From the IMG/VR virus record IMGVR_UViG_3300037510_000657, positions 15,013 through 79,012 of that record: DNA of 64,000 nt. One strand, given 5' to 3'. Below, in pieces: positions 1 through 64,000 of this stretch (its first letter is position 1; each line of letters begins with the position of its first letter). The position numbers were made by a program, and so were the translations under genes. The notes beneath the pieces are model-generated. The model worked only from the letters and a program-made list of their open reading frames with translations, made no database searches and was not told where the DNA came from. Source of the DNA: a virus.

Positions 1-17
1 AGTCGATCGGTGGCCAC

Positions 18-641
18 ATGAAGGCTCACACCGCTCCGGGCTCGAGCTCGAAGGTGCGCGGCGCCATGGACCACGGTCTGCGCAACAAGGAGCGCTACGC
101 GGTCGGTGCGGGCGCGGCTGCGGCCGGCGTCGGCGCCAAGAAGGCGTTCGGCGGCAAGAACAAGGAGGCTTCGGCCTTCGAGAAGCTGGCCGAGCTCCGC
201 GCCGGTGAGCTCCTCGGCGCCGCTGGCGTCACCCCCGACATGCACAACCAGGTGATGCAGCAGCGCATCATGCAGGAGCAGGCTGCTCGTCAGCAGCAGG
301 CTCAGCAGCCGCAGAACCCGATGGCGGCGCTGCACCCGGCCTTCGCCGAGCAGCCTGGCCAGGAGCAGCCCGGCGTCGAGCAGGAGCAGCCTGCCGGTGA
401 CGAGCAGTTCAACGGCGCCCTGGACGAGCGCGCCCTCCAGCTGCTGGCGGAAGCCGGCTACAACGTCGACGCTCTCGTCGAGCAGCTGACCGGTGGTCAG
501 GGCGGCGAAGAGGGTCAGCAGGCCCAGGGTCAGCCTGGCCAGCAGCCGCAGCGTCCCGGCCAGCCCCAGCAGGGTGGCCAGTCGCAGGGCATCCCGAGCC
601 AGCAGGCCACTGGTGGCCAGGACGACGGAGCCCAGCAGTAA
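18..641 (+). CDS. Head-module protein with Q/P/G-rich tail (probably 5'-truncated by window edge)
   Basis: Frame is open to the window start; contains EKLA; followed by a terminator. Confidence 0.6.
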   Translation: MKAHTAPGSSSKVRGAMDHGLRNKERYAVGAGAAAAGVGAKKAFGGKNKEASAFEKLAELRAGELLGAAGVTPDMHNQVMQQRIMQEQAARQQQAQQPQNPMAALHPAFAEQPGQEQPGVEQEQPAGDEQFNGALDERALQLLAEAGYNVDALVEQLTGGQGGEEGQQAQGQPGQQPQRPGQPQQGGQSQGIPSQQATGGQDDGAQQ

Positions 642-649
642 CACCCCCT

Positions 650-703
650 GAGGCGGGGGAGGGGGTACTCCTCCTCCCATCCTCTCCTCCGCCTCTCTTT
701 TTT
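650..703 (+). terminator. Intrinsic terminator
   Basis: GAGGCGG...CCGCCTC stem followed by TCTTTTTTT. Confidence 0.65.
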
Positions 704-725
704 TGTTTGGACTGAAGGACTGAAG

Positions 726-1073
726 ATGCCGCAGTGGATTCACAACCGGGCCGAGCACATCCAGGACAAGAATCCTGGCATGCCGGAGTCCGAGTCGTGG
801 GCCATCGCGACGAATCAGTACAAGAAGTCTTCTGGCAAGGACAAGAGCGCCCAGCTGCTCCTGCCCTTCCTCGAAAGCTTCTCGGATGAGCTCTCCAAGA
901 TCGCGAACGCGATGATGGGCAGCCCTTCGACCGTGGGTGAGATCACCAGCACCGTGCCCAAGAACACGATGAAGATGACCACCCCGAAGTACACCAAGGT
1001 GAACCCCGATGGCCCGGCGAGCCCGGCCCAGAGCTACCAACCCGTACTGAGCCCGCCTCCAGTGCGGGGGTAA
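726..1073 (+). CDS. Hypothetical head-associated protein
   Basis: 115 aa; FSDELSKIANAMMG motif; in structural gene string. Confidence 0.6.
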   Translation: MPQWIHNRAEHIQDKNPGMPESESWAIATNQYKKSSGKDKSAQLLLPFLESFSDELSKIANAMMGSPSTVGEITSTVPKNTMKMTTPKYTKVNPDGPASPAQSYQPVLSPPPVRG

Positions 1074-1085
1074 CAGGAGAATGTC

Positions 1086-2477
1086 ATGAAGCCTCGGCTC
1101 CCACTCCAGGACATGATCGCCAGCGTCATCGAGACGGCCACGACCAAGCTCGCTTCCGACCAGGGCAACAAGAAGGTGCGTAACCTTCTGGCCTACGAGA
1201 AGAAGGAGCACGGTCACATCCCCACTCCCTCCGAGGAAGAGGCGGAGAAGACGGCCGGCTTCGACCTGACCGATCCGTCCTACATCGAGAAGCTGGCGTC
1301 CACGGTCGACCAGATCGCCGCCAACGTCGACAACATCGACGTCCGCCCCTCGGCCCTGAAGCAGGCGTCCGAAGGCTCGGCTGTCGGCGCGGGCAAGGGC
1401 CCGGGCGCCCTCGAGGTGTCGCAGGCCATCGGCGGCCAGCAGTCGCACAAGAAGGACCACTCGAAGACCCACGACGCGTCGAAGTCGACCGCGGACTCGC
1501 CCCTCTCGGCTGGCGGCCTCCCCGGCGGCAAGACCCAGATGGAGAACGACATGCACCACGCCCCCGGTGGCGGCAGCGTCGCTCCCACCGCGAAGTACCC
1601 GACCGAGGGCGTCTTCCGCACCAAGTCGGCGACCGACCGCTACGCGGCCGTCATCGCGAAGACCGCTGCGGAGATCCGCGGCGCCCAGGCGCCCGTCGTT
1701 CGTGAGCAGGCCCCTGCCGTCAAGACCGCCGGCGACAAGCTGCGCGCGGCCGTGATGAGCAAGCTCGCCGGCGAGGACGTCATGAAGGCGAACATCAGCT
1801 CGTCCAAGGACGGCGGCCCCCTCCCCGGTGACGGCGGCCTCAAGGTGATGCAGTCCGGCGAGAACGCCTCGGGCGAGTCGGGCAACGCCGGCTCGGGTGG
1901 CGGCAACAGCGCCCGCTCGAACATCGCCTCGAACAAGTCGGCGATCGACACCACCAAGGCCGACGCCAAGGGTCCCCAGAAGACCATGCTCGGTGAAGTT
2001 CTGGACGAGCCGGCGCTCAGCAAGAGCACCGACTCCGTCCTGCGCAACAACCTGCGGAATGCCAGCAGCGCTGGCGTGAAGATCGCAGCGGTCGCAGCCC
2101 TGAAGAAGATCGCTTCGGAAGGCTGCAAGTGTGATGGCAAGGGAGAGTGCGCTTCCTGCCAGCTGAAGTCGAAGGTCGCAGCAGCGAAGTCCAAGCAGGC
2201 GAACGCCATGATGGGCTACGGCGGCGGTGGTGGCATGGGCCAGGCCGGCGGCGGAGCCATGGGTGGCGGGATGTCGGCGACCGCTGACGCCGGAGCAGGC
2301 GCAGACGGATGCACGTGCGGCAACACCGGCGCGTGCCGAGTCTGCATGCTGAAGGCAGCTCTCGCTGCCGCGAAGGCTGGTGGCGGTGCCCCGATGGCCG
2401 GCGGCGGAGTGCCCCAGGGCGCTCCCGAGAAGGACTCCACCATGGGCGGATCGGCCCCGGTGGGCGGCCAGTACTAG
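1086..2477 (+). CDS. Low-complexity head-associated protein with two Cys clusters
   Basis: SD AGGAG; 14 K-x-A motifs by hand count; two CxC-x5-CxxC motifs. Confidence 0.65.
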   Translation: MKPRLPLQDMIASVIETATTKLASDQGNKKVRNLLAYEKKEHGHIPTPSEEEAEKTAGFDLTDPSYIEKLASTVDQIAANVDNIDVRPSALKQASEGSAVGAGKGPGALEVSQAIGGQQSHKKDHSKTHDASKSTADSPLSAGGLPGGKTQMENDMHHAPGGGSVAPTAKYPTEGVFRTKSATDRYAAVIAKTAAEIRGAQAPVVREQAPAVKTAGDKLRAAVMSKLAGEDVMKANISSSKDGGPLPGDGGLKVMQSGENASGESGNAGSGGGNSARSNIASNKSAIDTTKADAKGPQKTMLGEVLDEPALSKSTDSVLRNNLRNASSAGVKIAAVAALKKIASEGCKCDGKGECASCQLKSKVAAAKSKQANAMMGYGGGGGMGQAGGGAMGGGMSATADAGAGADGCTCGNTGACRVCMLKAALAAAKAGGGAPMAGGGVPQGAPEKDSTMGGSAPVGGQY

Positions 2478-2501
2478 ACCCGGAACAGGAGACAAACGAC
2501 C

Positions 2502-2849
2502 ATGAACAAGCTCGCAAGCAACAAGGTGGCCGGCGTCCTGAACCAGGTCGGTCCGGCCCTTCGCGCCCTCAGCGAAGAGAACCAGTCGCTGAAGGAGAAG
2601 ATCGCCCACTACGAGAAGCGGGAGCGGGTCGAGAAGATCGCGTCGTCCATGACGGCGAAGAACCTCGAGCCCGAGACCTCGTACGAGGAGAAGGTCGCCA
2701 GCCTCATGGCGTCCGGTGACCTCGACGTCGTGGAGAAGGCGATCTCGTTCTCTGCACCCCAGATCAAGCTGGCGGCACTCTCGGACGAGCCGGGCGGTGG
2801 CGCTGACGCGGCTTCGAACTTCGAAGCCTTCATCATCGCCGGCTCGTAA
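2502..2849 (+). CDS. Putative capsid scaffolding protein
   Basis: Coiled-coil, acidic; C-terminal hydrophobic helix ASNFEAFII; two genes upstream of the capsid gene. Confidence 0.5.
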   Translation: MNKLASNKVAGVLNQVGPALRALSEENQSLKEKIAHYEKRERVEKIASSMTAKNLEPETSYEEKVASLMASGDLDVVEKAISFSAPQIKLAALSDEPGGGADAASNFEAFIIAGS

Positions 2850-2882
2850 CGAACAACCGCTGACGACAAGGAGATTCCGACA

Positions 2883-3365
2883 ATGTCCACCGCCCCTCAC
2901 CTGAATCTGCTCTCCCCGGTTCTGCCGGTCGATCGCCGTGACTTCTACATGGACGACCCGACCCTCCTGAACCCGAACAACGCCAACCCCATCATCGATG
3001 GCGAGTGGCTGTCGCTGGACACCACCAGCGGCAAGCTCATCCGTGGCTCGGGCACCCTGGCGACCATGTCGTTCCAGGTCTTCTCCGAGAAGGGTCGCTA
3101 CGACACCCAGCCCATCGGCAAGGTGACGACCCTGTTCCTCGGTGGCTACGAGGCCGAGACCGACGTCTACACGTCGACCGGCCTGGCCATCAACTCCTTC
3201 CTGGTGGTCGGCGACGTCACTGTCGGTGGCCTCACCAAGAAGGGCCTCATCAAGCTGCCGACCGCCTCGGGTTCGTACCTGGTGGTCGGCTCCGTGACCA
3301 AGCTCCCCACGGGCAAGGTCCGCTACGTCAAGTTCGCCTCGCCCTGGCTGCGAGTCGTCCCGTAA
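2883..3365 (+). CDS. Putative capsid decoration/minor capsid protein
   Basis: 160 aa beta-rich protein immediately upstream of the major capsid gene. Confidence 0.5.
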   Translation: MSTAPHLNLLSPVLPVDRRDFYMDDPTLLNPNNANPIIDGEWLSLDTTSGKLIRGSGTLATMSFQVFSEKGRYDTQPIGKVTTLFLGGYEAETDVYTSTGLAINSFLVVGDVTVGGLTKKGLIKLPTASGSYLVVGSVTKLPTGKVRYVKFASPWLRVVP

Positions 3366-3415
3366 CCGAGCCGGAACAACCCGGTTAACTGAAGAACAGG
3401 AAACAGGAGATCACA

Positions 3416-4531
3416 ATGAGCAACGTTCCGGCGAGAGTACTGAACGACCTCTTCAACCAGCGGCTGGACACGTCCGAAGGCCGCGAGAAGGTCGCCGAGC
3501 AGGGTTCGGTCTACATCCGTGACCGTCTGCGCGAGGTCTGCTTCGTGGACAAGATCCTGCCCCCCGACCCGGTCACCCGGGCGGACTGCCAGGTCTCGGT
3601 CAACCACGACACGCTCGTGAAGATCGTCGAGATCGAGCCCAAGAGCCGCGCGATGACCATGTCGTTCCGTGGCCAGCCCACGGCGCGCTTCATCCGCGCT
3701 CCCCGCGTCGAGTGCCCCTTCTACACCATCTCCTCGGAGAAGTTCGAGAAGACGGAGCAGGAGCTCCTGGCGTACCAGATGCCGATCACCAAGGTGATCG
3801 AGGACAACTCGGTCAAGGATCTCCAGGAGATCAAGGACCGCGAGTTCCTCCGCTACATCGAGGCGGCGGTCCAGGCCCTGCAGTCGGATGCGAACGGTGG
3901 CGCGACCGCGCTCCGCGCGTCGACCTACGCGGCGACCGTCAAGAAGTCGGTCATCAAGGGCATCGGCGCCCAGGGCGCGTCGTCGGATGACTTCACGGTC
4001 TACCCGATCCTGCGCCCCGACCTGGTGAACCTCTTCAAGCTCATGGACGGTGAGCGTCTGCGTACGGAGCGGTTCATCATGACCGAGCCGGACTACGACG
4101 ACGTCCTCGCCTGGACCCTCCAGGACATGGGCGACAAGATGCAGTCGGAGACCATGGTCGACGGCTACAAGTACAACACGCTGCTCGGCCGCAAGCTGAT
4201 CCGCACCATCAAGACCGACATCCTGCGCATCGGCAACGTGTACGCGTTCGCCGCGCCGGAGTTCCTCGGCAAGAACTTCGTCCTCAACAACACGAAGTTC
4301 TACATCGACAAGGTGGCGAACCTGATCACCTGGCAGTCGTGGATGGACATCGGCATGATCATCGCGAACATCGCGTCGGTCCGGAAGCTCGAGCTGTACC
4401 CCGGCTCGGTGACCACCTCGGCCACCGACTCGGGCTACGCGGCGAAGCTGCCCGTGGAAGAGGACGAGCTGGGCGCGGAGAACAACAAGGTCGACAGCGG
4501 CCTCAAGTACCCCGACGTCTCGCAGTTCTAA
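3416..4531 (+). CDS. Major capsid protein (probably HK97 fold)
   Basis: 371 aa; strong SD; strongly biased codons; terminator downstream; position after scaffold/decoration-like genes. Confidence 0.7.
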   Translation: MSNVPARVLNDLFNQRLDTSEGREKVAEQGSVYIRDRLREVCFVDKILPPDPVTRADCQVSVNHDTLVKIVEIEPKSRAMTMSFRGQPTARFIRAPRVECPFYTISSEKFEKTEQELLAYQMPITKVIEDNSVKDLQEIKDREFLRYIEAAVQALQSDANGGATALRASTYAATVKKSVIKGIGAQGASSDDFTVYPILRPDLVNLFKLMDGERLRTERFIMTEPDYDDVLAWTLQDMGDKMQSETMVDGYKYNTLLGRKLIRTIKTDILRIGNVYAFAAPEFLGKNFVLNNTKFYIDKVANLITWQSWMDIGMIIANIASVRKLELYPGSVTTSATDSGYAAKLPVEEDELGAENNKVDSGLKYPDVSQF

Positions 4532-4563
4532 GCGAGGCGCAGGGCTGTCCCTGCACACATACT

Positions 4564-4605
4564 GGGGGCACCTGGACAACTCGGTTCGGGTGCCCCCTTT
4601 TCTTT
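4564..4605 (+). terminator. Intrinsic terminator after capsid gene
   Basis: GGGGGCACC/GGTGCCCCC stem followed by TTTTCTTT. Confidence 0.8.
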
Positions 4606-4641
4606 CTTGGCTTCTTGGCAAGAAGGACGGAGGCTGGAACG

Positions 4642-5220
4642 ATGTGGAAGATCACGAATACTGCGTTCGACCGTAACAAGGAACTCCTGCACCGGCAGGC
4701 GGCCAAGTTCAACCCGTGCCCCATGGTGGGCGGCAAGGTCCTCCGCCGTGGTGACTCGATCACCATCAGCGACGAGGTCTTCGCCACGACCGAGACCTAC
4801 CTGCGCGAGCTGGTGCGTACCGGCGTCATCGTCATGGCTCGTCTGGGCGTCACCGAAGACCCGAGCGGCATCGGCACCTCGCCCAGCGACCCCGACGCCA
4901 AGCACACGGATGGTGGCATCATCATCTCTGCTCCGAAGGCTGCCCACACCGATGGCGGCATCATCGTCACGGAGCCCCTCAAGACCGGCGTCATCATCAC
5001 CGACCCCCTGAAGGTCGAAGCGCCCGCCGGCGATGATGTGGCCCCTGTCGACGAAGTCGCGGCTGTCGAAGCCTCCGTCGAAGAGGTCGCCAAGACCGAG
5101 GAGTTCCTGGCCGATGTCGAAGCCGGCATCAAGGAGCTCGACGAGGGCAAGGGCGTGAGCACGGAAGAGCTCAAGGCGTCGTTCGAGGGCAAGAAGAAGA
5201 ACAAGAAGAACCGGCAGTAG
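4642..5220 (+). CDS. Post-capsid protein with GIGTSPSDP and HTDGGII repeats
   Basis: ATG 4642 after GGAGG; N-terminal domain resembles 5231..5608. Confidence 0.65.
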   Translation: MWKITNTAFDRNKELLHRQAAKFNPCPMVGGKVLRRGDSITISDEVFATTETYLRELVRTGVIVMARLGVTEDPSGIGTSPSDPDAKHTDGGIIISAPKAAHTDGGIIVTEPLKTGVIITDPLKVEAPAGDDVAPVDEVAAVEASVEEVAKTEEFLADVEAGIKELDEGKGVSTEELKASFEGKKKNKKNRQ

Positions 5221-5230
5221 GAGGTGACCC

Positions 5231-5608
5231 ATGATCGTCGTGGTCACCAACATCACTGATGTGCCTGGCGACCGTGGGGCAAGCCCTACGGAGGTCGAGG
5301 TCTACAACAAGCGTCTCGCCCCTGGTGGGACCCTGCGCCTTCCGGCCGAGCTCGTGAACAAGCGAGTCCGGGACCTGGAGAAGCAGGGCCTCGTCGCCAT
5401 CGGAGCGGTGCCGCCCTGGTACGTCCGGGCCAAGACCCGTGGCGGCAGCAGGGCCCTCACTGCGGAAGAGAAGGCCAAGCGCAACGTCACCCCTCCCCCT
5501 CCGCCGGCTCCGCCCGCGAAGGTTCTCCTCCTCGAAGACGTCGTCCCTGCCGTCATCGAAGGCGACGAGTTCGAGCTCAAGGCTTCGAAGAAGCAGAAGA
5601 AGGGGTAG
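5231..5608 (+). CDS. Post-capsid small protein, paralog-like to 4642..5220
   Basis: SD GGAGG; shared pattern TN...L.pG.s..i..e.....lr.L...G. Confidence 0.6.
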   Translation: MIVVVTNITDVPGDRGASPTEVEVYNKRLAPGGTLRLPAELVNKRVRDLEKQGLVAIGAVPPWYVRAKTRGGSRALTAEEKAKRNVTPPPPPAPPAKVLLLEDVVPAVIEGDEFELKASKKQKKG

Positions 5609-5610
5609 CC

Positions 5611-6102
5611 ATGTCGGATATCGTCGGCACCTCTGTCCCGTCCATCGAGCTCGCCATGGAGCAGTTCATCTCCACGGTGCGTCTCTTCACTCGCGACTAC
5701 CCGGCGTTGAACCGGCTCATCCAGGGTGAGGAGAGCTCGAACCGCCTCATCGCCTGGGCGGTCATCGACGCCATCGACGACTTCAACTCGACCCCTCCGC
5801 TCACCCGGTGGGGCTTCTCCAACTTCCCCTCTCGCCACCTTCTCCTGCGGGGCACGGTCATCAGCCTCCTGGAGTCGGTCGGCCTCCTCATGACCCGCAA
5901 CCACCTCACGTTCTCGGACGGCGGCATCCAGGTGGGCGTGAGTGACAAGACCCCGCTGATCCAGTCGTGGATCCAGCTTTTCACCAACAAGTACGAAGAG
6001 AAGAAGCTCCGTCTCAAGATCTCGATGAACATCGAGGGTGCCTGGGAGGGCGGCGTCCACTCGGAGTACCTCTGGACCTCCGGCTTCTACGGGGGCTGGT
6101 AG
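5611..6102 (+). CDS. Putative head-tail adaptor/head completion protein
   Basis: 163 aa helical protein downstream of the capsid gene. Confidence 0.45.
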   Translation: MSDIVGTSVPSIELAMEQFISTVRLFTRDYPALNRLIQGEESSNRLIAWAVIDAIDDFNSTPPLTRWGFSNFPSRHLLLRGTVISLLESVGLLMTRNHLTFSDGGIQVGVSDKTPLIQSWIQLFTNKYEEKKLRLKISMNIEGAWEGGVHSEYLWTSGFYGGW

Positions 6103-6141
6103 GGCCTTCCCACCCAGTGCCTCTGAGAGGAGAATGACCCC

Positions 6142-6297
6142 ATGGCTGCTGCAATTCCCAAGTTCGACGTCGCGATCTTCGCCGACCCCCACGCTCTCAA
6201 GCTCTTCGTGAACAACGGAAGCAGCGTGGTGGCTTCGATCGTCGACATCGTCTGCGACTCGAGTGGCAAGTACATCCTCTTCTACATCCACACCTAG
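6142..6297 (+). CDS. Small hypothetical protein (51 aa, not in ORF track)
   Basis: MAAAIPKFDVAIF...FYIHT; SD GAGGAG; fills the gap between neighbours. Confidence 0.5.
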   Translation: MAAAIPKFDVAIFADPHALKLFVNNGSSVVASIVDIVCDSSGKYILFYIHT

Positions 6298-6306
6298 GAG
6301 ACGACG

Positions 6307-7068
6307 ATGGACAACGACTTCGACTTCTACGGTGGGCTGCGAGACGAGGACGATGTCCAGTCGGAGCGCCATGCCGCGGCCGAGCACTTCGTTCGCCTGA
6401 AGAAGCAGCACGGTCACCTTCCCGACAACGACCCCCAGCCGCTCGAGAAGGAGGCCATGATGGGCGCTCTTCTCGGTGCGGCCGCCAAGGGCATCGGCGG
6501 TCTGGCCACTCGCAAGGGTGTCGCCAGCCTGGCCGGCAACGTCGTGAAGGACGCTGTCGTCGGCAAGGCTGTCGGTGCTGTGGGCAACGCCATGAAGCCT
6601 GCCGCCGCTCCCGTGCAGCAGGCTGCCCAGGGCTTCAAGTACGCCGGCCTCGGCGCCATCGTCGCGGACGTGACGGGTGCCAAGGACAAGCTCAAGAAGG
6701 CGGTCGAGGAGCTCAAGGAGAAGAAGGCCAACGCCCTGGCCGCCATCAAGGACCCCGCCTCGTGGCCGTTCATGGCTGCGGGCGGTCTTCTGGCCGGTGG
6801 TCACTCCATCATGCAGAACCGCCCCAAGAAGGACCTGGGCGGCAAGAGCGAGAACGAGATCTCGAAGGAAGACGCCGTTGCCCGGCTTCGTGCCCGCGGC
6901 GAAGAGAAGGGTCTCTTCCAGAAGCTCAAGAACCGCACCACGGAGATGGAGGCCGGTACTGCCAAGGCCCTCCGTGAGCACCCCGTCAAGGCATCCCTGA
7001 TCGGCACCGGCGTCGGTGCTGGTCTCGGCCTGGGCCTGGCACAACTGCTCGGCGCCGGAGGCAAGTAA
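6307..7068 (+). CDS. Glycine-zipper-containing virion (possibly ejection) protein
   Basis: KEAMMGALLGAAA, KYAG, and C-terminal GTGVGAGLGLGLA segments. Confidence 0.55.
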   Translation: MDNDFDFYGGLRDEDDVQSERHAAAEHFVRLKKQHGHLPDNDPQPLEKEAMMGALLGAAAKGIGGLATRKGVASLAGNVVKDAVVGKAVGAVGNAMKPAAAPVQQAAQGFKYAGLGAIVADVTGAKDKLKKAVEELKEKKANALAAIKDPASWPFMAAGGLLAGGHSIMQNRPKKDLGGKSENEISKEDAVARLRARGEEKGLFQKLKNRTTEMEAGTAKALREHPVKASLIGTGVGAGLGLGLAQLLGAGGK

Positions 7069-7069
7069 C

Positions 7070-8590
7070 ATGAAGGACTGGCTGGTCAAGCTCGCAGAGA
7101 TGGAGCCCACGGACGAGCAGCAGTACGCCGAGGCGGTGGCTCAGCTGCCCCTCGAGGACCTGCTCGAGATCGCCAACGACCGTCCCGAGACCGTCTCGGA
7201 GATGGACACCCTCGCCGAGAAGATGGCCCACTACGACCAGCTCGGTCGGGAGATGGCCCACCAGCACGGCGAGGAGCTCATGAAGACCGCCTTCTCGATC
7301 ACGGAGAAGGGGCACGAGTACGATGCCAAGAAGCATCGCCTGCTCGCTCGGCAGAATGCCGAGATGGGAGCATTGCGCCAGGACTACCAGTCCATGGCCG
7401 GCATCGGAGCTCCGGCTACTCTCGGGTCGGTATTCCGCTTCGGCTTCGCCGAGGACCGCCCGGATGCCGCGGCTCGTCATCACGAGTACGTCGCCAAGAA
7501 GCACGAAGAGGGGAAGAACGCCTGGAACCCGCTGGGCGGCATGCTCACTCCCTCTTCTCACGAAGAAGGCGGAACTACTGGTATCGGCAGTCGGTACGGC
7601 AAGTCCGTCCCGAAGCCCGACAAGAAGCCCGACCAGGAGACCGAGAAGAAGGCCAACGTCATGAGCTCGCTCGTGGCGGCCGGTGGCGGCAAGGGCGGCA
7701 AGCTCCTGTCCGGCGCCGCGCAGATGATGCAGAAGAACCCCACCAAGGCGCTGGCCATCGGCGGTGCTGCGGTCGGAGCAGTCAACGGCCTCACCCGTGA
7801 CCCCGGCGTGGACCCCGCAACGGGCCAGCCTCGCTCGCGTCTCGCCGGCGCTGCCAAGGGAGCCATCGGTGGTGGAGCTCTCGGAGCGGCCGCGGGTCAC
7901 TTCGCCCCCAAGGCAGTCGGTGGTCGTGTCCAGGCCGCCGGCAAGCAGCTCGGTGGAGCTGTCGCTGCACACACTCCCGGCCCGCTCACCCAGATGATGC
8001 CCTCCATGCCGGCCGCCGGTAGCTCCGGCAACGGAGTGCTCCAGGCCAAGCCCGGCATGATGGACAGGCTGAAGGCCCGCTTCGCTGGTCCGAAGGCCCA
8101 GCCCTCGGTGCCCGGCGCTGCTGTGGCTGGTCCCGAGTGGGAGCAGAACAAGGTCGCCAAGGAGAAGCTCGCCATGCTGGCTTCGATGTGCGGCTCGAGC
8201 GGTGGCGGGGACACCTGGCTCTCGCAGTTCGAAGGCACTCCCCTCATGGAGAAGGCCATCGCCCTGGAAGAGCAGGAGCTCCAGATGGAGATGGCGGAGA
8301 TCCAGAAGCGTCAGCAGGATGCGGCCGAGAGCGAGGCTCGGATGCAGGAGAGCCAGGCTCGGTGGGCCCAGGTCGACCAGCTGAACCTCCAGCGCCGTGT
8401 TCTTGCGCTCGAGCTCGCCAAGTACAACATGGGCGCCGACAGCGTCCTCGCCCCCATGGGCGGTGCTCCCCAGGGTGCCGCTCCTCCCGCCCCTGACCAG
8501 GGTGCTCAGCCCTCTGCGCCCCCTGCTCCCGCCGATGCGCCTCAGGGCCAGCCGGACGCCGGCCAGGCCAAGGTCGCGTACCGGTTCTAG
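7070..8590 (+). CDS. Glycine-zipper/coiled-coil virion (possibly ejection) protein
   Basis: ATG 7070 directly after previous stop; K-x-A-bounded segments; GAAKGAIGGGALGAAAG. Confidence 0.55.
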   Translation: MKDWLVKLAEMEPTDEQQYAEAVAQLPLEDLLEIANDRPETVSEMDTLAEKMAHYDQLGREMAHQHGEELMKTAFSITEKGHEYDAKKHRLLARQNAEMGALRQDYQSMAGIGAPATLGSVFRFGFAEDRPDAAARHHEYVAKKHEEGKNAWNPLGGMLTPSSHEEGGTTGIGSRYGKSVPKPDKKPDQETEKKANVMSSLVAAGGGKGGKLLSGAAQMMQKNPTKALAIGGAAVGAVNGLTRDPGVDPATGQPRSRLAGAAKGAIGGGALGAAAGHFAPKAVGGRVQAAGKQLGGAVAAHTPGPLTQMMPSMPAAGSSGNGVLQAKPGMMDRLKARFAGPKAQPSVPGAAVAGPEWEQNKVAKEKLAMLASMCGSSGGGDTWLSQFEGTPLMEKAIALEEQELQMEMAEIQKRQQDAAESEARMQESQARWAQVDQLNLQRRVLALELAKYNMGADSVLAPMGGAPQGAAPPAPDQGAQPSAPPAPADAPQGQPDAGQAKVAYRF

Positions 8591-8593
8591 TAC

Positions 8594-9481
8594 ATGCTGA
8601 ACGTCACCAAGTTCTACGCGAAGTCCTTCGACCTCGACCACCTGGACATCTTCTGGGAGCTCGGGGACTTCGACGGTGACATCCACCGCTACCAGTTCAT
8701 CCTGCGGCGGTCGGAGGGTCCTGTCGGGCCCTTCGAGCAGCTCTGCGCTCCCTTCGAGGACCAGTACTACTTCCGGGACACCACGCCGGCGCTGCTGCAC
8801 AAGTGGCGCAACCTGTACTACGAGCTCGAGATCATCGACAAGCAGACCAGCGAGAGCATGAAGGTCGGCCCCACCGCCCAGGTCCCCGAGCCCGATCTCA
8901 TCGGTCTGGAGATCATGCGGCAGGAGGATGTGCTCTTCCGGGAGCATGTCGGTCGCCGCTGCTGGCTCTTCCCCGTGCGGACCTTCGGCGCCAAGTGCGT
9001 CTGTTTCGACCGAGTCGCCGGAAGACGAACGAAGTCGAACTGCCTCAACTGCTTCGACACCGGCTACCTGGGTGGCTACCTGTCCCCCATCGAGTGCTTC
9101 GTGCAGCTCGACCCGAACGCCAACGCCCCCCAGAACACCCCCATGGGAGAGCAGCAGTCGAACCTCACCTCGGCCAGGCTCATTTCCTTCCCACCCGTAA
9201 AGCCTAAGGATATCTTGGTGGAAGCTGAGAACCACCGGTGGCGGGTGACCCAGGTGAACACCACTCAGCGCCTTCGGGCAGTGGTTCACCAGGAGCTGGT
9301 ACTGAAGCAGATCGAGGGCGGCGACGCCGAGTACAGGGTCCCCATCAACATCAGCGACCTCCGGGCTCTGGCTCCTGCGTCCGAGCGGAACTTCTCGAAC
9401 CCACAGCATGTCGACGAGCCCCTCAATGTCAAAGACCTACTCGCCGTGTACGGCTATAAGCCGCGCGGCAGTGCTCGATGA
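8594..9481 (+). CDS. Putative neck/head-closure protein with Zn-finger-like motif
   Basis: CVC...CLNCFDTGYLGGY motif; lies between head and tail genes. Confidence 0.45.
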   Translation: MLNVTKFYAKSFDLDHLDIFWELGDFDGDIHRYQFILRRSEGPVGPFEQLCAPFEDQYYFRDTTPALLHKWRNLYYELEIIDKQTSESMKVGPTAQVPEPDLIGLEIMRQEDVLFREHVGRRCWLFPVRTFGAKCVCFDRVAGRRTKSNCLNCFDTGYLGGYLSPIECFVQLDPNANAPQNTPMGEQQSNLTSARLISFPPVKPKDILVEAENHRWRVTQVNTTQRLRAVVHQELVLKQIEGGDAEYRVPINISDLRALAPASERNFSNPQHVDEPLNVKDLLAVYGYKPRGSAR

Positions 9482-9770
9482 GCTGGTGAAGATCGGCGAA
9501 GCTGCCGAAGCCAAGAAGGGTCCCATGGGGGCCATCCTTGCCGGCGGTGCTGGTACGGCCCTGGGATGGGGGGCGGCGGAGCTCATGGGGAGGAAGATGA
9601 AGTTCTTCTCCCAGGTTCCGACCTCTCCGGCCGTTCTCGACAAGAGGGTCCGAGCAGCGAAGTTTATCCTTCCCATACTGACCGGTGCTGCTGGCATTCT
9701 AGCGGACAGGTACAGACAGTCGATGAACGAGCACCACCGACAGGTGCCCGGCTACCAAGAGAAGAAGTGA
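9408..9770 (+). CDS. Small membrane-segment virion protein (start uncertain: 9408, 9426 or 9471)
   Basis: VLDELVKIG motif; two Gly/hydrophobic segments. Confidence 0.5.
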   Translation: MSTSPSMSKTYSPCTAISRAAVLDELVKIGEAAEAKKGPMGAILAGGAGTALGWGAAELMGRKMKFFSQVPTSPAVLDKRVRAAKFILPILTGAAGILADRYRQSMNEHHRQVPGYQEKK

Positions 9771-10537
9771 TGTCTACCGAGCAGGTAACCCCAGGACTGG
9801 TTGAAGCACAGGGCATCGGCGAAGAGCCGCTGTTCTACTTCACCCGCGTCTACCTGCTCTTTCTCCAGGGTCTCTTCGGAGACATGGAGCCCGGCTCGTA
9901 CAAGTGGTCGAGCGATGAGAAGCTCACCGAGATCTCCATCACCGACCAGGCCGCCATCCCGAAGGACCGGATCGGTCAGCGGCCGCACATCGTCACCATG
10001 CGCGGGCCGGCCCAGTACGCCCGGCTCTCGCTGGACCAGATGCTCTACGTGGACCCTCGCACGGGAGCCAAGACTCGCTCGGACCTTGTGGCCTGCACCA
10101 TGACGCTGAACTGCATCGCCAAGAACGGCGTGGAGGCTCAGCGCATTGCGTGGCAGGTCATGCGTGGCCTCCGCTCCTTCAAGGAGATGATCCAGCGCGA
10201 GGGCAAGATGCACATGATCGGGGAGGACGTCTCCATCGGTCCCGAGTCCCCTCCTGGCGCGATGGTCGCCGGCGAGGCCGATCCGGAGTGCGTCATGGTC
10301 ACCGTCCACTCCCCCTTCTTCTTCCAGTGGAAGGAGACGGTCACGCCCCTCGATGGTCAGCGTCTCTCGCACATCGAGCTGCACATCCGAGCTGGCCTTT
10401 CGAATCCTGCTGCCCTCACGACCGCTGCCGCGGTTCGCATGAGGGAAGTCATCGGGGCACCGACGATTCGGGGCCGCGTCATCAACTCGGCTCCGTCGTA
10501 CCCGAGTTCGCCAATCGACCAAAAGGTCGAGACCTAG
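9770..10537 (+). CDS. Putative tail completion/terminator protein
   Basis: TGATG coupling; directly upstream of sheath gene. Confidence 0.45.
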   Translation: MSTEQVTPGLVEAQGIGEEPLFYFTRVYLLFLQGLFGDMEPGSYKWSSDEKLTEISITDQAAIPKDRIGQRPHIVTMRGPAQYARLSLDQMLYVDPRTGAKTRSDLVACTMTLNCIAKNGVEAQRIAWQVMRGLRSFKEMIQREGKMHMIGEDVSIGPESPPGAMVAGEADPECVMVTVHSPFFFQWKETVTPLDGQRLSHIELHIRAGLSNPAALTTAAAVRMREVIGAPTIRGRVINSAPSYPSSPIDQKVET

Positions 10538-10549
10538 AAGGAGAAGCCC

Positions 10550-13500
10550 ATGGCTGCCGAACTTCCCCGCCCCGGCGTAGAGATCATCCAGTCGTTCACC
10601 TCCGCGTCCCCGACCATCGTCCGGCCGACTCTCGTGCCGTGCGTTGCGGGTGCCGCGAAGGAGATCGTGGAGGTCACCAAGGCCGATGGCACGCTGAACA
10701 GCGACGCGAAGCAGGGTTCGTACGACCAGCTTCCCCGCACCATCTCGCAGACCAGCTTCCCCTCGCCCCGAGACAACATCTCGGAGGTGGACGTGGAAGA
10801 GGCGACCATTCGCGCCTTCCTGCTCTTCGGCGGCAAGCTGAACGAGCTCGAGCGTGAGCCCGGCGAGTCCTTCCTGGTCGGCTTCAACAACGCGTGCCGG
10901 CCTGCCTTCCGCTCGGCCTACTTCGTCACGTCGACCGGTCTCGACCTCGACGGCACCGTCCTGGTCATCGCGATCGACACCCAGGTTCCGGCCAACACCA
11001 CGAAGGACATCACCGTCACCTTCGCCTCGGACGGCAGCAACCTGACCCCGGCCCAGATCTGCGACCAGATCAACGCCGCGGTGGGTGACGACGTCGCCTC
11101 CGAGGTCGTGCTCGGCTCCAACAGCCGCATCCAGATCGCGTCGAACAAGTTCGGTGCGGCCGCGTCGGTCACCATCCGTGCGGGTGGCTCGGCCAACACG
11201 CTGTTCGGCCTGACGGGAAGCGCCGAGTACCGGGTCACCGGTTCGGGCTTCCGCGCCCAGGAGCAGAACAACAACACCACGCTCTCGCCCTGGATCGAGT
11301 GGTCTCCCGGCACCTACCTGGTGGACGGCGCCACGACCGCCATCCCGACGTACGATGACGACATCCCGACCGCCGGCTTCTCGGTCGGCTTCCTCGACAG
11401 CACCGACGACACTGCCTTCTCGGCAGCCTTCGTGCAGTCCTCGCTCGTCTTCACCTCGTCGGGTCTCGACCTCAAGGTCGGCGACGAGTTCGTGGCGGAT
11501 GGCGTGCTGCCCAACACGACCGCCGTCATCATGAAGGTGGAGTCCAGCCGCTTCAAGCTGGGCATCCTGAACGCCACCCTCTCGGTCTTCGACGACAACG
11601 GCAAGGTCACCTCCGCCGTCTACGACCAGAGCTCGGTCAACACCCTCCTGGCCTCGTCCGCCTTCGCGCCCCGCTACGCCTGGTTCATGGCGAAGGGTCT
11701 CGAGGTGAACGACACGGCCACCGCTGCCGAGCTCACTGGCTCGGTCTCGGGTACGGCTGCCACCACGGCGACCATCGAGGCTCCCTCGGTCCTCGCTGGT
11801 TCGTCGCCCTACGCCCTGGCCGGCCTGACCCTCGACTTCGACGTCACCGTCGATGGCGTGGCCCAGGACACCCAGACCTTCACCTTCACCGGCGGCCCCT
11901 TCGCCGACCTGACGGCCGTCATCGCAGCCTTCAGCGGTGTCGATGGTGTGTTCGCTCACACGGACACGGGCGGCACCAAGATCGCCTTCTCCACCGACCT
12001 GACCGGCGCTCAGCAGTCGCTGACCATCCGTGACAGCTCGACCGCCCTGGCCGCTCTCGGCTTCTCGGCCTCGACCGAGTACTCGGATGACGGCACGGAC
12101 GTGGAGTTCGTGGACGTGGCGGCCATCCTTCTGGGCGGCACGCAGACGTTCCCCTTCACCGCGGTCAACGGCGAGACCTTCATCGTCCAGATCTCCACGG
12201 ACGGTGGTCTCACCTACCCGACCACGAAGACCTACACCTTTGCGACCGGCAACCTGTCGTTCGCGAACATCGCTGCCCTGGTGACCGAGCTCGGCACGGC
12301 CACTCGCTGGGCTGGCGGTGTGCTGCCCACCCAGTTCGCCATCACGGCGCAGGGCAACAAGCTGAAGATCACCTCCACGGATACGGGTAGCCTGGTGGCT
12401 CTCCGCATCGGTTCGTCGTCCACCGCCATCGGTGCGACCACGAACTCCGACCTGCTCTTCACCTCGCTGCAGGCGGACGTGGGCGAGGAGAACCTCAACG
12501 GCCAGACCCTCGAGTTCACCATGAACGACCGTGAGAAGACCTACTCGGTCGTCTTCACGAGCGATTCGCTGGTGGACGCCGTGGCCGCCATCAACGAGGT
12601 GGTCGGCACCACCGTGGCCTCCATCGGCGGCGATGCGGACGACCAGCTCGTCCTCACCTCGACGCTGAAGGGCTACGCCTCGGCGATCGACGTCTCGGCC
12701 GGCTCTACCTCGACCAAGGCCCGCAACGCCCTGGGCTTCGGCTCGGGCAACACGTCGGCCGATGGCTCGGGCCGTCCCAACCCCGACTTCTCGGTGGACG
12801 TCTCGGGCAACGTGGTCCTGGGCGCCGAGATCATCCGCTCGGCCCTGACCGGTGCTCCGTTCGACCCGGGCAACGCGGACATCTACATCCAGTACCGCGG
12901 CCTCCGCAAGGACGTGTCGCCGGTGGCCTCGAGCCCCGCGCTGCTCCGCATCAGCGACATCGCCACCCTGCAGACGGTGCTCAGCCCGCTGACTGCCGAC
13001 AACCCCCTGGGTCTCGGCATGTTCTTCGAGATGATCAACGCCCCTGCGGTGGAGTGCACCGGCATCGGCGTGGACGAGACCTCGTCGGCGAAGCCCTACG
13101 GCACCCTGGCCGCCTTCGCTCGCGTCACCAGCTTCCTCGAGTCGCAGGAAGTCTACGCTCTCGCGCCCCTCACGGACGACGTGACCGTGCACTCGCTCTT
13201 CGAGACGCACGCCACCACCATGTCCGGCTCCACCCAGAAGGGCGAGCGCATCGTCTTCGTCTGCCCGCCGGTTCCCACCCGGGCGGTCGATGACGTCGTG
13301 GGCTCGGGTCTCTCGGGCGGCACCACCGCCACGGAGAACCAGTTCCTCCTGGACGACAGCGTCACCGGCGGCCTGACTGACCGTGGCCTGAACCCGCTGG
13401 ATCTGGCTGTCGACGACAACGTCGTCCTGACCATCGAGGTCAGCGGCGAGGTGCGGCACTACAGCGTGTCCGCGGTCAACAACACCCTGGTCACCGTGCG

Positions 13501-14275
13501 CGACTCGTTCGACACGGGCGAGAACGAGGACGGCTACTTCAGCACCGCCACCCTCAGCGAGACCCTGGTCAACGAGGACTGGTCGCTGGCTGTCCGCGGC
13601 GACAAGCTGCTCATCCCCGGCTCGACCCTGCCCGACAAGGCCCTGATCGCCGAGACCGTCCAGGCCTCGAACCAGGCCCACGGTCAGCGCCGTCTCTACT
13701 CGTTCTTCCCGGACACAGTGAAGGCGACGGTCGGCGGCATCGAGCAGGAGCTCCCGGGCTTCTACGCCTGCGCGGCGACGGCCGGCATGGTGGCGAAGTT
13801 CCCGCCTCAGCAGGGCTTCACCAACCTGCCCATCACCGGCTTCACCGGTGTGGTCGGCGCTCGCGACAAGTACTCGGAGCAGCAGCTCGACGTCATGGCC
13901 GCTGGTGGTACCTACATCATCGTCCAGGACGCCGTGGGCGCTCCCCTGGTGTGCCGTCACCAGCTGTCGACCAACCTCACCTCGATCGAGACCCGCGAGC
14001 TCTCGATCACCAAGGTGGTCGACTTCGTGGCGAAGTTCATGCGCGTCGGTCTGCGCAACTTCATCGGCACGTTCAACATCACCCAGCCCTTCCTGGACAC
14101 GCTCTCCACGGTGATCCAGGGCATGCTCGGCTTCCTCACCGAGGCCGGTGTCATCAACGGTGGTGACCTCAACAACCTCATCCAGTCCGAGGACCAGCCG
14201 GACACCGTGCTGGTGGACGTCACCCTCGACGTTCCGTTCCCCTGCAACTACATCCGCCTGACCCTGGCCATCTAA
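10550..14275 (+). CDS. Contractile tail sheath protein
   Basis: N-terminal PRPGVEIIQS; C-terminal ELSITKVVDFVAKFMR...DTVLVDVTLDVPFPCNYIRLTL typical of sheath termini. Confidence 0.8.
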   Translation: MAAELPRPGVEIIQSFTSASPTIVRPTLVPCVAGAAKEIVEVTKADGTLNSDAKQGSYDQLPRTISQTSFPSPRDNISEVDVEEATIRAFLLFGGKLNELEREPGESFLVGFNNACRPAFRSAYFVTSTGLDLDGTVLVIAIDTQVPANTTKDITVTFASDGSNLTPAQICDQINAAVGDDVASEVVLGSNSRIQIASNKFGAAASVTIRAGGSANTLFGLTGSAEYRVTGSGFRAQEQNNNTTLSPWIEWSPGTYLVDGATTAIPTYDDDIPTAGFSVGFLDSTDDTAFSAAFVQSSLVFTSSGLDLKVGDEFVADGVLPNTTAVIMKVESSRFKLGILNATLSVFDDNGKVTSAVYDQSSVNTLLASSAFAPRYAWFMAKGLEVNDTATAAELTGSVSGTAATTATIEAPSVLAGSSPYALAGLTLDFDVTVDGVAQDTQTFTFTGGPFADLTAVIAAFSGVDGVFAHTDTGGTKIAFSTDLTGAQQSLTIRDSSTALAALGFSASTEYSDDGTDVEFVDVAAILLGGTQTFPFTAVNGETFIVQISTDGGLTYPTTKTYTFATGNLSFANIAALVTELGTATRWAGGVLPTQFAITAQGNKLKITSTDTGSLVALRIGSSSTAIGATTNSDLLFTSLQADVGEENLNGQTLEFTMNDREKTYSVVFTSDSLVDAVAAINEVVGTTVASIGGDADDQLVLTSTLKGYASAIDVSAGSTSTKARNALGFGSGNTSADGSGRPNPDFSVDVSGNVVLGAEIIRSALTGAPFDPGNADIYIQYRGLRKDVSPVASSPALLRISDIATLQTVLSPLTADNPLGLGMFFEMINAPAVECTGIGVDETSSAKPYGTLAAFARVTSFLESQEVYALAPLTDDVTVHSLFETHATTMSGSTQKGERIVFVCPPVPTRAVDDVVGSGLSGGTTATENQFLLDDSVTGGLTDRGLNPLDLAVDDNVVLTIEVSGEVRHYSVSAVNNTLVTVRDSFDTGENEDGYFSTATLSETLVNEDWSLAVRGDKLLIPGSTLPDKALIAETVQASNQAHGQRRLYSFFPDTVKATVGGIEQELPGFYACAATAGMVAKFPPQQGFTNLPITGFTGVVGARDKYSEQQLDVMAAGGTYIIVQDAVGAPLVCRHQLSTNLTSIETRELSITKVVDFVAKFMRVGLRNFIGTFNITQPFLDTLSTVIQGMLGFLTEAGVINGGDLNNLIQSEDQPDTVLVDVTLDVPFPCNYIRLTLAI

Positions 14276-14287
14276 GGAGACACGACA

Positions 14288-15106
14288 ATGCCCGTCACCC
14301 TTTCCTCGAGCATCCTGAGCACTCTCCGTTCGCTGGCCGCACGCGGTGACCAGACGGCGGTGGCACTCGTCGCCATCATGAACGGAACGAACACCGCGGC
14401 TCTCACGGCTGCTACCGAGGCTTCCGAGATCATCCGCATCAGCGGTCAGGTCAAGGACGCCGATGGCCAGGCCGTGGCCGCAGTGAAGAACGTGCGCGTC
14501 AAGGCCAAGCTGGCTCTCGGCACGCCCAAGACCGAAGTGGTCGTCGCGACCGCCGCGGCCCTGCCCGCCTGCACCGCCGCGGGTACCGGCGTGGGCCACA
14601 CCCTGACCGCCGACGCGGTCGGTGTCCTCACGATCGACGGCGTCGCCGTTGCCTCGGGCGACCGCATCCTGGTGAAGAACCAGGTGGCGGGAGACGACAA
14701 CGGTATCTACACCCTGACCACCGTCGGCACCGGCGGCGTGGCCTTCGTGCTGACCCGCGCCACCGACTTCGACGCTCTGGGCGAGATGCCCTACGGCTCG
14801 AACGTCTTCGTGCGCACTGGCAAGGCGAACGCCGGCAAGACCTTCGTGCTGACCTCGACGGTCGTCACGGTGGACACCACCGCCCTGACCTTCACCGACC
14901 TCGACACCCTGGTCACCCTCGGCCTCGGCGCCGCGGGCGCCACGGTCAAGTCCGGCACCGGAAGCCGCGACCTCTGGCTGCAGACGGCGTCCACTGGCGC
15001 CTTCTCGGTCGATGTCACCTCGGTGTCCGCCTGGACCGGTGACGTCCTCCTCGAGGTGGATGTCGACAACGGCGAGACCGAGCTCCTGGTCGTCACCTTC
15101 GCGTAA
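14288..15106 (+). CDS. Virion structural protein (fibre/appendage-like domain)
   Basis: GDRILVKNQ...DNGIY...LTRATDFD segment seen in phage fibre-type proteins. Confidence 0.5.
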   Translation: MPVTLSSSILSTLRSLAARGDQTAVALVAIMNGTNTAALTAATEASEIIRISGQVKDADGQAVAAVKNVRVKAKLALGTPKTEVVVATAAALPACTAAGTGVGHTLTADAVGVLTIDGVAVASGDRILVKNQVAGDDNGIYTLTTVGTGGVAFVLTRATDFDALGEMPYGSNVFVRTGKANAGKTFVLTSTVVTVDTTALTFTDLDTLVTLGLGAAGATVKSGTGSRDLWLQTASTGAFSVDVTSVSAWTGDVLLEVDVDNGETELLVVTFA

Positions 15107-15164
15107 GCGAAGATGTGAGACAATCAGGTAGAATCGGAAGACGCCCGGAAGAAGGAGCCCCGAG

Positions 15165-15890
15165 ATGGCAAAGCTGAGTGAGTGGAAGCCCTACGAGCGG
15201 TACGTTCAGGGAGGCCTGGTCGATGGCCAGTACCTGTCGGCCGCCTTCACCATGGTCGCTGCTGGTCCGCCTCGTCTGGCGAACATCGGCGGCGCCGGCG
15301 CTGCGGCTGGTGCTCTCTCGACTGCTGATGGCAGCTCCCAGAAGGACTGGGCTCTTCCGATCGGCGTCGTCCAGAACATCGGTCTCTCGCACAACCGCAA
15401 CTTCGCCCGGTTCTGGGAACTGGGCTCGGAGAGGTCGTACTTCATCTCCGGTCGCACGGTGGGCCAGCTGCAGCTGAGCCGGATCATGTACCACGGTCCG
15501 TCTCTGCTCCGCATGCTGTACGCCTACTACCAGGACCTCATCCCGCCGACGGTCGTTCCCTTCGTCTACCCGAACCCCGGGGCGGCGACGGTGGCGAACC
15601 CGCACGACGTGAAGATCCCGCCCGGCTACGAGAACATCTTCCTCAACCTGGCCTCGGACCTCTTCAGCCAGCCCATCGGCCTGCTGATGTACTTCCGCGA
15701 CTCGAACGAGGACACGGTCGGCGCCATCTACATGGAGGGCTGCTACGTGCCCTCGCACCAGATCGCCACCGACGCCGGCGGCACGGTCATCCAGGAGTCG
15801 GCGGCCATCCAGTTCGAGCGGGCCGTCCCCGTGGCTGTGAAGGGCCTGGCTCTCATCACCGGTCAGTTCAACCCGCAGACCGGCTTCTAA
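15165..15890 (+). CDS. Tail tube protein
   Basis: 241 aa beta-rich; IGVVQNIGLS...ELGSERSYFISGRTVGQLQLSR; downstream of sheath. Confidence 0.6.
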   Translation: MAKLSEWKPYERYVQGGLVDGQYLSAAFTMVAAGPPRLANIGGAGAAAGALSTADGSSQKDWALPIGVVQNIGLSHNRNFARFWELGSERSYFISGRTVGQLQLSRIMYHGPSLLRMLYAYYQDLIPPTVVPFVYPNPGAATVANPHDVKIPPGYENIFLNLASDLFSQPIGLLMYFRDSNEDTVGAIYMEGCYVPSHQIATDAGGTVIQESAAIQFERAVPVAVKGLALITGQFNPQTGF

Positions 15891-15902
15891 GGGAGGCGCT
15901 AC

Positions 15903-17087
15903 ATGGATCGCGAACTGGCTACCGCGGTTCTTCAGCGTTGGGAGGAGGGGCTCCCCGTCACTGAAGGCAACCTGTACAAGGCAGCGTCTGTCCTGGGCAT
16001 CGACCCGGGCCAGGCCCTGCTCGAGGCTCGCTACTACACGCAGCTCGACAAGTACCTCGAGAAGCGTGGCAGCATGACTCCTGCCCAGCGCCAGCTCTTC
16101 TCGGCTGCTGCCGGCATGGACTCCCGCGTCATGGTCAAGACCGCTTCGTGGTCTGGCTTCTCTCCCGAAGAGCTCATCATCGAGGCCCTGCGCGAGAACG
16201 ACTTCGCACCCGACCTCGAGAAGCTGGCAAACCTGTCCGCGGCCGGTGGTGATCCCACGGTGGCGGCCGGTCCCGGTGCGGCTGGTCAGGGTGGCCCGGT
16301 GGACCCGGCGGCGATGGGCGGCCAGGACCCACAGAAGCCCCAGCCCGGTGCTGCAGTGCAGCAGAACCCGGCAGCTCGCTTCAAGCCCTCGCCCACGGCT
16401 CCCGACCAGGCTGCTCCCAGCCCGGCCGGCAACCTGGACGCTCTCCTGGCCGAGACCCAGGGCGTCTACGGGCAGCAGGCTCAGGACAACGGCGGCCTGC
16501 CCCCTTCGGGCCAGCCCCAGCCTCCTCCGCCCCCGCCCGACCCCACGGAGCGTGTGCGCCAGGTGGCCCCGGCCCTGGACGACGAGACGGCCGGTCGCTA
16601 CGCCGACGCCCTTACTCGGCTCGAGGAACAGGTCGGCATGCCTGTCCAAGACCCGAAGCAGATGGTCAAGTTCGTCAAGGAGATGCAGAAGGTCGACGGC
16701 AAGAGGATCGACCAGGGCATCAAGGCGGTCGGAGAGCAGCTCGAGCAGGAGCAGGCGGCCGAGCTGGGTGTGGGCAACCAGACCTTCGCTCCCGGCCTGG
16801 GCCCCGAGGCCATGAACGGCGGAGCCGCCGGTGGTCCTCCGGGTGCTGGTGGTCCTGGCGGCGGCGCCAAGCCTCCCCAGGCAGGTCCACAGGGCCCCGC
16901 GGCCCAGGAACAGCCCAACGAGGAAGGCCCGCCTCCCGGCGGTCCCCAGAGCGCTGCAGGCCAAGCCCAGGGAATGCCCCCGAAGCAGAAGCAGCAGCCC
17001 AAGCCGGCTCCCCAGCAGACCCCGCAGGCAGCCGCAGAGAAGGTGGCCCATGCCGCACGCCACATGGCCCGGTGCCGTAACCAGTGA
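15903..17087 (+). CDS. Hypothetical virion protein with P/Q/G-rich regions
   Basis: SD GGAGG; VKTAS, EKLAN and EKVAH motifs. Confidence 0.6.
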   Translation: MDRELATAVLQRWEEGLPVTEGNLYKAASVLGIDPGQALLEARYYTQLDKYLEKRGSMTPAQRQLFSAAAGMDSRVMVKTASWSGFSPEELIIEALRENDFAPDLEKLANLSAAGGDPTVAAGPGAAGQGGPVDPAAMGGQDPQKPQPGAAVQQNPAARFKPSPTAPDQAAPSPAGNLDALLAETQGVYGQQAQDNGGLPPSGQPQPPPPPPDPTERVRQVAPALDDETAGRYADALTRLEEQVGMPVQDPKQMVKFVKEMQKVDGKRIDQGIKAVGEQLEQEQAAELGVGNQTFAPGLGPEAMNGGAAGGPPGAGGPGGGAKPPQAGPQGPAAQEQPNEEGPPPGGPQSAAGQAQGMPPKQKQQPKPAPQQTPQAAAEKVAHAARHMARCRNQ

Positions 17088-17314
17088 GTCCATCTCGGCT
17101 CGTCGATCCCTCCTCCCCGACGAACCGAGTGACGACACGGACTCCCGCCAGGTCCAGCCACTTGGCGGGGGTCCACTTTTTCCTGATGGCTCGAGTCCCG
17201 GGGACCCAGTCGTCGGCGAGCATGCTGTCTCTCTTGCGATGCAAGACCTTCTCACCACCGTCTCCACCGTGAGACAAAGGTTGAGAGACAAGACGAGACG
17301 ACTGAGAGAACCCC

Positions 17315-17908
17315 ATGCCACCCGAGAAGAGAGCATCGACAGTTCCGCCGACGACTCCCGTCTCCAACCAGACGCTTCTCGAGCTGATCTTCGCCATCAA
17401 GGGGATCGCTCAGTCGCTGGACTTCGTGCACGGGGACTTGGAGAGGCGCCTCGCGGACGCGGATCGCGATAGGGAACGAGACCACGACCGTCTCTCCGAG
17501 AGACTGACCAAGGTCGAGCAGGCTGTGGCCGCCATCCCGGTGACCACGGCCGATCGCGTTTCCGACGTCCTCAGCGACAGCCTCCGGGCAGTGGTCGACG
17601 AGGCACGCAGGTCCATGGACGACGTCCGCATGAAGATGTGGCTCGCCTGTGGACAACCGCGTGGGCCCGAGGCCAGTGGGAGCGGCATGACCGTCAAGGA
17701 CGGCGTCCCTGTCCCCCTGGACGAGCCAGATGTCACGGGGCGGATCACGCTCCACGATGACGGCGTTCGGCTCGAGGGCAACATCGACTTCGACAAGGTC
17801 AAGAAGGTCTGGGGCGTAGCGAAGTACATCATCGCCGGCGCCGCTGCGTCCACCGGTGTGGCCGGCCTCATCAAGGCCATCATCGCTCTCGTCACCGGCC
17901 AGCCCTAA
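17315..17908 (+). CDS. Coiled-coil protein with C-terminal TM helix (holin-like topology, unproven)
   Basis: C-terminal YIIAGAAASTGVAGLIKAIIALV. Confidence 0.5.
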   Translation: MPPEKRASTVPPTTPVSNQTLLELIFAIKGIAQSLDFVHGDLERRLADADRDRERDHDRLSERLTKVEQAVAAIPVTTADRVSDVLSDSLRAVVDEARRSMDDVRMKMWLACGQPRGPEASGSGMTVKDGVPVPLDEPDVTGRITLHDDGVRLEGNIDFDKVKKVWGVAKYIIAGAAASTGVAGLIKAIIALVTGQP

Positions 17909-17911
17909 GAG

Positions 17912-17940
17912 CTAAGAGAAGGGCCGCAGGCGCCCTTCTC
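17912..17940 (-). terminator. Conserved hairpin family copy
   Basis: CTAAGAGAAGGGCCGCAGGCGCCCTTCTC between convergent genes. Confidence 0.65.
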
Positions 17941-17942
17941 CC

Positions 17943-18605
17943 TCACCGTAGCGAGTGTCTTCGGATCTCGAGCCGGAGCTCTAGTTGCTCTCCGGCTTCA
18001 CCTCGAACGCGGCGCTCGTCTTCCCGTTGCTGCACTCGAACCTCGTGAAGCCCACCCGCGGCACTCCCTGCCAGGCCTTCCCCGGCAAGGTCTCCGGGAT
18101 GTCCACCCCGCACAGGTCGCTGCCCTCCATCACCAGCGTCTTCCCGTCCGGTCCCGCCACGCGGAACTTCGCCTCGAAGCCCACGTAGTCGCTCAGTGTC
18201 TGCAGGCTCTGCGCCTCGATCTTCCGGTCGTCCAGCGTTGGCTGGTAGACCGGATCCTTCCGCTCGAGCTCCTGACGAACCCGCACCGTCGCCGCCACAG
18301 TCATGAGCAGGATCATCACCAGTACGACCTTCAGCATCGATGCCTCCTTCCGGAACTGCGGCGTACCAGTAGGGCGACGCCTGGATGCGGGCATAGCTGC
18401 CCATGGTTGCGGTCTTCTTCGTCTTCCACCAGCAGAACGTCTTCCCGTTCCAGAAGATGTAGTCGTCGAGCTTGGGGTGGCCGGCGAGCACCGACCCAGG
18501 CTCCGACTCCTTCAGCTCTCGGAACAGGTCGCCTCCGTCGTGGGTCACCACGTCGTTTCCTCCCGCATCGGTGACGACCATCCGAGGCGGGGCCTTGTAG
18601 CTCAC
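17943..18605 (-). CDS. Hypothetical protein whose frame runs through the next gene
   Basis: GTGA coupling to the upstream gene; first ~90 aa protein-like. Confidence 0.4.
   Translation of the reverse strand: MSYKAPPRMVVTDAGGNDVVTHDGGDLFRELKESEPGSVLAGHPKLDDYIFWNGKTFCWWKTKKTATMGSYARIQASPYWYAAVPEGGIDAEGRTGDDPAHDCGGDGAGSSGARAEGSGLPANAGRPEDRGAEPADTERLRGLRGEVPRGGTGREDAGDGGQRPVRGGHPGDLAGEGLAGSAAGGLHEVRVQQREDERRVRGEAGEQLELRLEIRRHSLR
17981..18337 (-). CDS. Secreted/membrane-anchored hypothetical protein
   Basis: SD GGAGG; N-terminal hydrophobic MLKVVLVMILLM. Confidence 0.55.
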   Translation of the reverse strand: MLKVVLVMILLMTVAATVRVRQELERKDPVYQPTLDDRKIEAQSLQTLSDYVGFEAKFRVAGPDGKTLVMEGSDLCGVDIPETLPGKAWQGVPRVGFTRFECSNGKTSAAFEVKPESN

Positions 18606-18904
18606 TCGGTCTCCTCGACGTCGAAGTTGTAGATGTGGTCGTCGGGGTAGCTGCCGGAGTCGTAGCGACGCACCACGGTGGTCATGTCCACGAATCGGAG
18701 CTGGGCCGAGTAGCGGGGTGTCTTGACGGTGTCGTCTTCGGGGTCCCTGTGCTCGCGCAGCCAGTCGACGATCTTCTCCTTGGCCAGCTCGACGGCCTTG
18801 TCGAAGCTCGGAAACTCCAGCGTCACTTGAAGATCAGCCAGGTGCTTCGGTCTTCTCTGCAAGGGGTCCAGGGGACTCCGTTCGGTGAGGTTGACTCTGG
18901 GCAT
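18602..18904 (-). CDS. Hypothetical protein
   Basis: 100 aa ORF with typical codon usage. Confidence 0.55.
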   Translation of the reverse strand: MPRVNLTERSPLDPLQRRPKHLADLQVTLEFPSFDKAVELAKEKIVDWLREHRDPEDDTVKTPRYSAQLRFVDMTTVVRRYDSGSYPDDHIYNFDVEETE

Positions 18905-19142
18905 GCTTCTCTTCCCTGTTCCATCGGCGCCACCCGACGATGTTGATGTAGAAGAAGGCGATGTGGTTGATGAAGAGGGGCCAGGCGAACGCGAAGAAGG
19001 AGTAGATAATCCAGGCCACGTTGGCGACCAGCCGGATCATCCACCCCACCTTGCTCTTCGTGGTGAGCTTCATGTTGCCCCACACGTTGAGCACGAACGC
19101 GCCCCAGCCGAGGACTTCGGCGGCCAGGCGTATGGGCGTCAC
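18834..19142 (-). CDS. PnuC/PQ-loop-like 3-TM membrane protein
   Basis: GTG 19142 overlaps upstream stop; GWMIRLVANVAWIIY...FYINIVGWRRW. Confidence 0.5.
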   Translation of the reverse strand: MTPIRLAAEVLGWGAFVLNVWGNMKLTTKSKVGWMIRLVANVAWIIYSFFAFAWPLFINHIAFFYINIVGWRRWNREEKHAQSQPHRTESPGPLAEKTEAPG

Positions 19143-20284
19143 AGAGTAGACGCCAGCGTCTTGCCGGTGACCTGCCAGTACCGATTGTGGAGGTAGGCGT
19201 ACTTCTCCGACCAGTCGAGGTGCTGCATCTTCTCCCACAGCTCCTCCTTGATGGAGTTGGGATAGCAGCCGGTGTAGCTGGCGATGGCCCCGACGACCCT
19301 TGCCACGAGGTGGATGTAGAACGTGAAGGCCAGCCCACGAGCGATGGGCTCCCAGGTACTCGCCTCCTCCACCTCGCGGAGGAAACGATCGTCCTGCATC
19401 GCCGCTGCCGCCATGGCGTCGGCCGCGGTGTAGGCGGCCAACATCCGTTTCTCGACGGTGCGAAAGTCCATCTCCGCGAACACGGGGACGGGTGCCTTCG
19501 ATTCCTTGTGGAGGGCATCCGAGAAGAGCACGGGCTTCTTGGGGCTGACCCATTCCTGGATGTCAGAGAACCTCACCGGCTTTGCCGCCATCCGTGGCTT
19601 GGGAGGATCGAACTCGGGGCCGAGGTAGCTCATCCGCCCGGTCTCGACGAGAGGTGTGCGCTTGCTCGTCTCGTTCGGCGTGGACCAGCGTCGAGGCGGA
19701 GGGAGAGCACTGAGAGCGTACTGCCAACCCTCCACCCTCTCGTTGATGGCCTGCTCTCGCTTGTACGCCTTCGCAGCGTCCCGGTCGTCCTCGAAGATGC
19801 CGCAGTCGTCACACCGCTCGACCATCTCGGTCTCGTGGTTGAGGAAGTAGCCGGGGCAGCCGGGAGAGCAGGACACCGGCTTCGAGAGCGAGGTGCGCTT
19901 GAACTGCTCGGCGCCCATGCCGCTCATGAACTCTGTCATGCCCGGCCACGCCTTCAGCCAGTCCTCCCTCAGCTTCGCGGCCTGCTCCACCGTGATCTTC
20001 AACGGCAGCATCGGCGAGGGGCCGCGTCGAGTCTCGGTGTCGAGCGCAGCCATGACCGCCACGTCACTGACCCCGTCCTTCGAGCGGTCGACTCCGACGA
20101 CGGTCTTCGGCCCGAACTCGTAGACCACCTCGTCGTGGAGGTTGAACTGACCCTTGAGCTCGATGTCCGGGTTCATCTTGAGAACGTTCTGCACGACCTC
20201 TTCCTCGTGCTCTCGTAGCTCTGCCATGAGCCGCTCGGCCGTCTTGGCATAGGCGTAGCGGTCCATGTTGCGGAAGTACTTCAT
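19139..20284 (-). CDS. Protein with scrambled family A DNA polymerase motif fragments
   Basis: LHDEVVYEF, WLKAWPGM, TGRMS, MDFRTVEKRMLA; ATGA coupling at 20284. Confidence 0.5.
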   Translation of the reverse strand: MKYFRNMDRYAYAKTAERLMAELREHEEEVVQNVLKMNPDIELKGQFNLHDEVVYEFGPKTVVGVDRSKDGVSDVAVMAALDTETRRGPSPMLPLKITVEQAAKLREDWLKAWPGMTEFMSGMGAEQFKRTSLSKPVSCSPGCPGYFLNHETEMVERCDDCGIFEDDRDAAKAYKREQAINERVEGWQYALSALPPPRRWSTPNETSKRTPLVETGRMSYLGPEFDPPKPRMAAKPVRFSDIQEWVSPKKPVLFSDALHKESKAPVPVFAEMDFRTVEKRMLAAYTAADAMAAAAMQDDRFLREVEEASTWEPIARGLAFTFYIHLVARVVGAIASYTGCYPNSIKEELWEKMQHLDWSEKYAYLHNRYWQVTGKTLASTL

Positions 20285-20532
20285 CTCCCGACGGAGAGCA
20301 AGCCCCGGCGAACCATACGACGGCGGACCGGTTTGTTCGCCACCAGATCGTTCGTCACCGCCCTCTGGTACACCATCTGCGCCAGTGTCTCGAGGTTGAT
20401 CTCGTACACCTTGTGCCGGCGATGGATCCGTACCTGCGCCAGGTTGTTGTCCCGATCGATGGTGATGGTCGCCTTCTGCACCTTGTTCGGTGCGTCGAAT
20501 CCCGCTTCCACTTCGAAGTGCGCCTTGGCCAT
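20281..20532 (-). CDS. Hypothetical protein
   Basis: SD GAGGAG; 83 aa. Confidence 0.55.
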   Translation of the reverse strand: MAKAHFEVEAGFDAPNKVQKATITIDRDNNLAQVRIHRRHKVYEINLETLAQMVYQRAVTNDLVANKPVRRRMVRRGLLSVGR

Positions 20533-20744
20533 TGTAGAACTCCTCTGCAGTCGTTGGGGTTGCCTGCCCGGCGAGGATGTGGGATCCCCCGCGCAGGCGG
20601 TACAGCTTGATGTCCTGGTGGGTGACGGGGATGGCCTTCACCACCTGCAGGTCACCATCGTAGGCGATGTCCTTCCAGACGCTGTGCTGCTTGTGGTAGC
20701 CAGCGGCCTTGAGAACCTCGGGGTTGACTCGGATGTAGACGAGC

Positions 20745-21002
20745 TCAGTCATCAGTCTCCTCCTCTTCGTCGGCTGTCTCATCGTCGTCGAAGGCGATGA
20801 GGTTCATGAGCAGGGCCTGCTCGGCACCGACGACGGTGCTCTGCTCGCAGTCCGGACAGTCGTAGCCTTCAGCGTCCGGTTCGGTGCACTCCCGCGTGAA
20901 GCTCTTGCAGGTGGTGCACCAGCCGGTGTACGACTCGGTGGCCTCGGCGTACTCGCTCTCTTTCACCACTGACGGACCGTGCTTCTCCTGAGTCGCTTCC
21001 AT
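20745..21002 (-). CDS. Small Zn-ribbon protein
   Basis: WCTTC...CPDC; SD AGGAG; first gene after motif at 21038. Confidence 0.6.
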   Translation of the reverse strand: MEATQEKHGPSVVKESEYAEATESYTGWCTTCKSFTRECTEPDAEGYDCPDCEQSTVVGAEQALLMNLIAFDDDETADEEEETDD

Positions 21003-21037
21003 GGTTTCTCCTAGCAAAGAGCGCTCTGGCTCATGGT

Positions 21038-21065
21038 CCTTATCACCTAAGAAAGCCTGCAGATG
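21038..21065 (-). promoter_or_regulatory. CAA-N16-GnnATAAGG motif copy
   Basis: CAT-N16-GTGATAAGG. Confidence 0.55.
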
Positions 21066-21079
21066 CAGGCCCGGGGCCG

Positions 21080-23170
21080 TTAGCCCCGTGTGAGGTACGT
21101 GGTGAAGTTCTCGATGACCAGCCTCGAGAGCGCGACGGCCAGCCCCTCCTCGCTGGTCCTTCGCCAGAAGCGCTTGGGCCCGAACATCTGAAGGCACTTG
21201 TCCTCGGGGATGGACTCCTCGCCGATGACCAAGGTGAAGACCTTGATGCCCGATGCACGAGCTCGTTGGATCTCCTTTGCCACGAACGCCCGCAGCATGG
21301 ATTCGGGGATGGTACCGCCCGAGGTCTTCTGCTGGTAGGGAGAACCGTCGGTGAGGAGGAAAAGGCACTTCGCCATGCCCGACGAGACGTAGGACCGCAG
21401 GTGTGTGGTGGCCACGTGGATGGCAGGTGCCATCGGAGTGAGACCGCCGCACTCCACCGGTACGTTGAGCGGGAGTCCGTTGAAGGGATTCCTCACGGTG
21501 CTCACGCCCTTGTGCCCGTTGCAGTCCTTGTCGTACCGGTAGATCCACACCTCGCCCGGGTCGGCCTTCCGAACGAAGTTGTTGCCCGTGACAGCGGTTG
21601 CACCGCGGAAGCCCCATTGGCTCCCCATGACGAAGGGGAAGTCGAGGGACTTCTTCAGCAGCTCCATGCCGTGGCAGACCTCGACGTACGCGGTGTCCAT
21701 CGAGCCCGACATGTCCGAGAGCACTGCGTAGGCGAACCCACGCTGAGTGTCCTCGGACTCGAAGACGTTCGGGTCGGCTCCGCCGCACAGGTACTGCACG
21801 AAGGCAGGCACGTCCACCACAGGACCTGTCGGTCCGCGCTTCGCCTTCCTGCGCCCGAGGGCCTTGAAGAACGAGGAACGCATGCGCTGCACTACCAGCA
21901 GCTCCTCGGGAGTGAGCTCGATAGCCGAGCCCTCGACGTCCTCTGGCTTCACGTCGATGAGGAGGGTCTTGGCCTTGGTGTCCGAGATCAGCATGGAGGC
22001 CATGCTCTTCTGGGAGATGCCGTCTCTCAGCTGATCGACAGCATCACGCACGTCCTGGTCCGGCGGTCCGGACAGAAGAGCGTCCACCTCTTGTGGGTCG
22101 AGCTTCTCGGGCTGGAGAGCTCGAGCCACCATGGCCCGTGCCACCTGAGCTCCGGGGCTCTTCATGTCGTCAGGCGATGGGTCCGCGTGCGTCTCGTTCT
22201 CGTCGAGCTCCTCGGCCCCTTGCACTAGCTTGTCGAGGCCCTTGACGTTGGGGGTGGTGTCCGGAGTGCGTAGCTGTGCCTCGAGTGGCCCGGGCGGAGA
22301 GGGGCCACCTGCTGATGGCGGGGGTGGCGGCTGTGGTTGCTCTTGCTGCTGTACGAGTGCTGCCAGGCACTGCTCGACCACTACCCGCAGGTCGAGCAGC
22401 ATGTTGGCGAAGCCGCGGTACTGCACCTTCTCCGTGCCCCACTTCACGATGGCCCGGAGCTGGTCCCACTTCGGGTCAGAGGGCAGGTCGAAGTGGGTCT
22501 GGAAGACGAAGGTGATGAAGTCGTTGCTGGTCTTCTCCTCGGTGAGCCGGCGCCACCGCTTCCAGATCTCATCGGAGGACCCGGGGTAGACCAGGCTCCA
22601 CAGGCTGTTGCACCTGATGTCGTCGAAGGCGTTGACGAGGATGGAGAGGAACTCGACGATCTTCTGCTCGTTCAGGTGGGGCGGGATGCGGTTGCTGATG
22701 AAGAGCATTCGAGCGAACTGCTCGCAGAAGATCTTCCGAGCCACCAGGTTGCTCTTGAAGATGATGTGCTGCCACTCGTGCTCGAAGCCCCGGTAGATCT
22801 GCTGAGCGCTACACAGCAGGCACGGCGCCGGGTTCACCCCGTTGACGACCGCTCCTGGCTTGCCTCTCCACTCGTGCCCACAGGCCAGGGAGTAGGTGTG
22901 CGTGGTCTCGGCGATGGGGGCGTCGATGATGCCCGTGATCACCTGCTCGAGCCGCTCGCCGAAGTTGACGAAGATCTTCTTCGCGCAGTCGGTGGCGTTG
23001 TTGGGGCCCTGCTCGATGCGGAAGTTCTTCTTGAAGAGGTTGTTGAAGATCTCGTTCGTCCGGTAGAACGGATCCTTGTCCAGGAGGGGGACTCCCGGGA
23101 TGGGGTGCTCGGTGTCCGTGTCGGGGCCGCCGGAGGTGAAGTGGCTACGGCTCCTCTTGCTTCTCGACAT
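21080..23170 (-). CDS. VWA (MIDAS) domain protein, partner of MoxR-type AAA+
   Basis: SDMSGSM, GLTP, LLTDGSP; SD GAGGAG before ATG 23170. Confidence 0.8.
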   Translation of the reverse strand: MSRSKRSRSHFTSGGPDTDTEHPIPGVPLLDKDPFYRTNEIFNNLFKKNFRIEQGPNNATDCAKKIFVNFGERLEQVITGIIDAPIAETTHTYSLACGHEWRGKPGAVVNGVNPAPCLLCSAQQIYRGFEHEWQHIIFKSNLVARKIFCEQFARMLFISNRIPPHLNEQKIVEFLSILVNAFDDIRCNSLWSLVYPGSSDEIWKRWRRLTEEKTSNDFITFVFQTHFDLPSDPKWDQLRAIVKWGTEKVQYRGFANMLLDLRVVVEQCLAALVQQQEQPQPPPPPSAGGPSPPGPLEAQLRTPDTTPNVKGLDKLVQGAEELDENETHADPSPDDMKSPGAQVARAMVARALQPEKLDPQEVDALLSGPPDQDVRDAVDQLRDGISQKSMASMLISDTKAKTLLIDVKPEDVEGSAIELTPEELLVVQRMRSSFFKALGRRKAKRGPTGPVVDVPAFVQYLCGGADPNVFESEDTQRGFAYAVLSDMSGSMDTAYVEVCHGMELLKKSLDFPFVMGSQWGFRGATAVTGNNFVRKADPGEVWIYRYDKDCNGHKGVSTVRNPFNGLPLNVPVECGGLTPMAPAIHVATTHLRSYVSSGMAKCLFLLTDGSPYQQKTSGGTIPESMLRAFVAKEIQRARASGIKVFTLVIGEESIPEDKCLQMFGPKRFWRRTSEEGLAVALSRLVIENFTTYLTRG

Positions 23171-23513
23171 GCTTCGTCTCCTCGTACAGGTGCAGCAGGC
23201 CAACTCCCGGCTTCTTGGCCAGGGCCATGCCGAGCCAGGTGAGCTGGTCACCCTCCATGCCGGCGCCGCTGGGCATGATGAAGAAGTGCCGCTCCTCCAG
23301 CTCCGCGGTCTCGTCCAGGCTGGCGTCCACCTCGACGATCATGGTGGGCACCTCCTCGAACAACCGCACGTTCTCCTGGCCAGGGATGGCGAGAGGGCTG
23401 GTGCGGTCGACGACGAGGAGTACGAAGCCCACCACCTTCGCTTCCTTGGGGAGGCGGGGGTGGAACTCCATCTTGCCAGAGGGGAAGTTGATTTCCAGGA
23501 TTCCGCGCTTCAT
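23145..23513 (-). CDS. Hypothetical protein
   Basis: ATGA coupling. Confidence 0.55.
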   Translation of the reverse strand: MKRGILEINFPSGKMEFHPRLPKEAKVVGFVLLVVDRTSPLAIPGQENVRLFEEVPTMIVEVDASLDETAELEERHFFIMPSGAGMEGDQLTWLGMALAKKPGVGLLHLYEETKHVEKQEEP

Positions 23514-23725
23514 GCCTTCTCCTTGAGGTACGTCTCGTGCAGCGTGCTGAAGTGGTCGTGCAGGGCTTCGGTGAAGTCCCAGTCGGCCTGCCTGTCGTCG
23601 ATGTCCTTGATGAGCTGCAGGAGGACGTCCTTGTCCATGTCCGCAACTGCCTCGAGCAAGCGCTCCCTGTCCATCTCGATGTGGAGGAACACGCTGCTGG
23701 TCTCTTCCTTGTTCTTCTGCTTCAT
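23510..23725 (-). CDS. Hypothetical acidic protein
   Basis: ATGA coupling. Confidence 0.55.
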   Translation of the reverse strand: MKQKNKEETSSVFLHIEMDRERLLEAVADMDKDVLLQLIKDIDDRQADWDFTEALHDHFSTLHETYLKEKA

Positions 23726-24711
23726 GTCGGCGTCCCCGTCGGGCCTCCCCAGAAGCTTCGCAGCTTCTTGTCGCCGAAGATGGAGTTCATCCGTCCCAGC
23801 ACGGTCTTACGGTCGGCTCCCTCGAACTTCAGTAGCACCAGCTGCAGCGCCGTGTCCATCCCGAGCTTGGCCACCGTGCGAATGAGGCGGTCGAGGTCTC
23901 GAGTGGAGAGCGCGTAGCCGGTGGCCTGCTGCCGAGTCTCCCTGGCGAAGCGGATGAGCAGGTCGAGCTGGGGGTCGGAGAGGCCAGGCCCAGGGATGCT
24001 CTTCAGGATGCGCTTCTCCTGCTCGTGCATCGGGTAGGTGACCTCGATCTCCTCGAAGCGGGACTTGAGGTCCTCGTTGAGGTCGTAGGTGCCGCCGTAC
24101 ACCGTCGGGTTCATCGTGCCGACCACCCAGATCTGAGCTCCGGGCTGGAGTCGATAGGTTCGGCCGATGTGCGGGATGGAGCACATCTTGCGGAAGTCGG
24201 TGACGGCGTTGAGCTGCTTCTGCACCTGCGGCGTGAGGGCGTTGATCTCCTCGAGCATCAGGATGCAGTAGCCGGTCTCGTTGGCGACGTCGATGGCGGT
24301 GGGGATGCAGCCGAGCGAGAAGACGGTCTCCTGCCCGATGATGAACTGGGAGCCCTGGAGGTCGTACTTCTTGGTGTCCTCCGAGCACTCCTGGATGACC
24401 AGCGGGATCTTGTTCATCGCTGCGTACGCGATGATGGAGAGGGACTTGCCGTCGCCCTTTGGTCCCTTCAGCAGAAGGTTCGACTCGAAGGCGATGCTGC
24501 GGTAGACGTTGTGGAGCTCGAAGATGTCCACGAACGCCGGCGGGTTCTGGACGTAGAGCTCTTCGGTGGGGCTGCGGGTGATGCGAACACGGACCTCGCT
24601 CTCCTCGGCGAAGTCGGGGCGAAGGAGCTCGTAGAGCACCTCACGTTGGTCGGCTGGTACCGTCTCGAGCCAGGTAGCCCATGCTGCCTGCGCCTGCTGG
24701 TTGTGACTCAT
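23722..24711 (-). CDS. MoxR/CbbQ/NirQ-type AAA+ ATPase
   Basis: Walker A GPKGDGKS; Walker B ILMLEEIN; GTMNP; SD GGAGG. Confidence 0.85.
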   Translation of the reverse strand: MSHNQQAQAAWATWLETVPADQREVLYELLRPDFAEESEVRVRITRSPTEELYVQNPPAFVDIFELHNVYRSIAFESNLLLKGPKGDGKSLSIIAYAAMNKIPLVIQECSEDTKKYDLQGSQFIIGQETVFSLGCIPTAIDVANETGYCILMLEEINALTPQVQKQLNAVTDFRKMCSIPHIGRTYRLQPGAQIWVVGTMNPTVYGGTYDLNEDLKSRFEEIEVTYPMHEQEKRILKSIPGPGLSDPQLDLLIRFARETRQQATGYALSTRDLDRLIRTVAKLGMDTALQLVLLKFEGADRKTVLGRMNSIFGDKKLRSFWGGPTGTPT

Positions 24712-24745
24712 TCGAACCTCCGGGGAAACCAAATGGCTTCGGCCG

Positions 24746-24773
24746 CCTTATCCCGGGAGACAAGGCGGCCTTT
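24746..24773 (-). promoter_or_regulatory. CAA-N16-GnnATAAGG motif copy
   Basis: AAA-N16-GGGATAAGG. Confidence 0.55.
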
Positions 24774-24800
24774 CACCGAAGGTAGCAGATGAGGCTGACG

Positions 24801-25265
24801 TCAGTGCTGGGGATTGTACGGCGGTGCCTGGGGCGTGCCGTACGGCGTGGCGGGCGTGAAGGACCGGATGGGGTAGGCCGGAGCCTTGCTCTCGGTCTGC
24901 TGCTCCTCCTCGTCGTGGAAGATGTCTCTCCTCATGTTCCCGACGAGCCTCACGTGCGCCTTGATCTCCTCGTCGATGCTGTGGAGCAGGTCGTTGTCGA
25001 TCTGGTCCGAGTCCACGAGCTGCTTGCGCACAGCAGAGATGGTGCTGAGGTTGCTGCGAAGAGTGAGGGCCTCCTCCAAGGCCGAACCGAGCGTCTCGGA
25101 CTTCTCCTGCTTCGGGTGCGGGGTGCTCTTCCGTGCCGCGGCCAACATCGCCTTGGTCTTCTCGAGCTCGTCCTTCAGCTTCCCCCTCTCGTTCATCGTC
25201 TGCTTCAGTTCGGCCTCGAGACGGTTGATCTTGGAGACCTTGCGATCGTACTTTCCACGCGGCAT
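24801..25265 (-). CDS. Coiled-coil hypothetical protein
   Basis: SD AGGAGG; MPRGKYDRK start. Confidence 0.6.
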   Translation of the reverse strand: MPRGKYDRKVSKINRLEAELKQTMNERGKLKDELEKTKAMLAAARKSTPHPKQEKSETLGSALEEALTLRSNLSTISAVRKQLVDSDQIDNDLLHSIDEEIKAHVRLVGNMRRDIFHDEEEQQTESKAPAYPIRSFTPATPYGTPQAPPYNPQH

Positions 25266-25465
25266 GTTGTCGTTCCTCCTGTCTTCTCTCCTCAGCAATC
25301 TTCTTGCCAGTGAGTTTCTCTGACCCGATCTTTCGACATCTCCCGTCGGTGATGAGCACTCGCGAACAGTGCAATGTTTCAGCCTCGTTGCAGGAATCTC
25401 GTGGCAACTCCGCACAGGTGTGCGCACGTGCTGTGCGCCTTCGCCACTGATCTGGTCGTCACACA

Positions 25466-25498
25466 GCTAAGGAAAGGGTGAGGAGACTCACCGCTTCC
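25466..25498 (-). terminator. Probable terminator hairpin with GCTAAG flank
   Basis: GGTGAG-GAGA-CTCACC stem downstream of the collagen gene. Confidence 0.5.
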
Positions 25499-25511
25499 AT
25501 TTGCTGAACTT

Positions 25512-26345
25512 CTACTGCAGCACGACCGTCCAGGGCTTCGAGTTTGCGACCGGGTTGTTGAACGACGTGAGCGTAGCGACGGTGAAGCCCGCAGTGACGG
25601 ACACGGCTAGACAGCCACCGTTGATGCCACGCTTCGACAGGGCGCTGTTCATAGAGGCGCCAGAGCCGTTCGCCTTGAAGAGCTGGTTGGGCGCACCGGG
25701 CGTCCAGTACAGCATGTTGTCGAAGAGCCTCGTGGGGTCGAGCTGCAGCATCGGGGTGCCGGTGCAACCAGAGCTCGAGAAGAAGACCTCGAGCACGGGC
25801 TCGGAGGGGATGAGCCAGCCTTCGGGGAAGGTGGCATCCGCGCTGTCGCGATGAGCGAGCACAGCAATGCGCGGAGTCACGCTCGAGCTCGGGTAGAGGA
25901 AGGGAACCAGGATGCCGATCTCCTGGCCGTCCATCCCGAGGGCCGTGGGGCTCTGGCCAGGCAGCCCGCGAGGGCCAGCAGGACCAACGGGGCCTACCGG
26001 CCCGGCGGCACCAGGAGCGCCGGTGTCACCCTTCAGACCCTGAGCGCCGGGAGTTCCAGGCATGCCCTGCGGGCCCTGTGCGCCGACAGCCCCAGGCGCA
26101 CCAGTGTCGCCCTTGGGGCCGGCAGCGCCGGTCTCACCCTTGTCGCCCTTGGCGCCGGCGGGTCCAGTGAGACCCCGCGGGCCCTGCTCACCCTGCGGAC
26201 CCTGAGGCCCGGCAGGTCCCTGCTCGCCAACGCAGGTCGACTCGGTGGCACACATCTGGCCCGTGCCAGTGTCGGCGCCGGGCGCCGCGTTCGAACCACA
26301 AGCAGTCACGACCACGAGAACCAGCGAGCTGAGAACGATGCGCAT
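25512..26345 (-). CDS. Collagen-like triple-helix repeat lipoprotein
   Basis: Signal peptide with lipobox VVTAC; long run of Gly-X-Y repeats. Confidence 0.8.
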
Positions 26346-26376
26346 GTGAATCCCCCTATCGAGAGTTGGTGTGTTG

Positions 26377-26877
26377 TTACTGCATCCGCGGACGAAGCGA
26401 CTCGAGGAACAGAGCGATGGGCTCCACGCAAGCCTTGAGCCGGTGGTTGATGCCCGCATCCACTTCCCTGAGCTCGAGGAGAACGCCCATGTTGTCGTCT
26501 CCCTCGAGCTGCTCGAGCATGGCCGTCATGACTTCGGCCCGGTCACGGAGAAGGAACTTGGTGGGCTTCATCAGCTTCACCAGCATCTGCTCCTCGTCGA
26601 GCGTAGTGTGCACCCGCTTGCCGATGTACTGGCCCAGCTGGTCGTGGCACACCAGCGACAGCTTGGCGAGCTCCTTGCCGAGCTCGGAGCCGTCGTCCTT
26701 GTGGATGAGCAGGCCGCCTTCTTCCGAGGTGGCGCTCAGCGGGCCCTTGCCGTACTTGTAGCCCTTCTTGTGCAGCCAGTGCCTCGCTCCGAGGTGAGCA
26801 ACCGCTCCACCGACCGCACCGCTCGCCGTGCAGACAGAACCGACCAGAGCCCCAACCGCGATGATGATGGGAAGCAT
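26377..26877 (-). CDS. Hypothetical protein with N-terminal glycine-rich TM segment
   Basis: [13 protein letters not shown]; SD GGAGG. Confidence 0.55.
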
Positions 26878-26927
26878 GTGACCCTCCATGAAAAAGCAGC
26901 GCAGGGAATCGTGTTCTCTGCTATGGG

Positions 26928-26955
26928 CCTTATGCCCGCTTTTTACCGCCTCTTG
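26928..26955 (-). promoter_or_regulatory. CAA-N16-GnnATAAGG motif copy
   Basis: CAA-N16-GGCATAAGG. Confidence 0.65.
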
Positions 26956-26981
26956 CGGTTTGGGAGCCCCCAGACTAGTCT
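26953..26981 (+). promoter_or_regulatory. Sigma70-like promoter (leaderless candidate)
   Basis: TTGCGG-N17-TAGTCT, 7 nt before GTG 26989. Confidence 0.4.
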
Positions 26982-26988
26982 CTTGGGT

Positions 26989-27291
26989 GTGGAAGAGGAA
27001 AACATCATCCTGACGGCTGATCAGCTCGCCAATCCGGACTTGGCCATGACAGCTGCGGTGGCTCTGGGTGCGATCGCGCTGGCCGCTATCAAGAACCATG
27101 GCTGCGTGACCTTCTTCGTGTCCCTCGAGGGGAAGGTCGAGTTCTGCCCGCCTTGGGAGTCGGCCCTGGACTCGGTAGAGTCGACCACCGCCCTCCGCAC
27201 CCTGCTCGACCGTGACTACACCGACGAGCAGCTCGAGAACTACCTGCGTGGCCGGGCTGCTCGCCTGCACGCTGCGGAGACCGCCAAGTGA
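26989..27291 (+). CDS. Hypothetical protein
   Basis: Start GTG 26989 or ATG 27046; coupled to next gene. Confidence 0.5.
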   Translation: MEEENIILTADQLANPDLAMTAAVALGAIALAAIKNHGCVTFFVSLEGKVEFCPPWESALDSVESTTALRTLLDRDYTDEQLENYLRGRAARLHAAETAK

Positions 27292-27530
27292 GTCTGATCT
27301 GCGATCGATCTCCCTGCGCTCCTCTCCTGAAGGCTCTCGGGGTGTGGATCTTCGGCTCCCCCGACAAGCCTGGGTTCCTCATCCTGGCAGCTACCGACAG
27401 CGTCGATGTCGAAGTGGCTATCGAGTACTGCCCCTTCTGCGGCACGCGGCTCGAAGACGTCCAGCGTGTTCTCATCGAGAAGTTCGTCCGGCCTCGCAAG
27501 AGACGGTCGAAGGCCAAGCCTGCAGCCTAA
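27288..27530 (+). CDS. Small Zn-finger protein
   Basis: C...C and YCPFCG motifs. Confidence 0.55.
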   Translation: MSLICDRSPCAPLLKALGVWIFGSPDKPGFLILAATDSVDVEVAIEYCPFCGTRLEDVQRVLIEKFVRPRKRRSKAKPAA

Positions 27531-27551
27531 GAGAAGCCGCAGGCGCTTCTC
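27527..27551 (-). terminator. Conserved hairpin family copy
   Basis: CTAAGAGAAGCCGCAGGCGCTTCTC at a convergent junction. Confidence 0.6.
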
Positions 27552-27557
27552 CCCGCC

Positions 27558-27866
27558 CTAGATGGCGGTGGGTATGTCGTTGAAGTCGGGGCGGGCCTTG
27601 AGGTAGCCGCCCTCCTGGATGAGACCCAGGTGCTGGAACCGGTCCACCATCTGGTCCTTGAACTGCTCGAGCCCGTTGGCGAACAGGTCGGAGTAGAGAA
27701 CGACCAGGTCGTCCATCTCCTGCAGCATGCCGCGGTTGAGGCCAGCACCCTCACGGATGCGCCACGCCCCGCCCTTGACCTTCTCGATGACGATGGTGAG
27801 GCCCTCGTCGAAGGCCACGGTGTGGGTCATGACGTTCCCGATTTTCTTACCGACGGAGCTGAACAT
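27558..27866 (-). CDS. Hypothetical protein
   Basis: SD GAGGAGG before MFSSVG. Confidence 0.55.
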   Translation of the reverse strand: MFSSVGKKIGNVMTHTVAFDEGLTIVIEKVKGGAWRIREGAGLNRGMLQEMDDLVVLYSDLFANGLEQFKDQMVDRFQHLGLIQEGGYLKARPDFNDIPTAI

Positions 27867-27877
27867 GGCGGCCTCCT

Positions 27878-28396
27878 CTACGAGATGCTGATGGTCTGCT
27901 GGTTCCAGTACGTGGGCAGGATGCGAGCTCGCAGCTGCGAGAACATCCGCTCGATGGTCTCCTGCGGGACCCCGTGCGTCTGGCGCGCCATCGCAACGTG
28001 CACCGGGCACTCGATGGTGAGGATGGTGACCTCGTTCCCGAACGCCAGCGCCAGCTGGGCGTAGGGAGCAATCTCGATGGCCGTCGTGTTGGTGTTATCC
28101 ACGACGACGTAGCGCTCGGGGTCCAGCGCCAGGGGCGAGGTGATGAGCTGCGTGTAGCCGCGAAGGCAGTACTGGTGAGCCGCTCCCTGCATGGCCTTCT
28201 TGAAGTCGTAGAACTCGAGCGTGCCCTTGCAGATGGCACACTCGAGATTGATGTTCGGACCGTCGGTGAACTGGCACTTCGGGCAAGGCTTCCTGAAGTA
28301 GTCATCCGACGAGTAGACGGCGGCGCCGGCGTAAGCCTCCTTCTGGAACGTGGTCTTGCCGGAACCGGGGATACCAGACATGATGACGACCTTCAT
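27878..28396 (-). CDS. AAA_33/PNK-like P-loop kinase with Zn-ribbon insertion
   Basis: MKVVIMSGIPGSGKTT; VVVDNTN; CPKC...CAIC. Confidence 0.75.
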   Translation of the reverse strand: MKVVIMSGIPGSGKTTFQKEAYAGAAVYSSDDYFRKPCPKCQFTDGPNINLECAICKGTLEFYDFKKAMQGAAHQYCLRGYTQLITSPLALDPERYVVVDNTNTTAIEIAPYAQLALAFGNEVTILTIECPVHVAMARQTHGVPQETIERMFSQLRARILPTYWNQQTISIS

Positions 28397-28410
28397 GGTG
28401 CTTGCCTCCG

Positions 28411-28845
28411 TTAGACGAGATGGATGTAGCGCTGCTCGGCTGCCGCGACGATGAGGTCGTAGCGAACCACCCACAGCGGGCTCGGGTCAGGAATCAGGAA
28501 GTGCTCGAGCAGCTCAGCTCCCTTGCGCTCGAGGTGAGGGCAGTTGAGCGTGAGCAGCTCGGCCACCAGTGCCTGCCGCAGAGGCAGTGTAGCGTTGTGC
28601 CGCTTGATGATGTGCCAGATGACCGAGTTGAACTCGAGGTGCGTCTGGTGGACGAGAGGGGCGACCTCGTTGGTGCCCGGTATCCAGCCGTCCACCACGC
28701 ATGCGCACTTCCCCGGCAAGGGGTTCGTCACTCCCAGCTGCAGGAGATGACCGGCTGCCTGGTGCCAAGCCGAGCCCGTGTTGTTGCGGGCGGTGAACAG
28801 CAGGCAGTAGTGAAAGGCGTTGATCCAAGCCTCGACGATGTCCAT
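28411..28845 (-). CDS. Hypothetical protein, paralog of 29146..29583
   Basis: Shared LGVT.P.PG.C.CV, FNS.VW and EHFL...PDP.LWV-like motifs. Confidence 0.65.
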   Translation of the reverse strand: MDIVEAWINAFHYCLLFTARNNTGSAWHQAAGHLLQLGVTNPLPGKCACVVDGWIPGTNEVAPLVHQTHLEFNSVIWHIIKRHNATLPLRQALVAELLTLNCPHLERKGAELLEHFLIPDPSPLWVVRYDLIVAAAEQRYIHLV

Positions 28846-28860
28846 GTTCCCCCTCCGCCC

Positions 28861-29133
28861 CTAGTCCTTGTTGACGGTGTCGATGCACTTCTGCACGATG
28901 CTGGCCGGTTCGGGCGGCAGCATGTCGCGCAGAGCTTCGAGCTTCTTGATGGCGTGCTTGGTGCCGAACTTGTCCCCTTCCGCGAAGCCGCTCACCCTGG
29001 CTTCGGGGATTTCGACGAACTGCGCGTTGTTGAACTTGCTGCGGCAGTCGTTGAGCCGAGCCTTCAGGTCTTCGGCCAGGCGCTCGTTCTCCTCGGCCAT
29101 CTTGCGCCACTTCCGGTTGATGCGGTTCGCCAT
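28861..29133 (-). CDS. Hypothetical coiled-coil protein
   Basis: 90 aa between paralogs. Confidence 0.55.
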   Translation of the reverse strand: MANRINRKWRKMAEENERLAEDLKARLNDCRSKFNNAQFVEIPEARVSGFAEGDKFGTKHAIKKLEALRDMLPPEPASIVQKCIDTVNKD

Positions 29134-29145
29134 GTTCTTGTCCCC

Positions 29146-29583
29146 CTAGAGCTCGATGTCGTAGCCGACGACGTTGCCCGTGACCGGAGAGAAGATGGAG
29201 ACGTACGACTCCATCACCCACAGCGGGTCGGGCTTGTTCTGCAGGAAGTGCTCGATGAGCTCGAGCGCGTAGTCCCTGGCCATCCAGTTCGGGACACGCT
29301 CGAGCGCCTCCTTCAGGGCGATGCGCCTGAGGAAGGGCATGATGCCGTGAATCTGGATGGTCATCCAGACCGTCGAGTTGAAGGCGTAGTGGTCGCGGTG
29401 CACGGGAGGGAGGTGGCCCCAGTCCTCCTTCACGCACATGCACTCGCCCGGCGTCGGGCTGGTCACACCCAGCTGGACGAAGAAGTCCACCACCCGGTCC
29501 CAGTCGCTCACGAGCTGGGTGCCCTTGGCGCTGAGGATGGCCGACTCGAACTCCCGAACCAGAACGGTCAACGAAGGGTGCAT
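29146..29583 (-). CDS. Hypothetical protein, paralog of 28411..28845
   Basis: SD AGGAGG; shared motifs. Confidence 0.65.
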   Translation of the reverse strand: MHPSLTVLVREFESAILSAKGTQLVSDWDRVVDFFVQLGVTSPTPGECMCVKEDWGHLPPVHRDHYAFNSTVWMTIQIHGIMPFLRRIALKEALERVPNWMARDYALELIEHFLQNKPDPLWVMESYVSIFSPVTGNVVGYDIEL

Positions 29584-29631
29584 GGTGTCCTCCTAAAGTT
29601 GTGCCTTGCCGCAGTGGCTCAGCTTCAGGGT

Positions 29632-29659
29632 CCTTATCCCCTGGGATGGCCTGAAGTTG
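29632..29659 (-). promoter_or_regulatory. CAA-N16-GnnATAAGG motif copy
   Basis: CAA-N16-GGGATAAGG. Confidence 0.65.
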
Positions 29660-29705
29660 CAGTTATAGCTAAGGAAAGGCCTGTTTAGGGCCTTGGGGTG
29701 GTGGG

Positions 29706-30257
29706 CTATGCGGCGGGGGCTTCGACGAGGATGTCCTGCTGGGCGACCTCCTCGACCGGACCGGAGCCGAAGTGGAACTCCCCGCGGATGAGGGCGTTGA
29801 CGCGGGTCTTCAGGCGGTTGACCTCGCCACGGAGCTGGTTGTTCTCCTCGCCCTTGAGGTGCAGGCGCCGGCGCAGCTTGTCGGGCTCGACCCAGTCCCG
29901 GCGGTAGCGCTGGGCCAGGGCCTCGGCTTCCTTCGTCTTGTCCTTGGCGATGGCGAGGTCGGCCTCGTGCTGGGCGACCATCATCTTCACGTCGAGAGCG
30001 TGCTGCTCGGTGAGGAACTGGATGGCGTTCTCCTTGTCCTTCTGGAGACGCTGCTCCATCGACCGCATCTCCTGCCTCATCATGGCGATGGCCTCGTTGA
30101 GCGAGGACGACTTGGCCATGAGCTCGGCGATGCGGTCGCTGCTGGTGGCGAGGCTCTCGTTCTTCGCCTCGATCTCCTGCTCCCAGACCCGGGCGTCACG
30201 GCCCAGCTTGATGAGCTCCTTGGCCTTCTTGTCCTTGCGGCGCTGCTTCGAGTTCAT
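29706..30257 (-). CDS. Coiled-coil hypothetical protein
   Basis: 183 aa with heptad pattern. Confidence 0.6.
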   Translation of the reverse strand: MNSKQRRKDKKAKELIKLGRDARVWEQEIEAKNESLATSSDRIAELMAKSSSLNEAIAMMRQEMRSMEQRLQKDKENAIQFLTEQHALDVKMMVAQHEADLAIAKDKTKEAEALAQRYRRDWVEPDKLRRRLHLKGEENNQLRGEVNRLKTRVNALIRGEFHFGSGPVEEVAQQDILVEAPAA

Positions 30258-30736
30258 GGCGTTCCCCTTTCAGCGGTGGCGTGAGATGTGGAGTCGCAGT
30301 TGAGCGTGAAGTTGTTGTACTCCGGGTAGAACTGAACGACGTGCTGGGCGAGGGTCTCGTGGAGATGCCCCAGCCCGTCGATGGTCCAGCTCGTGGCCTC
30401 TCGGGTGAAGGTGGTGGTCACGGTGTAGTTGCCGTACTGCGGATGGTACTTGTGGACCACGCAGGTGGCGCCGACCACCGGCACTGCGACGTCCTCGACC
30501 ATCTCGAGCTCGTAGGTGCAGCCGGCGTTGGCCGAGAAGGTGAAGGCGTTGCTCGTGTACTCGAAGGTCCCGTTGGCTCCGGGGTTGAGCACCAGCTCCC
30601 CGGCTTCGCCGTCGTCGCAGGAGAAGCTCCCCGTACCGGTCGTGTACGCCCACGTCCCGATGAAGGGGTCGGACGGTTTCGAGTCGTCACCCGAGCACGC
30701 GGCGAGCACCAGCAGACTGAGCAAGAACTTCTTCAT
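30254..30736 (-). CDS. Lipoprotein, lipocalin-like beta protein
   Basis: MKKFLLSLLVLAAC lipobox; FIGTW motif. Confidence 0.7.
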   Translation of the reverse strand: MKKFLLSLLVLAACSGDDSKPSDPFIGTWAYTTGTGSFSCDDGEAGELVLNPGANGTFEYTSNAFTFSANAGCTYELEMVEDVAVPVVGATCVVHKYHPQYGNYTVTTTFTREATSWTIDGLGHLHETLAQHVVQFYPEYNNFTLNCDSTSHATAERGTP

Positions 30737-30746
30737 CTGACCCTCC

Positions 30747-30956
30747 TCATGGCAACAGACCGTGAAGCACCGGCAAAAGCGCCGGGGCCAACTTCTTGTA
30801 GAGCGTGTAGGCCTCTTTGGAGGGCTCCGGGTATGCCTGCTGCGGAGCAGCCGGAATCGGAGTCATCCCGCCGCAGTGCAGGGTGGCGAGAGCCACGATG
30901 CAGACCAGGCACATGACGAACAGAGAACCACCGATGGCCTTCGTAAAAGAGTGCAC
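30747..30956 (-). CDS. Small putative lipoprotein/membrane protein
   Basis: GTG after GAGGAGG; hydrophobic segment ending LHCGG. Confidence 0.5.
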   Translation of the reverse strand: MHSFTKAIGGSLFVMCLVCIVALATLHCGGMTPIPAAPQQAYPEPSKEAYTLYKKLAPALLPVLHGLLP

Positions 30957-30973
30957 GTCGTCCTCCTCTAGTT

Positions 30974-31001
30974 CCTTATCTCTTCCCACATGGCCGTATT
31001 G
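30974..31001 (-). promoter_or_regulatory. CAA-N16-GnnATAAGG motif copy
   Basis: CAA-N16-GAGATAAGG. Confidence 0.65.
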
Positions 31002-31016
31002 CGCTATCTTCGAAGG

Positions 31017-31436
31017 ATGCGGGCCCTCTGTCTTATCGTCTTCTTGGCCGCCTGCCACGCACAGGCGAAGCCCACGATCCCAACCGTGACCAAGACGCAG
31101 GTCGTGTTGGTCGTGAAGCACGTGACGCTGAACATCCCCGTGCTGCCCGTCCCGAAGTCCTGCATGGCCCCCGCACCTGTGCTTCCAGAGCCCACCCTCC
31201 CCACCGACGCCGACAAGCTCGGCAACGTCGTCATCTCGGCCGCGAAGGTCGACATCATCAACGACTGGGTGAGCACGTACAAGATCTACGTGGAGGAGCA
31301 GTTCGAGAGGTGCAAGGACACCTCGTTGCCTCCCTACGCTATCCCCGAGCCCGAGGAGAACCCGCTCATGCCAGAGGTTCCCGTGCTCGTTGGCCCCTTC
31401 GACTCTCTGCCACCCGACGGTCAACCGCCTTACTAG
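31017..31436 (+). CDS. Proline-rich lipoprotein (o-spanin-like features, unproven)
   Basis: MRALCLIVFLAAC lipobox; TATCTT 6 nt upstream. Confidence 0.55.
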   Translation: MRALCLIVFLAACHAQAKPTIPTVTKTQVVLVVKHVTLNIPVLPVPKSCMAPAPVLPEPTLPTDADKLGNVVISAAKVDIINDWVSTYKIYVEEQFERCKDTSLPPYAIPEPEENPLMPEVPVLVGPFDSLPPDGQPPY

Positions 31437-31445
31437 GAGTTCATC

Positions 31446-31796
31446 ATGGCCGTGTACCAGCTGTTTGGCTGCAAGCTCTCCATCGTCAACAACCCTGCCC
31501 TGGCGTCCGCGTACGGGGACTACATGGCCATCTACGACTCGGAGCGCTCTGCTCGCTACGAGCACGCCATCATCCCGGGCAAGCCCGAGCCGCAGGAGGC
31601 GAACAAGGCCTTCTCCCAGCTAAGAGAACGGTGGCCGCACCTCGAGGCGGCCGCCGCTCAGGCTGCCCGCTGCCTGGCCAAGCGCCAGCTGCGGGTCGAT
31701 CAGTTCGTCATCACCGGCGATGAGGTCGTGGCCTACGCTCACCCCGACTTCGGGTACGAGCGGACCTCTGCCTTCCCCATCGTCAAGAAGCGGTAG
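31446..31796 (+). CDS. Hypothetical protein
   Basis: SD AGGAG. Confidence 0.55.
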   Translation: MAVYQLFGCKLSIVNNPALASAYGDYMAIYDSERSARYEHAIIPGKPEPQEANKAFSQLRERWPHLEAAAAQAARCLAKRQLRVDQFVITGDEVVAYAHPDFGYERTSAFPIVKKR

Positions 31797-32189
31797 AGCT
31801 TCCTGAGGTCGGGCAGCGTCAACCCGACCATGATCATCCCCACGCAGACGATCACCTGCCAGCTCTCCTCCTCGTAGCCCGCCATCAAGCACAGGAAGTA
31901 CACGAGGAACGAGCTGATCTCGATGAAGAGCTGCCAGTCCCTGATCCTCATCGGCTCATCCTCCTCATCCTGGCCTTCCGTCGCTCTTCGCGGACGACCA
32001 TGACGGGCATGAGGACCAGGGACGCGATGAGCATCCACGCGCCCAGGTGAGAGGTGCGATGGTGCCCAAACACCGCCGCAGCCACCCAGATGAAGGCTCC
32101 TCCGAAGAAGAGCGCGAGGACCAGCCACTCCCACCACTGCAGCGGTTCCGGTTCGATGTCGTGCCAGCTCATGTTCTCCCCCTCTGCGG

Positions 32190-32642
32190 CTACGCGCCGT
32201 CGTCGATGTCGATGTCCCGTTCCAGCTCGTGCAAGTCGGCGTGGAACTTGGCATTACGCTTCCACTCCTCCTTCTCCCGCTGCAGGAGCTCTATCTCCTT
32301 GGACATGGCCGAGACCAGCCCCTTCTGGTGCGTGACCTCCTTCTCGAGCTCGTCGTTCTTCTTGGTCGCGATCTCGAGGTGGACGAACAGGTTCCGCAGT
32401 GAGGTGTTCTGGTTCGCATTGCGGAACTCAACGGCCTCCTTCTCGAGGCTGAGGGCAGCATGGCTCTCGGCGGCGAGCTCGGCGTCGTCGAGGACCTTCT
32501 CGAGCTTGGCCTGGGCTTCTGCAAGCTTGGTCTTGAAGCGCTCGGTTTCCCGCTTGGCGAGCCTCGTCTCCTCTTCGGCCGCTGCGACCTTCGCGTTGGC
32601 CTCTTGCACGAGCTGGTAGGAGCGGACCCAGCCCCAGCTCAC
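32190..32642 (-). CDS. Coiled-coil hypothetical protein
   Basis: GTGA coupling; heptad pattern. Confidence 0.55.
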   Translation of the reverse strand: MSWGWVRSYQLVQEANAKVAAAEEETRLAKRETERFKTKLAEAQAKLEKVLDDAELAAESHAALSLEKEAVEFRNANQNTSLRNLFVHLEIATKKNDELEKEVTHQKGLVSAMSKEIELLQREKEEWKRNAKFHADLHELERDIDIDDGA

Positions 32643-32890
32643 CGGACCTTCTCCCTGTAGAGGCGGAAGATCTCGTCCTTGCGCTCGGGGTGGTGGCCGA
32701 TGTACTCGGTCAGCACCGCCGCCGTCCTCGGCGTGAGCGTGGTGTTGGCGTGGGAGACGCGGTCCATGCGGAGCGACACGTCATCCTTGAGCTGGTCGAA
32801 GCTCCCGTACGCAGCGAAGCGCCGGCGCTCCTGGCGGTCCTTCCAGCGAGCCCTCTTCGAACGGTTCCCGGTTCTCGGCTTGTAGCTCAT
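32639..32890 (-). CDS. Basic hypothetical protein
   Basis: 83 aa; SD GAGGAG. Confidence 0.5.
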   Translation of the reverse strand: MSYKPRTGNRSKRARWKDRQERRRFAAYGSFDQLKDDVSLRMDRVSHANTTLTPRTAAVLTEYIGHHPERKDEIFRLYREKVR

Positions 32891-33337
32891 GTCACTCCTC
32901 CTCGTCGGTGATGTCGATGCGCCTGTCCCCGAGCCTCCAGTGCTCAGGAACGAAGGTCACGATGATGAAGGCCACGGCACACATGATGCCGAGGCCGATC
33001 TCTGCGCCCTTGCTGTTGTAGAAGGCGGTCAGGATGGCCAGAACGACCCCGACCCCCAGGTTGAGCCAGGCAGCTGCGTCTCGAACGGTCATGGTCTCTT
33101 TCTCTCCGTGGCCAGGGTGATGTAGGTCCCCACGCAGATGCCGTCCATCAGCATGGTGAAGATGTTGGAAGCCTTCATGTTCTGGCCGATACCGTAGAGG
33201 ATCCCCGAGGTCAGGAACACGGTGGCAATGACCCACCTGAACGTGTCCATGTGCTTCTTGCTCATTTGGAATCTTCCCCTCATCGTTTCGACCTCTTGGG
33301 TGTTGGCCAAAAAGCTATCCACAGTGTCACGACATTT

Positions 33338-33365
33338 CCTTATCACCGACGGAGAGGCCTTTGTG
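33338..33365 (-). promoter_or_regulatory. CAA-N16-GnnATAAGG motif copy
   Basis: CAC-N16-GTGATAAGG; heads a string of small membrane-protein ORFs (31739-33283). Confidence 0.55.
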
Positions 33366-33432
33366 GTAGGCTCTCCCGATAGGTAGTCAAGAAACTACTT
33401 TGGTTTCTGCACTGCCTGTTGGAGGCCCGCGA

Positions 33433-34917
33433 ATGAGCGACGTTGTATGCCGCCACGCCCGCCAGATCGCAGCGAAGCACACGACCCTCGAGTCGTTGAC
33501 CGCTGCCATCAATGCCCACCACAAGCTGGACCTCTCGCCAGATGCACTGGCCTGCAGGTACCGTCGGTGGCGGAAGGAGCGTCCGAAGGAGCCGATGCTC
33601 AAGGACATCCTCGGTCTCGAGGCTCGCAAGGCCAAGCAGGAGGCAGAGGCTGTCGAAGCTGACCGCCTGCGTCGCTTGCACTCGGACTACGAGAACCTTC
33701 GTCCGGACGACCAGGTCGGTGTCGGCAACGACGGCCGTGTCGATCGCGAGGCCTCTCGGGAGAAGCGCCAGGAGTACTCCGAGAGCATGGGCCGCTTCGC
33801 CAAGGCCCTGCGCAAGACCGGAGGTGTTCCCGACGACATGCCCGAGGACCTGGGTGGGTACGTCGGTCTCCTGGCCGAGCAGGAGCGTCGGTTCGCTAAC
33901 CGCCGCGTGGCTCGTACCGTCTCCATCACGGCCGCCAACGAAGCGCTGCACCTGGCCCAGTTCAAGGACGCGGCCAAGCTCTTCGACGCTCGTATCGTCC
34001 CCAAGGGCTTCGCCACCTCGCTCCCCAAGCCGGGCAAGCGCACGGTCGTGACCCTGCTCTCCGACTGGCACCTGGGCTCGGACCTCTCGGCCGTCGACAA
34101 CCCCATCCCCTTCGGCAACGTGGAAGAGGCTCGCCGTCTCGAGCACGTCGTCCACCACGTCATCGACTACAAGCCCGAGCACCGTGAGGACTCCGAGCTC
34201 CTCGTCCTGCTCAATGGCGACATGATCGACGGCAACCTCCAGCACGACCTCAAGGACGGTGCGCCGCTCATCGAGCAGAAGCTGCGCTTCTGGCACCTGA
34301 GCTCGCTGATGATGGCGGAGTTCGCTCGGTCCTTCAAGCGTGTCCGGGTCGTGCCCAAGCCCGGCAACCACGGTCGAGACAAGCTGCGTCACCCTGGTCG
34401 CGCCACGAGCTCGAAGTGGGATGGCCACGAATGGGAGATGTACTACGCGCTGATGCGCATGTGCTCCGAGCTCAAGAACGTCCAGTGGGAGCTCGACCGC
34501 AAGGCCTGGTCGCTGGTGGACGTCCACGGCTCGAAGATGCTCGTGACCCACGGCGATACGCACGTGAAGATGGCTCACCCGGACAAGGGCGCCGAGAAGA
34601 ACGCCATGCTCCTCGACCGGTACAACGCCAACAAGACCTTCGGAGACGAGTTCCAGGCTGCCTGCTTCGGGCACTGGCACACGCCTCGCCACAAGCCCGG
34701 AACCCCGGACGTGGTGGTCAACGGCATGCTGCAGCCGCCGAACGGTCACTCCATCTCGGAGGGCTACGTGGCCGAGCCCTGCGGCCAGTGGGTGTGGGAG
34801 GCTGTGGAGGGCTTCCCGGTGGGCGATGCCCGCTACATCCGGGTCGGCCCGGACCAGGACAACGACGAACGGCTGGGCAAGGTCCTGACCCCGTTCGAAT
34901 GGCCCAAGGGGTTCTAA
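33433..34917 (+). CDS. Calcineurin-like metallophosphoesterase with N-terminal helical/coiled-coil extension
   Basis: SDWHLG, NGDMIDG, PGNHG, THGD and GHWH motifs; SD GGAGG. Confidence 0.85.
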   Translation: MSDVVCRHARQIAAKHTTLESLTAAINAHHKLDLSPDALACRYRRWRKERPKEPMLKDILGLEARKAKQEAEAVEADRLRRLHSDYENLRPDDQVGVGNDGRVDREASREKRQEYSESMGRFAKALRKTGGVPDDMPEDLGGYVGLLAEQERRFANRRVARTVSITAANEALHLAQFKDAAKLFDARIVPKGFATSLPKPGKRTVVTLLSDWHLGSDLSAVDNPIPFGNVEEARRLEHVVHHVIDYKPEHREDSELLVLLNGDMIDGNLQHDLKDGAPLIEQKLRFWHLSSLMMAEFARSFKRVRVVPKPGNHGRDKLRHPGRATSSKWDGHEWEMYYALMRMCSELKNVQWELDRKAWSLVDVHGSKMLVTHGDTHVKMAHPDKGAEKNAMLLDRYNANKTFGDEFQAACFGHWHTPRHKPGTPDVVVNGMLQPPNGHSISEGYVAEPCGQWVWEAVEGFPVGDARYIRVGPDQDNDERLGKVLTPFEWPKGF

Positions 34918-34918
34918 C

Positions 34919-35362
34919 GTGAAGCTGCAGGAGACCAAGCCAGGCTGCGGGGCGGCCTCTATCTGCAACGCGATCGAGTCACTGGGGGGACATCAGTACC
35001 AGGAGGTCGTGATGACCATCGCGGGAGGGACAGGCCAGGACGGCATCCCGCCCAAGAGCATCATGAAGACCCTGGACACCCTGGGCTACGACGCCGAGCC
35101 TGTCGTCTACCTCGTTCCCGGAAGAGCCGCTGAGGCCCTCCGGCGCTTCCTGCACAAGGGCTTCCCGGTCATCATGTGCGTGGACAACGACGAGCACTGG
35201 GTGTGCGCCATCGGGGTCCTCGGCTCGAGGTTCCTGGTCGCCGACCCGGCCGATGCCGAGCTGGTGCTGTCATACGACCCCGAGAAGCTCACCACTCGCT
35301 GGAAGAACAAGACCAAGAAGCCCTACTACGGGATCGTGGTCAGCCCCAAGGGGAACCCATGA
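34919..35362 (+). CDS. Peptidase C39-like (papain-fold) protein
   Basis: LQETKPGCGAAS (Q/C), EHWV (H), LVADP (D). Confidence 0.7.
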   Translation: MKLQETKPGCGAASICNAIESLGGHQYQEVVMTIAGGTGQDGIPPKSIMKTLDTLGYDAEPVVYLVPGRAAEALRRFLHKGFPVIMCVDNDEHWVCAIGVLGSRFLVADPADAELVLSYDPEKLTTRWKNKTKKPYYGIVVSPKGNP

Positions 35363-35613
35363 TGCGCTACCTCGTCCTGCCGCTCTTCCTGGCCTCTTGC
35401 CTGGGGGATGGCGGTGGCAACCCGCCCTGCGGTGCTCCGGGCCCTAGCTCGCCAACTGGCGGCTCTGGCTGCAAGCCTCCGCCCAAGGAGGCCCTCGACC
35501 CTCTCGTCTCCCTCTCCCAGGAGGAATACGACGCTCTCGAGGGACCGACCGAAGAGGAGATCCAGGAGGCCCTGGACGCCGGCTACCGAGACGCCTTCGG
35601 GCGAGACCGATGA
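35359..35613 (+). CDS. Small lipoprotein
   Basis: MMRYLVLPLFLASC lipobox. Confidence 0.55.
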   Translation: MMRYLVLPLFLASCLGDGGGNPPCGAPGPSSPTGGSGCKPPPKEALDPLVSLSQEEYDALEGPTEEEIQEALDAGYRDAFGRDR

Positions 35614-35819
35614 GCTGCCGCTGCAACCAGCCCCGCAGCCCTCAAGGGCCTCTGTGGGACACGCCAGCCACGAACGACACCGCCTTCTCCAAGCTGAAGG
35701 TCACGGCCGAGGAGGTGAAGGAAGCCCTGGGTAAGATGACCCCAGAAGAGCTGGCCGAGTATAAGCGCAAGATCGAAGAGCGCTGCCGTCCGTACCGCAC
35801 AGTCATGCGATTCCGCTAG
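35610..35819 (+). CDS. Hypothetical protein
   Basis: ATGA coupling. Confidence 0.5.
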   Translation: MSCRCNQPRSPQGPLWDTPATNDTAFSKLKVTAEEVKEALGKMTPEELAEYKRKIEERCRPYRTVMRFR

Positions 35820-35844
35820 GTGTGCGGTTATGCCTCAATGAGGC

Positions 35845-36294
35845 ATGATTCTTCTCCTCACCACAGCGCTCAACAACAACCCGGCGAACAAGCGCTCGAC
35901 GGTCGAGGTGAACACTGACGATGTTCTCAGCGTCGCTACCGTAGGTGGCAACACAGTGGTGTCTACGACCAACGGGGACATCACGGTTCTCGAGGGTCTC
36001 TCGGACGTGGAGCTCCAGTACAGCCTCGGCGCGGTGGATCCTCCCAATGGTCGTGACCGCAAGTTCGCTCTTGCTGGCTTCAGTGCGGCAAACATCACTG
36101 CTCTCGCCGGCGCGAACATCAACACCATCCAGGCTCTCGTCAACCGAGCCCTCTCCAGCGACGTTCAATTCGCTGCGGTAGCTACTCTCCTCGGTGTTGG
36201 GTCTTCCGACCTCGCTGCGATGCTGATGAAGTGCATGAGGTCCACGGGCTACTTGCCTCCTGGAAGAGAGAACGCTACCGTCCTGAAGAAGTGA
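35845..36294 (+). CDS. Hypothetical protein with FlbD/SwrD-like N-terminus
   Basis: MILL...VNTDDVLSV...NTVVSTTNG.ITVLEGLSDV resembles the FlbD pattern. Confidence 0.4.
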   Translation: MILLLTTALNNNPANKRSTVEVNTDDVLSVATVGGNTVVSTTNGDITVLEGLSDVELQYSLGAVDPPNGRDRKFALAGFSAANITALAGANINTIQALVNRALSSDVQFAAVATLLGVGSSDLAAMLMKCMRSTGYLPPGRENATVLKK

Positions 36295-36578
36295 CCTTCG
36301 TCCTCTTCTTCACGGCTGGCCTTGTTCTCGAAGGTCTCTGCGTTCTCTGGCTGAACGCCTACGAGAAGGACGTCATCGGCAAGGCCACCTTGCTCTCGAT
36401 GCTCTTCTGCTCTGTGCAGCTCTTCGGTGTCGGGAGCTCGGGCAGTGAGCTAAGAAAAGCCGTCCCCTATGTCCTGGGGTACGGCACGGGCACCGCCTTG
36501 GCGATGCTGGTTCGACGGAGAGCTAGAGCGGCCGCCCTAGCTCGTGCTCATCCTTCCGAGCCGCCCTCTTGCCCATGA
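36291..36578 (+). CDS. Small 3-TM membrane protein
   Basis: GTGA coupling; YVLGYGTGTALAM. Confidence 0.5.
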   Translation: MTFVLFFTAGLVLEGLCVLWLNAYEKDVIGKATLLSMLFCSVQLFGVGSSGSELRKAVPYVLGYGTGTALAMLVRRRARAAALARAHPSEPPSCP

Positions 36579-36903
36579 AGAAGGCGAACATGATGACTCG
36601 GTTGATGGGGATGGAGAAGTCGAAGTCGTCCTGAGTGAGCTCCCGGCCCAGGCGCTTCTCGAGGCAGGACAAGCACAGGATGCCCTCGTTGTTGCCCCGG
36701 ACCCTCGAGGTGCCGTGGGCTCCCTTCGCTTCGTCCCACGTGGCGAGCTTCACCATGTAGTCGTCACTGGGGTAGGCAGAGCAGTCGTGGCAGGACCAGA
36801 GCTTCTTCTGCTCTTCGTCGAAGGAGCGCCTGCCTTCCGCGGTGGCGAAGCCCTTGCCGTTGCACCGCCTGCAGATGACGCTCTTGTCTGCGAAGCCCTT
36901 CAT
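36523..36903 (-). CDS. Multi-Zn-finger protein
   Basis: CRRC, CHDC, LCLSCLEKRLGR. Confidence 0.6.
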   Translation of the reverse strand: MKGFADKSVICRRCNGKGFATAEGRRSFDEEQKKLWSCHDCSAYPSDDYMVKLATWDEAKGAHGTSRVRGNNEGILCLSCLEKRLGRELTQDDFDFSIPINRVIMFAFFMGKRAARKDEHELGRPL

Positions 36904-37367
36904 GGCTCTTCCTCTTCGGCGGCGTCCGGCACCCAGAGACCGAGGGTGTCCTTGAGCACCTTCCGCACCTCGAGGCCGTCCTCCTGTCCCTGGGTCTCCG
37001 CGTCGCTGTGTACACGGGACTTCCTACCGGTGTCGAGCGCGCTGATGAAGCCCTCGACGTAGGCGCACGGGAGATCCAGGCCATCGGCCAGGAACAGCAT
37101 CTTCTCCTTCTTCAGCTGCTTCACCTTGTTGAAGCGCTTGATGCGTGCATCGGTGGTACGACCTTTGGCGACGTAGAGCGTGGTGAGCGGGCACGTGTTC
37201 GCCTGGGTCGTCTCGGTGGATTCCTGGTACTTTGGCGTGCCTCCATCCCAGCCGACCAGGAGCCGCTTCTTCTTGAAGACGCCGAAGGCATACCGCCGGG
37301 CCATGGGTGCGAACCCCAGCTTCTTGTACGCCTGGATGATGTCGCTGATCTTCACCCTTGCTTTCAT
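36900..37367 (-). CDS. Hypothetical protein
   Basis: ATGA couplings at both ends. Confidence 0.55.
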   Translation of the reverse strand: MKARVKISDIIQAYKKLGFAPMARRYAFGVFKKKRLLVGWDGGTPKYQESTETTQANTCPLTTLYVAKGRTTDARIKRFNKVKQLKKEKMLFLADGLDLPCAYVEGFISALDTGRKSRVHSDAETQGQEDGLEVRKVLKDTLGLWVPDAAEEEEP

Positions 37368-37984
37368 GGCGTCTCCGAGAAGTCGGTGAGCTCGTCGAGC
37401 CACACTCGTGTCTCGTACGGCCCCTCCTTGTTACCGAGGACTGTGGTGATACCGACGTCGCCCATCCTCGACGCCATCACCAGCCGAACCCGCTTACCCT
37501 TGTGGGTAGCGAAGCAGGCCGGGTTGACGTTCTTCCGGTGCGCCATCAGACGAGCCCAAGCAGGAAGCCGCTCGATGAGGATCCACCACACCAGGCACTC
37601 GGGGTTGTTGTAGGGCAGGTAGTCGTCGCAGTGCTTGTGCTTGCCCCCGTAGAGCTCTATCTTCGGCGCGTCGTCGTCCTTGGGGGTGGTCCCACCGACG
37701 AAGTCTCCGCTGGCCATGAGGGGGAGGCTATCGACGATCACCATCTCGGGCTTGCCTTGGGTCAGCTCCATGGCCATCTGCCCGGCAAGCCTGTCCTCCT
37801 CCGCTGTATTGCCGATGGGCAGGAACATCATCCCCGCCGGGGCGTTGAACCCAGCTGGTCGGTGCCTGATGAAGTCCCGCTGATCGGCACCACGTACTAG
37901 AACTGGGTTGGGGGCTTTGAGGCGCCGGCTGATGTCAGCCTGCTCCTGCTTACGCTTCTTCCGAGCCTTCTTCTTGGAGCTCAC
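37364..37984 (-). CDS. Hypothetical protein
   Basis: GTG 37984 after GGAGG. Confidence 0.55.
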   Translation of the reverse strand: MSSKKKARKKRKQEQADISRRLKAPNPVLVRGADQRDFIRHRPAGFNAPAGMMFLPIGNTAEEDRLAGQMAMELTQGKPEMVIVDSLPLMASGDFVGGTTPKDDDAPKIELYGGKHKHCDDYLPYNNPECLVWWILIERLPAWARLMAHRKNVNPACFATHKGKRVRLVMASRMGDVGITTVLGNKEGPYETRVWLDELTDFSETP

Positions 37985-38337
37985 GGTTTCACCTCCCGCT
38001 CGTAGATGGTGAAGTTGTAGTCGATGCCGCAGCCCTTGGCCTCGTGCTGGGTAGTGTTGCCCGTGTAGGGCTCCCTTGGTTCCCAGACCAGGGTCTCCAC
38101 GTAGGGAACGACATCGTCCGGGTAGTCGTCCTCGAGGGAGACCATCTCTCGGCCAGTTTCCGCGGACCGCTTCTTGCGCCACTCGCGCCGCTCCTCGAGC
38201 ATCTCGTTGTGCTTGGCATTCTCGGCGTCGGCGGCCTTCTGCGCAGCCTGCAAGCTGTCGAAGACGTCGATGAAGTTGCTGCCCTCCCAGTTCCACTGGA
38301 AGAGCAAGAACACGTGCAGCTTGGCGTCGTCCATCAC
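37981..38337 (-). CDS. Hypothetical protein
   Basis: GTGA coupling. Confidence 0.55.
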   Translation of the reverse strand: MMDDAKLHVFLLFQWNWEGSNFIDVFDSLQAAQKAADAENAKHNEMLEERREWRKKRSAETGREMVSLEDDYPDDVVPYVETLVWEPREPYTGNTTQHEAKGCGIDYNFTIYEREVKP

Positions 38338-38819
38338 GGCATCCCCACGCCGTCGGGCAGGTCGTCGTCGGTCACGTACATGAGCTCGATGATGCCGATC
38401 TGCGTCACCGGGCAGTACGAGGCCTGGATGTTCGGTTCGCACTCGTCGTCCGGCGTGAGCGCCTTGACCTCGATGCCCATCGTCCTCATCAGCGTGAGCA
38501 GTCGGTCCGCCGCTCCCTCGACGGACTCGACTTCGTCATCGACCTGGATGATGACGTGCGGTGCCGGGATCATGCACCCTTCGTCGTAGGGCAGGCTGAA
38601 CTCCGGGCAGGTGCACGGTGCGTCTGGCCCCGGAGACTCGCACGAGGCGCACCGCTTGAAGCTCTTGCGGTACTGCGCGTTCGCTTCGTACTTCGTGACA
38701 CCGTCTCCCGAGTCGGTGGTGTCGAAGTGTCTCTCGTTGAGCAGGCGCACCAGGCGACGTACGCCGGGGTCGCAGCCAGCAACGATCTCTTCCAACTCTT
38801 GCTTGGTCACAACCATCAC
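38334..38819 (-). CDS. Hypothetical protein (tRNA-wybutosine-MTase-like N-terminal motif, weak)
   Basis: DPGVRRLVRLLN...FDTTDSGDG pattern. Confidence 0.45.
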   Translation of the reverse strand: MMVVTKQELEEIVAGCDPGVRRLVRLLNERHFDTTDSGDGVTKYEANAQYRKSFKRCASCESPGPDAPCTCPEFSLPYDEGCMIPAPHVIIQVDDEVESVEGAADRLLTLMRTMGIEVKALTPDDECEPNIQASYCPVTQIGIIELMYVTDDDLPDGVGMP

Positions 38820-39023
38820 TCGACCTCCACTCCGAGCTCGTCGAGGGCTGCTTCAGCCTTCAGAGCTCTGTTGCGCCAGTACTCCGCCCGAAGCTTGTGA
38901 GCTCGGAGCGCCATGCGCCAGGTGTGTATCTTCTCGAGCAACCCCTTCCTGGTCATCACAACCGGGGTGTGCTCGTCCTTCTCCCTTGATGCGGCCATGC
39001 CTGCTCCCCCTCCGCATTGTTGT

Positions 39024-39452
39024 CTACTCGCGCGTCGCTTCCTTCTCCTTGGTGCTGCGGAACGGGCCGTCGTTGATGTCGAGCGGCTTGTCCTTGTGCG
39101 GGCGGTACTTCCACCGCAAGTAGCTCTTCTTCACCCAGGCCTGCGCTATCTGGGTCCATGCGCCGAGTGCCTGAGGCACGGAGAGCAGACCTCTCAGCGC
39201 CGCAGCCAGAGCGCACATGGTGGTGAAGCCCACGATGACCAGGACGGTCACCTCCCAGAACACGAGCATCATCTGAATGGGGATGATTTCTGTTATTGCC
39301 CAGTCCTTGAGGCGCCCGTCAACGACCGCGGCTCCGATGAAGCCACGGATGAAGTAGAACAGGAACAGCAGGAAAGCCACCGTCGGTAGCTGGAAGTGCA
39401 ACAGCACCCTGCCCATGGCTGCCCAGTCAGCCGCATCTCTTTCGCTCATCAT
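39024..39452 (-). CDS. Membrane protein
   Basis: Two or three TM segments. Confidence 0.5.
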   Translation of the reverse strand: MMSERDAADWAAMGRVLLHFQLPTVAFLLFLFYFIRGFIGAAVVDGRLKDWAITEIIPIQMMLVFWEVTVLVIVGFTTMCALAAALRGLLSVPQALGAWTQIAQAWVKKSYLRWKYRPHKDKPLDINDGPFRSTKEKEATRE

Positions 39453-39621
39453 TGCTCCTATCCGACGTAGCGGTAGAGAACGCCATCGACGAAGGCGAAG
39501 AAGCCCTTGTCGATGTAGTCCTGTGGTGGTTTGAGGTTCTCGCCCATCAGCTCTCTGAACTTCCACATCCGGGCGACGGCTTGGAACTCGAAGAAGGTGA
39601 TGTCCTTCTTCTTGGTCTTGC

Positions 39622-39945
39622 TCATGGCGCCTCGTCGTCCTCGACGTAGGCCTTGGGCAGCGGGATCCTGGGAAGCCTGCCGGCTCTCTCGGCCAGCTTC
39701 CCGCCGATGAAGCCGGGAGCGTAGAAGGCCAACACGACGATGGTGATGGGGAGAGCGACCGGGAAGAGCACGCACCAGACGTAGTAGGCAGGCACCAGGT
39801 CCGGGTTCTTGTAGCTGCTGAAGCTGTCCTGCACCCAGGTCACGAAGCCGCTACGAGTACCGTGGCGTGCGTTGAGGTAGTTGTAGAGGGAGATGAAGTA
39901 GAAGGAGCAAACTCCCCAAGAGAGGAAGAACACCAACTTGGTCAT
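39622..39945 (-). CDS. Membrane protein
   Basis: Two TM segments; SD GGAGG. Confidence 0.5.
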   Translation of the reverse strand: MTKLVFFLSWGVCSFYFISLYNYLNARHGTRSGFVTWVQDSFSSYKNPDLVPAYYVWCVLFPVALPITIVVLAFYAPGFIGGKLAERAGRLPRIPLPKAYVEDDEAP

Positions 39946-40262
39946 CACCAGCCCTCCTTGTGTGTGGCCACGGGGAGCTCCTCGACGTGCGGGTTGACCG
40001 CGGCATCGACCCTCGCCTGGCACTGCTTCTCGAAGCTGTTCTGCTGCTCGAGCATCTGCTTCTCGAGGGCGTCGCGCTGGCGCTTCCACTCCTTGTGAGC
40101 GGTGTCGAGGTCACGCTGCTTGCGCTGCACCTCGGCCCGCAGGATGTCCCTGTCGGCGTTGAGGTCCTCGATGCGCTCCTGCTTCATGTCGAGATTGAAC
40201 GACGAGATGCAGAGCGCCAGGAACAGCAACCCCATGATGAACCACTTCGCCTTGTTGCCCAT
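39945..40262 (-). CDS. TM-anchored coiled-coil protein (i-spanin-like topology)
   Basis: N-terminal TM followed by heptads. Confidence 0.55.
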   Translation of the reverse strand: MGNKAKWFIMGLLFLALCISSFNLDMKQERIEDLNADRDILRAEVQRKQRDLDTAHKEWKRQRDALEKQMLEQQNSFEKQCQARVDAAVNPHVEELPVATHKEGW

Positions 40263-40343
40263 GTGTCTTCCTCCCTCAGCCTGCGATGATGTCGAGGAGC
40301 ATGGTCCAAGCCGTGAGCACCACAGCCAGAACCAGGCCCCGAA

Positions 40344-40949
40344 CTAGAACGCGGTCCACGCGATGCCGACGACGTGCTTGGTCGCCATGTTGTCGTAGCA
40401 GCGTTGGCAACGCGCTGCCTTCTTGTTGCCCTTGGGCCAGGTGAACTCACCGATGGCCGGGCCGCACTGAGCCGTTGCCGACGAGCATGCCACCACCGGC
40501 TTGGGCGTGTACCTCGAGGACGGTTGCGGAGATGCCCCGTTGGGGATGACGAGAACAGGAGGCTTGATCACCTCGAACTCTCGCCACAACCAGTCCTTGT
40601 TCAGGTGGAACTGCCCGGGAACTATGGGCGACAAGCAGGCATGGCACCGGTAGGCGATTGCCGTCACTGGGCGTAGAGAGGTGTTCACGATGATGCCATC
40701 GGCCTTGTCGCCGCAGTCTCCGCACGGTGCGTCCACCCGCGGGTACGCTTGAGGGTCCATCCAGTCGCCCAAGCGTGGGTCCGTGGGGCGGCTCGGTAAG
40801 ACGTCCCAGTGGCGATCCTGCGCGGTGAGATGTGCAAAGCCTAGGTAGTGCGCTTCGCAGAAGAGTCCGAGATGCCTACCGTCCAGGTTTCGGGTGAGCA
40901 CTCTCGTGGGGAGGCCCAAGCAGAACAGGATACGACACGTTTGAATCAT
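40344..40949 (-). CDS. Cys/His-rich multi-Zn-finger protein
   Basis: Several CxxC pairs. Confidence 0.55.
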   Translation of the reverse strand: MIQTCRILFCLGLPTRVLTRNLDGRHLGLFCEAHYLGFAHLTAQDRHWDVLPSRPTDPRLGDWMDPQAYPRVDAPCGDCGDKADGIIVNTSLRPVTAIAYRCHACLSPIVPGQFHLNKDWLWREFEVIKPPVLVIPNGASPQPSSRYTPKPVVACSSATAQCGPAIGEFTWPKGNKKAARCQRCYDNMATKHVVGIAWTAF

Positions 40950-41186
40950 CTCAGTCCTCCAGGTCCAGCTCTGTGTACCGTTGCGGTGGCAGATCGCTCA
41001 GTCGCTCGCAGCGCCACCAGCGCGAGCTCGGAGGGTAGGCAACCCAGCCATGCCCCTCGACGTGCATGCGTCCGCAGTAGCCTGGCTCGGTCTCGATGGT
41101 GACCACCTTGCCTACGTGCCCGCTGCAGTGGTGCATGATGTCCCCGACCACGATGCCCCCGATGTTGGGGAAGCGCTTCTTGGGCG

Positions 41187-41402
41187 TCACGGCTTCGGGC
41201 CTTTGAAGCTGTTCGGGTCGATGTTGTGCTTGCGCAGCAGCTCTCGCAGATGGTTGCGGTCCATGCGAGCCACTCGAGCGACTCGAGAAACGTTGCCGTG
41301 GTACATCTCCATCATCTGGGAGAGGAAGCCTCGTTCCCACCCGTCCGTGACCTCCTTCTTCATCTCGGCGTACGACTGTCGGGATACGGTCTCGGTCGTC
41401 AT
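41187..41402 (-). CDS. Stand-alone Fis-type HTH (sigma54 enhancer-binding-protein C-terminal type)
   Basis: WERGFLSQMMEMYHGNVSRVARVARMDRNHLRELLRKHNI. Confidence 0.75.
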   Translation of the reverse strand: MTTETVSRQSYAEMKKEVTDGWERGFLSQMMEMYHGNVSRVARVARMDRNHLRELLRKHNIDPNSFKGPKP

Positions 41403-41827
41403 GGTTTCCCCTCCGGCCACACGTACGGCAGGTCGTGCGGTTCAGTCCAGCCGAGCTTGCCGTAGAACTCGGGGCTCTTGCGAAGCAGGTTGGAACGATG
41501 GCTGGCATGGAAGTCCTCGCGCCCGAGCCAGGGCGGATGAACGATCTCCACGTAGTCGAGCAGCATGATCCCGAACCACCTCGAGGTGGTGTCCTTGTAG
41601 CCTCGACCGATCCACACTCGGCAAGCCGTGAGGCCGTAGTGTGCCAGGGAGGCTTCGTAGCCTCGCCACATCTTCACGGCTGGATGGTTGCGCCATCCGC
41701 CTGTGTTGGCTCGGTCGAGGAGCGTGGCGAGTATCTGCTTGGCCTCGATGCGCTGCTTACCGAGGCGCCTGGTGTCCAAACAACGCAACGACTGCTCGAA
41801 GTCGGAGTAAGGCAAGAAGGTCTGCAT
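41399..41827 (-). CDS. Pyrimidine-dimer glycosylase/MSMEG_6728-family protein
   Basis: MQTFLPY...LDTRRLGKQRIEAKQ...HPAVKMWRG...SHRSNLLRK. Confidence 0.8.
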   Translation of the reverse strand: MQTFLPYSDFEQSLRCLDTRRLGKQRIEAKQILATLLDRANTGGWRNHPAVKMWRGYEASLAHYGLTACRVWIGRGYKDTTSRWFGIMLLDYVEIVHPPWLGREDFHASHRSNLLRKSPEFYGKLGWTEPHDLPYVWPEGKP

Positions 41828-41842
41828 GGTCGCCTCCAAGAC

Positions 41843-41870
41843 CCTTATCTCCGCAGACGGCTCGCTCTTA
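41843..41870 (-). promoter_or_regulatory. CAA-N16-GnnATAAGG motif copy
   Basis: TAA-N16-GAGATAAGG, abutting hairpin. Confidence 0.6.
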
Positions 41871-41871
41871 G

Positions 41872-41896
41872 CTAAGAGAAGGCCGCAGGCGCCTTC
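41872..41896 (-). terminator. Conserved hairpin family copy
   Basis: CTAAGAGAAGGCCGCAGGCGCCTTC. Confidence 0.6.
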
Positions 41897-41903
41897 GTAG
41901 AGC

Positions 41904-42533
41904 TCAACCGTCAGAGGCACGGAAGGCGATGATGCCCATGGGGGCTGGGCTGTTGTAGCTGTCGGTGAAGAGCAGCTCCATGCGAGGTCTGGAGAGGGCC
42001 TGTCTCACGAGCTCGATGGAACCGGCGAAGCGAACAACCTTGCGCTCCTCGAGGTCCTTCGGAGCACTCTTCCTGCCCGCGTAGAACAGCACCTTCTCGG
42101 GCAGCTTATGCGCCATGAAGAAGGTCACAAGGACGATGGCCCTCGGCAGGATGAGCCCACGGATGGCCCGTAAGCCGTTGGCATCGGTCTCGTTGAGAGA
42201 GCTCATGAAGTCGAGGTGTGCGAAGCCGATTGGCGGTCGGTGCTGCTTGAACACCTGATGCAGCAGCCCTCGGTGAGCGCTGACCTCCGGCAATTGGCGC
42301 TTCGCATCCAGCACAGGACCTGGGAGCTTGTCGACCGCCCAAATGCGGTCAGCGCGCCAGTTCAGCACGTTGATGAGCTCTGGCAGCTCTGGGGCTCCGG
42401 GGCCAGGCAAGATGAGTGCGTTTCCCCCAGGCCACCCGAAGCGCCGGTAGCAGTCGCGAACACGAGGCCACACCTCGTGCATCTTCTCGCCCTTGGTGAC
42501 CGAGCGCCCTCGATACGGCGTACTACTGGCCAT
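41904..42533 (-). CDS. Class I SAM-methyltransferase-like protein
   Basis: ALILPGP, IWAVDK, FAHLDF spaced like Rossmann MTase motifs. Confidence 0.45.
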   Translation of the reverse strand: MASSTPYRGRSVTKGEKMHEVWPRVRDCYRRFGWPGGNALILPGPGAPELPELINVLNWRADRIWAVDKLPGPVLDAKRQLPEVSAHRGLLHQVFKQHRPPIGFAHLDFMSSLNETDANGLRAIRGLILPRAIVLVTFFMAHKLPEKVLFYAGRKSAPKDLEERKVVRFAGSIELVRQALSRPRMELLFTDSYNSPAPMGIIAFRASDG

Positions 42534-42536
42534 GGG

Positions 42537-42965
42537 TTAGGTTGCCGAGTAGGTAACGCCGATGGGGCAGTTGTACGGCCAGTGGCTCTTCACCAGACTT
42601 CTGCGCAGCAGGCTTTTCATGGAGTTCTGGACTTGCCTTCTCGGGAGACGCGTTCCGTTCGCTATCTCTTTGGTCGAGCACTTCTTGCCTGCGCTCTGCA
42701 AGAAGGCCAGCACGCTCCCGCAGATGGTATCGTCGCCCCTTGCTTTCCTCGCACCATCGGCCGCGAGGCTCTTGGCCTTGGCTTCCGTGGCTGCCTTGAA
42801 GTAGCCACCATCGACACCCAACAGGCGTGCCAGGTGCACCCGGGCATCGTTGTGTGCTTTCATAGCCAGGTCGGCTTCAGCTTCGGTCTCCTGGAAGCGC
42901 TGCCAGGCCTTCTGCATCTCGTCTCGGGTGGCCGGCTTCGTCGCGGTCGTAGCGGTGCTGCTCAT
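42537..42965 (-). CDS. Winged-HTH DNA-binding protein
   Basis: STKEIANGTRLPRRQVQNSMKSLLRRSLV. Confidence 0.6.
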   Translation of the reverse strand: MSSTATTATKPATRDEMQKAWQRFQETEAEADLAMKAHNDARVHLARLLGVDGGYFKAATEAKAKSLAADGARKARGDDTICGSVLAFLQSAGKKCSTKEIANGTRLPRRQVQNSMKSLLRRSLVKSHWPYNCPIGVTYSAT

Positions 42966-43005
42966 GATTGCCTCCGTTGAAAAGTGTGGTCTCCACGTTC
43001 AAGGT

Positions 43006-43033
43006 CCTTATCTCTCAGGAGGCCCTCAGTTTG
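43006..43033 (-). promoter_or_regulatory. CAA-N16-GnnATAAGG motif copy
   Basis: CAA-N16-GAGATAAGG. Confidence 0.65.
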
Positions 43034-43106
43034 TGGTTCCTCGATTCGTTCTTCAGTGCTATGACTCGGTGTGTCGGGATGCGGTCCCGAAGAAAGAGAG
43101 AGCGTG

Positions 43107-43793
43107 ATGAACGAAAAGAACGCAGCGTGGAACAGCGAAGGAACCAGTGAACGCCTGAAGGGTGAGGCCGATGTCAGGGCCAAGCTGGACAAGCTCGAGA
43201 CAGAGCGCCGAAACCAGGCCGGGAGCCAGGAGGAGTTCGTGCAGGTCGCCGGCTACAAGGTGGTCGAGTACAAGCGCCTGGCCGGCAAGGTGTTCGTGGT
43301 CCCGCCTGATGTCGTGAGAGGTCCTGTGACCAACCAGGCCAGCTCAGGCCCTGACCCGTACGGAGAGCTCGTCACGGAGCAGCTCACCGAGTACGCGGCC
43401 GGCCAGAGGGCGCAGACGGCCTGCGAAGCGCTGCAAGAGCGCAACCCTCGCATGAACCTGAAGTACGCCGAGTGGCGGGCCATCGAATCCATGCTCAAGG
43501 ACGCCTTCCTGAACGGCGCAGCCCAAGAGCGCAGGCGCATCCTGGACAGCTCAGAGGTCATCGATGACCCTCGTGGCCTCGGCATGCTCACCTACGACCA
43601 GGCCAACAAGGACGCCCAGCGGTTCAAGGCAGAGGCCGAAGCAGCTGAGGCCAGGCTCGGAGCCGCCACACGGCAGGCACAGGCGCTCGAGTACATCATC
43701 CGAGGCGTTCTGCGCAAGGGCCAGACCATCTCGCTCGAAGACCACAGAGACCTGGACGCCCTGCTCGGCATCAAGCCAGGCGACAAGTACTAG
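43107..43793 (+). CDS. Hypothetical protein
   Basis: 228 aa; typical codon usage. Confidence 0.55.
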   Translation: MNEKNAAWNSEGTSERLKGEADVRAKLDKLETERRNQAGSQEEFVQVAGYKVVEYKRLAGKVFVVPPDVVRGPVTNQASSGPDPYGELVTEQLTEYAAGQRAQTACEALQERNPRMNLKYAEWRAIESMLKDAFLNGAAQERRRILDSSEVIDDPRGLGMLTYDQANKDAQRFKAEAEAAEARLGAATRQAQALEYIIRGVLRKGQTISLEDHRDLDALLGIKPGDKY

Positions 43794-44164
43794 CTCTCCT
43801 GCGTCCTGAGCCCCGGCGAAGGCGCAGATCGCCCATGTAGCTGGCTCCTCGATACGCCCTCCACACAGCCTCACAGCCCCACGCTCATCTGGGCGGCCCC
43901 AGCTCTCAAGGGCGCAAGGCGGCAAGCCCAGAGACATCCCACAGGCTCGTCCCCTTACTGCTACGCATAGAGCCTCGTCCTCCCTGGAGCTGATGTTTCA
44001 GCTCCTCTAGCTATGCCTTTTCCTCGACCTAGCTACCCCAAGTACTGTCACCTAGGTGCAGATAGCTGAGAAGAACAGCCCGGAAGTAGGCTTGGGCCTC
44101 CACCTATCAGAGAGATAGAGAACTCAGATTTTGTCACTTCCCGTAAAGCCAAAAGCCAGTTGTT

Positions 44165-44214
44165 GTAGCTCATCAACTATTGACGTAGCTCACTTACTCC
44201 ATTACTGTAGCTCA
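44165..44214 (+). repeat. Three direct GTAGCTCA repeats (operator candidate)
   Basis: At 44165, 44185 and 44207, overlapping the promoter. Confidence 0.6.
44180..44208 (+). promoter_or_regulatory. Sigma70-type promoter
   Basis: TTGACG-N17-TACTGT. Confidence 0.65.
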
Positions 44215-44217
44215 ACA

Positions 44218-44499
44218 ATGGGACGACCACCTAAGCCCCTGGGCGAGAGACGTGCTGCTGCTCAGATGGTGCGCCTTACTGATGCAGAGGCAGAACTCAT
44301 CAATCGAGCATCTGCGCTCTCATTGCGCACTCCTTCTGCGTTCACCCGCGAATGGGCGCTCTACGGTGCGCGCCATGTGCTCACGCAGGCGGGACAGTCA
44401 GTGATCGCGCAAGCCTCGCCCAAAGACGAGTCATCGCCTATTGGTAGACCTAAGAAGAACAAGAACGGAGGCCGTACAGGGGGGGACAGTGGTACCTGA
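44218..44499 (+). CDS. Ribbon-helix-helix (MobC/DUF1778-like) DNA-binding protein
   Basis: MGRPPKP...QMVRLTDAEAELINRAS...SAFTRE. Confidence 0.6.
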   Translation: MGRPPKPLGERRAAAQMVRLTDAEAELINRASALSLRTPSAFTREWALYGARHVLTQAGQSVIAQASPKDESSPIGRPKKNKNGGRTGGDSGT

Positions 44500-44614
44500 G
44501 ATTCAGGGGGTACCCTGTTTGGGTGGGTGGCAGAAAACAAGCGCCGAGAAAAATTTTTTGGGGGATGGGTGCCTCCAGCCGACATATGAGCTGGAGCTAC
44601 AACTGGAGGAACGC

Positions 44615-44929
44615 ATGGACACGTACTTGGAAGAGCAGCCGATCAGGACCATGGCCGAACTGAAGGCATGGCGCGGGAGGGACACGGCAGCAGAGGATGG
44701 GGACAGCTGGACCATCCTGGGGCTGAACCACGACGGCGTGATGAGGATCCAGGGGCACAACGGGATCGACACCAGGATCCCAACGGACATCCTGTTCAAG
44801 GACAACCGAAACGCAGACGACAAGTGCGTCTTCACGTGCAACCTGACCGGTAGCTACGTTCGCATCCACCCAGAGCTTCATCGCCACCTGCTCAAGCTCT
44901 TGGAGACGAAGAAGGCGGCTGAGGGCTAA
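44615..44929 (+). CDS. Hypothetical protein
   Basis: SD GGAGG. Confidence 0.55.
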   Translation: MDTYLEEQPIRTMAELKAWRGRDTAAEDGDSWTILGLNHDGVMRIQGHNGIDTRIPTDILFKDNRNADDKCVFTCNLTGSYVRIHPELHRHLLKLLETKKAAEG

Positions 44930-44956
44930 GAGAAGGGCCAGGGGGCGCCCTTGCTC
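44926..44956 (-). terminator. Conserved hairpin family copy
   Basis: CTAAGAGAAGGGCCAGGGGGCGCCCTT at a convergent junction. Confidence 0.55.
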
Positions 44957-44963
44957 GGAGTAG

Positions 44964-45377
44964 CTAGTTGTCGTAGCGGACCTCGGAGGAGGGCTGCTTG
45001 ACCCTCATGCTGGCCCCGCGGTTGAAGGACCGGCGGATGGCCTCCTCGACCGGCATGACCCCGAGCTCGTGGTAGAGGGCGGAGCTCTCCATGGCCGAGA
45101 AGGTCTTGCCAGTGGCGAAGCCCTCGAGGTAGTCCTTGATGCTCTCGAGCTTGTTGGCCACGTTGATGGCCCAGCGGGCATGGCGAGTGTTCCGGTGGGC
45201 GTTCTTGAGCAGGTTGAGCCGGCTCTTCTCCACGCCCTGGTGCTCCACGAAGGCGGCCACGGCCTTGACCATGATGTCCCGGGCGGTGTCGATGGTGAGG
45301 TTGTCCTCCACGGCAGCCTTGGCCAGGTCCTTGGAGATGGTGGCGAGGGTCGAGATGAGCTTGATGGTCTTGAACAT
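44964..45377 (-). CDS. Hypothetical helical protein
   Basis: First gene after motif at 45436. Confidence 0.6.
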   Translation of the reverse strand: MFKTIKLISTLATISKDLAKAAVEDNLTIDTARDIMVKAVAAFVEHQGVEKSRLNLLKNAHRNTRHARWAINVANKLESIKDYLEGFATGKTFSAMESSALYHELGVMPVEEAIRRSFNRGASMRVKQPSSEVRYDN

Positions 45378-45435
45378 GGTGGTGTCCCCCTGTTGAAAAG
45401 GTTGAGTCGGGCGGGTGTGCCTTTCTCTTCAGGGC

Positions 45436-45463
45436 CCTTATCCCACGGATCGACCGGTTCTTG
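45436..45463 (-). promoter_or_regulatory. CAA-N16-GnnATAAGG motif copy
   Basis: CAA-N16-GGGATAAGG. Confidence 0.65.
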
Positions 45464-45473
45464 CTCCTGGGGG

Positions 45474-45500
45474 CTAAAAAGAGGGCCTCAGGCACCCTCT
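45474..45500 (-). terminator. Conserved hairpin family copy
   Basis: CTAAAAAGAGGGCCTCAGGCACCCTCT. Confidence 0.55.
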
Positions 45501-45507
45501 GCGACCC

Positions 45508-45732
45508 CTACTCCATGTGGGGAGGTAGGTCATCGATGGTCCACGTACCACCAAGCTCACAGCACCAGTTGTTGTCCGGGTTGTAGAGGTCCTGCACCTC
45601 TATCCTGCTGCCGTTGATGTGGAAGAGGCAGTTGCCTGGGAAGCTGAGGAAGAGTCTGTACATCCTTTCGAACTCGGCTGCGTGCTTGGGGAACCGTTCT
45701 CTGAACTCTGACCACCCAATCGTTTCGTACAT
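45508..45732 (-). CDS. Hypothetical protein
   Basis: 74 aa. Confidence 0.5.
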   Translation of the reverse strand: MYETIGWSEFRERFPKHAAEFERMYRLFLSFPGNCLFHINGSRIEVQDLYNPDNNWCCELGGTWTIDDLPPHME

Positions 45733-45785
45733 CGACCCGCCGCCCTACCCGCCAACCCCGTCCGTGAGACTTCTACTGCCGAACG

Positions 45786-46028
45786 CTACCCCTTCAGGAG
45801 CTCCTCCTTCTGGGCCTTGGTCAACCGCTTGATCTTGACCTCAAGCCTCAGGGCAGACGATTTCGTCTCCATGTCCCTGGTGAATGCGATGTGGAAGGGG
45901 CCTCTGCCCCTGGTGTACTTGGCTCCCCGGCCTTCAGTGTGCTGGCGGAGGCGTCGGCTCAGGTTGTTGGTGATGCCGGTGTACAGCGTTCCGTCGGCAC
46001 ACCGGAGCATGTACACCACCCAGCTCAC
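45786..46028 (-). CDS. GIY-YIG nuclease (UPF0213/YhbQ-like)
   Basis: VYMLRCADGTLYTGITNNLSRRLRQH...GAKYTRGR. Confidence 0.9.
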   Translation of the reverse strand: MSWVVYMLRCADGTLYTGITNNLSRRLRQHTEGRGAKYTRGRGPFHIAFTRDMETKSSALRLEVKIKRLTKAQKEELLKG

Positions 46029-46243
46029 GGGATCTTGGCGGCCGTGTCCGCTGCCTGGCCGTAGGCCCAGTCCGTCAGCTCATGCAGGTCGGCCTTGGTC
46101 TTGCCATGCTTGATGGCGGAGACCATGAAGGTTCCGGTCAGGAGGATGAAGGCGTTCTCCTTGCCGAACTTCTCCTCCAGCTCCTTCCTGAGCTGAAGCA
46201 TGGCGAGGGTGAACTGCTCATCGGTCATGTTGACTGAGTCCAT
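46025..46243 (-). CDS. Hypothetical protein
   Basis: GTGA coupling. Confidence 0.5.
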   Translation of the reverse strand: MDSVNMTDEQFTLAMLQLRKELEEKFGKENAFILLTGTFMVSAIKHGKTKADLHELTDWAYGQAADTAAKIP

Positions 46244-46271
46244 ATCGAGTTCCTCTTTTCAGATCGGGGGA

Positions 46272-46940
46272 TCAGCGGCGAACCGAGGGGTTGAAGTGGG
46301 CGTACCTGCCGTCCATGGCCTTGTACTCCTGATCGTCGGTGAGTGGCGGGGGGACGAACATGCCGTCGTTGGCGATGATGTTCTTCATGATGGCGATCAC
46401 GCGGGCCGTCGGGGACTTGAACTGAGCCCCGAAGGCAGCAGCGATGAGACCCTCGCTCTGGTACTCGTCCATGTCGTCGATGCCGGAGACGCCAGAACCC
46501 TCGAAGGCCTTCTCGATGAGCGCGAGCTGCTTGAAGGAGAAGTACTTCTCGAGGTACTCGACCATGTTACCGGTGTTGACGCCGCCGCCCGAGAACAGGT
46601 CGGAGGTGGTGAGCTCGTCCGTCCGGAGGACGCAGGCCAGGAGCACGCTGCCGAGAGCGCAGCCCGTGCACCTCGGCGCACCAGCCTCGATGTAGAGGTC
46701 ACGCACCTCCTCCGACGTCCCGGCCCGCTGGCTCTGCGCCAGATCCACACCGATGTCGACAACCTTGCCGACCAGGTAGCCCTTGTGCGCCGGAGCGTAC
46801 TTCTTGCTCTGGATGAGAGCGAGGACATCCTTGGCCACCACGACGCGCTGCTGCGCTCTGCTCATCTTGTGGAACCGGCGCTCCCGGTCCCGGATGATCT
46901 TCCGCATCTTCGCCTGCTGCTTCTCCTTCTTGGTCATCAC
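46272..46940 (-). CDS. Hypothetical protein
   Basis: 222 aa; CTGCALG motif. Confidence 0.6.
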   Translation of the reverse strand: MMTKKEKQQAKMRKIIRDRERRFHKMSRAQQRVVVAKDVLALIQSKKYAPAHKGYLVGKVVDIGVDLAQSQRAGTSEEVRDLYIEAGAPRCTGCALGSVLLACVLRTDELTTSDLFSGGGVNTGNMVEYLEKYFSFKQLALIEKAFEGSGVSGIDDMDEYQSEGLIAAAFGAQFKSPTARVIAIMKNIIANDGMFVPPPLTDDQEYKAMDGRYAHFNPSVRR

Positions 46941-47293
46941 TTCCTCTCCTTCTCGAGCTTGATGAGGGCCGCGAGCTCGTTGGCGGCCTCGTTGCGACGC
47001 TGGTTGATGGGCAGGCAGAGGACGATCCCCAACGCCCGCTCGTATGCCTTGATGGCGGCAGCCTTCCGCTCGTCGGCGACCACCCGGTAGAGGTCGTGCA
47101 CGGTGTCCATGTTGCCGAGGTTCTGCTCGGCTACCTCCATGCAGTGCGACTCCTCCGTCGTGAGAGGTCTCGGCTCGTTCTTGTTCCGTCGAGCCGTCTT
47201 GGCCGCATGCGCCTTCAGCTCTCGCTCCAACCTCTCGTTCCCGACGGGATCGTAGTCGTCGTCTCTGTTGTCGCCGCCAGTGTTGCTGGGCAT
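46937..47293 (-). CDS. Hypothetical protein
   Basis: SD AGGAG; after motif at 47327. Confidence 0.55.
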   Translation of the reverse strand: MPSNTGGDNRDDDYDPVGNERLERELKAHAAKTARRNKNEPRPLTTEESHCMEVAEQNLGNMDTVHDLYRVVADERKAAAIKAYERALGIVLCLPINQRRNEAANELAALIKLEKERK

Positions 47294-47326
47294 CTGCGTC
47301 TCCTAAGCGTTGGTTGGGTCCATAGT

Positions 47327-47354
47327 CCTTATCTCAGGCGCCCTACGTTCCTTG
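47327..47354 (-). promoter_or_regulatory. CAA-N16-GnnATAAGG motif copy
   Basis: CAA-N16-GAGATAAGG. Confidence 0.65.
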
Positions 47355-47382
47355 AAAGAACCCGGAACGGCCTGGGATAAGC
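47355..47382 (+). promoter_or_regulatory. Plus-strand copy of motif (divergent pair)
   Basis: AAA-N16-GGGATAAGC upstream of the plus-strand island. Confidence 0.55.
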
Positions 47383-47408
47383 TCGCCGCACCCCCAAGGA
47401 GTTACCCC

Positions 47409-47621
47409 ATGACCGAAGAGCACATGCTGAAGCTGTGGAACGACTACTTTGCGGCCGCCGAAGAGCTCTACTCGACTCTCGGCCTGGCCTCACACGGAGA
47501 CACGGGAGAGGTAGTGGCGTTCGTTACCTCCGGAACCACGGCTGCGATGGAGCGCCTGCACCAGGCGGCCACGGCCATCATGGTCTCTCGAGGCCTCGTC
47601 CCACCGGGGTCGGCGTCGTGA
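47409..47621 (+). CDS. Hypothetical protein
   Basis: SD AAGGAG. Confidence 0.55.
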   Translation: MTEEHMLKLWNDYFAAAEELYSTLGLASHGDTGEVVAFVTSGTTAAMERLHQAATAIMVSRGLVPPGSAS

Positions 47622-47926
47622 GCGCCAAGGGACCGCTCCGAGCCTTCCGCGTGGAGACCAACAAGGAGATCTCCTTCGCACACTTTGCGTCCGGCGTGGT
47701 ACTTGCGGAGGACATGCACGAGGCGATGCGGCTAGCTGAGCTGTCGCTTGGTGGGAAAGCCACCAGTGCTTCGCTCATCGGCACAGTCATCGCTTACACC
47801 TCAACCGCGCGCGATAAGGTATTGGACGAAGTCGAACAGGGGTTAGAGCTCCTCGAGGCCGACTGCCAGTGCGGCAACCTCAAGTACGGAGACATCCTCG
47901 ATGTACTGAAAGGACTGAGGCGATGA
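47618..47926 (+). CDS. Hypothetical protein
   Basis: GTGA coupling. Confidence 0.5.
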   Translation: MSAKGPLRAFRVETNKEISFAHFASGVVLAEDMHEAMRLAELSLGGKATSASLIGTVIAYTSTARDKVLDEVEQGLELLEADCQCGNLKYGDILDVLKGLRR

Positions 47927-48591
47927 CTCACTTCGAAGTGCACCAGCTGCAGATGAAGGTCCGAGTGCTCGAGACCAGGCTCGAGGCGTTGACCCAGTTC
48001 CTCCTCGTCGTCGCCGAGAAGGGCAAGGAGATGACCGACTCCGAGATTCTCAACCGCCTCAAGGAGATCGGCAAGATGCCGGAGAAGAAGGAGCCTGCGA
48101 AGCCGCCCTCGAACTGGCTTCGGTGTCTATCCACCTACGCCGTTCCTGGCACCGGGGTGAGCACGCGCTGCGTGAGCAACCGTGGGCACGCCGACACCAT
48201 CCAGCACACCGACGGGATCAGATACTGGGACAGCGACAACCCAGGAGCTGCTCCCTTCTTCTGCGAGTGCTCATGCCACAACAACATGGCCGTGGGCATC
48301 GACTGCCCGACTTGGTGTTCGTGCCGCGAGAAGACGAGGTCGCTGGTCAAGCAGGTCTCGGAGGAGGAGCTGCGGACGGCCAAGACGGACATCGTGAGCG
48401 CCATCCGGACACCGCAGGTCGACAACCCTCCGAACTGGGAGAGCAGGGCCCGCGCCTTCCTCAGCTCGATCGGGTCGCAGTGGACGGATCAGTGGTTGCA
48501 GGAGCAAGCGGTCGCGTTTATGAAGGAGGCCTACGAGAAGGGCCTCCGCGACGGAGCGAAGAAGGAACAACAAGCAGGAGGTTTCGAATGA
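47923..48591 (+). CDS. Cys-rich hypothetical protein
   Basis: ATGA coupling; CECSCH...CPTWCSC. Confidence 0.55.
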   Translation: MTHFEVHQLQMKVRVLETRLEALTQFLLVVAEKGKEMTDSEILNRLKEIGKMPEKKEPAKPPSNWLRCLSTYAVPGTGVSTRCVSNRGHADTIQHTDGIRYWDSDNPGAAPFFCECSCHNNMAVGIDCPTWCSCREKTRSLVKQVSEEELRTAKTDIVSAIRTPQVDNPPNWESRARAFLSSIGSQWTDQWLQEQAVAFMKEAYEKGLRDGAKKEQQAGGFE

Positions 48592-48929
48592 GCAACGACA
48601 AGAAGCAGTACCCACCGGAGACGGAGCACTCGCTACGCAAGAGAATCATCCGCTTCGTCACCACCACGCACGGCATAGCTGCCGCCGCTGGCTACATCAA
48701 CATCCGCGAGCGCACCGTCATCCGACTGCGCAAGCAGGACGAGGGTCGGATGATCGAGGAGCTTCAGATGGGTTGGTGGGGCGACTTCCTGCGCTCCGGA
48801 GCGGAGCACTATGCGGAGACGCGTCGCCCGATCCGGGACATCTTCCGTAGCAGCATGACTGGTGGGCACACCATCCTCGGGATGAGGGTCGAGTGGGACT
48901 CTCCCAACTTCGAAGTGGAGGTGGTCTGA
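48588..48929 (+). CDS. Hypothetical protein
   Basis: SD GGAGG; coupling. Confidence 0.55.
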   Translation: MSNDKKQYPPETEHSLRKRIIRFVTTTHGIAAAAGYINIRERTVIRLRKQDEGRMIEELQMGWWGDFLRSGAEHYAETRRPIRDIFRSSMTGGHTILGMRVEWDSPNFEVEVV

Positions 48930-49192
48930 TGACTCGAGGAAGCGAAGACACGTTGGAGAACTTCCACATGCGCATCGGCCCCGAGGTCCACCGCACGTAC
49001 TCGTTCGGTGATGCGGTCACCTACGCGATCGGCAAGCTCGAGGGTGCCGGCACCATCATGGGGCTTGGACTGCGTGCCGCTGGCGTGGACCTCTGGATCG
49101 TGGACCTGGGGCGCATCGTCGTCGACGAAGACGGGCACGAACGGTCGGCCATGCTCATCCCTGAGGGGCTGCTGAAGAGGTTCGTCCCATGA
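48929..49192 (+). CDS. Hypothetical protein
   Basis: TGATG coupling. Confidence 0.5.
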   Translation: MTRGSEDTLENFHMRIGPEVHRTYSFGDAVTYAIGKLEGAGTIMGLGLRAAGVDLWIVDLGRIVVDEDGHERSAMLIPEGLLKRFVP

Positions 49193-49509
49193 GAGAGCTG
49201 GTAGCGGTGACGCTCATCGGCGGGCAGGTGATCAACGCCCACCATCCCGACAAGTGCAAGGACCAGAGCTCGTGCTCGATCCACAAGCCGTCGCAACACC
49301 ACATGCGCGAGTGGCCGCAGAACTGGCGCATGGACGGTTACCTGATGGAGCGCATCTGCCCGCACGGCATCGGGCACCCAGACCCCGACCACATGCTCTA
49401 CATGATGACCTCGGGGCAGTACGATCCCATCCTCGAGACCCATGGCTGCGACGGCTGCTGCAAGGAGACCCACGGCGAGATCGTCGTGAAGGAAGGAGTG
49501 TACCGATGA
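49189..49509 (+). CDS. Cys/His-rich small protein
   Basis: CSIHKPSQHHM...ERICPHGIGHPDPD...HGCDGCC. Confidence 0.6.
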   Translation: MRELVAVTLIGGQVINAHHPDKCKDQSSCSIHKPSQHHMREWPQNWRMDGYLMERICPHGIGHPDPDHMLYMMTSGQYDPILETHGCDGCCKETHGEIVVKEGVYR

Positions 49510-49856
49510 CGTCGGAGGATGACAGCGGGCCGGTCCTGAAGAGCCAGCGCATCGAGATGTTCCGTCCGATCATCGAAGTGCGGAACCCCGAGCAAGAGAT
49601 CACCACCCCCTACCAGGAGAAGCGAGAGATGGCGGTCCCGAAGGAGGAGATGGACATGCGCCTACGCGTGCGGCGTCTGTTCAAGTTCATGCTCAGCGCC
49701 GGCATCGACGGTGTGCACAGCGACGTCTACGCGGCCGAGAAGCAGCTCGACAAGATGCCGGCACACCTGGTGAACGAGGAGTTCAACCTCCTCTTCCCAG
49801 AGCTCCGCGGCGTCGACGTCTCGCGGGTCATCTACCCCGACGGCGGAGGTTCGTGA
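49506..49856 (+). CDS. Hypothetical protein
   Basis: ATGA coupling. Confidence 0.5.
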   Translation: MTSEDDSGPVLKSQRIEMFRPIIEVRNPEQEITTPYQEKREMAVPKEEMDMRLRVRRLFKFMLSAGIDGVHSDVYAAEKQLDKMPAHLVNEEFNLLFPELRGVDVSRVIYPDGGGS

Positions 49857-50059
49857 CGCTCCTGGTGATGCAGGTCGGCGTACCAACGGGCCACGCTCTC
49901 GAGCTTCGCCCTGTGTTTCACGATGGGCCTGCCAGTCTTGGTCGACCTGACCAGGATCCAGGAGGCCAGCGAGGGCATGGTGGCGATGTACCAGTTCGTC
50001 TTGGGCACGGCCTGAAGATCTAGCAACGCCTGCGACGGCTGCAAGGGCACCGCTGTGGG

Positions 50060-50092
50060 CTAAAGAAGGGCCGCAGGCGCCCTTCTCTTAGC
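50060..50092. terminator. Near-symmetric (bidirectional) hairpin family copy
   Basis: CTAAAGAAGGGCCGCAGGCGCCCTTCTCTTAGC at the convergence of + and - islands. Confidence 0.65.
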
Positions 50093-50551
50093 TGTCAGGG
50101 AAGACGAACGTCCTCCAGCAAGTCGATGACGTAGTCCACGCAGGCCAGGTACTTGTTCACCGCCGCCGTCTCGGTGTAGCAGGAGGCGGGGTCGCATCCT
50201 TCGTGTGGCTGCTCGTGCGACAGCGAGTGCCGAAGGAAGAGAAGGTGGACCAGCTCCGGCTGGACATTCCACTCCTTGGCCAGGGCGTCTCGAGCCTTCT
50301 TGAACTCCTCCAGGGCTTCCTCTAGATGCATCCCGGTACCTCCATGTCGAAGCGGTGCAGGTAGATGTGGTGCTCGTGCCCGTCCTCCTTCACGGCCCAC
50401 CGCCCGTCGTGGATCACTTCGACGAGCTCGCCGTGGAACGCGTCCCAGCCGTAGTACTGGTCGTCGGCACCACCGTCGCGAAGCCGGTAGAAGGTGACTC
50501 GGTCACCGGGCTTCGGGTCCTTGAGCCCCTTGGCAGGGCTGTGGAACAGCA

Positions 50552-50884
50552 TCAGGGCCACTTGCTCTTGGGCTCCGGGCCCAGCAGCTCTTCGGCGTTG
50601 CCGCCGGCGTTCGTGATCATGATGCGGAGAACTTCGCGATCGCTCTCCGCGATGTAGGCATACACTTCGTACTCGTAGAAGATCCGCCCGTCGTCCGTCT
50701 TGTACTTGGTGTACTCGACGGTCTGCTCGAACGGTTCCTTGTCGACGTCAGGTGGGGTGAACCTGAGGCGGATGGGCGAGAAGCCTACCGATACTGCCTT
50801 GCCGATGAGAGCTCCTCTGCCTGGATCGGTACGTTGGTGGAAGAGGATGTATTCGGTGCCGATGGGTGGGATGACTGCCATCAT
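50552..50884 (-). CDS. Hypothetical protein
   Basis: SD AAGGAG. Confidence 0.5.
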   Translation of the reverse strand: MMAVIPPIGTEYILFHQRTDPGRGALIGKAVSVGFSPIRLRFTPPDVDKEPFEQTVEYTKYKTDDGRIFYEYEVYAYIAESDREVLRIMITNAGGNAEELLGPEPKSKWP

Positions 50885-50886
50885 GG

Positions 50887-51231
50887 TTACTCCTTTCCGA
50901 TGTCGCGGAGTCGCTCGGACAACGTCTCGGCCTCCACGATCTCCTCGGCCTTGTCGGGGTCGTCGGAGCCTGGTTCATGGACGAAGCCGTCGTTCCGGTA
51001 GCCCTCGTCGGAGAGCTGCCAGTAGACGTGGCTGTCGAGAGCCTCGGAGAGCAGGTAGAGCTCGTAGCCGGTGAGCTCCACCTGGTACTTCTTCTCCATC
51101 TTCGCCTTGTTGGCCAGCTTCTCCGCGTCCTCATGGTCGCGTCGGCACTGGTCGGAGCAGAACTCCTTGTCCGTGTGGTACTCGGGGTACACCTTCGAGC
51201 ACTGCTTGCAGGTCGGCGCGCTCATTCCCAT
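50887..51231 (-). CDS. Zn-finger (CxxC...FCSxxC) protein
   Basis: CKQC...FCSDQC; SD GAGGAG. Confidence 0.55.
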   Translation of the reverse strand: MGMSAPTCKQCSKVYPEYHTDKEFCSDQCRRDHEDAEKLANKAKMEKKYQVELTGYELYLLSEALDSHVYWQLSDEGYRNDGFVHEPGSDDPDKAEEIVEAETLSERLRDIGKE

Positions 51232-51233
51232 GG

Positions 51234-51974
51234 TCAGTTCTCCTCGCAGGGAACGGGCTGGAAGACTGCGTCGACCCAGCCGCGGATGATGGTGGCCGTG
51301 ACGAGGTAGCCAGCATCGTTCGGGTGCAGGCCGTCCCCGTGGTCGTACTCCGTCACCAGGTAGTCGGCGCCGTTGTTCAGCGCGTCGCTGACCCGTCGCA
51401 GACCGCCCATGTTGAGGTAGTAGCCGTTGAGCTCCTGCCAGAGCGGGTACCGCGGCGGGCCCACCTGCGCCATGGTCTCGAACCGCAGGCGGGCCGGGTC
51501 CATGATGGAGAAGAACACCGTGGCCTCGGGGTTGTTGGCGCTGATGTCGTCGAGCAGGTCTTCCATCCTCGCCGCGATGTTCGGTGCTGTTGTCTCCCCG
51601 TGGAGGACGTCGTTGATGCCGCACTGGACGAAGATCCACGACACGTCGGGGTTGCCGCGGGCCGGGGAGAGAAGCCAGGCGGAGTACTGGTTGTCGACCG
51701 TGTTGCCGGCGACCGAGACGTTGATGACCGCGTCTCCCTCGTGAAGCATGAACGAGCGGTACGCCTTGAAGGCGCCGACCACGATGGAGTCACCGATGAA
51801 GGCTCCCGTGGTCTTCTGCTCGCAGCGAGGGCGAGTGTCAGCATCGGGCGGAGTGGCGTCGGGGACGGAGGCATCGAAAACGGCCGCGTCCGGAGAGGAC
51901 GCATCTGGCTCGACTCCGAGTTCTTCGCTCGAGCATGCCGATAGGACGAGTAGCAGTGGGAGTAGATACTTCAC
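51234..51974 (-). CDS. SGNH/GDSL hydrolase lipoprotein
   Basis: Lipobox VLSAC; FIGDSI, GIND, DGLHPN. Confidence 0.85.
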   Translation of the reverse strand: MKYLLPLLLVLSACSSEELGVEPDASSPDAAVFDASVPDATPPDADTRPRCEQKTTGAFIGDSIVVGAFKAYRSFMLHEGDAVINVSVAGNTVDNQYSAWLLSPARGNPDVSWIFVQCGINDVLHGETTAPNIAARMEDLLDDISANNPEATVFFSIMDPARLRFETMAQVGPPRYPLWQELNGYYLNMGGLRRVSDALNNGADYLVTEYDHGDGLHPNDAGYLVTATIIRGWVDAVFQPVPCEEN

Positions 51975-52174
51975 GTCATCACCTTCCATGGTAGAGAGAA
52001 CGTGGTGCCGTCCGGGCTTCGGTCCACGAGTCCGTTGTTGATGAGGTTGCAGATGTCGCTGGGCAGCCGCCACGGGAGGAAGTAGAACTTCCCCTTGAGC
52101 GCCTCGAGGAGCTCGTCAACCGTCTTCGGCCCCGTGTCGAGCTGCTTCACGATGGCCTTCTGCAGGTTGGTCAC
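51971..52174 (-). CDS. Small winged-HTH protein
   Basis: GPKTVDELLEAL...ICNLINNGLVDR. Confidence 0.5.
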   Translation of the reverse strand: MTNLQKAIVKQLDTGPKTVDELLEALKGKFYFLPWRLPSDICNLINNGLVDRSPDGTTFSLPWKVMT

Positions 52175-52588
52175 CTCCGCACCTTCGCCCTCGGCAGCTT
52201 GTGCTTGGGCGGGTTGCAGATGGGGCAGGTCTTGCTGCACTTGCCGCGCAAGATGGTCCTGACGAACCACTCGAGGAACCAGATCAGCCCTCCGTCTTTT
52301 TGCCGCATAGGCAGCACCTCAGGTTGGTGACCGTGAGCTCCATGTCGCTGGTGTCGAAGCTGGGCTGCCACGGAGTGCAGCACACCGAGTTCGGGCGGGC
52401 GTCGCTCACGGGGACGGAGTCGTCCACGAGGTGCCAGGACGAAGGAGTGCCCTGCAGGAAGCCGAAGCCAGGCGCCTCGACGTAGAAGATGTTGTCCCTG
52501 CCAGAGTGGTACGAGACCACGATGCCGACAGTGCCGCCGGGGTCGTTGAACTGCACCCGCTTCCCCAGCCACTCGTTCATTGCATGAC

Positions 52589-52849
52589 TCATTTCAGTAC
52601 CACCCCTTCTCCCAGACACTTGGGGCACCTCACGTAGGTGCTCTGGATGATGCCGTGGCGAGCGGCGTGTTTCTCCGCATCGTCAAGCTCCTGCTTGCTG
52701 AACCTCTCTGGGTTCGCCAGGACTCCGCATTCCGGAGAGCAGTAGAACTTGTTGCCGTGGTAGGGCGGTACCGCTCGGACGCAGCCTACGCGCATGCAGT
52801 TCCCGTCGGCGCGTCCGGCCCGACGAGTAGCAGTGCCCTCGAGGCTCAT
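52589..52849 (-). CDS. Zn-finger protein
   Basis: CMRVGC...YCSPEC...CPKCLG. Confidence 0.5.
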   Translation of the reverse strand: MSLEGTATRRAGRADGNCMRVGCVRAVPPYHGNKFYCSPECGVLANPERFSKQELDDAEKHAARHGIIQSTYVRCPKCLGEGVVLK

Positions 52850-53097
52850 GGCTTGTGGGTCTTCGCGATGTTCCAGCAGTGCTCGATGCTGTTCTCCACC
52901 GAGCACAGGTGCCCGGCCGCGTTGGAGAGATGGCTGGAGAGGAGGACGCGACCACGGGCCGCATCCTCGACGACGTCCTTCTGCAGCTCGAGCCGCAGGT
53001 TCTTGATGAGCTCGAACAGAGCGTCGTAGCGGAGCTCGGAGACTTCCTTCGCGAGCTCCTTCATGTTGAGGCCTTGGACAGTGGTCGCGTGGTTCAC
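52846..53097 (-). CDS. Hypothetical protein
   Basis: SD AGGAG; coupling. Confidence 0.5.
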   Translation of the reverse strand: MNHATTVQGLNMKELAKEVSELRYDALFELIKNLRLELQKDVVEDAARGRVLLSSHLSNAAGHLCSVENSIEHCWNIAKTHKP

Positions 53098-53106
53098 GTT
53101 CTTCTC

Positions 53107-53466
53107 CTATCTGTTGTCGTACGGGTCGATGATGTCCAGTACGTCCATGATGTCGTGGTTGTACCGTGTCTCGGTGATGAAGAGGGAGGGCTCGGCTACG
53201 TGGTAGTGGCTGAGGTGCCCGGTGTAGCACCACTCATCGGCGAGAGCGACCTTCAGGCAGAACACGCAGAGGTGGAGCTCATGCGAGTGGTTCGCCCGGA
53301 GGCAGAACTCGGGATGCGTCTCACTGACGTTGACGCAGACGTTGGTCCCAGAGAACCAGTGCCTCCCTCGGAAGCAGTTCCAGGTGTCCAGCCAGCTCGG
53401 CTCGACCCTCTTGAAGTGGAGGTCCGGGTGCCGGATCTTGTAGGCGTTGGCTCGGTAGGCGCTCAC
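53107..53466 (-). CDS. Cys/His-rich hypothetical protein
   Basis: 119 aa. Confidence 0.5.
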   Translation of the reverse strand: MSAYRANAYKIRHPDLHFKRVEPSWLDTWNCFRGRHWFSGTNVCVNVSETHPEFCLRANHSHELHLCVFCLKVALADEWCYTGHLSHYHVAEPSLFITETRYNHDIMDVLDIIDPYDNR

Positions 53467-53592
53467 TTCGTCCTCTCCCTCCTGGCGTCGAGGATGGCGC
53501 GCACCCGGCGCTCCTCGTCCACGCCGTGCTTCTTGGTCCTGATGGAACGGATGAGCCGGCGCTCGTTCTCACGAGCTTCCTTCCTCCACTCC

Positions 53593-53985
53593 CTACTTCT
53601 TGCGCGTTGCCTTGCCGCCCATTCGGCTTCCGCCGCGTTTGAATCTGGCTGAAGAGCTTCGAACTCCTCGAGGATGCTCCGGCGCAGATTCAGCCACACG
53701 TTCATCCTCCTCCGGGCTGGTCAGGGCCTGCAGCGCAGCCAGTGCACCGATGCGCCAGTTGTTGCGTTCGTCGATGAGCTTGCCGACGAGCTCGTCGTCG
53801 AGGTTGCGGGCCATGATCATGAGCTTGTTCGACGCCATGTAGCCGACGATGCTCATCGCTGGGTTGGCGTCGTGGCGCAGGGCGGCGCGGAGGAGCTCTT
53901 CGACAACGAGCTCATGCGCCATCCGCTCCCAGTGCTTCATCGACTTGCCGTTGAACCGGCCCTTCTTGTCGACCTTGAAGCTCAC
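53593..53985 (-). CDS. Hypothetical protein
   Basis: GTGA coupling. Confidence 0.5.
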   Translation of the reverse strand: MSFKVDKKGRFNGKSMKHWERMAHELVVEELLRAALRHDANPAMSIVGYMASNKLMIMARNLDDELVGKLIDERNNWRIGALAALQALTSPEEDERVAESAPEHPRGVRSSSARFKRGGSRMGGKATRKK

Positions 53986-54374
53986 GGGTACTCCTTGATG
54001 GGACCGATGGCCTCGAGCTCCCGCCTCGACTGGCGGATGCGCTCCTCCGACTTCTCGATCTCGTGCTCCGCGTGGGCGACACGACGGATCTTCGCGATCT
54101 CATCCAGGCATGCGAGGGCCTGCTCGACGAGGTCGCCGGACCTGAGGGCGTCGATGGACTCGTTGAGGATCTTCATCGGGGTGACCTCCCCGTTCTGCAT
54201 CTGCGCTACGAGCCAGTTCTGGCGGTCGCTGGTGCCCTGCTCGAGCACCTCTCGCATGGCGCCGGCCGCGTTCGAGATGTTGCGGAGGATGGTGTCCAGC
54301 TTCTCCCCGTACAGGATGCTCTTGATGCGGTCGCGCTGGATCTTCTCGAGCTGGTACTGCTTGGCGTTGTCCAT
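53982..54374 (-). CDS. Hypothetical helical protein
   Basis: SD GAGGAGG. Confidence 0.55.
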   Translation of the reverse strand: MDNAKQYQLEKIQRDRIKSILYGEKLDTILRNISNAAGAMREVLEQGTSDRQNWLVAQMQNGEVTPMKILNESIDALRSGDLVEQALACLDEIAKIRRVAHAEHEIEKSEERIRQSRRELEAIGPIKEYP

Positions 54375-54377
54375 GGT

Positions 54378-54599
54378 CTACCTCCTCAAGACCTTTGCGG
54401 TCTTCTCGTGGGTGTCGAACTCGATGTCGACGTACTCCCCGTGCTCGATGAACTCCCCCATCAGCTTGCTGGCGTCCTGGAGGAACGCGTCGAGGGTGTC
54501 CTCGTCCATGGGGGAGGCCACCTCGGTTGCGTCGCGCCTCAGGTCGGCGAGCGCGTCGTGGATGGCGTCCGGCGTCTTGAACGTGACGGTGAACTTCAT
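54378..54599 (-). CDS. Hypothetical protein
   Basis: MKFTVTFKTPDA; 73 aa. Confidence 0.55.
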   Translation of the reverse strand: MKFTVTFKTPDAIHDALADLRRDATEVASPMDEDTLDAFLQDASKLMGEFIEHGEYVDIEFDTHEKTAKVLRR

Positions 54600-54953
54600 T
54601 TGACTACCTTCTCCACTTCCGTGCGGATGAGCTTCACGATGGTGTCGGTCGAGGGGCAGCCCTCGTTGCGCCACTCGTCGTCGGGGAGCCCGGGGATGTC
54701 GGTGAGCCTCTTCACCTCGGTGAGGGTGTCCTTGAGCTTCTCGCGCTCGTCTTTGAGTCGCTCGAGCTCAGCCTCTAGGCCCTCCACGTACTCTGCGTCG
54801 AATCGGCCCATCAGTACCTCCCGAGGTTGGCTGGCAAGGGGAGCGCCAGGCGCTCGTACAGCCAGCGGGTCAGAACAGCCACTACGGTCGCGAGACAGGT
54901 CACCAGAACCTGCCGTATCAGTTCTTTCATCGGAGTCTCCTCCCAGGAAAAAG

Positions 54954-55006
54954 AAAGGCAGGAGCGGTGATCGCTCCGGGTCGGGAGTTGGGACACTCCT
55001 GCCTTT
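54954..55006 (-). terminator. Terminator/attenuator in the leader after motif 55075
   Basis: AAAGGCAGGAG/CTCCTGCCTTT inverted repeat followed on the minus strand by CTTTTT. Confidence 0.55.
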
Positions 55007-55074
55007 CCAGTCGCCGGCCATTACAGCCAGCTACCGCATGAACTCTCACCCCCCTTCAAACTTGGGTTCAGAGT

Positions 55075-55102
55075 TCTTATCTCTTCTTGGGCACATGGAT
55101 TG
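55075..55102 (-). promoter_or_regulatory. CAA-N16-GnnATAAG motif copy
   Basis: CAA-N16-GAGATAAGA. Confidence 0.6.
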
Positions 55103-55340
55103 CGTCGGTGGTGCGCACCAGCGCCTCGAACTCCTCCTTCGTGGCGATCTCGTAGAGCTTGGTGTCCGGTGTCGGCGCCAGGAGCCAGCTCTTGTTGTCG
55201 AAGTGAGAGGCTGGATTTCCCTCGAGGGCCCCGCCGGTTGGAACGACGCCGCCGAAGAGGGATTGGATGAGCACGCATCCGACCTTCTTCTGCTTCATGT
55301 CGTAGGCGACCCAGGCGTAGGGCTTCTTCTTGTCCGTCAT
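55077..55340 (-). CDS. Hypothetical protein
   Basis: ATGA coupling. Confidence 0.5.
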   Translation of the reverse strand: MTDKKKPYAWVAYDMKQKKVGCVLIQSLFGGVVPTGGALEGNPASHFDNKSWLLAPTPDTKLYEIATKEEFEALVRTTDAIHVPKKR

Positions 55341-55561
55341 CGGTACGGCCCCTTGATGAGAGGGAACTTGTCCTCTTTGAACTTGATGACGGTCTCGATG
55401 AACTCGAAGTCGGCCAGCGACTTCAACCGCGACCCGATGGCGTTGACGACACTGAAGTCGATGTCCGGCTCTTCGCCCTCGGTGATGGCCTTGTTCTCTT
55501 CGAGCCACTTCAGGACGATTTCCTTCAGTTCCTTCTCGGTGAGCTTCACGATGACCTTCAC
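55337..55561 (-). CDS. Hypothetical protein
   Basis: SD GAGGAG. Confidence 0.55.
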   Translation of the reverse strand: MKVIVKLTEKELKEIVLKWLEENKAITEGEEPDIDFSVVNAIGSRLKSLADFEFIETVIKFKEDKFPLIKGPYR

Positions 55562-55570
55562 TGTCTCCTC

Positions 55571-55873
55571 CTAGAGGACCACGTTGGCCTTGTTGAGCCG
55601 GTCCTGGACCCACATGGCGCGGATGAGAACGGCGCGAGCGTAATCGCTCTTGTCGCCGAGGTTGACGCGAACGAACGCCTTGCCATCGCGGATCCACTCC
55701 GTGGCGTCGGCCATGTCCTTGGCGCTGGCCATGGACTCCAGTCGCTTGTGCAGCCGGTCGATGAACTGGTTGGGCGCCTTGTCCTCGTTGAAGGCGATGA
55801 GGAAGCAGAGGTCGTGGTACAGGCGGCGATGGTCAATGGTGAGGCCGGTCTGGAGATGCACAGAAGCGCCCAT
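55571..55873 (-). CDS. Hypothetical protein
   Basis: First gene after motif at 55908. Confidence 0.55.
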   Translation of the reverse strand: MGASVHLQTGLTIDHRRLYHDLCFLIAFNEDKAPNQFIDRLHKRLESMASAKDMADATEWIRDGKAFVRVNLGDKSDYARAVLIRAMWVQDRLNKANVVL

Positions 55874-55907
55874 GGTTTCCCCCTAAGGTGTGGTTTGCGT
55901 TCAAGAT

Positions 55908-55935
55908 CCTTATCTCACCGAACGGTCCTCTCTTG
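55908..55935 (-). promoter_or_regulatory. CAA-N16-GnnATAAGG motif copy
   Basis: CAA-N16-GAGATAAGG. Confidence 0.65.
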
Positions 55936-55936
55936 G

Positions 55937-55963
55937 CTAAGAGAAGGCCACAGGCGCCCTCTC
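55937..55963 (-). terminator. Conserved hairpin family copy
   Basis: CTAAGAGAAGGCCACAGGCGCCCTCTC. Confidence 0.6.
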
Positions 55964-55970
55964 CCTCGGC

Positions 55971-56228
55971 TCAGTTGAGCCGGTCGGTCTCGGGATCCCA
56001 GGGGCCGCCGGGACTGTGCATGTACTTCTTCATCGAGTTGATGGCATGACCCTGGGTGATGCCGTCGTGGCGCTTCGGATAGCCCTCGGGCGATATCCAG
56101 GCGCCCTTGACGTGCGGGTACTTCTCCCAGCCGTAGGCGAGTAGGTACGCCTTCTCGGCGAGGTCCAGGGCCTTGCTCGCGGCCTTGCGCAGCAGCTTCT
56201 TGATCTTCAGCTTCATGTTCGGCTCCAC
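55971..56228 (-). CDS. Hypothetical protein
   Basis: 85 aa. Confidence 0.5.
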   Translation of the reverse strand: MEPNMKLKIKKLLRKAASKALDLAEKAYLLAYGWEKYPHVKGAWISPEGYPKRHDGITQGHAINSMKKYMHSPGGPWDPETDRLN

Positions 56229-56237
56229 GTGTTCTCC

Positions 56238-57008
56238 CTACGCCGGCACGACGGCCGGCTCCTTGGCGAAGATGGTTTGGATCATCGGGACGGTGTCGAT
56301 GTAGCGGTCCGTCCGGAAGTGCAGCGGCTGGTCGAGGGTCTCCATCAGGAGGTTCGCCGCGCCGCCGGCGCGCTTGACTTTGTTGCTGGTGCGACGGTCC
56401 CAGCGAGCGTTGAGCGTGGTGATGGTGAGCGTGCACTCGATGTGCTTCCAGAAGTACGGGATGGTCTCGAGGAGGCGCTCGGTGAGGGGACCGGTGAAGT
56501 CGAGCCACGCGTCCGTGTAGAGCCGCGTGTTGACCTCGGCGAACTCCTCGAAGGTCGTGAGGTGGAAGCGCTTGATGAACGGCGTCTTCATCGTGCACGT
56601 CGACCGCATGAAGTCGTCGGGCAGGTGCTCGAGCCCGCGGTCGGCGCCGGGGATGTCCTTGAGCGCCGCCACGAAGATGGGAGGCTCGCGCTCGATGGAG
56701 GTGATGCTGGTGCGGGAGACCTTGCCCTCGGCGAGCTCGGGCTCGCGGAGCTTGAGCAGGTTCTTCTCGAAGTGCCACGTGATGCCGGGCATGGTGAGGA
56801 TGGAGATGGGCGTCTTCCGACGCAGCGGGGACAGCAGTCCCAGGATCTGAGCTCGAGCGTCGTCCTTTCCGTCCTTCCACGGTTCGGAGAACTGGGACCT
56901 GGCGAAGTTGACGCCGGGACTCTGGTTCTTCCGCTGCCGTACGATCGCGGCGAGCGACTCCATGTCCTGCTCCGGTCCCCAGTAGCGCTTGACCTTCTCA
57001 TTGCTCAT
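56238..57008 (-). CDS. Class I SAM-methyltransferase-like protein
   Basis: SILTMPG, SITSIERE, DAWLDF. Confidence 0.45.
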   Translation of the reverse strand: MSNEKVKRYWGPEQDMESLAAIVRQRKNQSPGVNFARSQFSEPWKDGKDDARAQILGLLSPLRRKTPISILTMPGITWHFEKNLLKLREPELAEGKVSRTSITSIEREPPIFVAALKDIPGADRGLEHLPDDFMRSTCTMKTPFIKRFHLTTFEEFAEVNTRLYTDAWLDFTGPLTERLLETIPYFWKHIECTLTITTLNARWDRRTSNKVKRAGGAANLLMETLDQPLHFRTDRYIDTVPMIQTIFAKEPAVVPA

Positions 57009-57021
57009 GTGCGGTCTCCTC

Positions 57022-57366
57022 CTAGCAACAGTCGCCGTTGTGACACTTGTGCTGTTGGAAAGCAGGGCACCGCTCGTCGTGACACGAGTGCACTTCCTGC
57101 CGCGGGTTCTTGGGCGTCGTTGTGGTCTCGGTAGTCGTCGTCCGAGAGACGTAGTGGATTTCGGATAGCCCGGAGCCCCCGAGTCGTTCCGTCATCTCGT
57201 CGATCTTCTTCTTGGCCTTCTTGACGCCGTCCGCGGCGCCGGCGCTGATGGCCAGAACGAAGCTCTTGGCTGCGCTCTGGATCATCAGGTACGTCACCAA
57301 CGCAGAGAAGGCGACGCTGAGGCCCACAGAAATCAGAATGACTAGCGCATCTTCTTTCATCACCAT
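57022..57366 (-). CDS. TM-anchored hypothetical protein
   Basis: SD AAGGAG; N-terminal TM. Confidence 0.5.
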   Translation of the reverse strand: MVMKEDALVILISVGLSVAFSALVTYLMIQSAAKSFVLAISAGAADGVKKAKKKIDEMTERLGGSGLSEIHYVSRTTTTETTTTPKNPRQEVHSCHDERCPAFQQHKCHNGDCC

Positions 57367-57402
57367 CTCCTTGTTGAGGACAAAGCAAGTCCCGTGCAGA
57401 TT

Positions 57403-57430
57403 CCTTATCTCCGCTGCGGTGCTCCGCTTT
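57403..57430 (-). promoter_or_regulatory. CAA-N16-GnnATAAGG motif copy
   Basis: AAA-N16-GAGATAAGG (CAA lies 2 nt further out). Confidence 0.55.
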
Positions 57431-57436
57431 TGCGAG

Positions 57437-57465
57437 CTAAGAGAAAGGCCACAGGCGCCTTCTCT
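57437..57465 (-). terminator. Conserved hairpin family copy
   Basis: CTAAGAGAAAGGCCACAGGCGCCTTCTCT. Confidence 0.6.
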
Positions 57466-57470
57466 CCCGA

Positions 57471-57827
57471 CTAGAGCTCGAGGTACTCGTCGCCGACGTC
57501 GCTGTTGTCGAACGACTTCGAGTTGTCCTCCTCGGTGAGGTCGAGGTGCTCGCGCTCCGGGTCGACGTTCCTCGCCGCCTCGCTGAGCTGACCGAGGACC
57601 GACTGCGCCCGCTCCGGGGAGACGGTGATGAGGGTCGGCTCTTCCTCCGCCGGCGGCAGGGTCTTGTTGTCGACCTGCTTGCCGAAGAGCGAAGCGATGA
57701 TGACCTCGGTGACGCCGCGAGGCTCGGAGCCGGCGGGCAGGTCCTTCGTGCGGAGCTCCCAGAGCTTGCGGGCCTGCCAGGGGGTGAGGCGGATGGTGAC
57801 ACGGCGGGTCTGCTTCATGTCGTTCAT
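57471..57827 (-). CDS. Putative RHH-like DNA-binding protein
   Basis: TRRVTIRLTPWQARKLWEL; SD AAGGAG. Confidence 0.45.
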   Translation of the reverse strand: MNDMKQTRRVTIRLTPWQARKLWELRTKDLPAGSEPRGVTEVIIASLFGKQVDNKTLPPAEEEPTLITVSPERAQSVLGQLSEAARNVDPEREHLDLTEEDNSKSFDNSDVGDEYLEL

Positions 57828-57990
57828 GGGGTCTCCTTGTCGTTCTGCTTGTAGAGCTTGGTGGCGAGGCTGGAGTGGATGACTCGCGAGAAGAACTTGC
57901 GGTACGCCTCCTCGCGGACCGGGTCGGCGGAGCGGGGCTTCTTCTGAACCCACACGCCATCGACCTCTTCCATGTCGATGACGTCTTTCA

Positions 57991-58422
57991 TCAGTTGCCC
58001 GAGGGGATGGAGACCAGGACCGGGGGGCTGACGTAGGTGCGGACCTCCGTCTCCTCTTCCTCCCAGGGGAAGGGCGCCCGGGCGTTGCGCCGGGAGTCCA
58101 GCCACGCCTCGAAGATGCGGGCGTCCTCCAGGGCCACTGCCGACTCCAGGGCGGCCTCGATGTTCCCGGTGGCGACGAAGGCATCCCGGACGTCCAGGAG
58201 GCGTTCACGGACCGTCACAGCCCGTTCCGTGACCACGTCCATGGTCGGCCGACCAGCCATGGTGACGCCTACCTCGTAGAGGGCCACGTCGATCTGGTCG
58301 ACCGCGGCGATGACCGCGCTGGTGGTCACCAGCATGGCATCCACCAGACCGAGGGTCAGGCGCGGCATGCGGTTGAGGGTCTTCGGAACGACGGTCTCGA
58401 ACAGCTCAGCGATGAATCCCAT
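57991..58422 (-). CDS. Hypothetical helical protein
   Basis: First gene after motif at 58471. Confidence 0.55.
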   Translation of the reverse strand: MGFIAELFETVVPKTLNRMPRLTLGLVDAMLVTTSAVIAAVDQIDVALYEVGVTMAGRPTMDVVTERAVTVRERLLDVRDAFVATGNIEAALESAVALEDARIFEAWLDSRRNARAPFPWEEEETEVRTYVSPPVLVSIPSGN

Positions 58423-58470
58423 GGTCTCTCTCCCCTTGGTGACAGGAAAACGAAGTGTTTTCCGCTAGAT

Positions 58471-58498
58471 CCTTATGCCACCAGGTGAGGAGAAATTG
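58471..58498 (-). promoter_or_regulatory. CAA-N16-GnnATAAGG motif copy
   Basis: CAA-N16-GGCATAAGG. Confidence 0.65.
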
Positions 58499-58589
58499 AG
58501 GGAAAACTGAGGGCTAAGGAAGCGCCGGGAGGGCGCTGTGGGGGTGGGATATGTCTGGGAGAGGTTCTCGGGCTTGAGGTCGCGGTGCG

Positions 58590-61163
58590 CTAGCCGTTCT
58601 TCTCGACGACCTCGGCCAGGCCGGTGTCCGCGACGAGCTGGGAGACGCCGCGGGCGACAGCCTCCTTGTCGTCCATCTGCTCGATGTCCGAACGGCTGAG
58701 GGAGACGTGGTTCTGGAAGAGGTACTCGCGCAGGCCGCTGGCGACGACCTCGCCGAAGGCCTCGCCGAGGACGACCAGGTCCGGCTTCTCCGCCTCCGGC
58801 TCCTCGAGGTGCTTGGCGTGGTTGAGCATCTGCGCCGCCGCGATCTCCAGGTGCTTGGCGGTCACGAGCAGCTTGCCGTTGCGGTCCTTGCTGCGGAAGC
58901 GGACGGCGGCGAGCTTGGAGCGCTCGACCGTCTCGCGGATGATGGCCGGGATCTGGCCGGCGAGCAGCTTGCCCACCTTGGTGAGGTCGGCGGAAGGGTC
59001 GATGATGTTGTGGCCGCTCTCCTCGACGCCGTAGACGTTGATGAGCTCCTGCACCGCCGTCGGGTCGGGCGGCAGGAAGGTGATGATGGCGTCCGTGCGG
59101 CCCGGGCGCATGAAGGCGGGGTGGATGGCGTCGACGTTGTTGCTGGTGAAGACGAGCATGACCTTGTCGTTCTTGCGGTCGACGCCGTCGATGGTGTTGA
59201 GCAGCTCGTCCATCTCGTCGTCGCGCATGCCCTCGGTGACGCGGTCCACGTCCTCGGCGAAGATGACGCAGGGCGCGTACTTCTTGGCGAAGTAGAGCGC
59301 CTTGGGCAGCTGCTTGAGGTCCTTCAGGTAGAGGTAGGTCCACCCGTTCTCCTCGCACTTGCGCGAGGTCACGTGGGCGGTGAGGGTCTTGCCGGTGCCG
59401 AACGTGCCCTCGAGCAGCACGGTGCGCCGGATGGGGATGCCGTTGTCGAGGCAGGCCTGCGTCTCCTCGATGGGCGTCCAGAGGTTCACCTCGACGAGCT
59501 CGCGGATGTCGGCGGGGAGTACGAGGGCGTTCGCCTTGCCGCGGGTGTCGATGAACGTCGGCGCGCGGAGCACGTCGAAGTTGATGTTGTCGGGGGTGAA
59601 GATGGTGAAGTCCACCTGGACCGCCTTGCCCTTGTAGATGGACTCCTTGGCGAGCATCTCCTCGGTCAGCTGCATGAGCTTGTCGGCCTGCGCACGCTCG
59701 CTGTTCTTGATGACGGCGCTGAGCACCAGGCAGGGCAGGCCGTTGTGGAAGGCGATGTTCGGCGTCAGCTTGCCCGAGAGACCGCGCACCTCGATGGGGC
59801 CCCACGGGACCTGCTGCTTGGTGCCGAGGCCGGTCTCGATGGTGAGCATCGTCGGCGGGATCTCGCCGAAGAAGGTGTCGGTGCCGGTGACGTGCGAGAA
59901 GCCGTAGACCTGGGCGATGGCCTTGTAGAGCGCCCACGCCGCGTCGAGCGGGTACCAGTCCTTGAACTTGTACGAGAAGTTGTAGGTCCGCTCGGCCTCC
60001 TCCTTCATCTTCGCCAGCCAGTAGATGGCGGTGTCGAGGTCCATGCCCTTGGGCAGGTTGATGTGCTGGGCGTTCGGGTCCTCCGTGAACATCACGTTCA
60101 CCGAGCTGAACTTCTCCAGCTGCTTGCCGAGCTTGTCGCCGAGAGCGTTGACGGTGTTCTTCTTGTCGGCCATGTTGTTCCCCTTGTTGTCCTGCGTTGC
60201 GTTGTCGTTGCGGGTGTTGACGAGCTGACGGACCAGCTCGTTGATGTCGTCGCCACTGGCGACTTCTTCGTCTTCGGGCGGAGGCGGGAGCGGGAAGACG
60301 TTGCCGTTGGCGTCGGCCTTCTCCTTGCGGACCTGGCAGTCCGGGTCCGTGCAGTTGCGGTCGTGGATGGCGGCTCCGACCTTCGCCAGGTTCTCCCTCG
60401 CTTCTTCGATCTTCGGGCGTACATACGGGTCGTCGTAGTACTCCTGCATCCACTTCTCCATGATTCCCGGAGGAGTGGCCTTCCCTTTTTCCCAGTACTC
60501 GAAGTTCGCCTTGGCCCTGGCGTGCTGGAGCGCGTCGAAGTCGATGTAGGAGATCTGGGCGAGGGCGACGCAGCGCTCCTTGATGTCGCGAAGCGTCGAC
60601 TCCGAGGGCGGCGACTTGCCGTATATGATGGCGACCTCGGTCTTCATGGCGAAGACCGAGTCCATCTTCGCCTTGGTGATGAACTCGGAGAGGAGCGTAC
60701 CCCACGCCTGTGCTGCGGCCGGGTCCGCGGCGGCGCCATCGGCGACCGTGTTGCCCCACTCGACGGCGTCCTCGGGGAGGTTGTCCTCTTCCGTGTACCA
60801 GACCCCGTCACGGGGGTCACTGAAGCCGCCTTCCTGCGCGGCCTTCCGGCACCCCATGAGGACGTCGAGCTCGCCGTCGATCTTCTCCATCAGGCGCTTG
60901 TCGCGGAGCATGCCGGCGATGAACTTGAGCTGGTCGATGGCTCGACGCGCGAGGTCGCCGCTCCTGCGGAAGACGTAGAACATCTCCCGGTAGGTGAAGT
61001 TGTAGGTCGTGCCCCGAAGGAACTCGAGCTGCCTCTCGCTCAGCGGAAGCTCGGGGAGCAGACCCTTCTCGATGTTGAGCGAGTCGAGCTCGTCGTCATT
61101 GCCGCCTTCCTCGACGGGCTCCTCCTCTTCTTCGTATCCGTCGTCGCTGTCTTCGTGTCCCAT
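58590..61163 (-). CDS. AAA+ ATPase (classical clade) with long N-terminal extension
   Basis: Walker A GTFGTGKT; Walker B IFAEDVD; SRH FMRPGRTD. Confidence 0.85.
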   Translation of the reverse strand: MGHEDSDDGYEEEEEPVEEGGNDDELDSLNIEKGLLPELPLSERQLEFLRGTTYNFTYREMFYVFRRSGDLARRAIDQLKFIAGMLRDKRLMEKIDGELDVLMGCRKAAQEGGFSDPRDGVWYTEEDNLPEDAVEWGNTVADGAAADPAAAQAWGTLLSEFITKAKMDSVFAMKTEVAIIYGKSPPSESTLRDIKERCVALAQISYIDFDALQHARAKANFEYWEKGKATPPGIMEKWMQEYYDDPYVRPKIEEARENLAKVGAAIHDRNCTDPDCQVRKEKADANGNVFPLPPPPEDEEVASGDDINELVRQLVNTRNDNATQDNKGNNMADKKNTVNALGDKLGKQLEKFSSVNVMFTEDPNAQHINLPKGMDLDTAIYWLAKMKEEAERTYNFSYKFKDWYPLDAAWALYKAIAQVYGFSHVTGTDTFFGEIPPTMLTIETGLGTKQQVPWGPIEVRGLSGKLTPNIAFHNGLPCLVLSAVIKNSERAQADKLMQLTEEMLAKESIYKGKAVQVDFTIFTPDNINFDVLRAPTFIDTRGKANALVLPADIRELVEVNLWTPIEETQACLDNGIPIRRTVLLEGTFGTGKTLTAHVTSRKCEENGWTYLYLKDLKQLPKALYFAKKYAPCVIFAEDVDRVTEGMRDDEMDELLNTIDGVDRKNDKVMLVFTSNNVDAIHPAFMRPGRTDAIITFLPPDPTAVQELINVYGVEESGHNIIDPSADLTKVGKLLAGQIPAIIRETVERSKLAAVRFRSKDRNGKLLVTAKHLEIAAAQMLNHAKHLEEPEAEKPDLVVLGEAFGEVVASGLREYLFQNHVSLSRSDIEQMDDKEAVARGVSQLVADTGLAEVVEKNG

Positions 61164-61220
61164 TCTTCCCTCCTTTGGTGACGAGAAAGAGACACTCGGC
61201 GTGCCTCTCTTCCTACCTTT

Positions 61221-61248
61221 CCTTATCTCGTAGAGGACACACGTATTG
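61221..61248 (-). promoter_or_regulatory. CAA-N16-GnnATAAGG motif copy
   Basis: CAA-N16-GAGATAAGG. Confidence 0.65.
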
Positions 61249-61300
61249 CGCGCTCTGCGAGCTAAGGAAAGAGGGCGGGGGATGGGAGGGGAGAGAGGAA

Positions 61301-61489
61301 CTACTTGGGGACGGAGGGCGAGGTGCCGATGCCAGCGACGAGCAGGTACTCGGCGTACGGATCGCTCGGCGAGGTGCCGATGCCGTTCTCCTGCGGCGGC
61401 GTGAAGACCACGCTACCGTCGCCGCCACGGACCTGCTTGAGGGCCTCGGTCGACAGCTGCTTGCGGGAAAGTGCGATGCGACTCTTCAT
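61301..61489 (-). CDS. Double-glycine-leader peptide precursor (bacteriocin/RiPP/pheromone-like)
   Basis: Leader ...LSTEALKQVRGG; core with GIGTSPS x2; SD GAAAGGAG. Confidence 0.7.
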   Translation of the reverse strand: MKSRIALSRKQLSTEALKQVRGGDGSVVFTPPQENGIGTSPSDPYAEYLLVAGIGTSPSVPK

Positions 61490-61513
61490 GGTGTGACTCC
61501 TTTCAACCGCATG

Positions 61514-61759
61514 CTAGCCAGTGACTTGTGCGTTGACCATCGCACCACCATGCGGCTGGACGTTGTTGATGCAAGACGCCTTCGTGCAGTAGCTCTGCCC
61601 GCAGGTCGTGCACTGGAGGTGGAAGTGATCCACGTGGGCGGGTTGGAAGATGTGGAAGGAGTCCGTGCCCTGCTCCGAGCAGTAGCAGGTTGCGTGGTGC
61701 GCAGGGAACACGTTCCCCTCAGCGTCCTCTTCTTCGAGGAGCTCCCAGCGGAGCGACAT
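61514..61759 (-). CDS. Cys/His-rich small protein
   Basis: SD AGGAGG; CYC...CTTCG. Confidence 0.5.
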   Translation of the reverse strand: MSLRWELLEEEDAEGNVFPAHHATCYCSEQGTDSFHIFQPAHVDHFHLQCTTCGQSYCTKASCINNVQPHGGAMVNAQVTG

Positions 61760-61943
61760 GCGCCCCTCCTTTCAGGTGTGTTGGGTTACTGCCGAGGCAG
61801 GTACTTGTAGAGACCGATGAGGCAGGCGACGAAGAGCGCGATGGTGAAGCTGATCAGGAACGCGACGACGTCACGGTCCTGGGCAGTGCAACGAGGACAG
61901 GCGACCTCGTCGACTTCTTGCGAATCGCGACACAGCGAACAGC

Positions 61944-62132
61944 TCATGAACCACCTCCCTGCTTGCTGGCCAAGACCCGAATCCGCTCTGCGACCGCTTC
62001 CTTGATGAAGTCGGAGACCGTTTGACCAACGTGTTTGGCCCACCCCTCGATGGAGTACCTCTCCTCTTGGGTCACCTTGGTCACCATGGTCTCGCAGCGC
62101 TTCTCACTGGCCTTCTTCTTCGGTCTGCCCAT
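61944..62132 (-). CDS. Ribbon-helix-helix DNA-binding protein, similar to 44218..44499
   Basis: MGRPKKK...VTKVTQEERYSIEGWAKHVGQTVSDFIKEAV. Confidence 0.6.
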   Translation of the reverse strand: MGRPKKKASEKRCETMVTKVTQEERYSIEGWAKHVGQTVSDFIKEAVAERIRVLASKQGGGS

Positions 62133-62138
62133 GTCCCC

Positions 62139-62167
62139 ATGATAGGAGAGCAAGAGCCGGCCGTCGA
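62139..62167 (-). promoter_or_regulatory. Sigma70-like promoter (leaderless candidate)
   Basis: TCGACG-N17-TATCAT, 6 nt before ATG 62132. Confidence 0.45.
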
Positions 62168-62169
62168 GG

Positions 62170-62616
62170 CTAGTTGCTGTGGTTCTTGTTCACGCGGGCG
62201 AGGGTGGCTCCGAGGACGGCGGCGGTCAGGGGATTCTCCCCGGCCTCCTTGTCCAGGTCGGTCACCTCGATGGTGTTGTCGACGACCCCCATCTCCTTGG
62301 CCACGTCATCGAGGAAGACGCGCTCGCACCGCAGCTTGAAGAGCTCGTCGCTCTCCTCCACGGTCAGGTGGAAGCAGTGCTGGTCGGGCGGCCGGCCAGA
62401 TGCCTTGCACCCCTTGCAGTGGAAGGTCCAGAGCAGACCCTTGCAGTGGACGCAGTTGTCCACGTACATCTTCAGGGCCGCAGGGTTGGTGCTGACGTAC
62501 CGGACCCTCGCCAGGGCAGCCGAGGCGATTGTCTCGATGGCCAGCTCGACCCTCTTGATGTCGAGGGCCAGGTCTTCCTTGCTGAGCGGACGCTTGAAAC
62601 TGAAGTTGTGTCCCAT
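62170..62616 (-). CDS. Zn-finger hypothetical protein
   Basis: CVHC...CKGC. Confidence 0.55.
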   Translation of the reverse strand: MGHNFSFKRPLSKEDLALDIKRVELAIETIASAALARVRYVSTNPAALKMYVDNCVHCKGLLWTFHCKGCKASGRPPDQHCFHLTVEESDELFKLRCERVFLDDVAKEMGVVDNTIEVTDLDKEAGENPLTAAVLGATLARVNKNHSN

Positions 62617-62619
62617 GGT

Positions 62620-62895
62620 TCACCCCCATCCATCCCGTGTCGGGCACAGGTGTTCGTGGCGTCTTCCGATGTAGTACGAGACGGTTCCGACGGCCGCAAT
62701 GGCGACCCCGGTGGTCCTCCCCATGAACAGGAGGACGAACATCGCGAGGATGCAGAGCACCGGGAAGCACCTGAGCAGGAAGTGGATGACCACCCACAGC
62801 CGTGCCTCGGCGTCGTAGTCGAAGAACGGCTTCTCTTCTCTCTCGACCCACTTCGGCCCTTCATCGGCCAGGTTCAGCTTGCGCGTCAGCGGCAT
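62620..62895 (-). CDS. Small 2-TM membrane protein
   Basis: SD AAGGAG. Confidence 0.5.
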   Translation of the reverse strand: MPLTRKLNLADEGPKWVEREEKPFFDYDAEARLWVVIHFLLRCFPVLCILAMFVLLFMGRTTGVAIAAVGTVSYYIGRRHEHLCPTRDGWG

Positions 62896-62932
62896 GGTCT
62901 CTCCTTGGAAAAAGACTTCCTGTCCACAAGGT

Positions 62933-62960
62933 CCTTATGCCCGCAGAACCGTTGGCTTTG
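62933..62960 (-). promoter_or_regulatory. CAA-N16-GnnATAAGG motif copy
   Basis: CAA-N16-GGCATAAGG. Confidence 0.65.
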
Positions 62961-62961
62961 A

Positions 62962-63023
62962 GCTAAAAAGCGGAGAGGGTGGTGGGGTCACCGGCGGGGG
63001 ACCGTAGGCCCACCACCCTCTCC
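62962..63023 (-). terminator. Long-stem terminator
   Basis: 15-bp perfect inverted repeat GGAGAGGGTGGTGGG/CCCACCACCCTCTCC followed by GCTTTTTAG on the minus strand. Confidence 0.7.
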
Positions 63024-63054
63024 TAGACACAAACGCAGGGCTTGCTGTCCTAGT

Positions 63055-63082
63055 TCTTATCTCGCGAAAGCAGCTAGATGTG
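63055..63082 (-). promoter_or_regulatory. CAA-N16-GnnATAAG motif copy
   Basis: CAC-N16-GAGATAAGA. Confidence 0.5.
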
Positions 63083-63589
63083 CATCTCCGCAGCAGCCGA
63101 GCAGCCGGCGCCGCAGTAGCGCCCGCCCGGGTAGGCGAGTGCTTCTCCGCAGCGCTCGCACAGGTACGAGACCGCGCTGCCGAGGTAGCGGTTGTACCGC
63201 TCGAGGTCGCCGTCGCTCAGGTCCGCGTAACTGCCGCCTTCCTCGTTCTCGGGGTCGGGGATGAACTTGGCGATGACGAAGGTGCCACGGACGCGGTGCA
63301 CTCCGACCTCGCCGGCGGGGAGCGGAACGGCGCCGCCCACGGCGACGACGAAGTCCGGCTTGAAGGCGGGTGCGCGAACGACATCCGGCACGGCGCGGTT
63401 GAAGGGAATCCCGGTCGCCTCCGCCTCCTCGTCGCAGAGCAGGTCGTTGCCGTCGCTGAGATGGACGATGCCGACAGGGCCGCTGATGAGCTCCCTGCAG
63501 TGGTCGAACGGGTTCCCGACGAACTCGACCTTCGGCGGCTTGCCGACGCTGACGGTGATGACTCGAAAGACCTTCTTCGCTTGTCCCAT
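63074..63589 (-). CDS. DUF3846-like protein with C-terminal Zn finger
   Basis: LLCDEEA...PFNR...VRGTFVIAK...DLSD; CERC...YCGAGC. Confidence 0.55.
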   Translation of the reverse strand: MGQAKKVFRVITVSVGKPPKVEFVGNPFDHCRELISGPVGIVHLSDGNDLLCDEEAEATGIPFNRAVPDVVRAPAFKPDFVVAVGGAVPLPAGEVGVHRVRGTFVIAKFIPDPENEEGGSYADLSDGDLERYNRYLGSAVSYLCERCGEALAYPGGRYCGAGCSAAAEMHI

Positions 63590-63601
63590 GGTTCTCTCCT
63601 C

Positions 63602-63907
63602 CTACCGTTCGTTCAACAGCGGAACCCGCTGTCCAGATGCCTTGAGCCTGCGGAACTCGTCGAGCGGCAGCCCGGTGGCGCACGAGAAGCAGGCGATCCT
63701 ATCGGGATTGAGCTCGACCGAATCAGCGACGTCGAGCATACGATGGCAGTGGCAACACATCACGTTCGTCATGACGGGCTCCTGCGCCACCTCGACCTCG
63801 ACGATCTGCTGGGGCTCGTACTGCGGGGTACCGCACCTGTCGCACTTGCCGCTGGCGGCGATGGTCCCGTTGCACCCTCCCCAGATGCAGGCCTTGGGGT
63901 AGTTCAC
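63602..63907 (-). CDS. Multi-Zn-finger small protein
   Basis: Several CxxC pairs. Confidence 0.5.
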   Translation of the reverse strand: MNYPKACIWGGCNGTIAASGKCDRCGTPQYEPQQIVEVEVAQEPVMTNVMCCHCHRMLDVADSVELNPDRIACFSCATGLPLDEFRRLKASGQRVPLLNER

Positions 63908-64000
63908 GACTTCACCCGAGCCTTCCGCTTCCCGGCGCCGAGGAACCGCTCCATGATCCGAGCGACCTTGCTCTTGGTCTTCACGGGAGTGCCGATGTCG

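Follow-up and report, generated by a model that had tools for sequence, protein, structure and literature searches.

A two-part motif repeated along the accessory genes

The window analysed here, a 64-kb stretch (64,000 nucleotides) of a 105.9-kb viral record that is roughly 50% complete, carries a plus-strand structural module at 1-17,900 and, beyond it, minus-strand accessory and DNA-metabolism genes (Table 1). Set among the latter is a motif of the form CAA-N16-GDSATAAG. The initial annotation had listed 18 copies, and all 18 were found in the window; their coordinates are one base higher here because the earlier start was the base after ATAAG. As had been described, the triplet is CAA in 11 of the 17 minus-strand copies and CAT, CAC, TAA or AAA, at the identical offset, in the remaining six.

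Against an expectation of 0.02, exact CAA-N16-GDSATAAG occurs 11 times in the window, only on the minus strand. GDSATAAG occurs 18 times, 17 of them minus and one plus; dinucleotide shuffles, the kind of control that had been proposed as a check, gave 3.0 +/- 1.7. The whole record holds 21 minus-strand copies and one plus-strand copy, with counts of 1/1 for the reversed control pattern. A position-weight scan returned 21 minus-strand sites with scores of 17-37; no other site on either strand scored above 12, a level passed by about 1.8 sites in shuffles. The spacing is as fixed as originally claimed, with CAA at exactly N16 in 14 of the 21 copies and at any other offset in at most one.

By our own gene calls, 20 of the 21 minus-strand sites are intergenic. 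All 21 are co-oriented with the genes downstream, and an SD-led minus-strand ORF begins 16-80 nt downstream of every minus copy except that at 63056, which agrees with the claimed placement ahead of genes. A search of the plus-strand structural module (window 1-17,900) found no copy, again as first reported. Equal occurrence in coding regions and on both strands, named beforehand as an outcome that would count against the promoter reading, is the opposite of this distribution. The repeated two-part motif is confirmed as real. Conservation 3' of its core reaches ATAAGGAnCTnGAA; the motif region showed no RNA fold (mean z = -0.38) and gave no match in an Rfam search.

Table 1. Motif copies, hairpins and a canonical promoter candidate, in window coordinates
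Feature	Position	Strand	Context
CAT-N16-GTGATAAG(G)	21039..21065	-	5' of 85-aa ORF 20745-21002
AAA-N16-GGGATAAG(G)	24747..24773	-	5' of 329-aa AAA_5 ATPase gene 23722-24711
CAA-N16-GGCATAAG(G)	26929..26955	-	5' of ORF 26377-26877
CAA-N16-GGGATAAG(G)	29633..29659	-	5' of ORF 29146-29583; hairpin + CTTAGC just 5', at ~29668-29700
CAA-N16-GAGATAAG(G)	30975..31001	-	small GTG-started ORF 18 nt downstream
CAC-N16-GTGATAAG(G), weakest copy	33339..33365	-	5' of ORF 33089-33265
TAA-N16-GAGATAAG(G)	41844..41870	-	5' of DenV-like pyrimidine-dimer glycosylase gene 41399-41827; hairpin + CTTAGC abuts upstream box
CAA-N16-GAGATAAG(G)	43007..43033	-	5' of winged-helix protein gene 42537-42965
CAA-N16-GGGATAAG(G)	45437..45463	-	5' of ORF 44964-45377; hairpin + TTTAGC 9 nt upstream of CAA
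CAA-N16-GAGATAAG(G)	47328..47354	-	5' of ORF 46937-47293; back-to-back with plus copy
AAA-N16-GGGATAAG, sole plus-strand copy	47355..47381	+	weak (PWM score 9.6); SD-led ATG at 47409
CAA-N16-GAGATAAG(A)	55076..55102	-	5' of ORF 54596-55021; overlaps last codons of upstream ORF
CAA-N16-GAGATAAG(G)	55909..55935	-	5' of ORF 55571-55873; hairpin + CTTAGC abuts CAA
AAA-N16-GAGATAAG(G)	57404..57430	-	5' of ORF 57022-57360; hairpin + CTTAGC just upstream
CAA-N16-GGCATAAG(G)	58472..58498	-	5' of ORF 57991-58422
CAA-N16-GAGATAAG(G)	61222..61248	-	5' of 857-aa AAA+ ATPase gene 58590-61163
CAA-N16-GGCATAAG(G)	62934..62960	-	5' of ORF 62620-62895; directly after long hairpin + TTTAGC
CAC-N16-GAGATAAG(A)	63056..63082	-	no downstream ORF
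Long GC hairpin, then TTTAGC	62962..63024 (approximate)	-	terminator-like, between copies 63056 and 62934
Repeated hairpin family member GAGAAGGCGCCTGTGGCCTTTCTC + TTAGC	57436..57468 (approximate)	-	
Further hairpin-family members	end near 17916, 25471, 29673, 36454, 41876, 44930, 45478, 50064, 55941, 58518, 61266		
Canonical sigmaA-type candidate promoter TTGACG-N17-TACTGT	44180..44208	+	intergenic gap; class other than motif

A hairpin with TTAGC lies 0-20 nt upstream of at least eight of the window copies. A GC hairpin of this kind, ending in TTAGC, would terminate the preceding unit, giving a series of terminator-promoter cassettes, and the copy at 63056 is predicted to yield an RNA of about 85-90 nt ending at the hairpin at ~62968-63024. 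At the copy 21039..21065, a terminator-like hairpin (at 21046) overlaps the spacer. The upstream boxes of the divergent pair at 47355 (plus) and 47328 (minus) abut, and similar divergent motif pairs are present in one relative, G003.

This layout resembles the PeSL (promoter-early stem-loop) cassettes of T4-like phages (PMC2839356, PMC4122927). Both composites pair a GC stem-loop, as terminator, with a conserved promoter, occur in dozens of copies, mainly 5' of ORFans in hypervariable regions with a few in conserved modules, and vary in the placement of the stem-loop relative to the promoter boxes. Here too the stem-loops stand beside or overlap the candidate promoter at ORFan borders in a variable region, window ~25-65 kb (record ~40-80 kb), with few homologues in relatives. 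In contrast, PeSL promoters are sigma70-like and host-read, whereas the motif here is non-canonical (G at -7, TGCAAA box), the phage family encodes its own sigma factor and polymerase, and it is a conserved TTAGC, not a U-run, that ends the hairpins. Assignment to the PeSL class was rejected on the promoter itself, the consensus not being that of a host sigma70-like promoter.

Geometry and class of the candidate promoter

Read as a promoter, the motif would have (T)GCAA(A) as its -35-like box, spanning roughly -35 to -30, and G-n-[G/C/T]ATAAG as its -10-like box, the 17 bp of spacer between them showing no conservation. The -10-like box has G at -14, and its G at -7 never varies. The start site is probably a conserved purine that follows after about 7 nt. 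The geometry (TGCAAA, 17 bp, [G/T/C]ATAAG, CAA-N16 being equivalent to a 17-bp spacer) is sigma70-like: the spacing falls in the fixed 16-18 bp range of sigma70-family promoters with the spacer sequence free to vary, as it does among orthologues, and the intergenic, upstream and co-oriented placement is likewise that of the sigma70 family.

Host promoters have T at -7, the canonical housekeeping form being TTGACA-N17-TATAAT, with A at -11. A canonical housekeeping promoter was rejected: position -7 is G in every copy from this phage, its relatives and the cultured Salmonella phage Arash, and the -35 box matches three of the six TTGACA positions. A scan with the housekeeping consensus, for which 2 sites per 20 kb would be expected, gave 1 and 0. 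Host-type promoters nevertheless appear to coexist with the motif, from which they are distinct in G000-G003 and in Arash. In the intergenic DNA of G000-G003, TTGACn-N16-18-TAnnnT sites number 14 against 4.6 +/- 2.0 in shuffles; 11 of the 14 lie on the strand opposite the motif, and orthologous ones stand upstream of the polymerase gene. This signal did not extend to G004-G008, tested with the TAGNCT pattern, and the support drawn from canonical promoters as a separate class is modest. A search for other enriched promoter-like words found none.

Relatives, sigma factor and polymerase

The motif recurs in conserved form throughout the phage family, whose GC content ranges over 49-66%. In about 24 relatives spanning that range, one orthologous site, 8-10 kb away from the capsid gene and on the other strand from it, has both boxes and their spacing conserved and the spacer sequence variable. 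Genome-wide scans gave 3.5-8 sites in shuffles, whereas G003 has 47 (42 of them minus), G001 has 29, every one on the plus strand, and G002 has 27, of which 23 are plus; strand counts are 14:0 in G004 and 0:7 in each of G006 and G007, with 0-1 in controls. In distant relatives the motif is kept at orthologous spots by the RNase HII and AAA_5 ATPase genes though the flanks diverge, and in G001 and G003 the AAA_5 ATPase orthologues also have it upstream.

The initial annotation had proposed, as one option, that the phage has its own dedicated sigma factor or RNA polymerase. This was borne out in the family, since each of the seven near-complete relatives (G001-G007) has genes for a sigma70-family factor and for a fused beta-beta' polymerase, and not in this half-complete record, where searches for sigma and RNA polymerase genes found neither. 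The link between motif and enzyme therefore runs through the relatives. Synteny with them places the two genes outside this fragment, and both, which are core genes of the family, would belong to the missing half of the genome. Regions 2, 3 and 4 of the sigma factor are conserved in G001-G007; it has Lys at the position of sigma70 Q437, lacks the WW dyad, and finds its best family matches in SigB/F/G, RpoS and RpoD rather than FliA. The polymerase is a single chain with a strong Pfam match (E 1e-61). In at least six of the seven relatives (G005 not counted), the motif and the genes for sigma and polymerase are on opposite strands.

Arash (OQ632216.1) is a distant cultured cousin with a homologous capsid protein (28% identical), and its sigma factor gp10 and polymerase proteins gp206 and gp216 are also homologous (E 1e-20, 0 and 1e-50). 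Its genome carries GGTATAAG 30 times on the minus strand and once on the plus strand, against 4.7 in shuffles; the copies lie 21-60 nt upstream of the start codons of minus-strand genes and are separate from its canonical sigma70-type promoters. As in the family studied here, the core lies opposite the strand of the virion, sigma and polymerase genes and 5' of non-structural genes. Arash differs in that the polymerase is split over two genes and the upstream A-rich box is weak, a downstream TAAAGTGTAA block being conserved instead; many of its copies read TGGTATAAG, which is extended -10-like. Both sigma and polymerase were detected in Arash virions, and the paper describes no promoters (PMC10585845). 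Arash is the only one of these phages for which such packaging is known.

Candidate readings and comparison with known systems

The promoter interpretation is supported by intergenic position, co-orientation, two-box spacing of the sigma70 type, the lack of an RNA fold, and phylogenetic footprinting in relatives. From the observed statistics, position, spacing and conservation of the motif, and from the presence of sigma and polymerase genes in relatives, we infer that it is a transcription start signal, what reads it and when. We consider it rather probable that the motif constitutes a promoter class read by the phage's own sigma70-family factor with the phage beta-beta' polymerase. The approximately 21 copies in the fragment would then each open a short transcription unit made up of accessory or DNA-metabolism genes, and the sigma factor, with its regions 2, 3 and 4, would be expected to partner the single-chain enzyme; use of host core enzyme by the phage sigma is possible, and less likely than use of the phage polymerase. 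Since the Arash virion carries both proteins, the genes downstream of the motif may be those that an injected holoenzyme transcribes early. More tentatively, and with somewhat less than even confidence, we propose that it is the early promoter code of a virion-delivered phage holoenzyme (single-chain beta-beta' plus sigma70-family factor) in a very large lineage that includes Arash. A sigma-dependent polymerase would be injected, the invariant -7 G would act as a discriminator separating host and phage promoters, and some or all later genes would be left to host-type promoters. The structural genes have no motif copy, so late-gene transcription is not explained by motif promoters.

Alternatively, the motif could be a strong early promoter for the host primary sigma, PeSL-like, with the phage sigma and polymerase serving other (late) genes. 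The hairpin-promoter architecture 5' of ORFans in a variable region fits such a role, as does the sigma70-like geometry: TATAAG/GATAAG match 4-5 of 6 TATAAT positions, with G at -14, and host sigma70 might use copies with TATAAG (a 5/6 match) or the extended -10-like TGGTATAAG. Moreover, characterised phage sigmas mostly drive middle or late genes (PMC4331800). We nevertheless regard it as unlikely. Selection for strength with host sigma70 should favour T at -7 and TTGACA, yet the invariant -7 G and non-canonical -35 box hold from Salmonella to the hosts of phages of 49-66% GC; a separate canonical class coexists in Arash and G001-G003; and a search for a late-gene motif as an alternative phage-sigma target found none.

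Instead of a start signal, the motif could be the target of a regulatory phage protein or a repeat left at the junctions of recombined cassettes. Such a reading would account for its position at the cassette borders of a hypervariable region, where most genes have no homologue in relatives, and PeSL-type repeats are known recombination mediators. It is a distinctly improbable reading of an asymmetric motif that is always gene-oriented, lies a fixed short distance 5' of SD and start codons, has its boxes at promoter spacing, and keeps its orthologous positions beside RNase HII and AAA_5 ATPase though the flanks diverge. Least probable, and very much so, is the hijack of a sigma28/FliA-class alternative sigma of the host, with the consensus TAAA-N15-GCCGATAA. 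The loose resemblance noted in the initial annotation is there in the A-rich upstream box, the GATAA core and the overall spacing, but membership in the class failed: the -10 GCC is missing (GAG/GGG/GGC/GGT instead), GATAA is one base out of place when measured from the upstream box, and the core reads TATAAG in lower-GC relatives and Arash. The phage sigma also matches other families over FliA.

Bacterial-like beta/beta' polymerases have been described in phages from metagenomes, the RNA-polymerase-encoding Caudovirales termed mReC (PMC7481178), and in one cultured orphan phage, Arash. Compared by description, the mReC are likewise uncultured large tailed phages with bacterial-like beta and beta' subunits; they differ in their reported gp23-type capsids (PF07068), the capsid here having no Pfam match. 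The mReC paper mentions neither sigma factors nor promoters (PMC7481178), and in neither it nor the Arash paper is a promoter or a role for the accompanying sigma described. The motif would supply the first candidate promoter code for a phage lineage that is widespread and largely uncultured. A precise family-wide consensus with a cognate sigma and polymerase makes the promoter question directly testable, and with this consensus transcription units could be annotated across hundreds of genomes of large uncultured phages. Should the -7 G rule prove true, the pair would be an orthogonal bacterial-type sigma/promoter system.

Comparable phage-sigma-specific promoters are those of SPO1 gp28 and gp33/34. 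Others are those of phiEco32 and 7-11, TAATGTATA (PMC4331800). In all three, as in the family studied here, phage-specific promoter words unlike the host consensus occur in phages that encode sigma70-family factors, with host-type promoters alongside. Their sigmas, however, redirect host core to middle and late genes, structural genes included, whereas this family also encodes a catalytic beta-beta' enzyme; and phiEco32 uses a single -10-like element, unlike the bipartite motif here, which avoids structural genes. The jumbo phages phiKZ and AR9 have multisubunit RNA polymerases with promoters of their own (PMC7598289). Those enzymes are likewise phage-encoded beta/beta' types with no alpha subunit, and their virion-packaged form transcribes early genes from phage-specific motifs, packaging here being known for Arash alone. 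They are highly diverged, in 4-5 pieces and without a sigma70-family factor, whereas the enzyme here is a single chain with a recognisable sigma, and the promoter geometry is bacterial (-35/-10).

The bipartite element in the record and its relatives

All 18 copies of the bipartite element CAA-N16-GDSATAAG listed in the initial annotation, whose coordinates mark the base after ATAAG, were recovered in the window (bases 15013-79012 of a 105,876-bp IMG/VR record estimated to be 50% complete). Here GDSATAAG matches 18 times (17 minus, 1 plus) against 3.0 expected, and the full pattern 11 times, on the minus strand only, against 0.02 expected. Across the whole record there are 21 minus-strand copies and 1 plus-strand copy, versus 1/1 for a reversed control pattern, and in a weight-matrix scan the 21 minus-strand sites score 17-37 and all other positions at most 12. 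The proposed fixed spacing held: the upstream triplet lies exactly at N16 in 14 of the 21 copies, with at most one copy at any other offset. Far from being equally common in coding regions and on both strands, the sites are intergenic in 20 of 21 cases and divide 21 to 1 in favor of the minus strand; the plus-strand structural module has none, as first reported. Intergenic calls rest on a GC3-based gene map, a second gene caller having been set aside because it assigned wrong strands in parts of this high-GC record.

In promoter numbering, the element consists of TGCAAA (-35 to -30), a 17-bp spacer, G at -14 and [G/C/T]ATAAG (-12 to -7), with conservation continuing 3' of the core (ATAAGGAnCTnGAA). 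Judged from sequence, this geometry is of the bacterial holoenzyme type, but at -7 a G invariably replaces the T of sigma70-type promoters. No RNA fold was detected in the motif region (mean z -0.38), an Rfam search of the window returned no family, maximal-order Markov 8-mer statistics were uninformative for the motif, and a literature search on the motif words found no published description. Additionally, a weaker copy was seen within the tRNA array (record 86482-86489, beyond the window at about window position 71470); its CAA box falls inside the 3' end of tRNA-Phe, and it may drive the downstream tRNAs.

Two pieces of the window matched no cultured phage in megablast searches, i.e. no close cultured relative. 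A capsid protein search yielded 131 IMG/VR relatives, of which seven near-complete genomes (G001-G007; 177-210 kb) were used. An orthologous motif site is kept at ~24 loci (GC 49-66%), 8-10 kb from the capsid gene and on the opposite strand, with the consensus ctGCAAA-N15-G[GA][GC]ATAAG[AG]..nTGA and a spacer sequence that differs among relatives; TATAAG is a frequent form of the -10-like box in members of lower GC. Genome-wide, 47 sites (42 minus) were counted in G003, 29 (all plus) in G001 and 27 (23 plus) in G002, versus 3.5-8 in shuffles. The form AAA-N15-GNNATAAG divides between strands 14:0 in G004 and 0:7 in each of G006 and G007 (control 0-1), and motif strand is mixed in G005 (3:3). 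Divergent pairs resembling the one in the window (see table) occur in G003 at 163332/163359, 173199/173221 and 177067/177093. A 6.5-kb contig (JAJRBU010000229.1) with a capsid gene 79% identical was binned with a wetland Methanoregulaceae archaeon MAG. It was the sole contig match in the scan, and its placement probably reflects mis-binning, not a host signal. The tmRNA tag was uninformative for host.

Among cultured phages, Salmonella phage Arash (OQ632216.1) has the closest-matching capsid protein (28% identity). Its genome carries 30 minus-strand copies of GGTATAAG and a single plus-strand copy, versus 4.7 in shuffles (both strands together), with the consensus ctGGTATAAGtAAagTGTAa. For 29 of the 30 a start codon lies 21-60 nt 3', and for the remaining one the distance is 117 nt; our own gene calls place 23 of the 30 in intergenic DNA. 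They precede annotated genes that are non-structural and on the minus strand; the sigma, polymerase, portal and capsid genes are on the plus strand among virion genes. Promoters are nowhere mentioned in the Arash paper (PMC10585845).

Phage sigma factor and fused polymerase

The dedicated sigma factor or RNA polymerase postulated initially has no gene in the record, which holds about 50% of the genome, but both are present in all seven near-complete relatives. The sigma70-family protein (~236-280 aa; regions 2, 3 and 4) has its best matches among SigB/F/G, RpoS and the RpoD C-terminus; aligned by profile with RpoS and SigA, it invariably has Lys where sigma70 has Q437, and the WW dyad is missing. 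The polymerase is a single open frame of 2105-2674 aa fusing beta (PF00562, E 1e-61) and beta' domains (PF00623, PF04997, PF04983, PF05000, PF04998). An alpha subunit (PF01000) is absent from all eight records, and T7-type polymerase (PF00940) was found in none of them, a weak negative since the PF00940 control matched nowhere.

Synteny places record 1-40 kb at 101-141 kb of G003, and 83-103 kb at 190-203 kb. The polymerase gene (G003 92.9-99.2 kb) would thus sit just left of the record's first base, and sigma (G003 32.7 kb) would also fall in the missing half. Both genes lie among virion genes in all these genomes and opposite the motif strand in G001-G004, G006 and G007; in G001-G003 sigma shares the strand of the capsid gene. 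The G003 sigma is 29% identical to Arash gp10 (E 1e-20), and its polymerase matches Arash gp206 (31.5% over 1507 aa) and gp216 (26%). Mass spectrometry of Arash virions gave the most spectra for polymerase beta gp206 and also detected beta' gp216 and the RpoS-like sigma gp10 (PMC10585845). A 182-aa protein of G002 (L091 1087-1632) matching sigma region 4 only (PF04545, E 7e-8) is a possible second, minimal sigma-like factor.

Cassettes, hairpins and the reading of the motif

An SD-led minus-strand ORF lies 16-80 nt 3' of every minus copy except 63056. The products are mostly small proteins of unknown function; those that could be named are a DenV-like pyrimidine-dimer glycosylase, an AAA_5 ATPase, an 857-aa AAA+ protein, a winged-helix protein and, outside the window, RNase HII. 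Directly 5' of many copies is a repeated GC hairpin of the type GAGAAGGGCGCCTGCGGCCCTTCTC followed by TTAGC. Its distance to the CAA box varies (0-20 nt), which makes it a terminator-like element in its own right; the 3' end is always TTAGC, never a U-run, and the hairpin-plus-CTTAGC form also occurs in G001 and G003. A palindromic copy near 50064/50087 lies between convergent genes. The unit at copy 63056 is a candidate small RNA of ~85-90 nt. Also, ORF 54596-55021 lacks an SD, and its ATG comes after a mini-ORF of two codons (ATG CGG TAG) that does have one, 3' of copy 55076 (55021-55075, minus), an arrangement that suggests possible translational coupling.

Coordinates of features in the window and in stretches of relatives' DNA (L-numbers)
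Feature	Position	Strand	Remarks
Hairpin family (GAGAAGGGCGCCTGCGGCCCTTCTC)	~17911-17941, 41871-41903, 44925-44957, 50059-50092, 55936-55968, 57436-57468	minus	near-identical stem and loop
Copy 63056 unit	62962-63082	minus	no ORF; ~30 nt, then long perfect hairpin and TTTAGC, next motif copy directly after
Divergent motif pair	47328-47381	one minus, one plus	back-to-back; upstream boxes abut (TTGAAA)
Candidate canonical promoter, TTGACG-N17-TACTGT	44180-44208	plus	821-nt gap without called gene; class other than motif
TTGACA + TGTACA site	L106 8775-8830		G003
TTGACA + TGTACA site	L118 ~15000-15042	minus	G002 35042
TTGACA + TGTACA site	L100 ~5400		G001

We consider that the motif is probably a class of promoters recognised specifically by the phage's own sigma, most plausibly bound by that sigma and the phage single-chain polymerase as a holoenzyme. 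Paired with TTAGC hairpin terminators, such promoters would form cassettes expressing accessory and DNA-metabolism genes. Because the Arash enzyme and sigma are found in the virion, and both are encoded among virion genes in all these genomes, the motif may label early genes for transcription by a holoenzyme that the phage injects. A host primary sigma could instead read it, as in the promoter-early stem-loop cassettes of T4-like phages (PMC2839356, PMC4122927), which have a similar architecture; the motif promoter, by contrast, is not host-like. Other intergenic gaps of Arash hold canonical sigma70-type promoters with T at -7 (e.g. TTGACA-N17-TATAGT, TTGACA-N18-TATGAT), so that the ATAAG class stands apart in a phage whose host has a well-known sigma70 consensus. 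We regard reading by the host primary sigma as unlikely. That the repeated, strand-biased element is a regulator site or recombination repeat seems less probable still, set beside its -35/-10 geometry and the ORFs that follow it. The suggested resemblance to sigma28-type promoters did not survive comparison, the motif falling outside that class, and recognition by a host sigma28-type factor is very improbable.

The logic of a promoter class for the phage's own sigma is similar to that of the phage-sigma promoters of phiEco32 and 7-11 (PMC4331800) and the virion polymerase systems of phiKZ and AR9 (PMC7598289); what sets the present case apart is a -35/-10 promoter together with a beta-beta' chain recognisably of bacterial type, partnered by a sigma70-family protein. 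The paper on polymerase-encoding Caudovirales from metagenomes (mReC) mentions neither sigma nor promoter (PMC7481178), and the sample numbers of our relatives matched none of the mReC contigs in its supplement. The motif makes promoter recognition of this polymerase lineage testable.

Host-type promoters and other motifs

Canonical sigma70-type hexamer pairs are not enriched in the window (1 and 0 per 20 kb vs 2 expected), and across the whole record (G000) and G001-G003 sigma70-like pairs are 2-4x rarer than in mononucleotide shuffles (5 vs 21, 49 vs 104, 30 vs 131 and 18 vs 68). The few strict sites concentrate in intergenic DNA, where TTGACn-N16-18-TAnnnT occurs 14 times versus 4.6 +/- 2.0 (0 of 200 shuffles reach 14), with 11 of the 14 on the non-motif strand. 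This is modest evidence that host-type promoters form a class separate from the motif in these four genomes. The narrower TTGAC-N17-19-TAGNCT was not enriched in G004-G008 (3 vs 4 for control).

No conserved late-promoter box was found 5' of the capsid gene in 30 relatives, and only vague CTTAC/TATACC similarity was seen in the divergent gap that precedes the structural block. K-mer enrichment 5' of other-strand genes returned only the motif's reverse complement and T-runs; no second enriched motif was found 5' of structural or other non-motif-strand genes.

An orthologous canonical site, TTGACn-N18-TAGACTAnCACA, is present in G001, G002 and G003, with no clear counterpart in G006. Another orthologous site, 5' of the polymerase gene, reads TTGACG-N17-TACGCT in G003, TTGACT-N18-TACTCT in G001 and TTGGCG-N18-TAAGGT in G002 (by eye). 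Furthermore, these three genomes share an orthologous TTGACA box followed by two TGTACA palindromes (e.g. tgtcTGTACAGtgtcTGTACAT), an arrangement resembling a host-type promoter plus operator that heads a long operon on the strand bearing sigma.

Follow-up and report, generated by a model that had tools for sequence, protein, structure and literature searches.

Background

Peptides with a double-glycine leader are textbook bacterial weapons and pheromones, for which the producer supplies an exporter of its own. The classical consensus of these leaders, as found in class II bacteriocins and in ComC, has L at position -12, S/T at -11, E/Q at -8, L at -7, V/I at -4 and G at both -2 and -1, and linkage of the precursor gene to a peptidase-containing ABC exporter (PCAT), or to an ABC exporter in general, is usual but not obligatory. 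The peptide family that we describe here shares with known precursors exported by PCATs (TIGR01847 bacteriocin_sig, ComC PF03047 and the Bacteroidetes GG peptides PF14406) a mostly hydrophilic N-terminal leader, of 22-40 aa, and a short core. It departs from them in that no PCAT, immunity gene or receptor gene lies nearby, in that the core is acidic, rich in Gly/Ser/Thr/Pro and contains a repeated invariant heptapeptide, GIGTSPS, and in that its GG-type members are phage-borne. In contrast with the textbook systems, we are dealing with a solitary precursor gene that moves among unrelated phages, with an acidic core unlike that of a toxin and with a heptapeptide that recurs behind two other export signals.

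Two phage systems offer further comparisons. AimP, the peptide of the arbitrium system, has a Sec-type signal, is encoded beside aimR, the gene of its receptor, and varies from one phage to another. The peptide studied here resembles it in being small, phage-encoded and presumably released from infected cells, whereas its leader is of the GG type, no receptor gene is linked to it and its repeated unit is identical across unrelated phages. The second system is the sublancin cluster of the Bacillus prophage SPbeta, which comprises the precursor gene sunA, the exporter gene sunT, modifying enzymes and the immunity gene sunI (bioRxiv 10.1101/2020.10.01.322628). There too a leader-bearing peptide is encoded by a phage; however, SPbeta has the whole cluster, while at our locus the precursor stands alone, its core is not toxin-like and most of its carriers do not look temperate.

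The peptide gene and its surroundings

The window, that is the whole stretch of DNA that was analysed (64,000 nucleotides), covers bases 15013-79012 of a linear IMG/VR record of 105,876 bp (G000 in Table 1), whose completeness is estimated at about 50%. The record encodes a large terminase, a major capsid protein and tail genes, and its major capsid protein is distant kin of those from phages of about 180 kb.

A first-pass annotation of the window, made from the letters alone, had described a 62-aa ORF with a strong Shine-Dalgarno sequence, a 23-aa leader and a 39-aa core with two GIGTSPS units, and our translation agrees with this description. The ORF is conserved and has the coding quality of a real gene: its GC3 is 0.87 and its GC2 0.51, the neighbouring minus-strand genes have a similar codon-position GC, and upstream sites of the AGGAG type are found also for most of the homologs. 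The gene is the last in a run of five small genes, from 62895 to 61301, and is followed directly on its 3' side by a gene for an AAA ATPase of 857 aa. The run is flanked by two copies of a bipartite motif, CAA-N19-ATAAGGA, one near 62938 and the other near 61226, the latter being a putative promoter for the ATPase gene. In the 64-kb window the motif occurs 12 times on the minus strand and never on the plus strand, and the intergenic RNA fold has z = -4.4. A Cys/His-rich neighbour of 81 aa (61514-61759) was considered as a partner of the peptide and rejected, its adjacency to the peptide gene not being kept elsewhere. Coordinates are collected in Table 1.

Table 1. Features of the peptide locus and of other loci of the same phage discussed in the text. 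Positions refer to the window unless preceded by G000, which refers to the source record.
Feature	Position	Strand	Remarks
Precursor peptide gene, 62 codons (62 aa)	61301..61489	minus	ORF and translation; stop codon at 61301-61303
Double-glycine-type leader, residues 1-23, MKSRIALSRKQLSTEALKQVRGG	61421..61489	minus	predicted cleavage after G23; leader ends in LSTEALKQVRGG
Predicted mature peptide, residues 24-62 (39 aa)	61304..61420	minus	net charge -3
Core motif, copy 1, NGIGTSPS, followed by DP	61364..61387	minus	invariant across aligned members, with several synonymous codons
Core motif, copy 2, GIGTSPS, followed by VPK and stop	61313..61333	minus	
Shine-Dalgarno sequence GAAAGGAG	61497..61504	minus	7 nt 5' of the ATG
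Copy of the bipartite motif CAA-N19-ATAAGGA	61196..61231	minus	just 3' of the peptide gene; candidate promoter (inferred) for the AAA ATPase gene
192-aa ORF	4642..5220	plus	directly 3' of the major capsid gene (3416-4531); GIGTSPSDP at 4867-4893
Stand-alone C39-like protein, 147 aa, possible leader peptidase	34919..35362	plus	Q4, C10, H93 and D109 present
C39 protein, 271 aa, outside the window	G000:1608-2423		PF03412 at 48 bits, cut-off 22

A small family defined by an invariant heptapeptide

A word-indexed search yielded a first relative, P0002, which at 56% identity is also the closest one. The rest of the family was recovered by an exhaustive profile search over 1.84 billion representatives and by a second indexed search with an alignment of 10 members. 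In total about 25 proteins belong to it, of which 16 are GG-type peptides of 44-70 aa; it is a small, undescribed and mostly phage-borne family. Five large proteins returned by the profile search (P0003, P0006, P0013, P0015 and P0016) do not have the motif and were dropped.

All 16 GG-type members are built of the same three parts: a leader, a spacer of variable length and sequence, and one to three (N)GIGTSPS units. Their N-terminal form can be written as MKxRI(V/A)LSKK...L(S/T)xx(E/Q)LxxVxGG, and the heptapeptide, which the first-pass annotation had seen as a repeat in one sequence, is invariant in every aligned member. In a codon alignment of eight members, two to four different codons encode each invariant residue, be it a leader anchor, a glycine of the GG or any position of NGIGTSPS, while the columns of the spacer contain five or six different amino acids. 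Since the conserved residues use several synonymous codons, selection acts on the protein, including both the leader anchors and the core. Conservation stops right after the unit, where the residue following PS can be D, E, V, T, K, M, L or G.

We also looked for the family in other collections. Among cultured phages, Megablast and tblastn searches with the region and the peptide found no relative of the latter, and alignments of two and of five members confirmed none in contigs from viruses, metagenomes and genomes. Viral, genome and metagenome collections were also scanned with degenerate DNA patterns that encode the heptapeptide; no new member was confirmed among the matches listed, which were chance or out-of-frame hits or lay in unrelated proteins such as gp5-like baseplate hubs, tail fibres and FtsA. 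The tail-fibre matches carry GNVGIGTSPSxPLHV and the FtsA matches are limited to some lineages; the bare heptapeptide in these unrelated structural proteins and in FtsA is treated here as convergent or due to chance. The first-pass annotation had pointed to Myxococcota as a place to search, but the family was found in 0 of 401 sampled genomes of this phylum, which lends it no support as the host group. In the literature searched, no paper contains the GIGTSPS motif and none was found on GG-leader peptides of this kind in phages. The novelty lies in the family itself, with its invariant heptapeptide repeat, its acidic core, the swapping of its export signals and the copy of its motif in a phage head module.

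The leader follows the double-glycine consensus

Across the 16 GG-type members, all seven anchor positions of the consensus are conserved: L-12 in 14/16, S/T-11 in 13/16, E/Q-8 in 13/16, L-7 in 15/16, V/I-4 in 15/16, G-2 in 15/16 and G-1 in 16/16. P0002 is the exception at the cleavage site, reading TG-N where the others read GG. The peptide of the window has L-12, S-11, L-7, V-4, G-2 and G-1, with a Glu at -9, so that both it and the family as a whole conform to the GG-type leader that had been claimed for it.

To evaluate the leader separately from the core, an HMM was built from the leaders of 14 other family members, leaving out both the window peptide and P0002. Against the 2041 six-frame ORFs of the 105.9-kb record, the only significant match of this model was the peptide ORF (E 4.7e-8, the next ORF having 0.51). 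As a model that had never included this leader singles out its ORF, the leader is homologous in its own right.

Among curated GG-leader models, none reached its cut-off with the window peptide: the scores were 11.9 bits against 20.4 for ComC, 11.9 against 25 for Bacteroid_pep and 14.2 against 35 for the EntF inducer, while P0002 obtained 13.3 against 15.7 with bacteriocin_sig. Divergent members frequently escape leader profiles of such short length. When ten members were scanned, the sub-threshold matches to peptide leaders fell all in GG-leader families, namely ComC, Bacteroid_pep, lant_leader_L1a (5 of the 10 members), EntF inducer, VP1 pheromone, bacteriocin_sig and leader_Chryseo; the remaining sub-threshold matches were to DUF5841, BppU_IgG and histidinol dehydrogenase. 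We consider it likely that the peptide is exported by means of its GG leader.

The core motif occurs behind three kinds of export signal

Not every member of the family has a GG leader. In P0026, P0027 and P0028 the GIGTSPS core follows a signal peptide with a lipobox Cys, and P0023 has a similar arrangement with a poorer lipobox (FPAC); P0027, from Leptospira perolatii, is annotated as a lipoprotein. In P0012 a Sec signal precedes several units of the GIGTSPS type. The start MK(S/T)RIVLS of the GG-type members is kept in P0023 and P0028. That three different export routes are attached to the same heptapeptide points to GIGTSPS working outside the cytoplasm; this is the strongest evidence that we have for it, and we regard an extracytoplasmic action of the motif as probable.

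The lipoprotein versions are chromosomal genes of bacteria and occur sporadically: of 114 Leptospiraceae genomes, one has the Leptospira gene. Mimicry of a host pheromone was one of the roles proposed in the first-pass annotation, and for this idea it is relevant that in bacteria GIGTSPS is found, sporadically, in a few lipoproteins and secreted proteins.

The predicted mature peptides are anionic in all 16 cases, with net charges from -1 to -4 and GRAVY values that are mostly negative. In about half of the peptides a short hydrophobic strand follows the GG (GGVIVQ or GGIIIQ, and GGGGIIIQSP in P0007). A similarity of this strand to a TonB box was considered and is taken here as a resemblance only, half of the members being without the strand.

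A second copy of the motif beside the capsid gene

The 192-aa ORF that lies next to the major capsid gene contains GIGTSPSDP, and the first-pass annotation was right in reporting a capsid-linked protein with the motif of the peptide. The nine residues are identical in the two proteins, and the DNA that encodes them differs at 3 of 27 positions, all synonymous. Judged on the two sequences, such an identity over nine residues within 106 kb cannot be the product of chance. The ORF has no signal peptide, no homologs in the database searched and no match in Pfam, PHROG or NCBIfam. After GIGTSPSDP it continues with two HTDGGII(I/V) units and then KTGVII, which recall the hydrophobic strand that about half of the peptides have after their GG.

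C39-like proteins of the phage

The stand-alone C39-like protein that had been reported in the window exists, although it is near the threshold: its PF03412 score of 20.9 bits stays just under the cut-off of 22, and the match spans profile positions 6-123 of 133. A stronger C39 protein, of 271 aa, is encoded outside the window. The latter has the Q..C motif, GHYVV and DP, and classifies as a Peptidase C39 protein; the similarity between the two is weak. The closest known proteins are stand-alone or excised C39 leader peptidases such as LahT150 (PDB 6mpz) and other papain-like enzymes of the C39 clan, such as the pseudomurein endoisopeptidase PeiR (PDB 8z4h). The Gln, Cys, His and Asp of these enzymes are present in both phage proteins, of which the 271-aa one matches PF03412 clearly and the 147-aa one near the threshold. 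Neither has a transporter domain, and the solved structure that best matches the 271-aa protein is not a leader peptidase but PeiR, a prophage cell-wall endoisopeptidase (E 9e-6), the LahT leader peptidase domain coming second (E 2.4e-3).

The 147-aa and 271-aa proteins are encoded 26 kb and 74 kb, respectively, from the peptide gene. The gene of the 271-aa protein sits in a packaging-proximal module that is kept, with 58% identity, in a fragment of a related phage (L217); this fragment ends short of the peptide locus. In the available flanks of the other carrier phages no relative of the 271-aa protein was found, and the flanks of up to 20 kb around three of the copies (L081, L085 and L088) yielded no C39 genes. 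The gene of the 147-aa protein is translationally coupled to one of 505 aa that has a weak Fam20C-kinase-like match (E 0.0095). Both C39-like proteins may be counted as candidate leader peptidases. The 147-aa gene is followed by two small ORFs, one of them lipoprotein-like and the other, of 69 aa, weakly matching the PA2779 family.

Carriers and neighbours of the peptide gene

All GG-type members with a readable context are found on phage or phage-like contigs, and these are of different kinds. Two contigs, of 50.7 and 87.6 kb, encode DNA polymerase A, terminase, RuvC and ribonucleotide reductase, and in carriers of this PolA type (50-87 kb) the peptide gene comes after a DUF2201 gene in five contigs. 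Another carrier is a 51-kb contig with GP88, methyltransferases, dCMP deaminase and ThyX, and a further one is a 34-kb contig of a temperate phage with integrase, ERF and HNH; the remaining copies lie in arrays of small unannotated genes. An all-against-all comparison revealed that, apart from distant matches among terminases, deaminases and ThyX, the peptide is the only gene that the groups of carrier phages have in common.

The absence of an exporter or a modifying enzyme next to the gene, noted in the first-pass annotation for this locus, holds in every relative examined. In at least eight contexts that could be read, no ABC exporter or PCAT, radical SAM, ATP-grasp, other modifying enzyme, receptor or immunity-like gene stands beside any copy, and in the contexts compared neither a small membrane protein nor any other neighbour is conserved next to the peptide. 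The source record itself (105.9 kb, about 50% complete) contains no ABC_tran, Radical_SAM or ATP-grasp_4 domain.

A proposed role at the host envelope

From these data it is possible to propose the following mechanism. A C39 cysteine peptidase would recognise the leader and cleave it behind Gly23. Most likely this enzyme would be the N-terminal domain of a host PCAT, the presence of such an exporter in the host being assumed; a host PCAT is the most economical choice for a gene that passes from phage to phage with no partner. Alternatively, in this phage, either of its two stand-alone C39-like proteins may do the cutting. The 39-residue peptide, acidic and probably disordered, would then leave the cytoplasm, and once outside its GIGTSPS units might act as ligands or decoys for a conserved host target in the envelope or the periplasm. 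Such an action would suit the early or middle functions of a phage, for example masking a surface receptor (superinfection exclusion) or perturbing an envelope sensor of the host, and would not involve any membrane-damaging toxicity. Taken as a whole, an exported peptide whose GIGTSPS units are ligands or decoys at the host envelope is an explanation that we favour slightly over its being wrong; the ligand or decoy role in itself, set against a signal or a modified RiPP, is more tentative, and we would call it possible rather than probable.

The capsid-adjacent protein may show the same epitope on the virion. It can be hypothesized, as an unlikely extension, that the two proteins form a shared extracellular ligand system, in which the virion copy would help attachment to a conserved component of the host surface that the exported peptide would saturate, or else that the unit is a "public" signal readable by many phages. 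Saturation, if true, would either exclude superinfecting phages or keep the progeny from sticking to doomed cells.

If the peptide is exported through host pumps, the phage would possess a compact means of presenting a defined ligand at the surface of the infected cell or beyond it, and this, if true, would be a new way of manipulating the host surface, or a cross-phage signal, beside arbitrium and superinfection exclusion. The family is small and sharply defined, and thus open to direct testing with synthetic peptides.

Alternative explanations

The peptide might instead be a RiPP precursor, whose leader would recruit enzymes of the host or of the unsequenced half of the phage and whose GIGTSPS units would be modified, for example by glycosylation, phosphorylation, dehydration or, where Asp or Glu follows, ester cross-links; this is compatible with export. 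Several cores in one precursor are typical of a number of RiPP classes, and the strict invariance of small polar residues would suit a site recognised by an enzyme. The class I lanthipeptide leader model NF038153 matches 5 of 10 members (best E 0.008), the language-model neighbours of the peptides are RiPP and bacteriocin precursors, including those of a type-A lantibiotic, of a graspetide target and of marinostatin I10 (all below 0.9, and so leads only), and the Fam20C-kinase-like gene coupled to the C39-like gene of the window could also be counted in favour. However, modifying enzymes are missing from the neighbourhoods read and from the domains sought in the record, as reported above, and the lipoprotein and Sec versions are without the leader that would recruit an enzyme. 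As to the single classes, a lanthipeptide, class I included, is unlikely because most cores are without the Cys needed for thioether rings, which is found in only 3 of 16, and esters of the microviridin type cannot be general because the residue after PS is not conserved. Overall we find a RiPP precursor rather unlikely.

A second alternative is that the peptide is not exported at all, being a cytoplasmic or virion-associated protein whose N-terminus is merely GG-like, or which is cut inside the cell by a phage C39-like protease as part of a phage-internal process, linked for instance to the capsid-adjacent protein that shares the motif. The gene content of this phage is in agreement with such a scheme: its record has two C39-like proteins and no exporter, the stronger C39 is in the packaging-proximal module, which a related phage keeps too, and GIGTSPSDP is present in a head-module protein without a signal peptide. 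On the other hand, the leader fits the export consensus at seven positions across the family, homologous cores are found behind lipoprotein and Sec signals, and most carriers show no relative of the 271-aa protein in their available DNA. A phage-internal partner is moreover unlikely because the peptide travels alone between unrelated phages, and we judge a peptide that is not exported to be improbable.

The first-pass annotation had also suggested communication of the arbitrium kind, in which the peptide would be released by infected cells, sensed in later infections and would alter their outcome. It is a small peptide, predicted to be exported and encoded among early or middle phage genes, identical units repeated within one precursor would make a signal stronger, a temperate phage with integrase and ERF is among the carriers, and the weak leader matches include the pheromone families ComC, EntF inducer and VP1. 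Nevertheless, no receptor or regulator gene accompanies the peptide in its carriers, among which there are large, apparently lytic phages, and when the unit is part of a membrane-anchored lipoprotein it is not diffusible. A unit that is invariant across unrelated phages cannot provide phage-specific dialects, and a private signal similar to arbitrium is unlikely because it would be read by no linked receptor and the unit is identical in unrelated phages; the probability that we assign to a communication peptide is accordingly low.

A bacteriocin or microcin, the last role that had been suggested, would be an exported toxin killing competitors of the infected or lysogenic cell, and we regard it as very unlikely, because even though the leader is of the type found in class II bacteriocins and microcins, one member is named "bacteriocin-like protein" by JGI and prophage-borne bacteriocin clusters are well documented (bioRxiv 10.1101/2020.10.01.322628), the mature peptides are not cationic or hydrophobic as expected of these classes but anionic in 16 of 16 cases, without the usual amphipathic or hydrophobic stretches, the cores are probably disordered (pLDDT 0.31 in an Atlas model), neither an immunity gene nor a small membrane protein is conserved alongside, and most carriers are unlike lysogens that would profit from it; charge, hydrophilicity and the absent immunity gene make a pore-forming action in particular unlikely.

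Finally, a 42-aa ORF with a Sec signal, found in a Methylomirabilis MAG (L100), may also belong to the family.

Genomic context of the peptide gene

In five phage contigs (L081-L085) carrying the peptide family members P0005/P0009, the peptide gene lies directly downstream of a 492-aa DUF2201_N/DUF2201 gene, which is metallopeptidase-like and VWA-like; a 420-aa gene is found upstream in this arrangement, with a weak AAA_5 match in L081 only. By comparison, the peptide gene of the window is located directly upstream of an AAA ATPase gene, and the resemblance is probably a coincidence. The intergenic RNA that separates the window's peptide gene from its AAA ATPase gene (61164-61300, minus strand) folds at -55.8 kcal/mol (z = -4.4, far stronger than shuffled controls), and two of its hairpins overlap the promoter-like motif CAA-N19-ATAAGGA. 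On the other side of the peptide gene, the Cys/His-rich mini-protein gave no family match, and it is not kept beside the peptide gene in other phages.

C39 and C39-like proteins

Outside the window, the phage record (G000) encodes a 271-aa protein (L077/L003) with a solid Peptidase_C39 domain and 110 uncharacterized N-terminal residues. The module holding it is conserved in L217, a fragment of a related phage (58% identity). Since its top match among solved structures is the prophage pseudomurein endoisopeptidase PeiR, this protein could function as a lytic enzyme or a virion enzyme rather than as a leader peptidase.

The 147-aa C39-like protein belongs to a small operon set among minus-strand genes. 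In NCBIfam, PA2778/PA2779 is described as a gene pair with a C39 peptidase.

Features around the peptide gene and the C39 and C39-like proteins, with a candidate from a cellular contig
Feature	Location	Strand	Remarks
Small operon	window 33400-35819	+	
505-aa ORF	in operon	+	weak Fam20C-kinase-like match, E 0.0095
C39-like protein, 147 aa	in operon	+	translationally coupled to 505-aa ORF
Lipoprotein-like ORF	in operon, near 35359	+	start MMRYLVLPLFLASC
69-aa ORF	in operon	+	weak PA2779-family match, E 0.027
Cys/His-rich mini-protein, 81 aa	window 61514-61759	-	immediately upstream of peptide gene
271-aa protein	G000:1608-2423		solid Peptidase_C39 match
42-aa ORF	L100, near 604	-	Methylomirabilis MAG contig; Sec-type signal MKRIVTVFLLLVSLVVWTGMANA, then immediately GIGTSPSGPSCSRC

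The heptapeptide in other proteins

Among the matches listed, FtsA is the only conserved cellular protein with the exact heptapeptide, GIGTSPSxG(L/I)KKGV being native near its N-terminus in some lineages (Nitrospirota, Methylococcaceae and Thermodesulfovibrionales; bacterial contigs L097, L103, L110 and L187). This occurrence is probably coincidental. The 42-aa ORF of L100 possibly also belongs to the motif family.

Within the window, the capsid-adjacent ORF and the next one (4642-5608, plus strand; second ORF 5231-5608) seem to have a similar short N-terminal domain in common. The likeness, judged by eye only, follows the pattern K-x-L-x-x-G-x-x-[IL]-x-[IL]...E[VL]...G[VL][IV][VA] and suggests that the two are paralogs.
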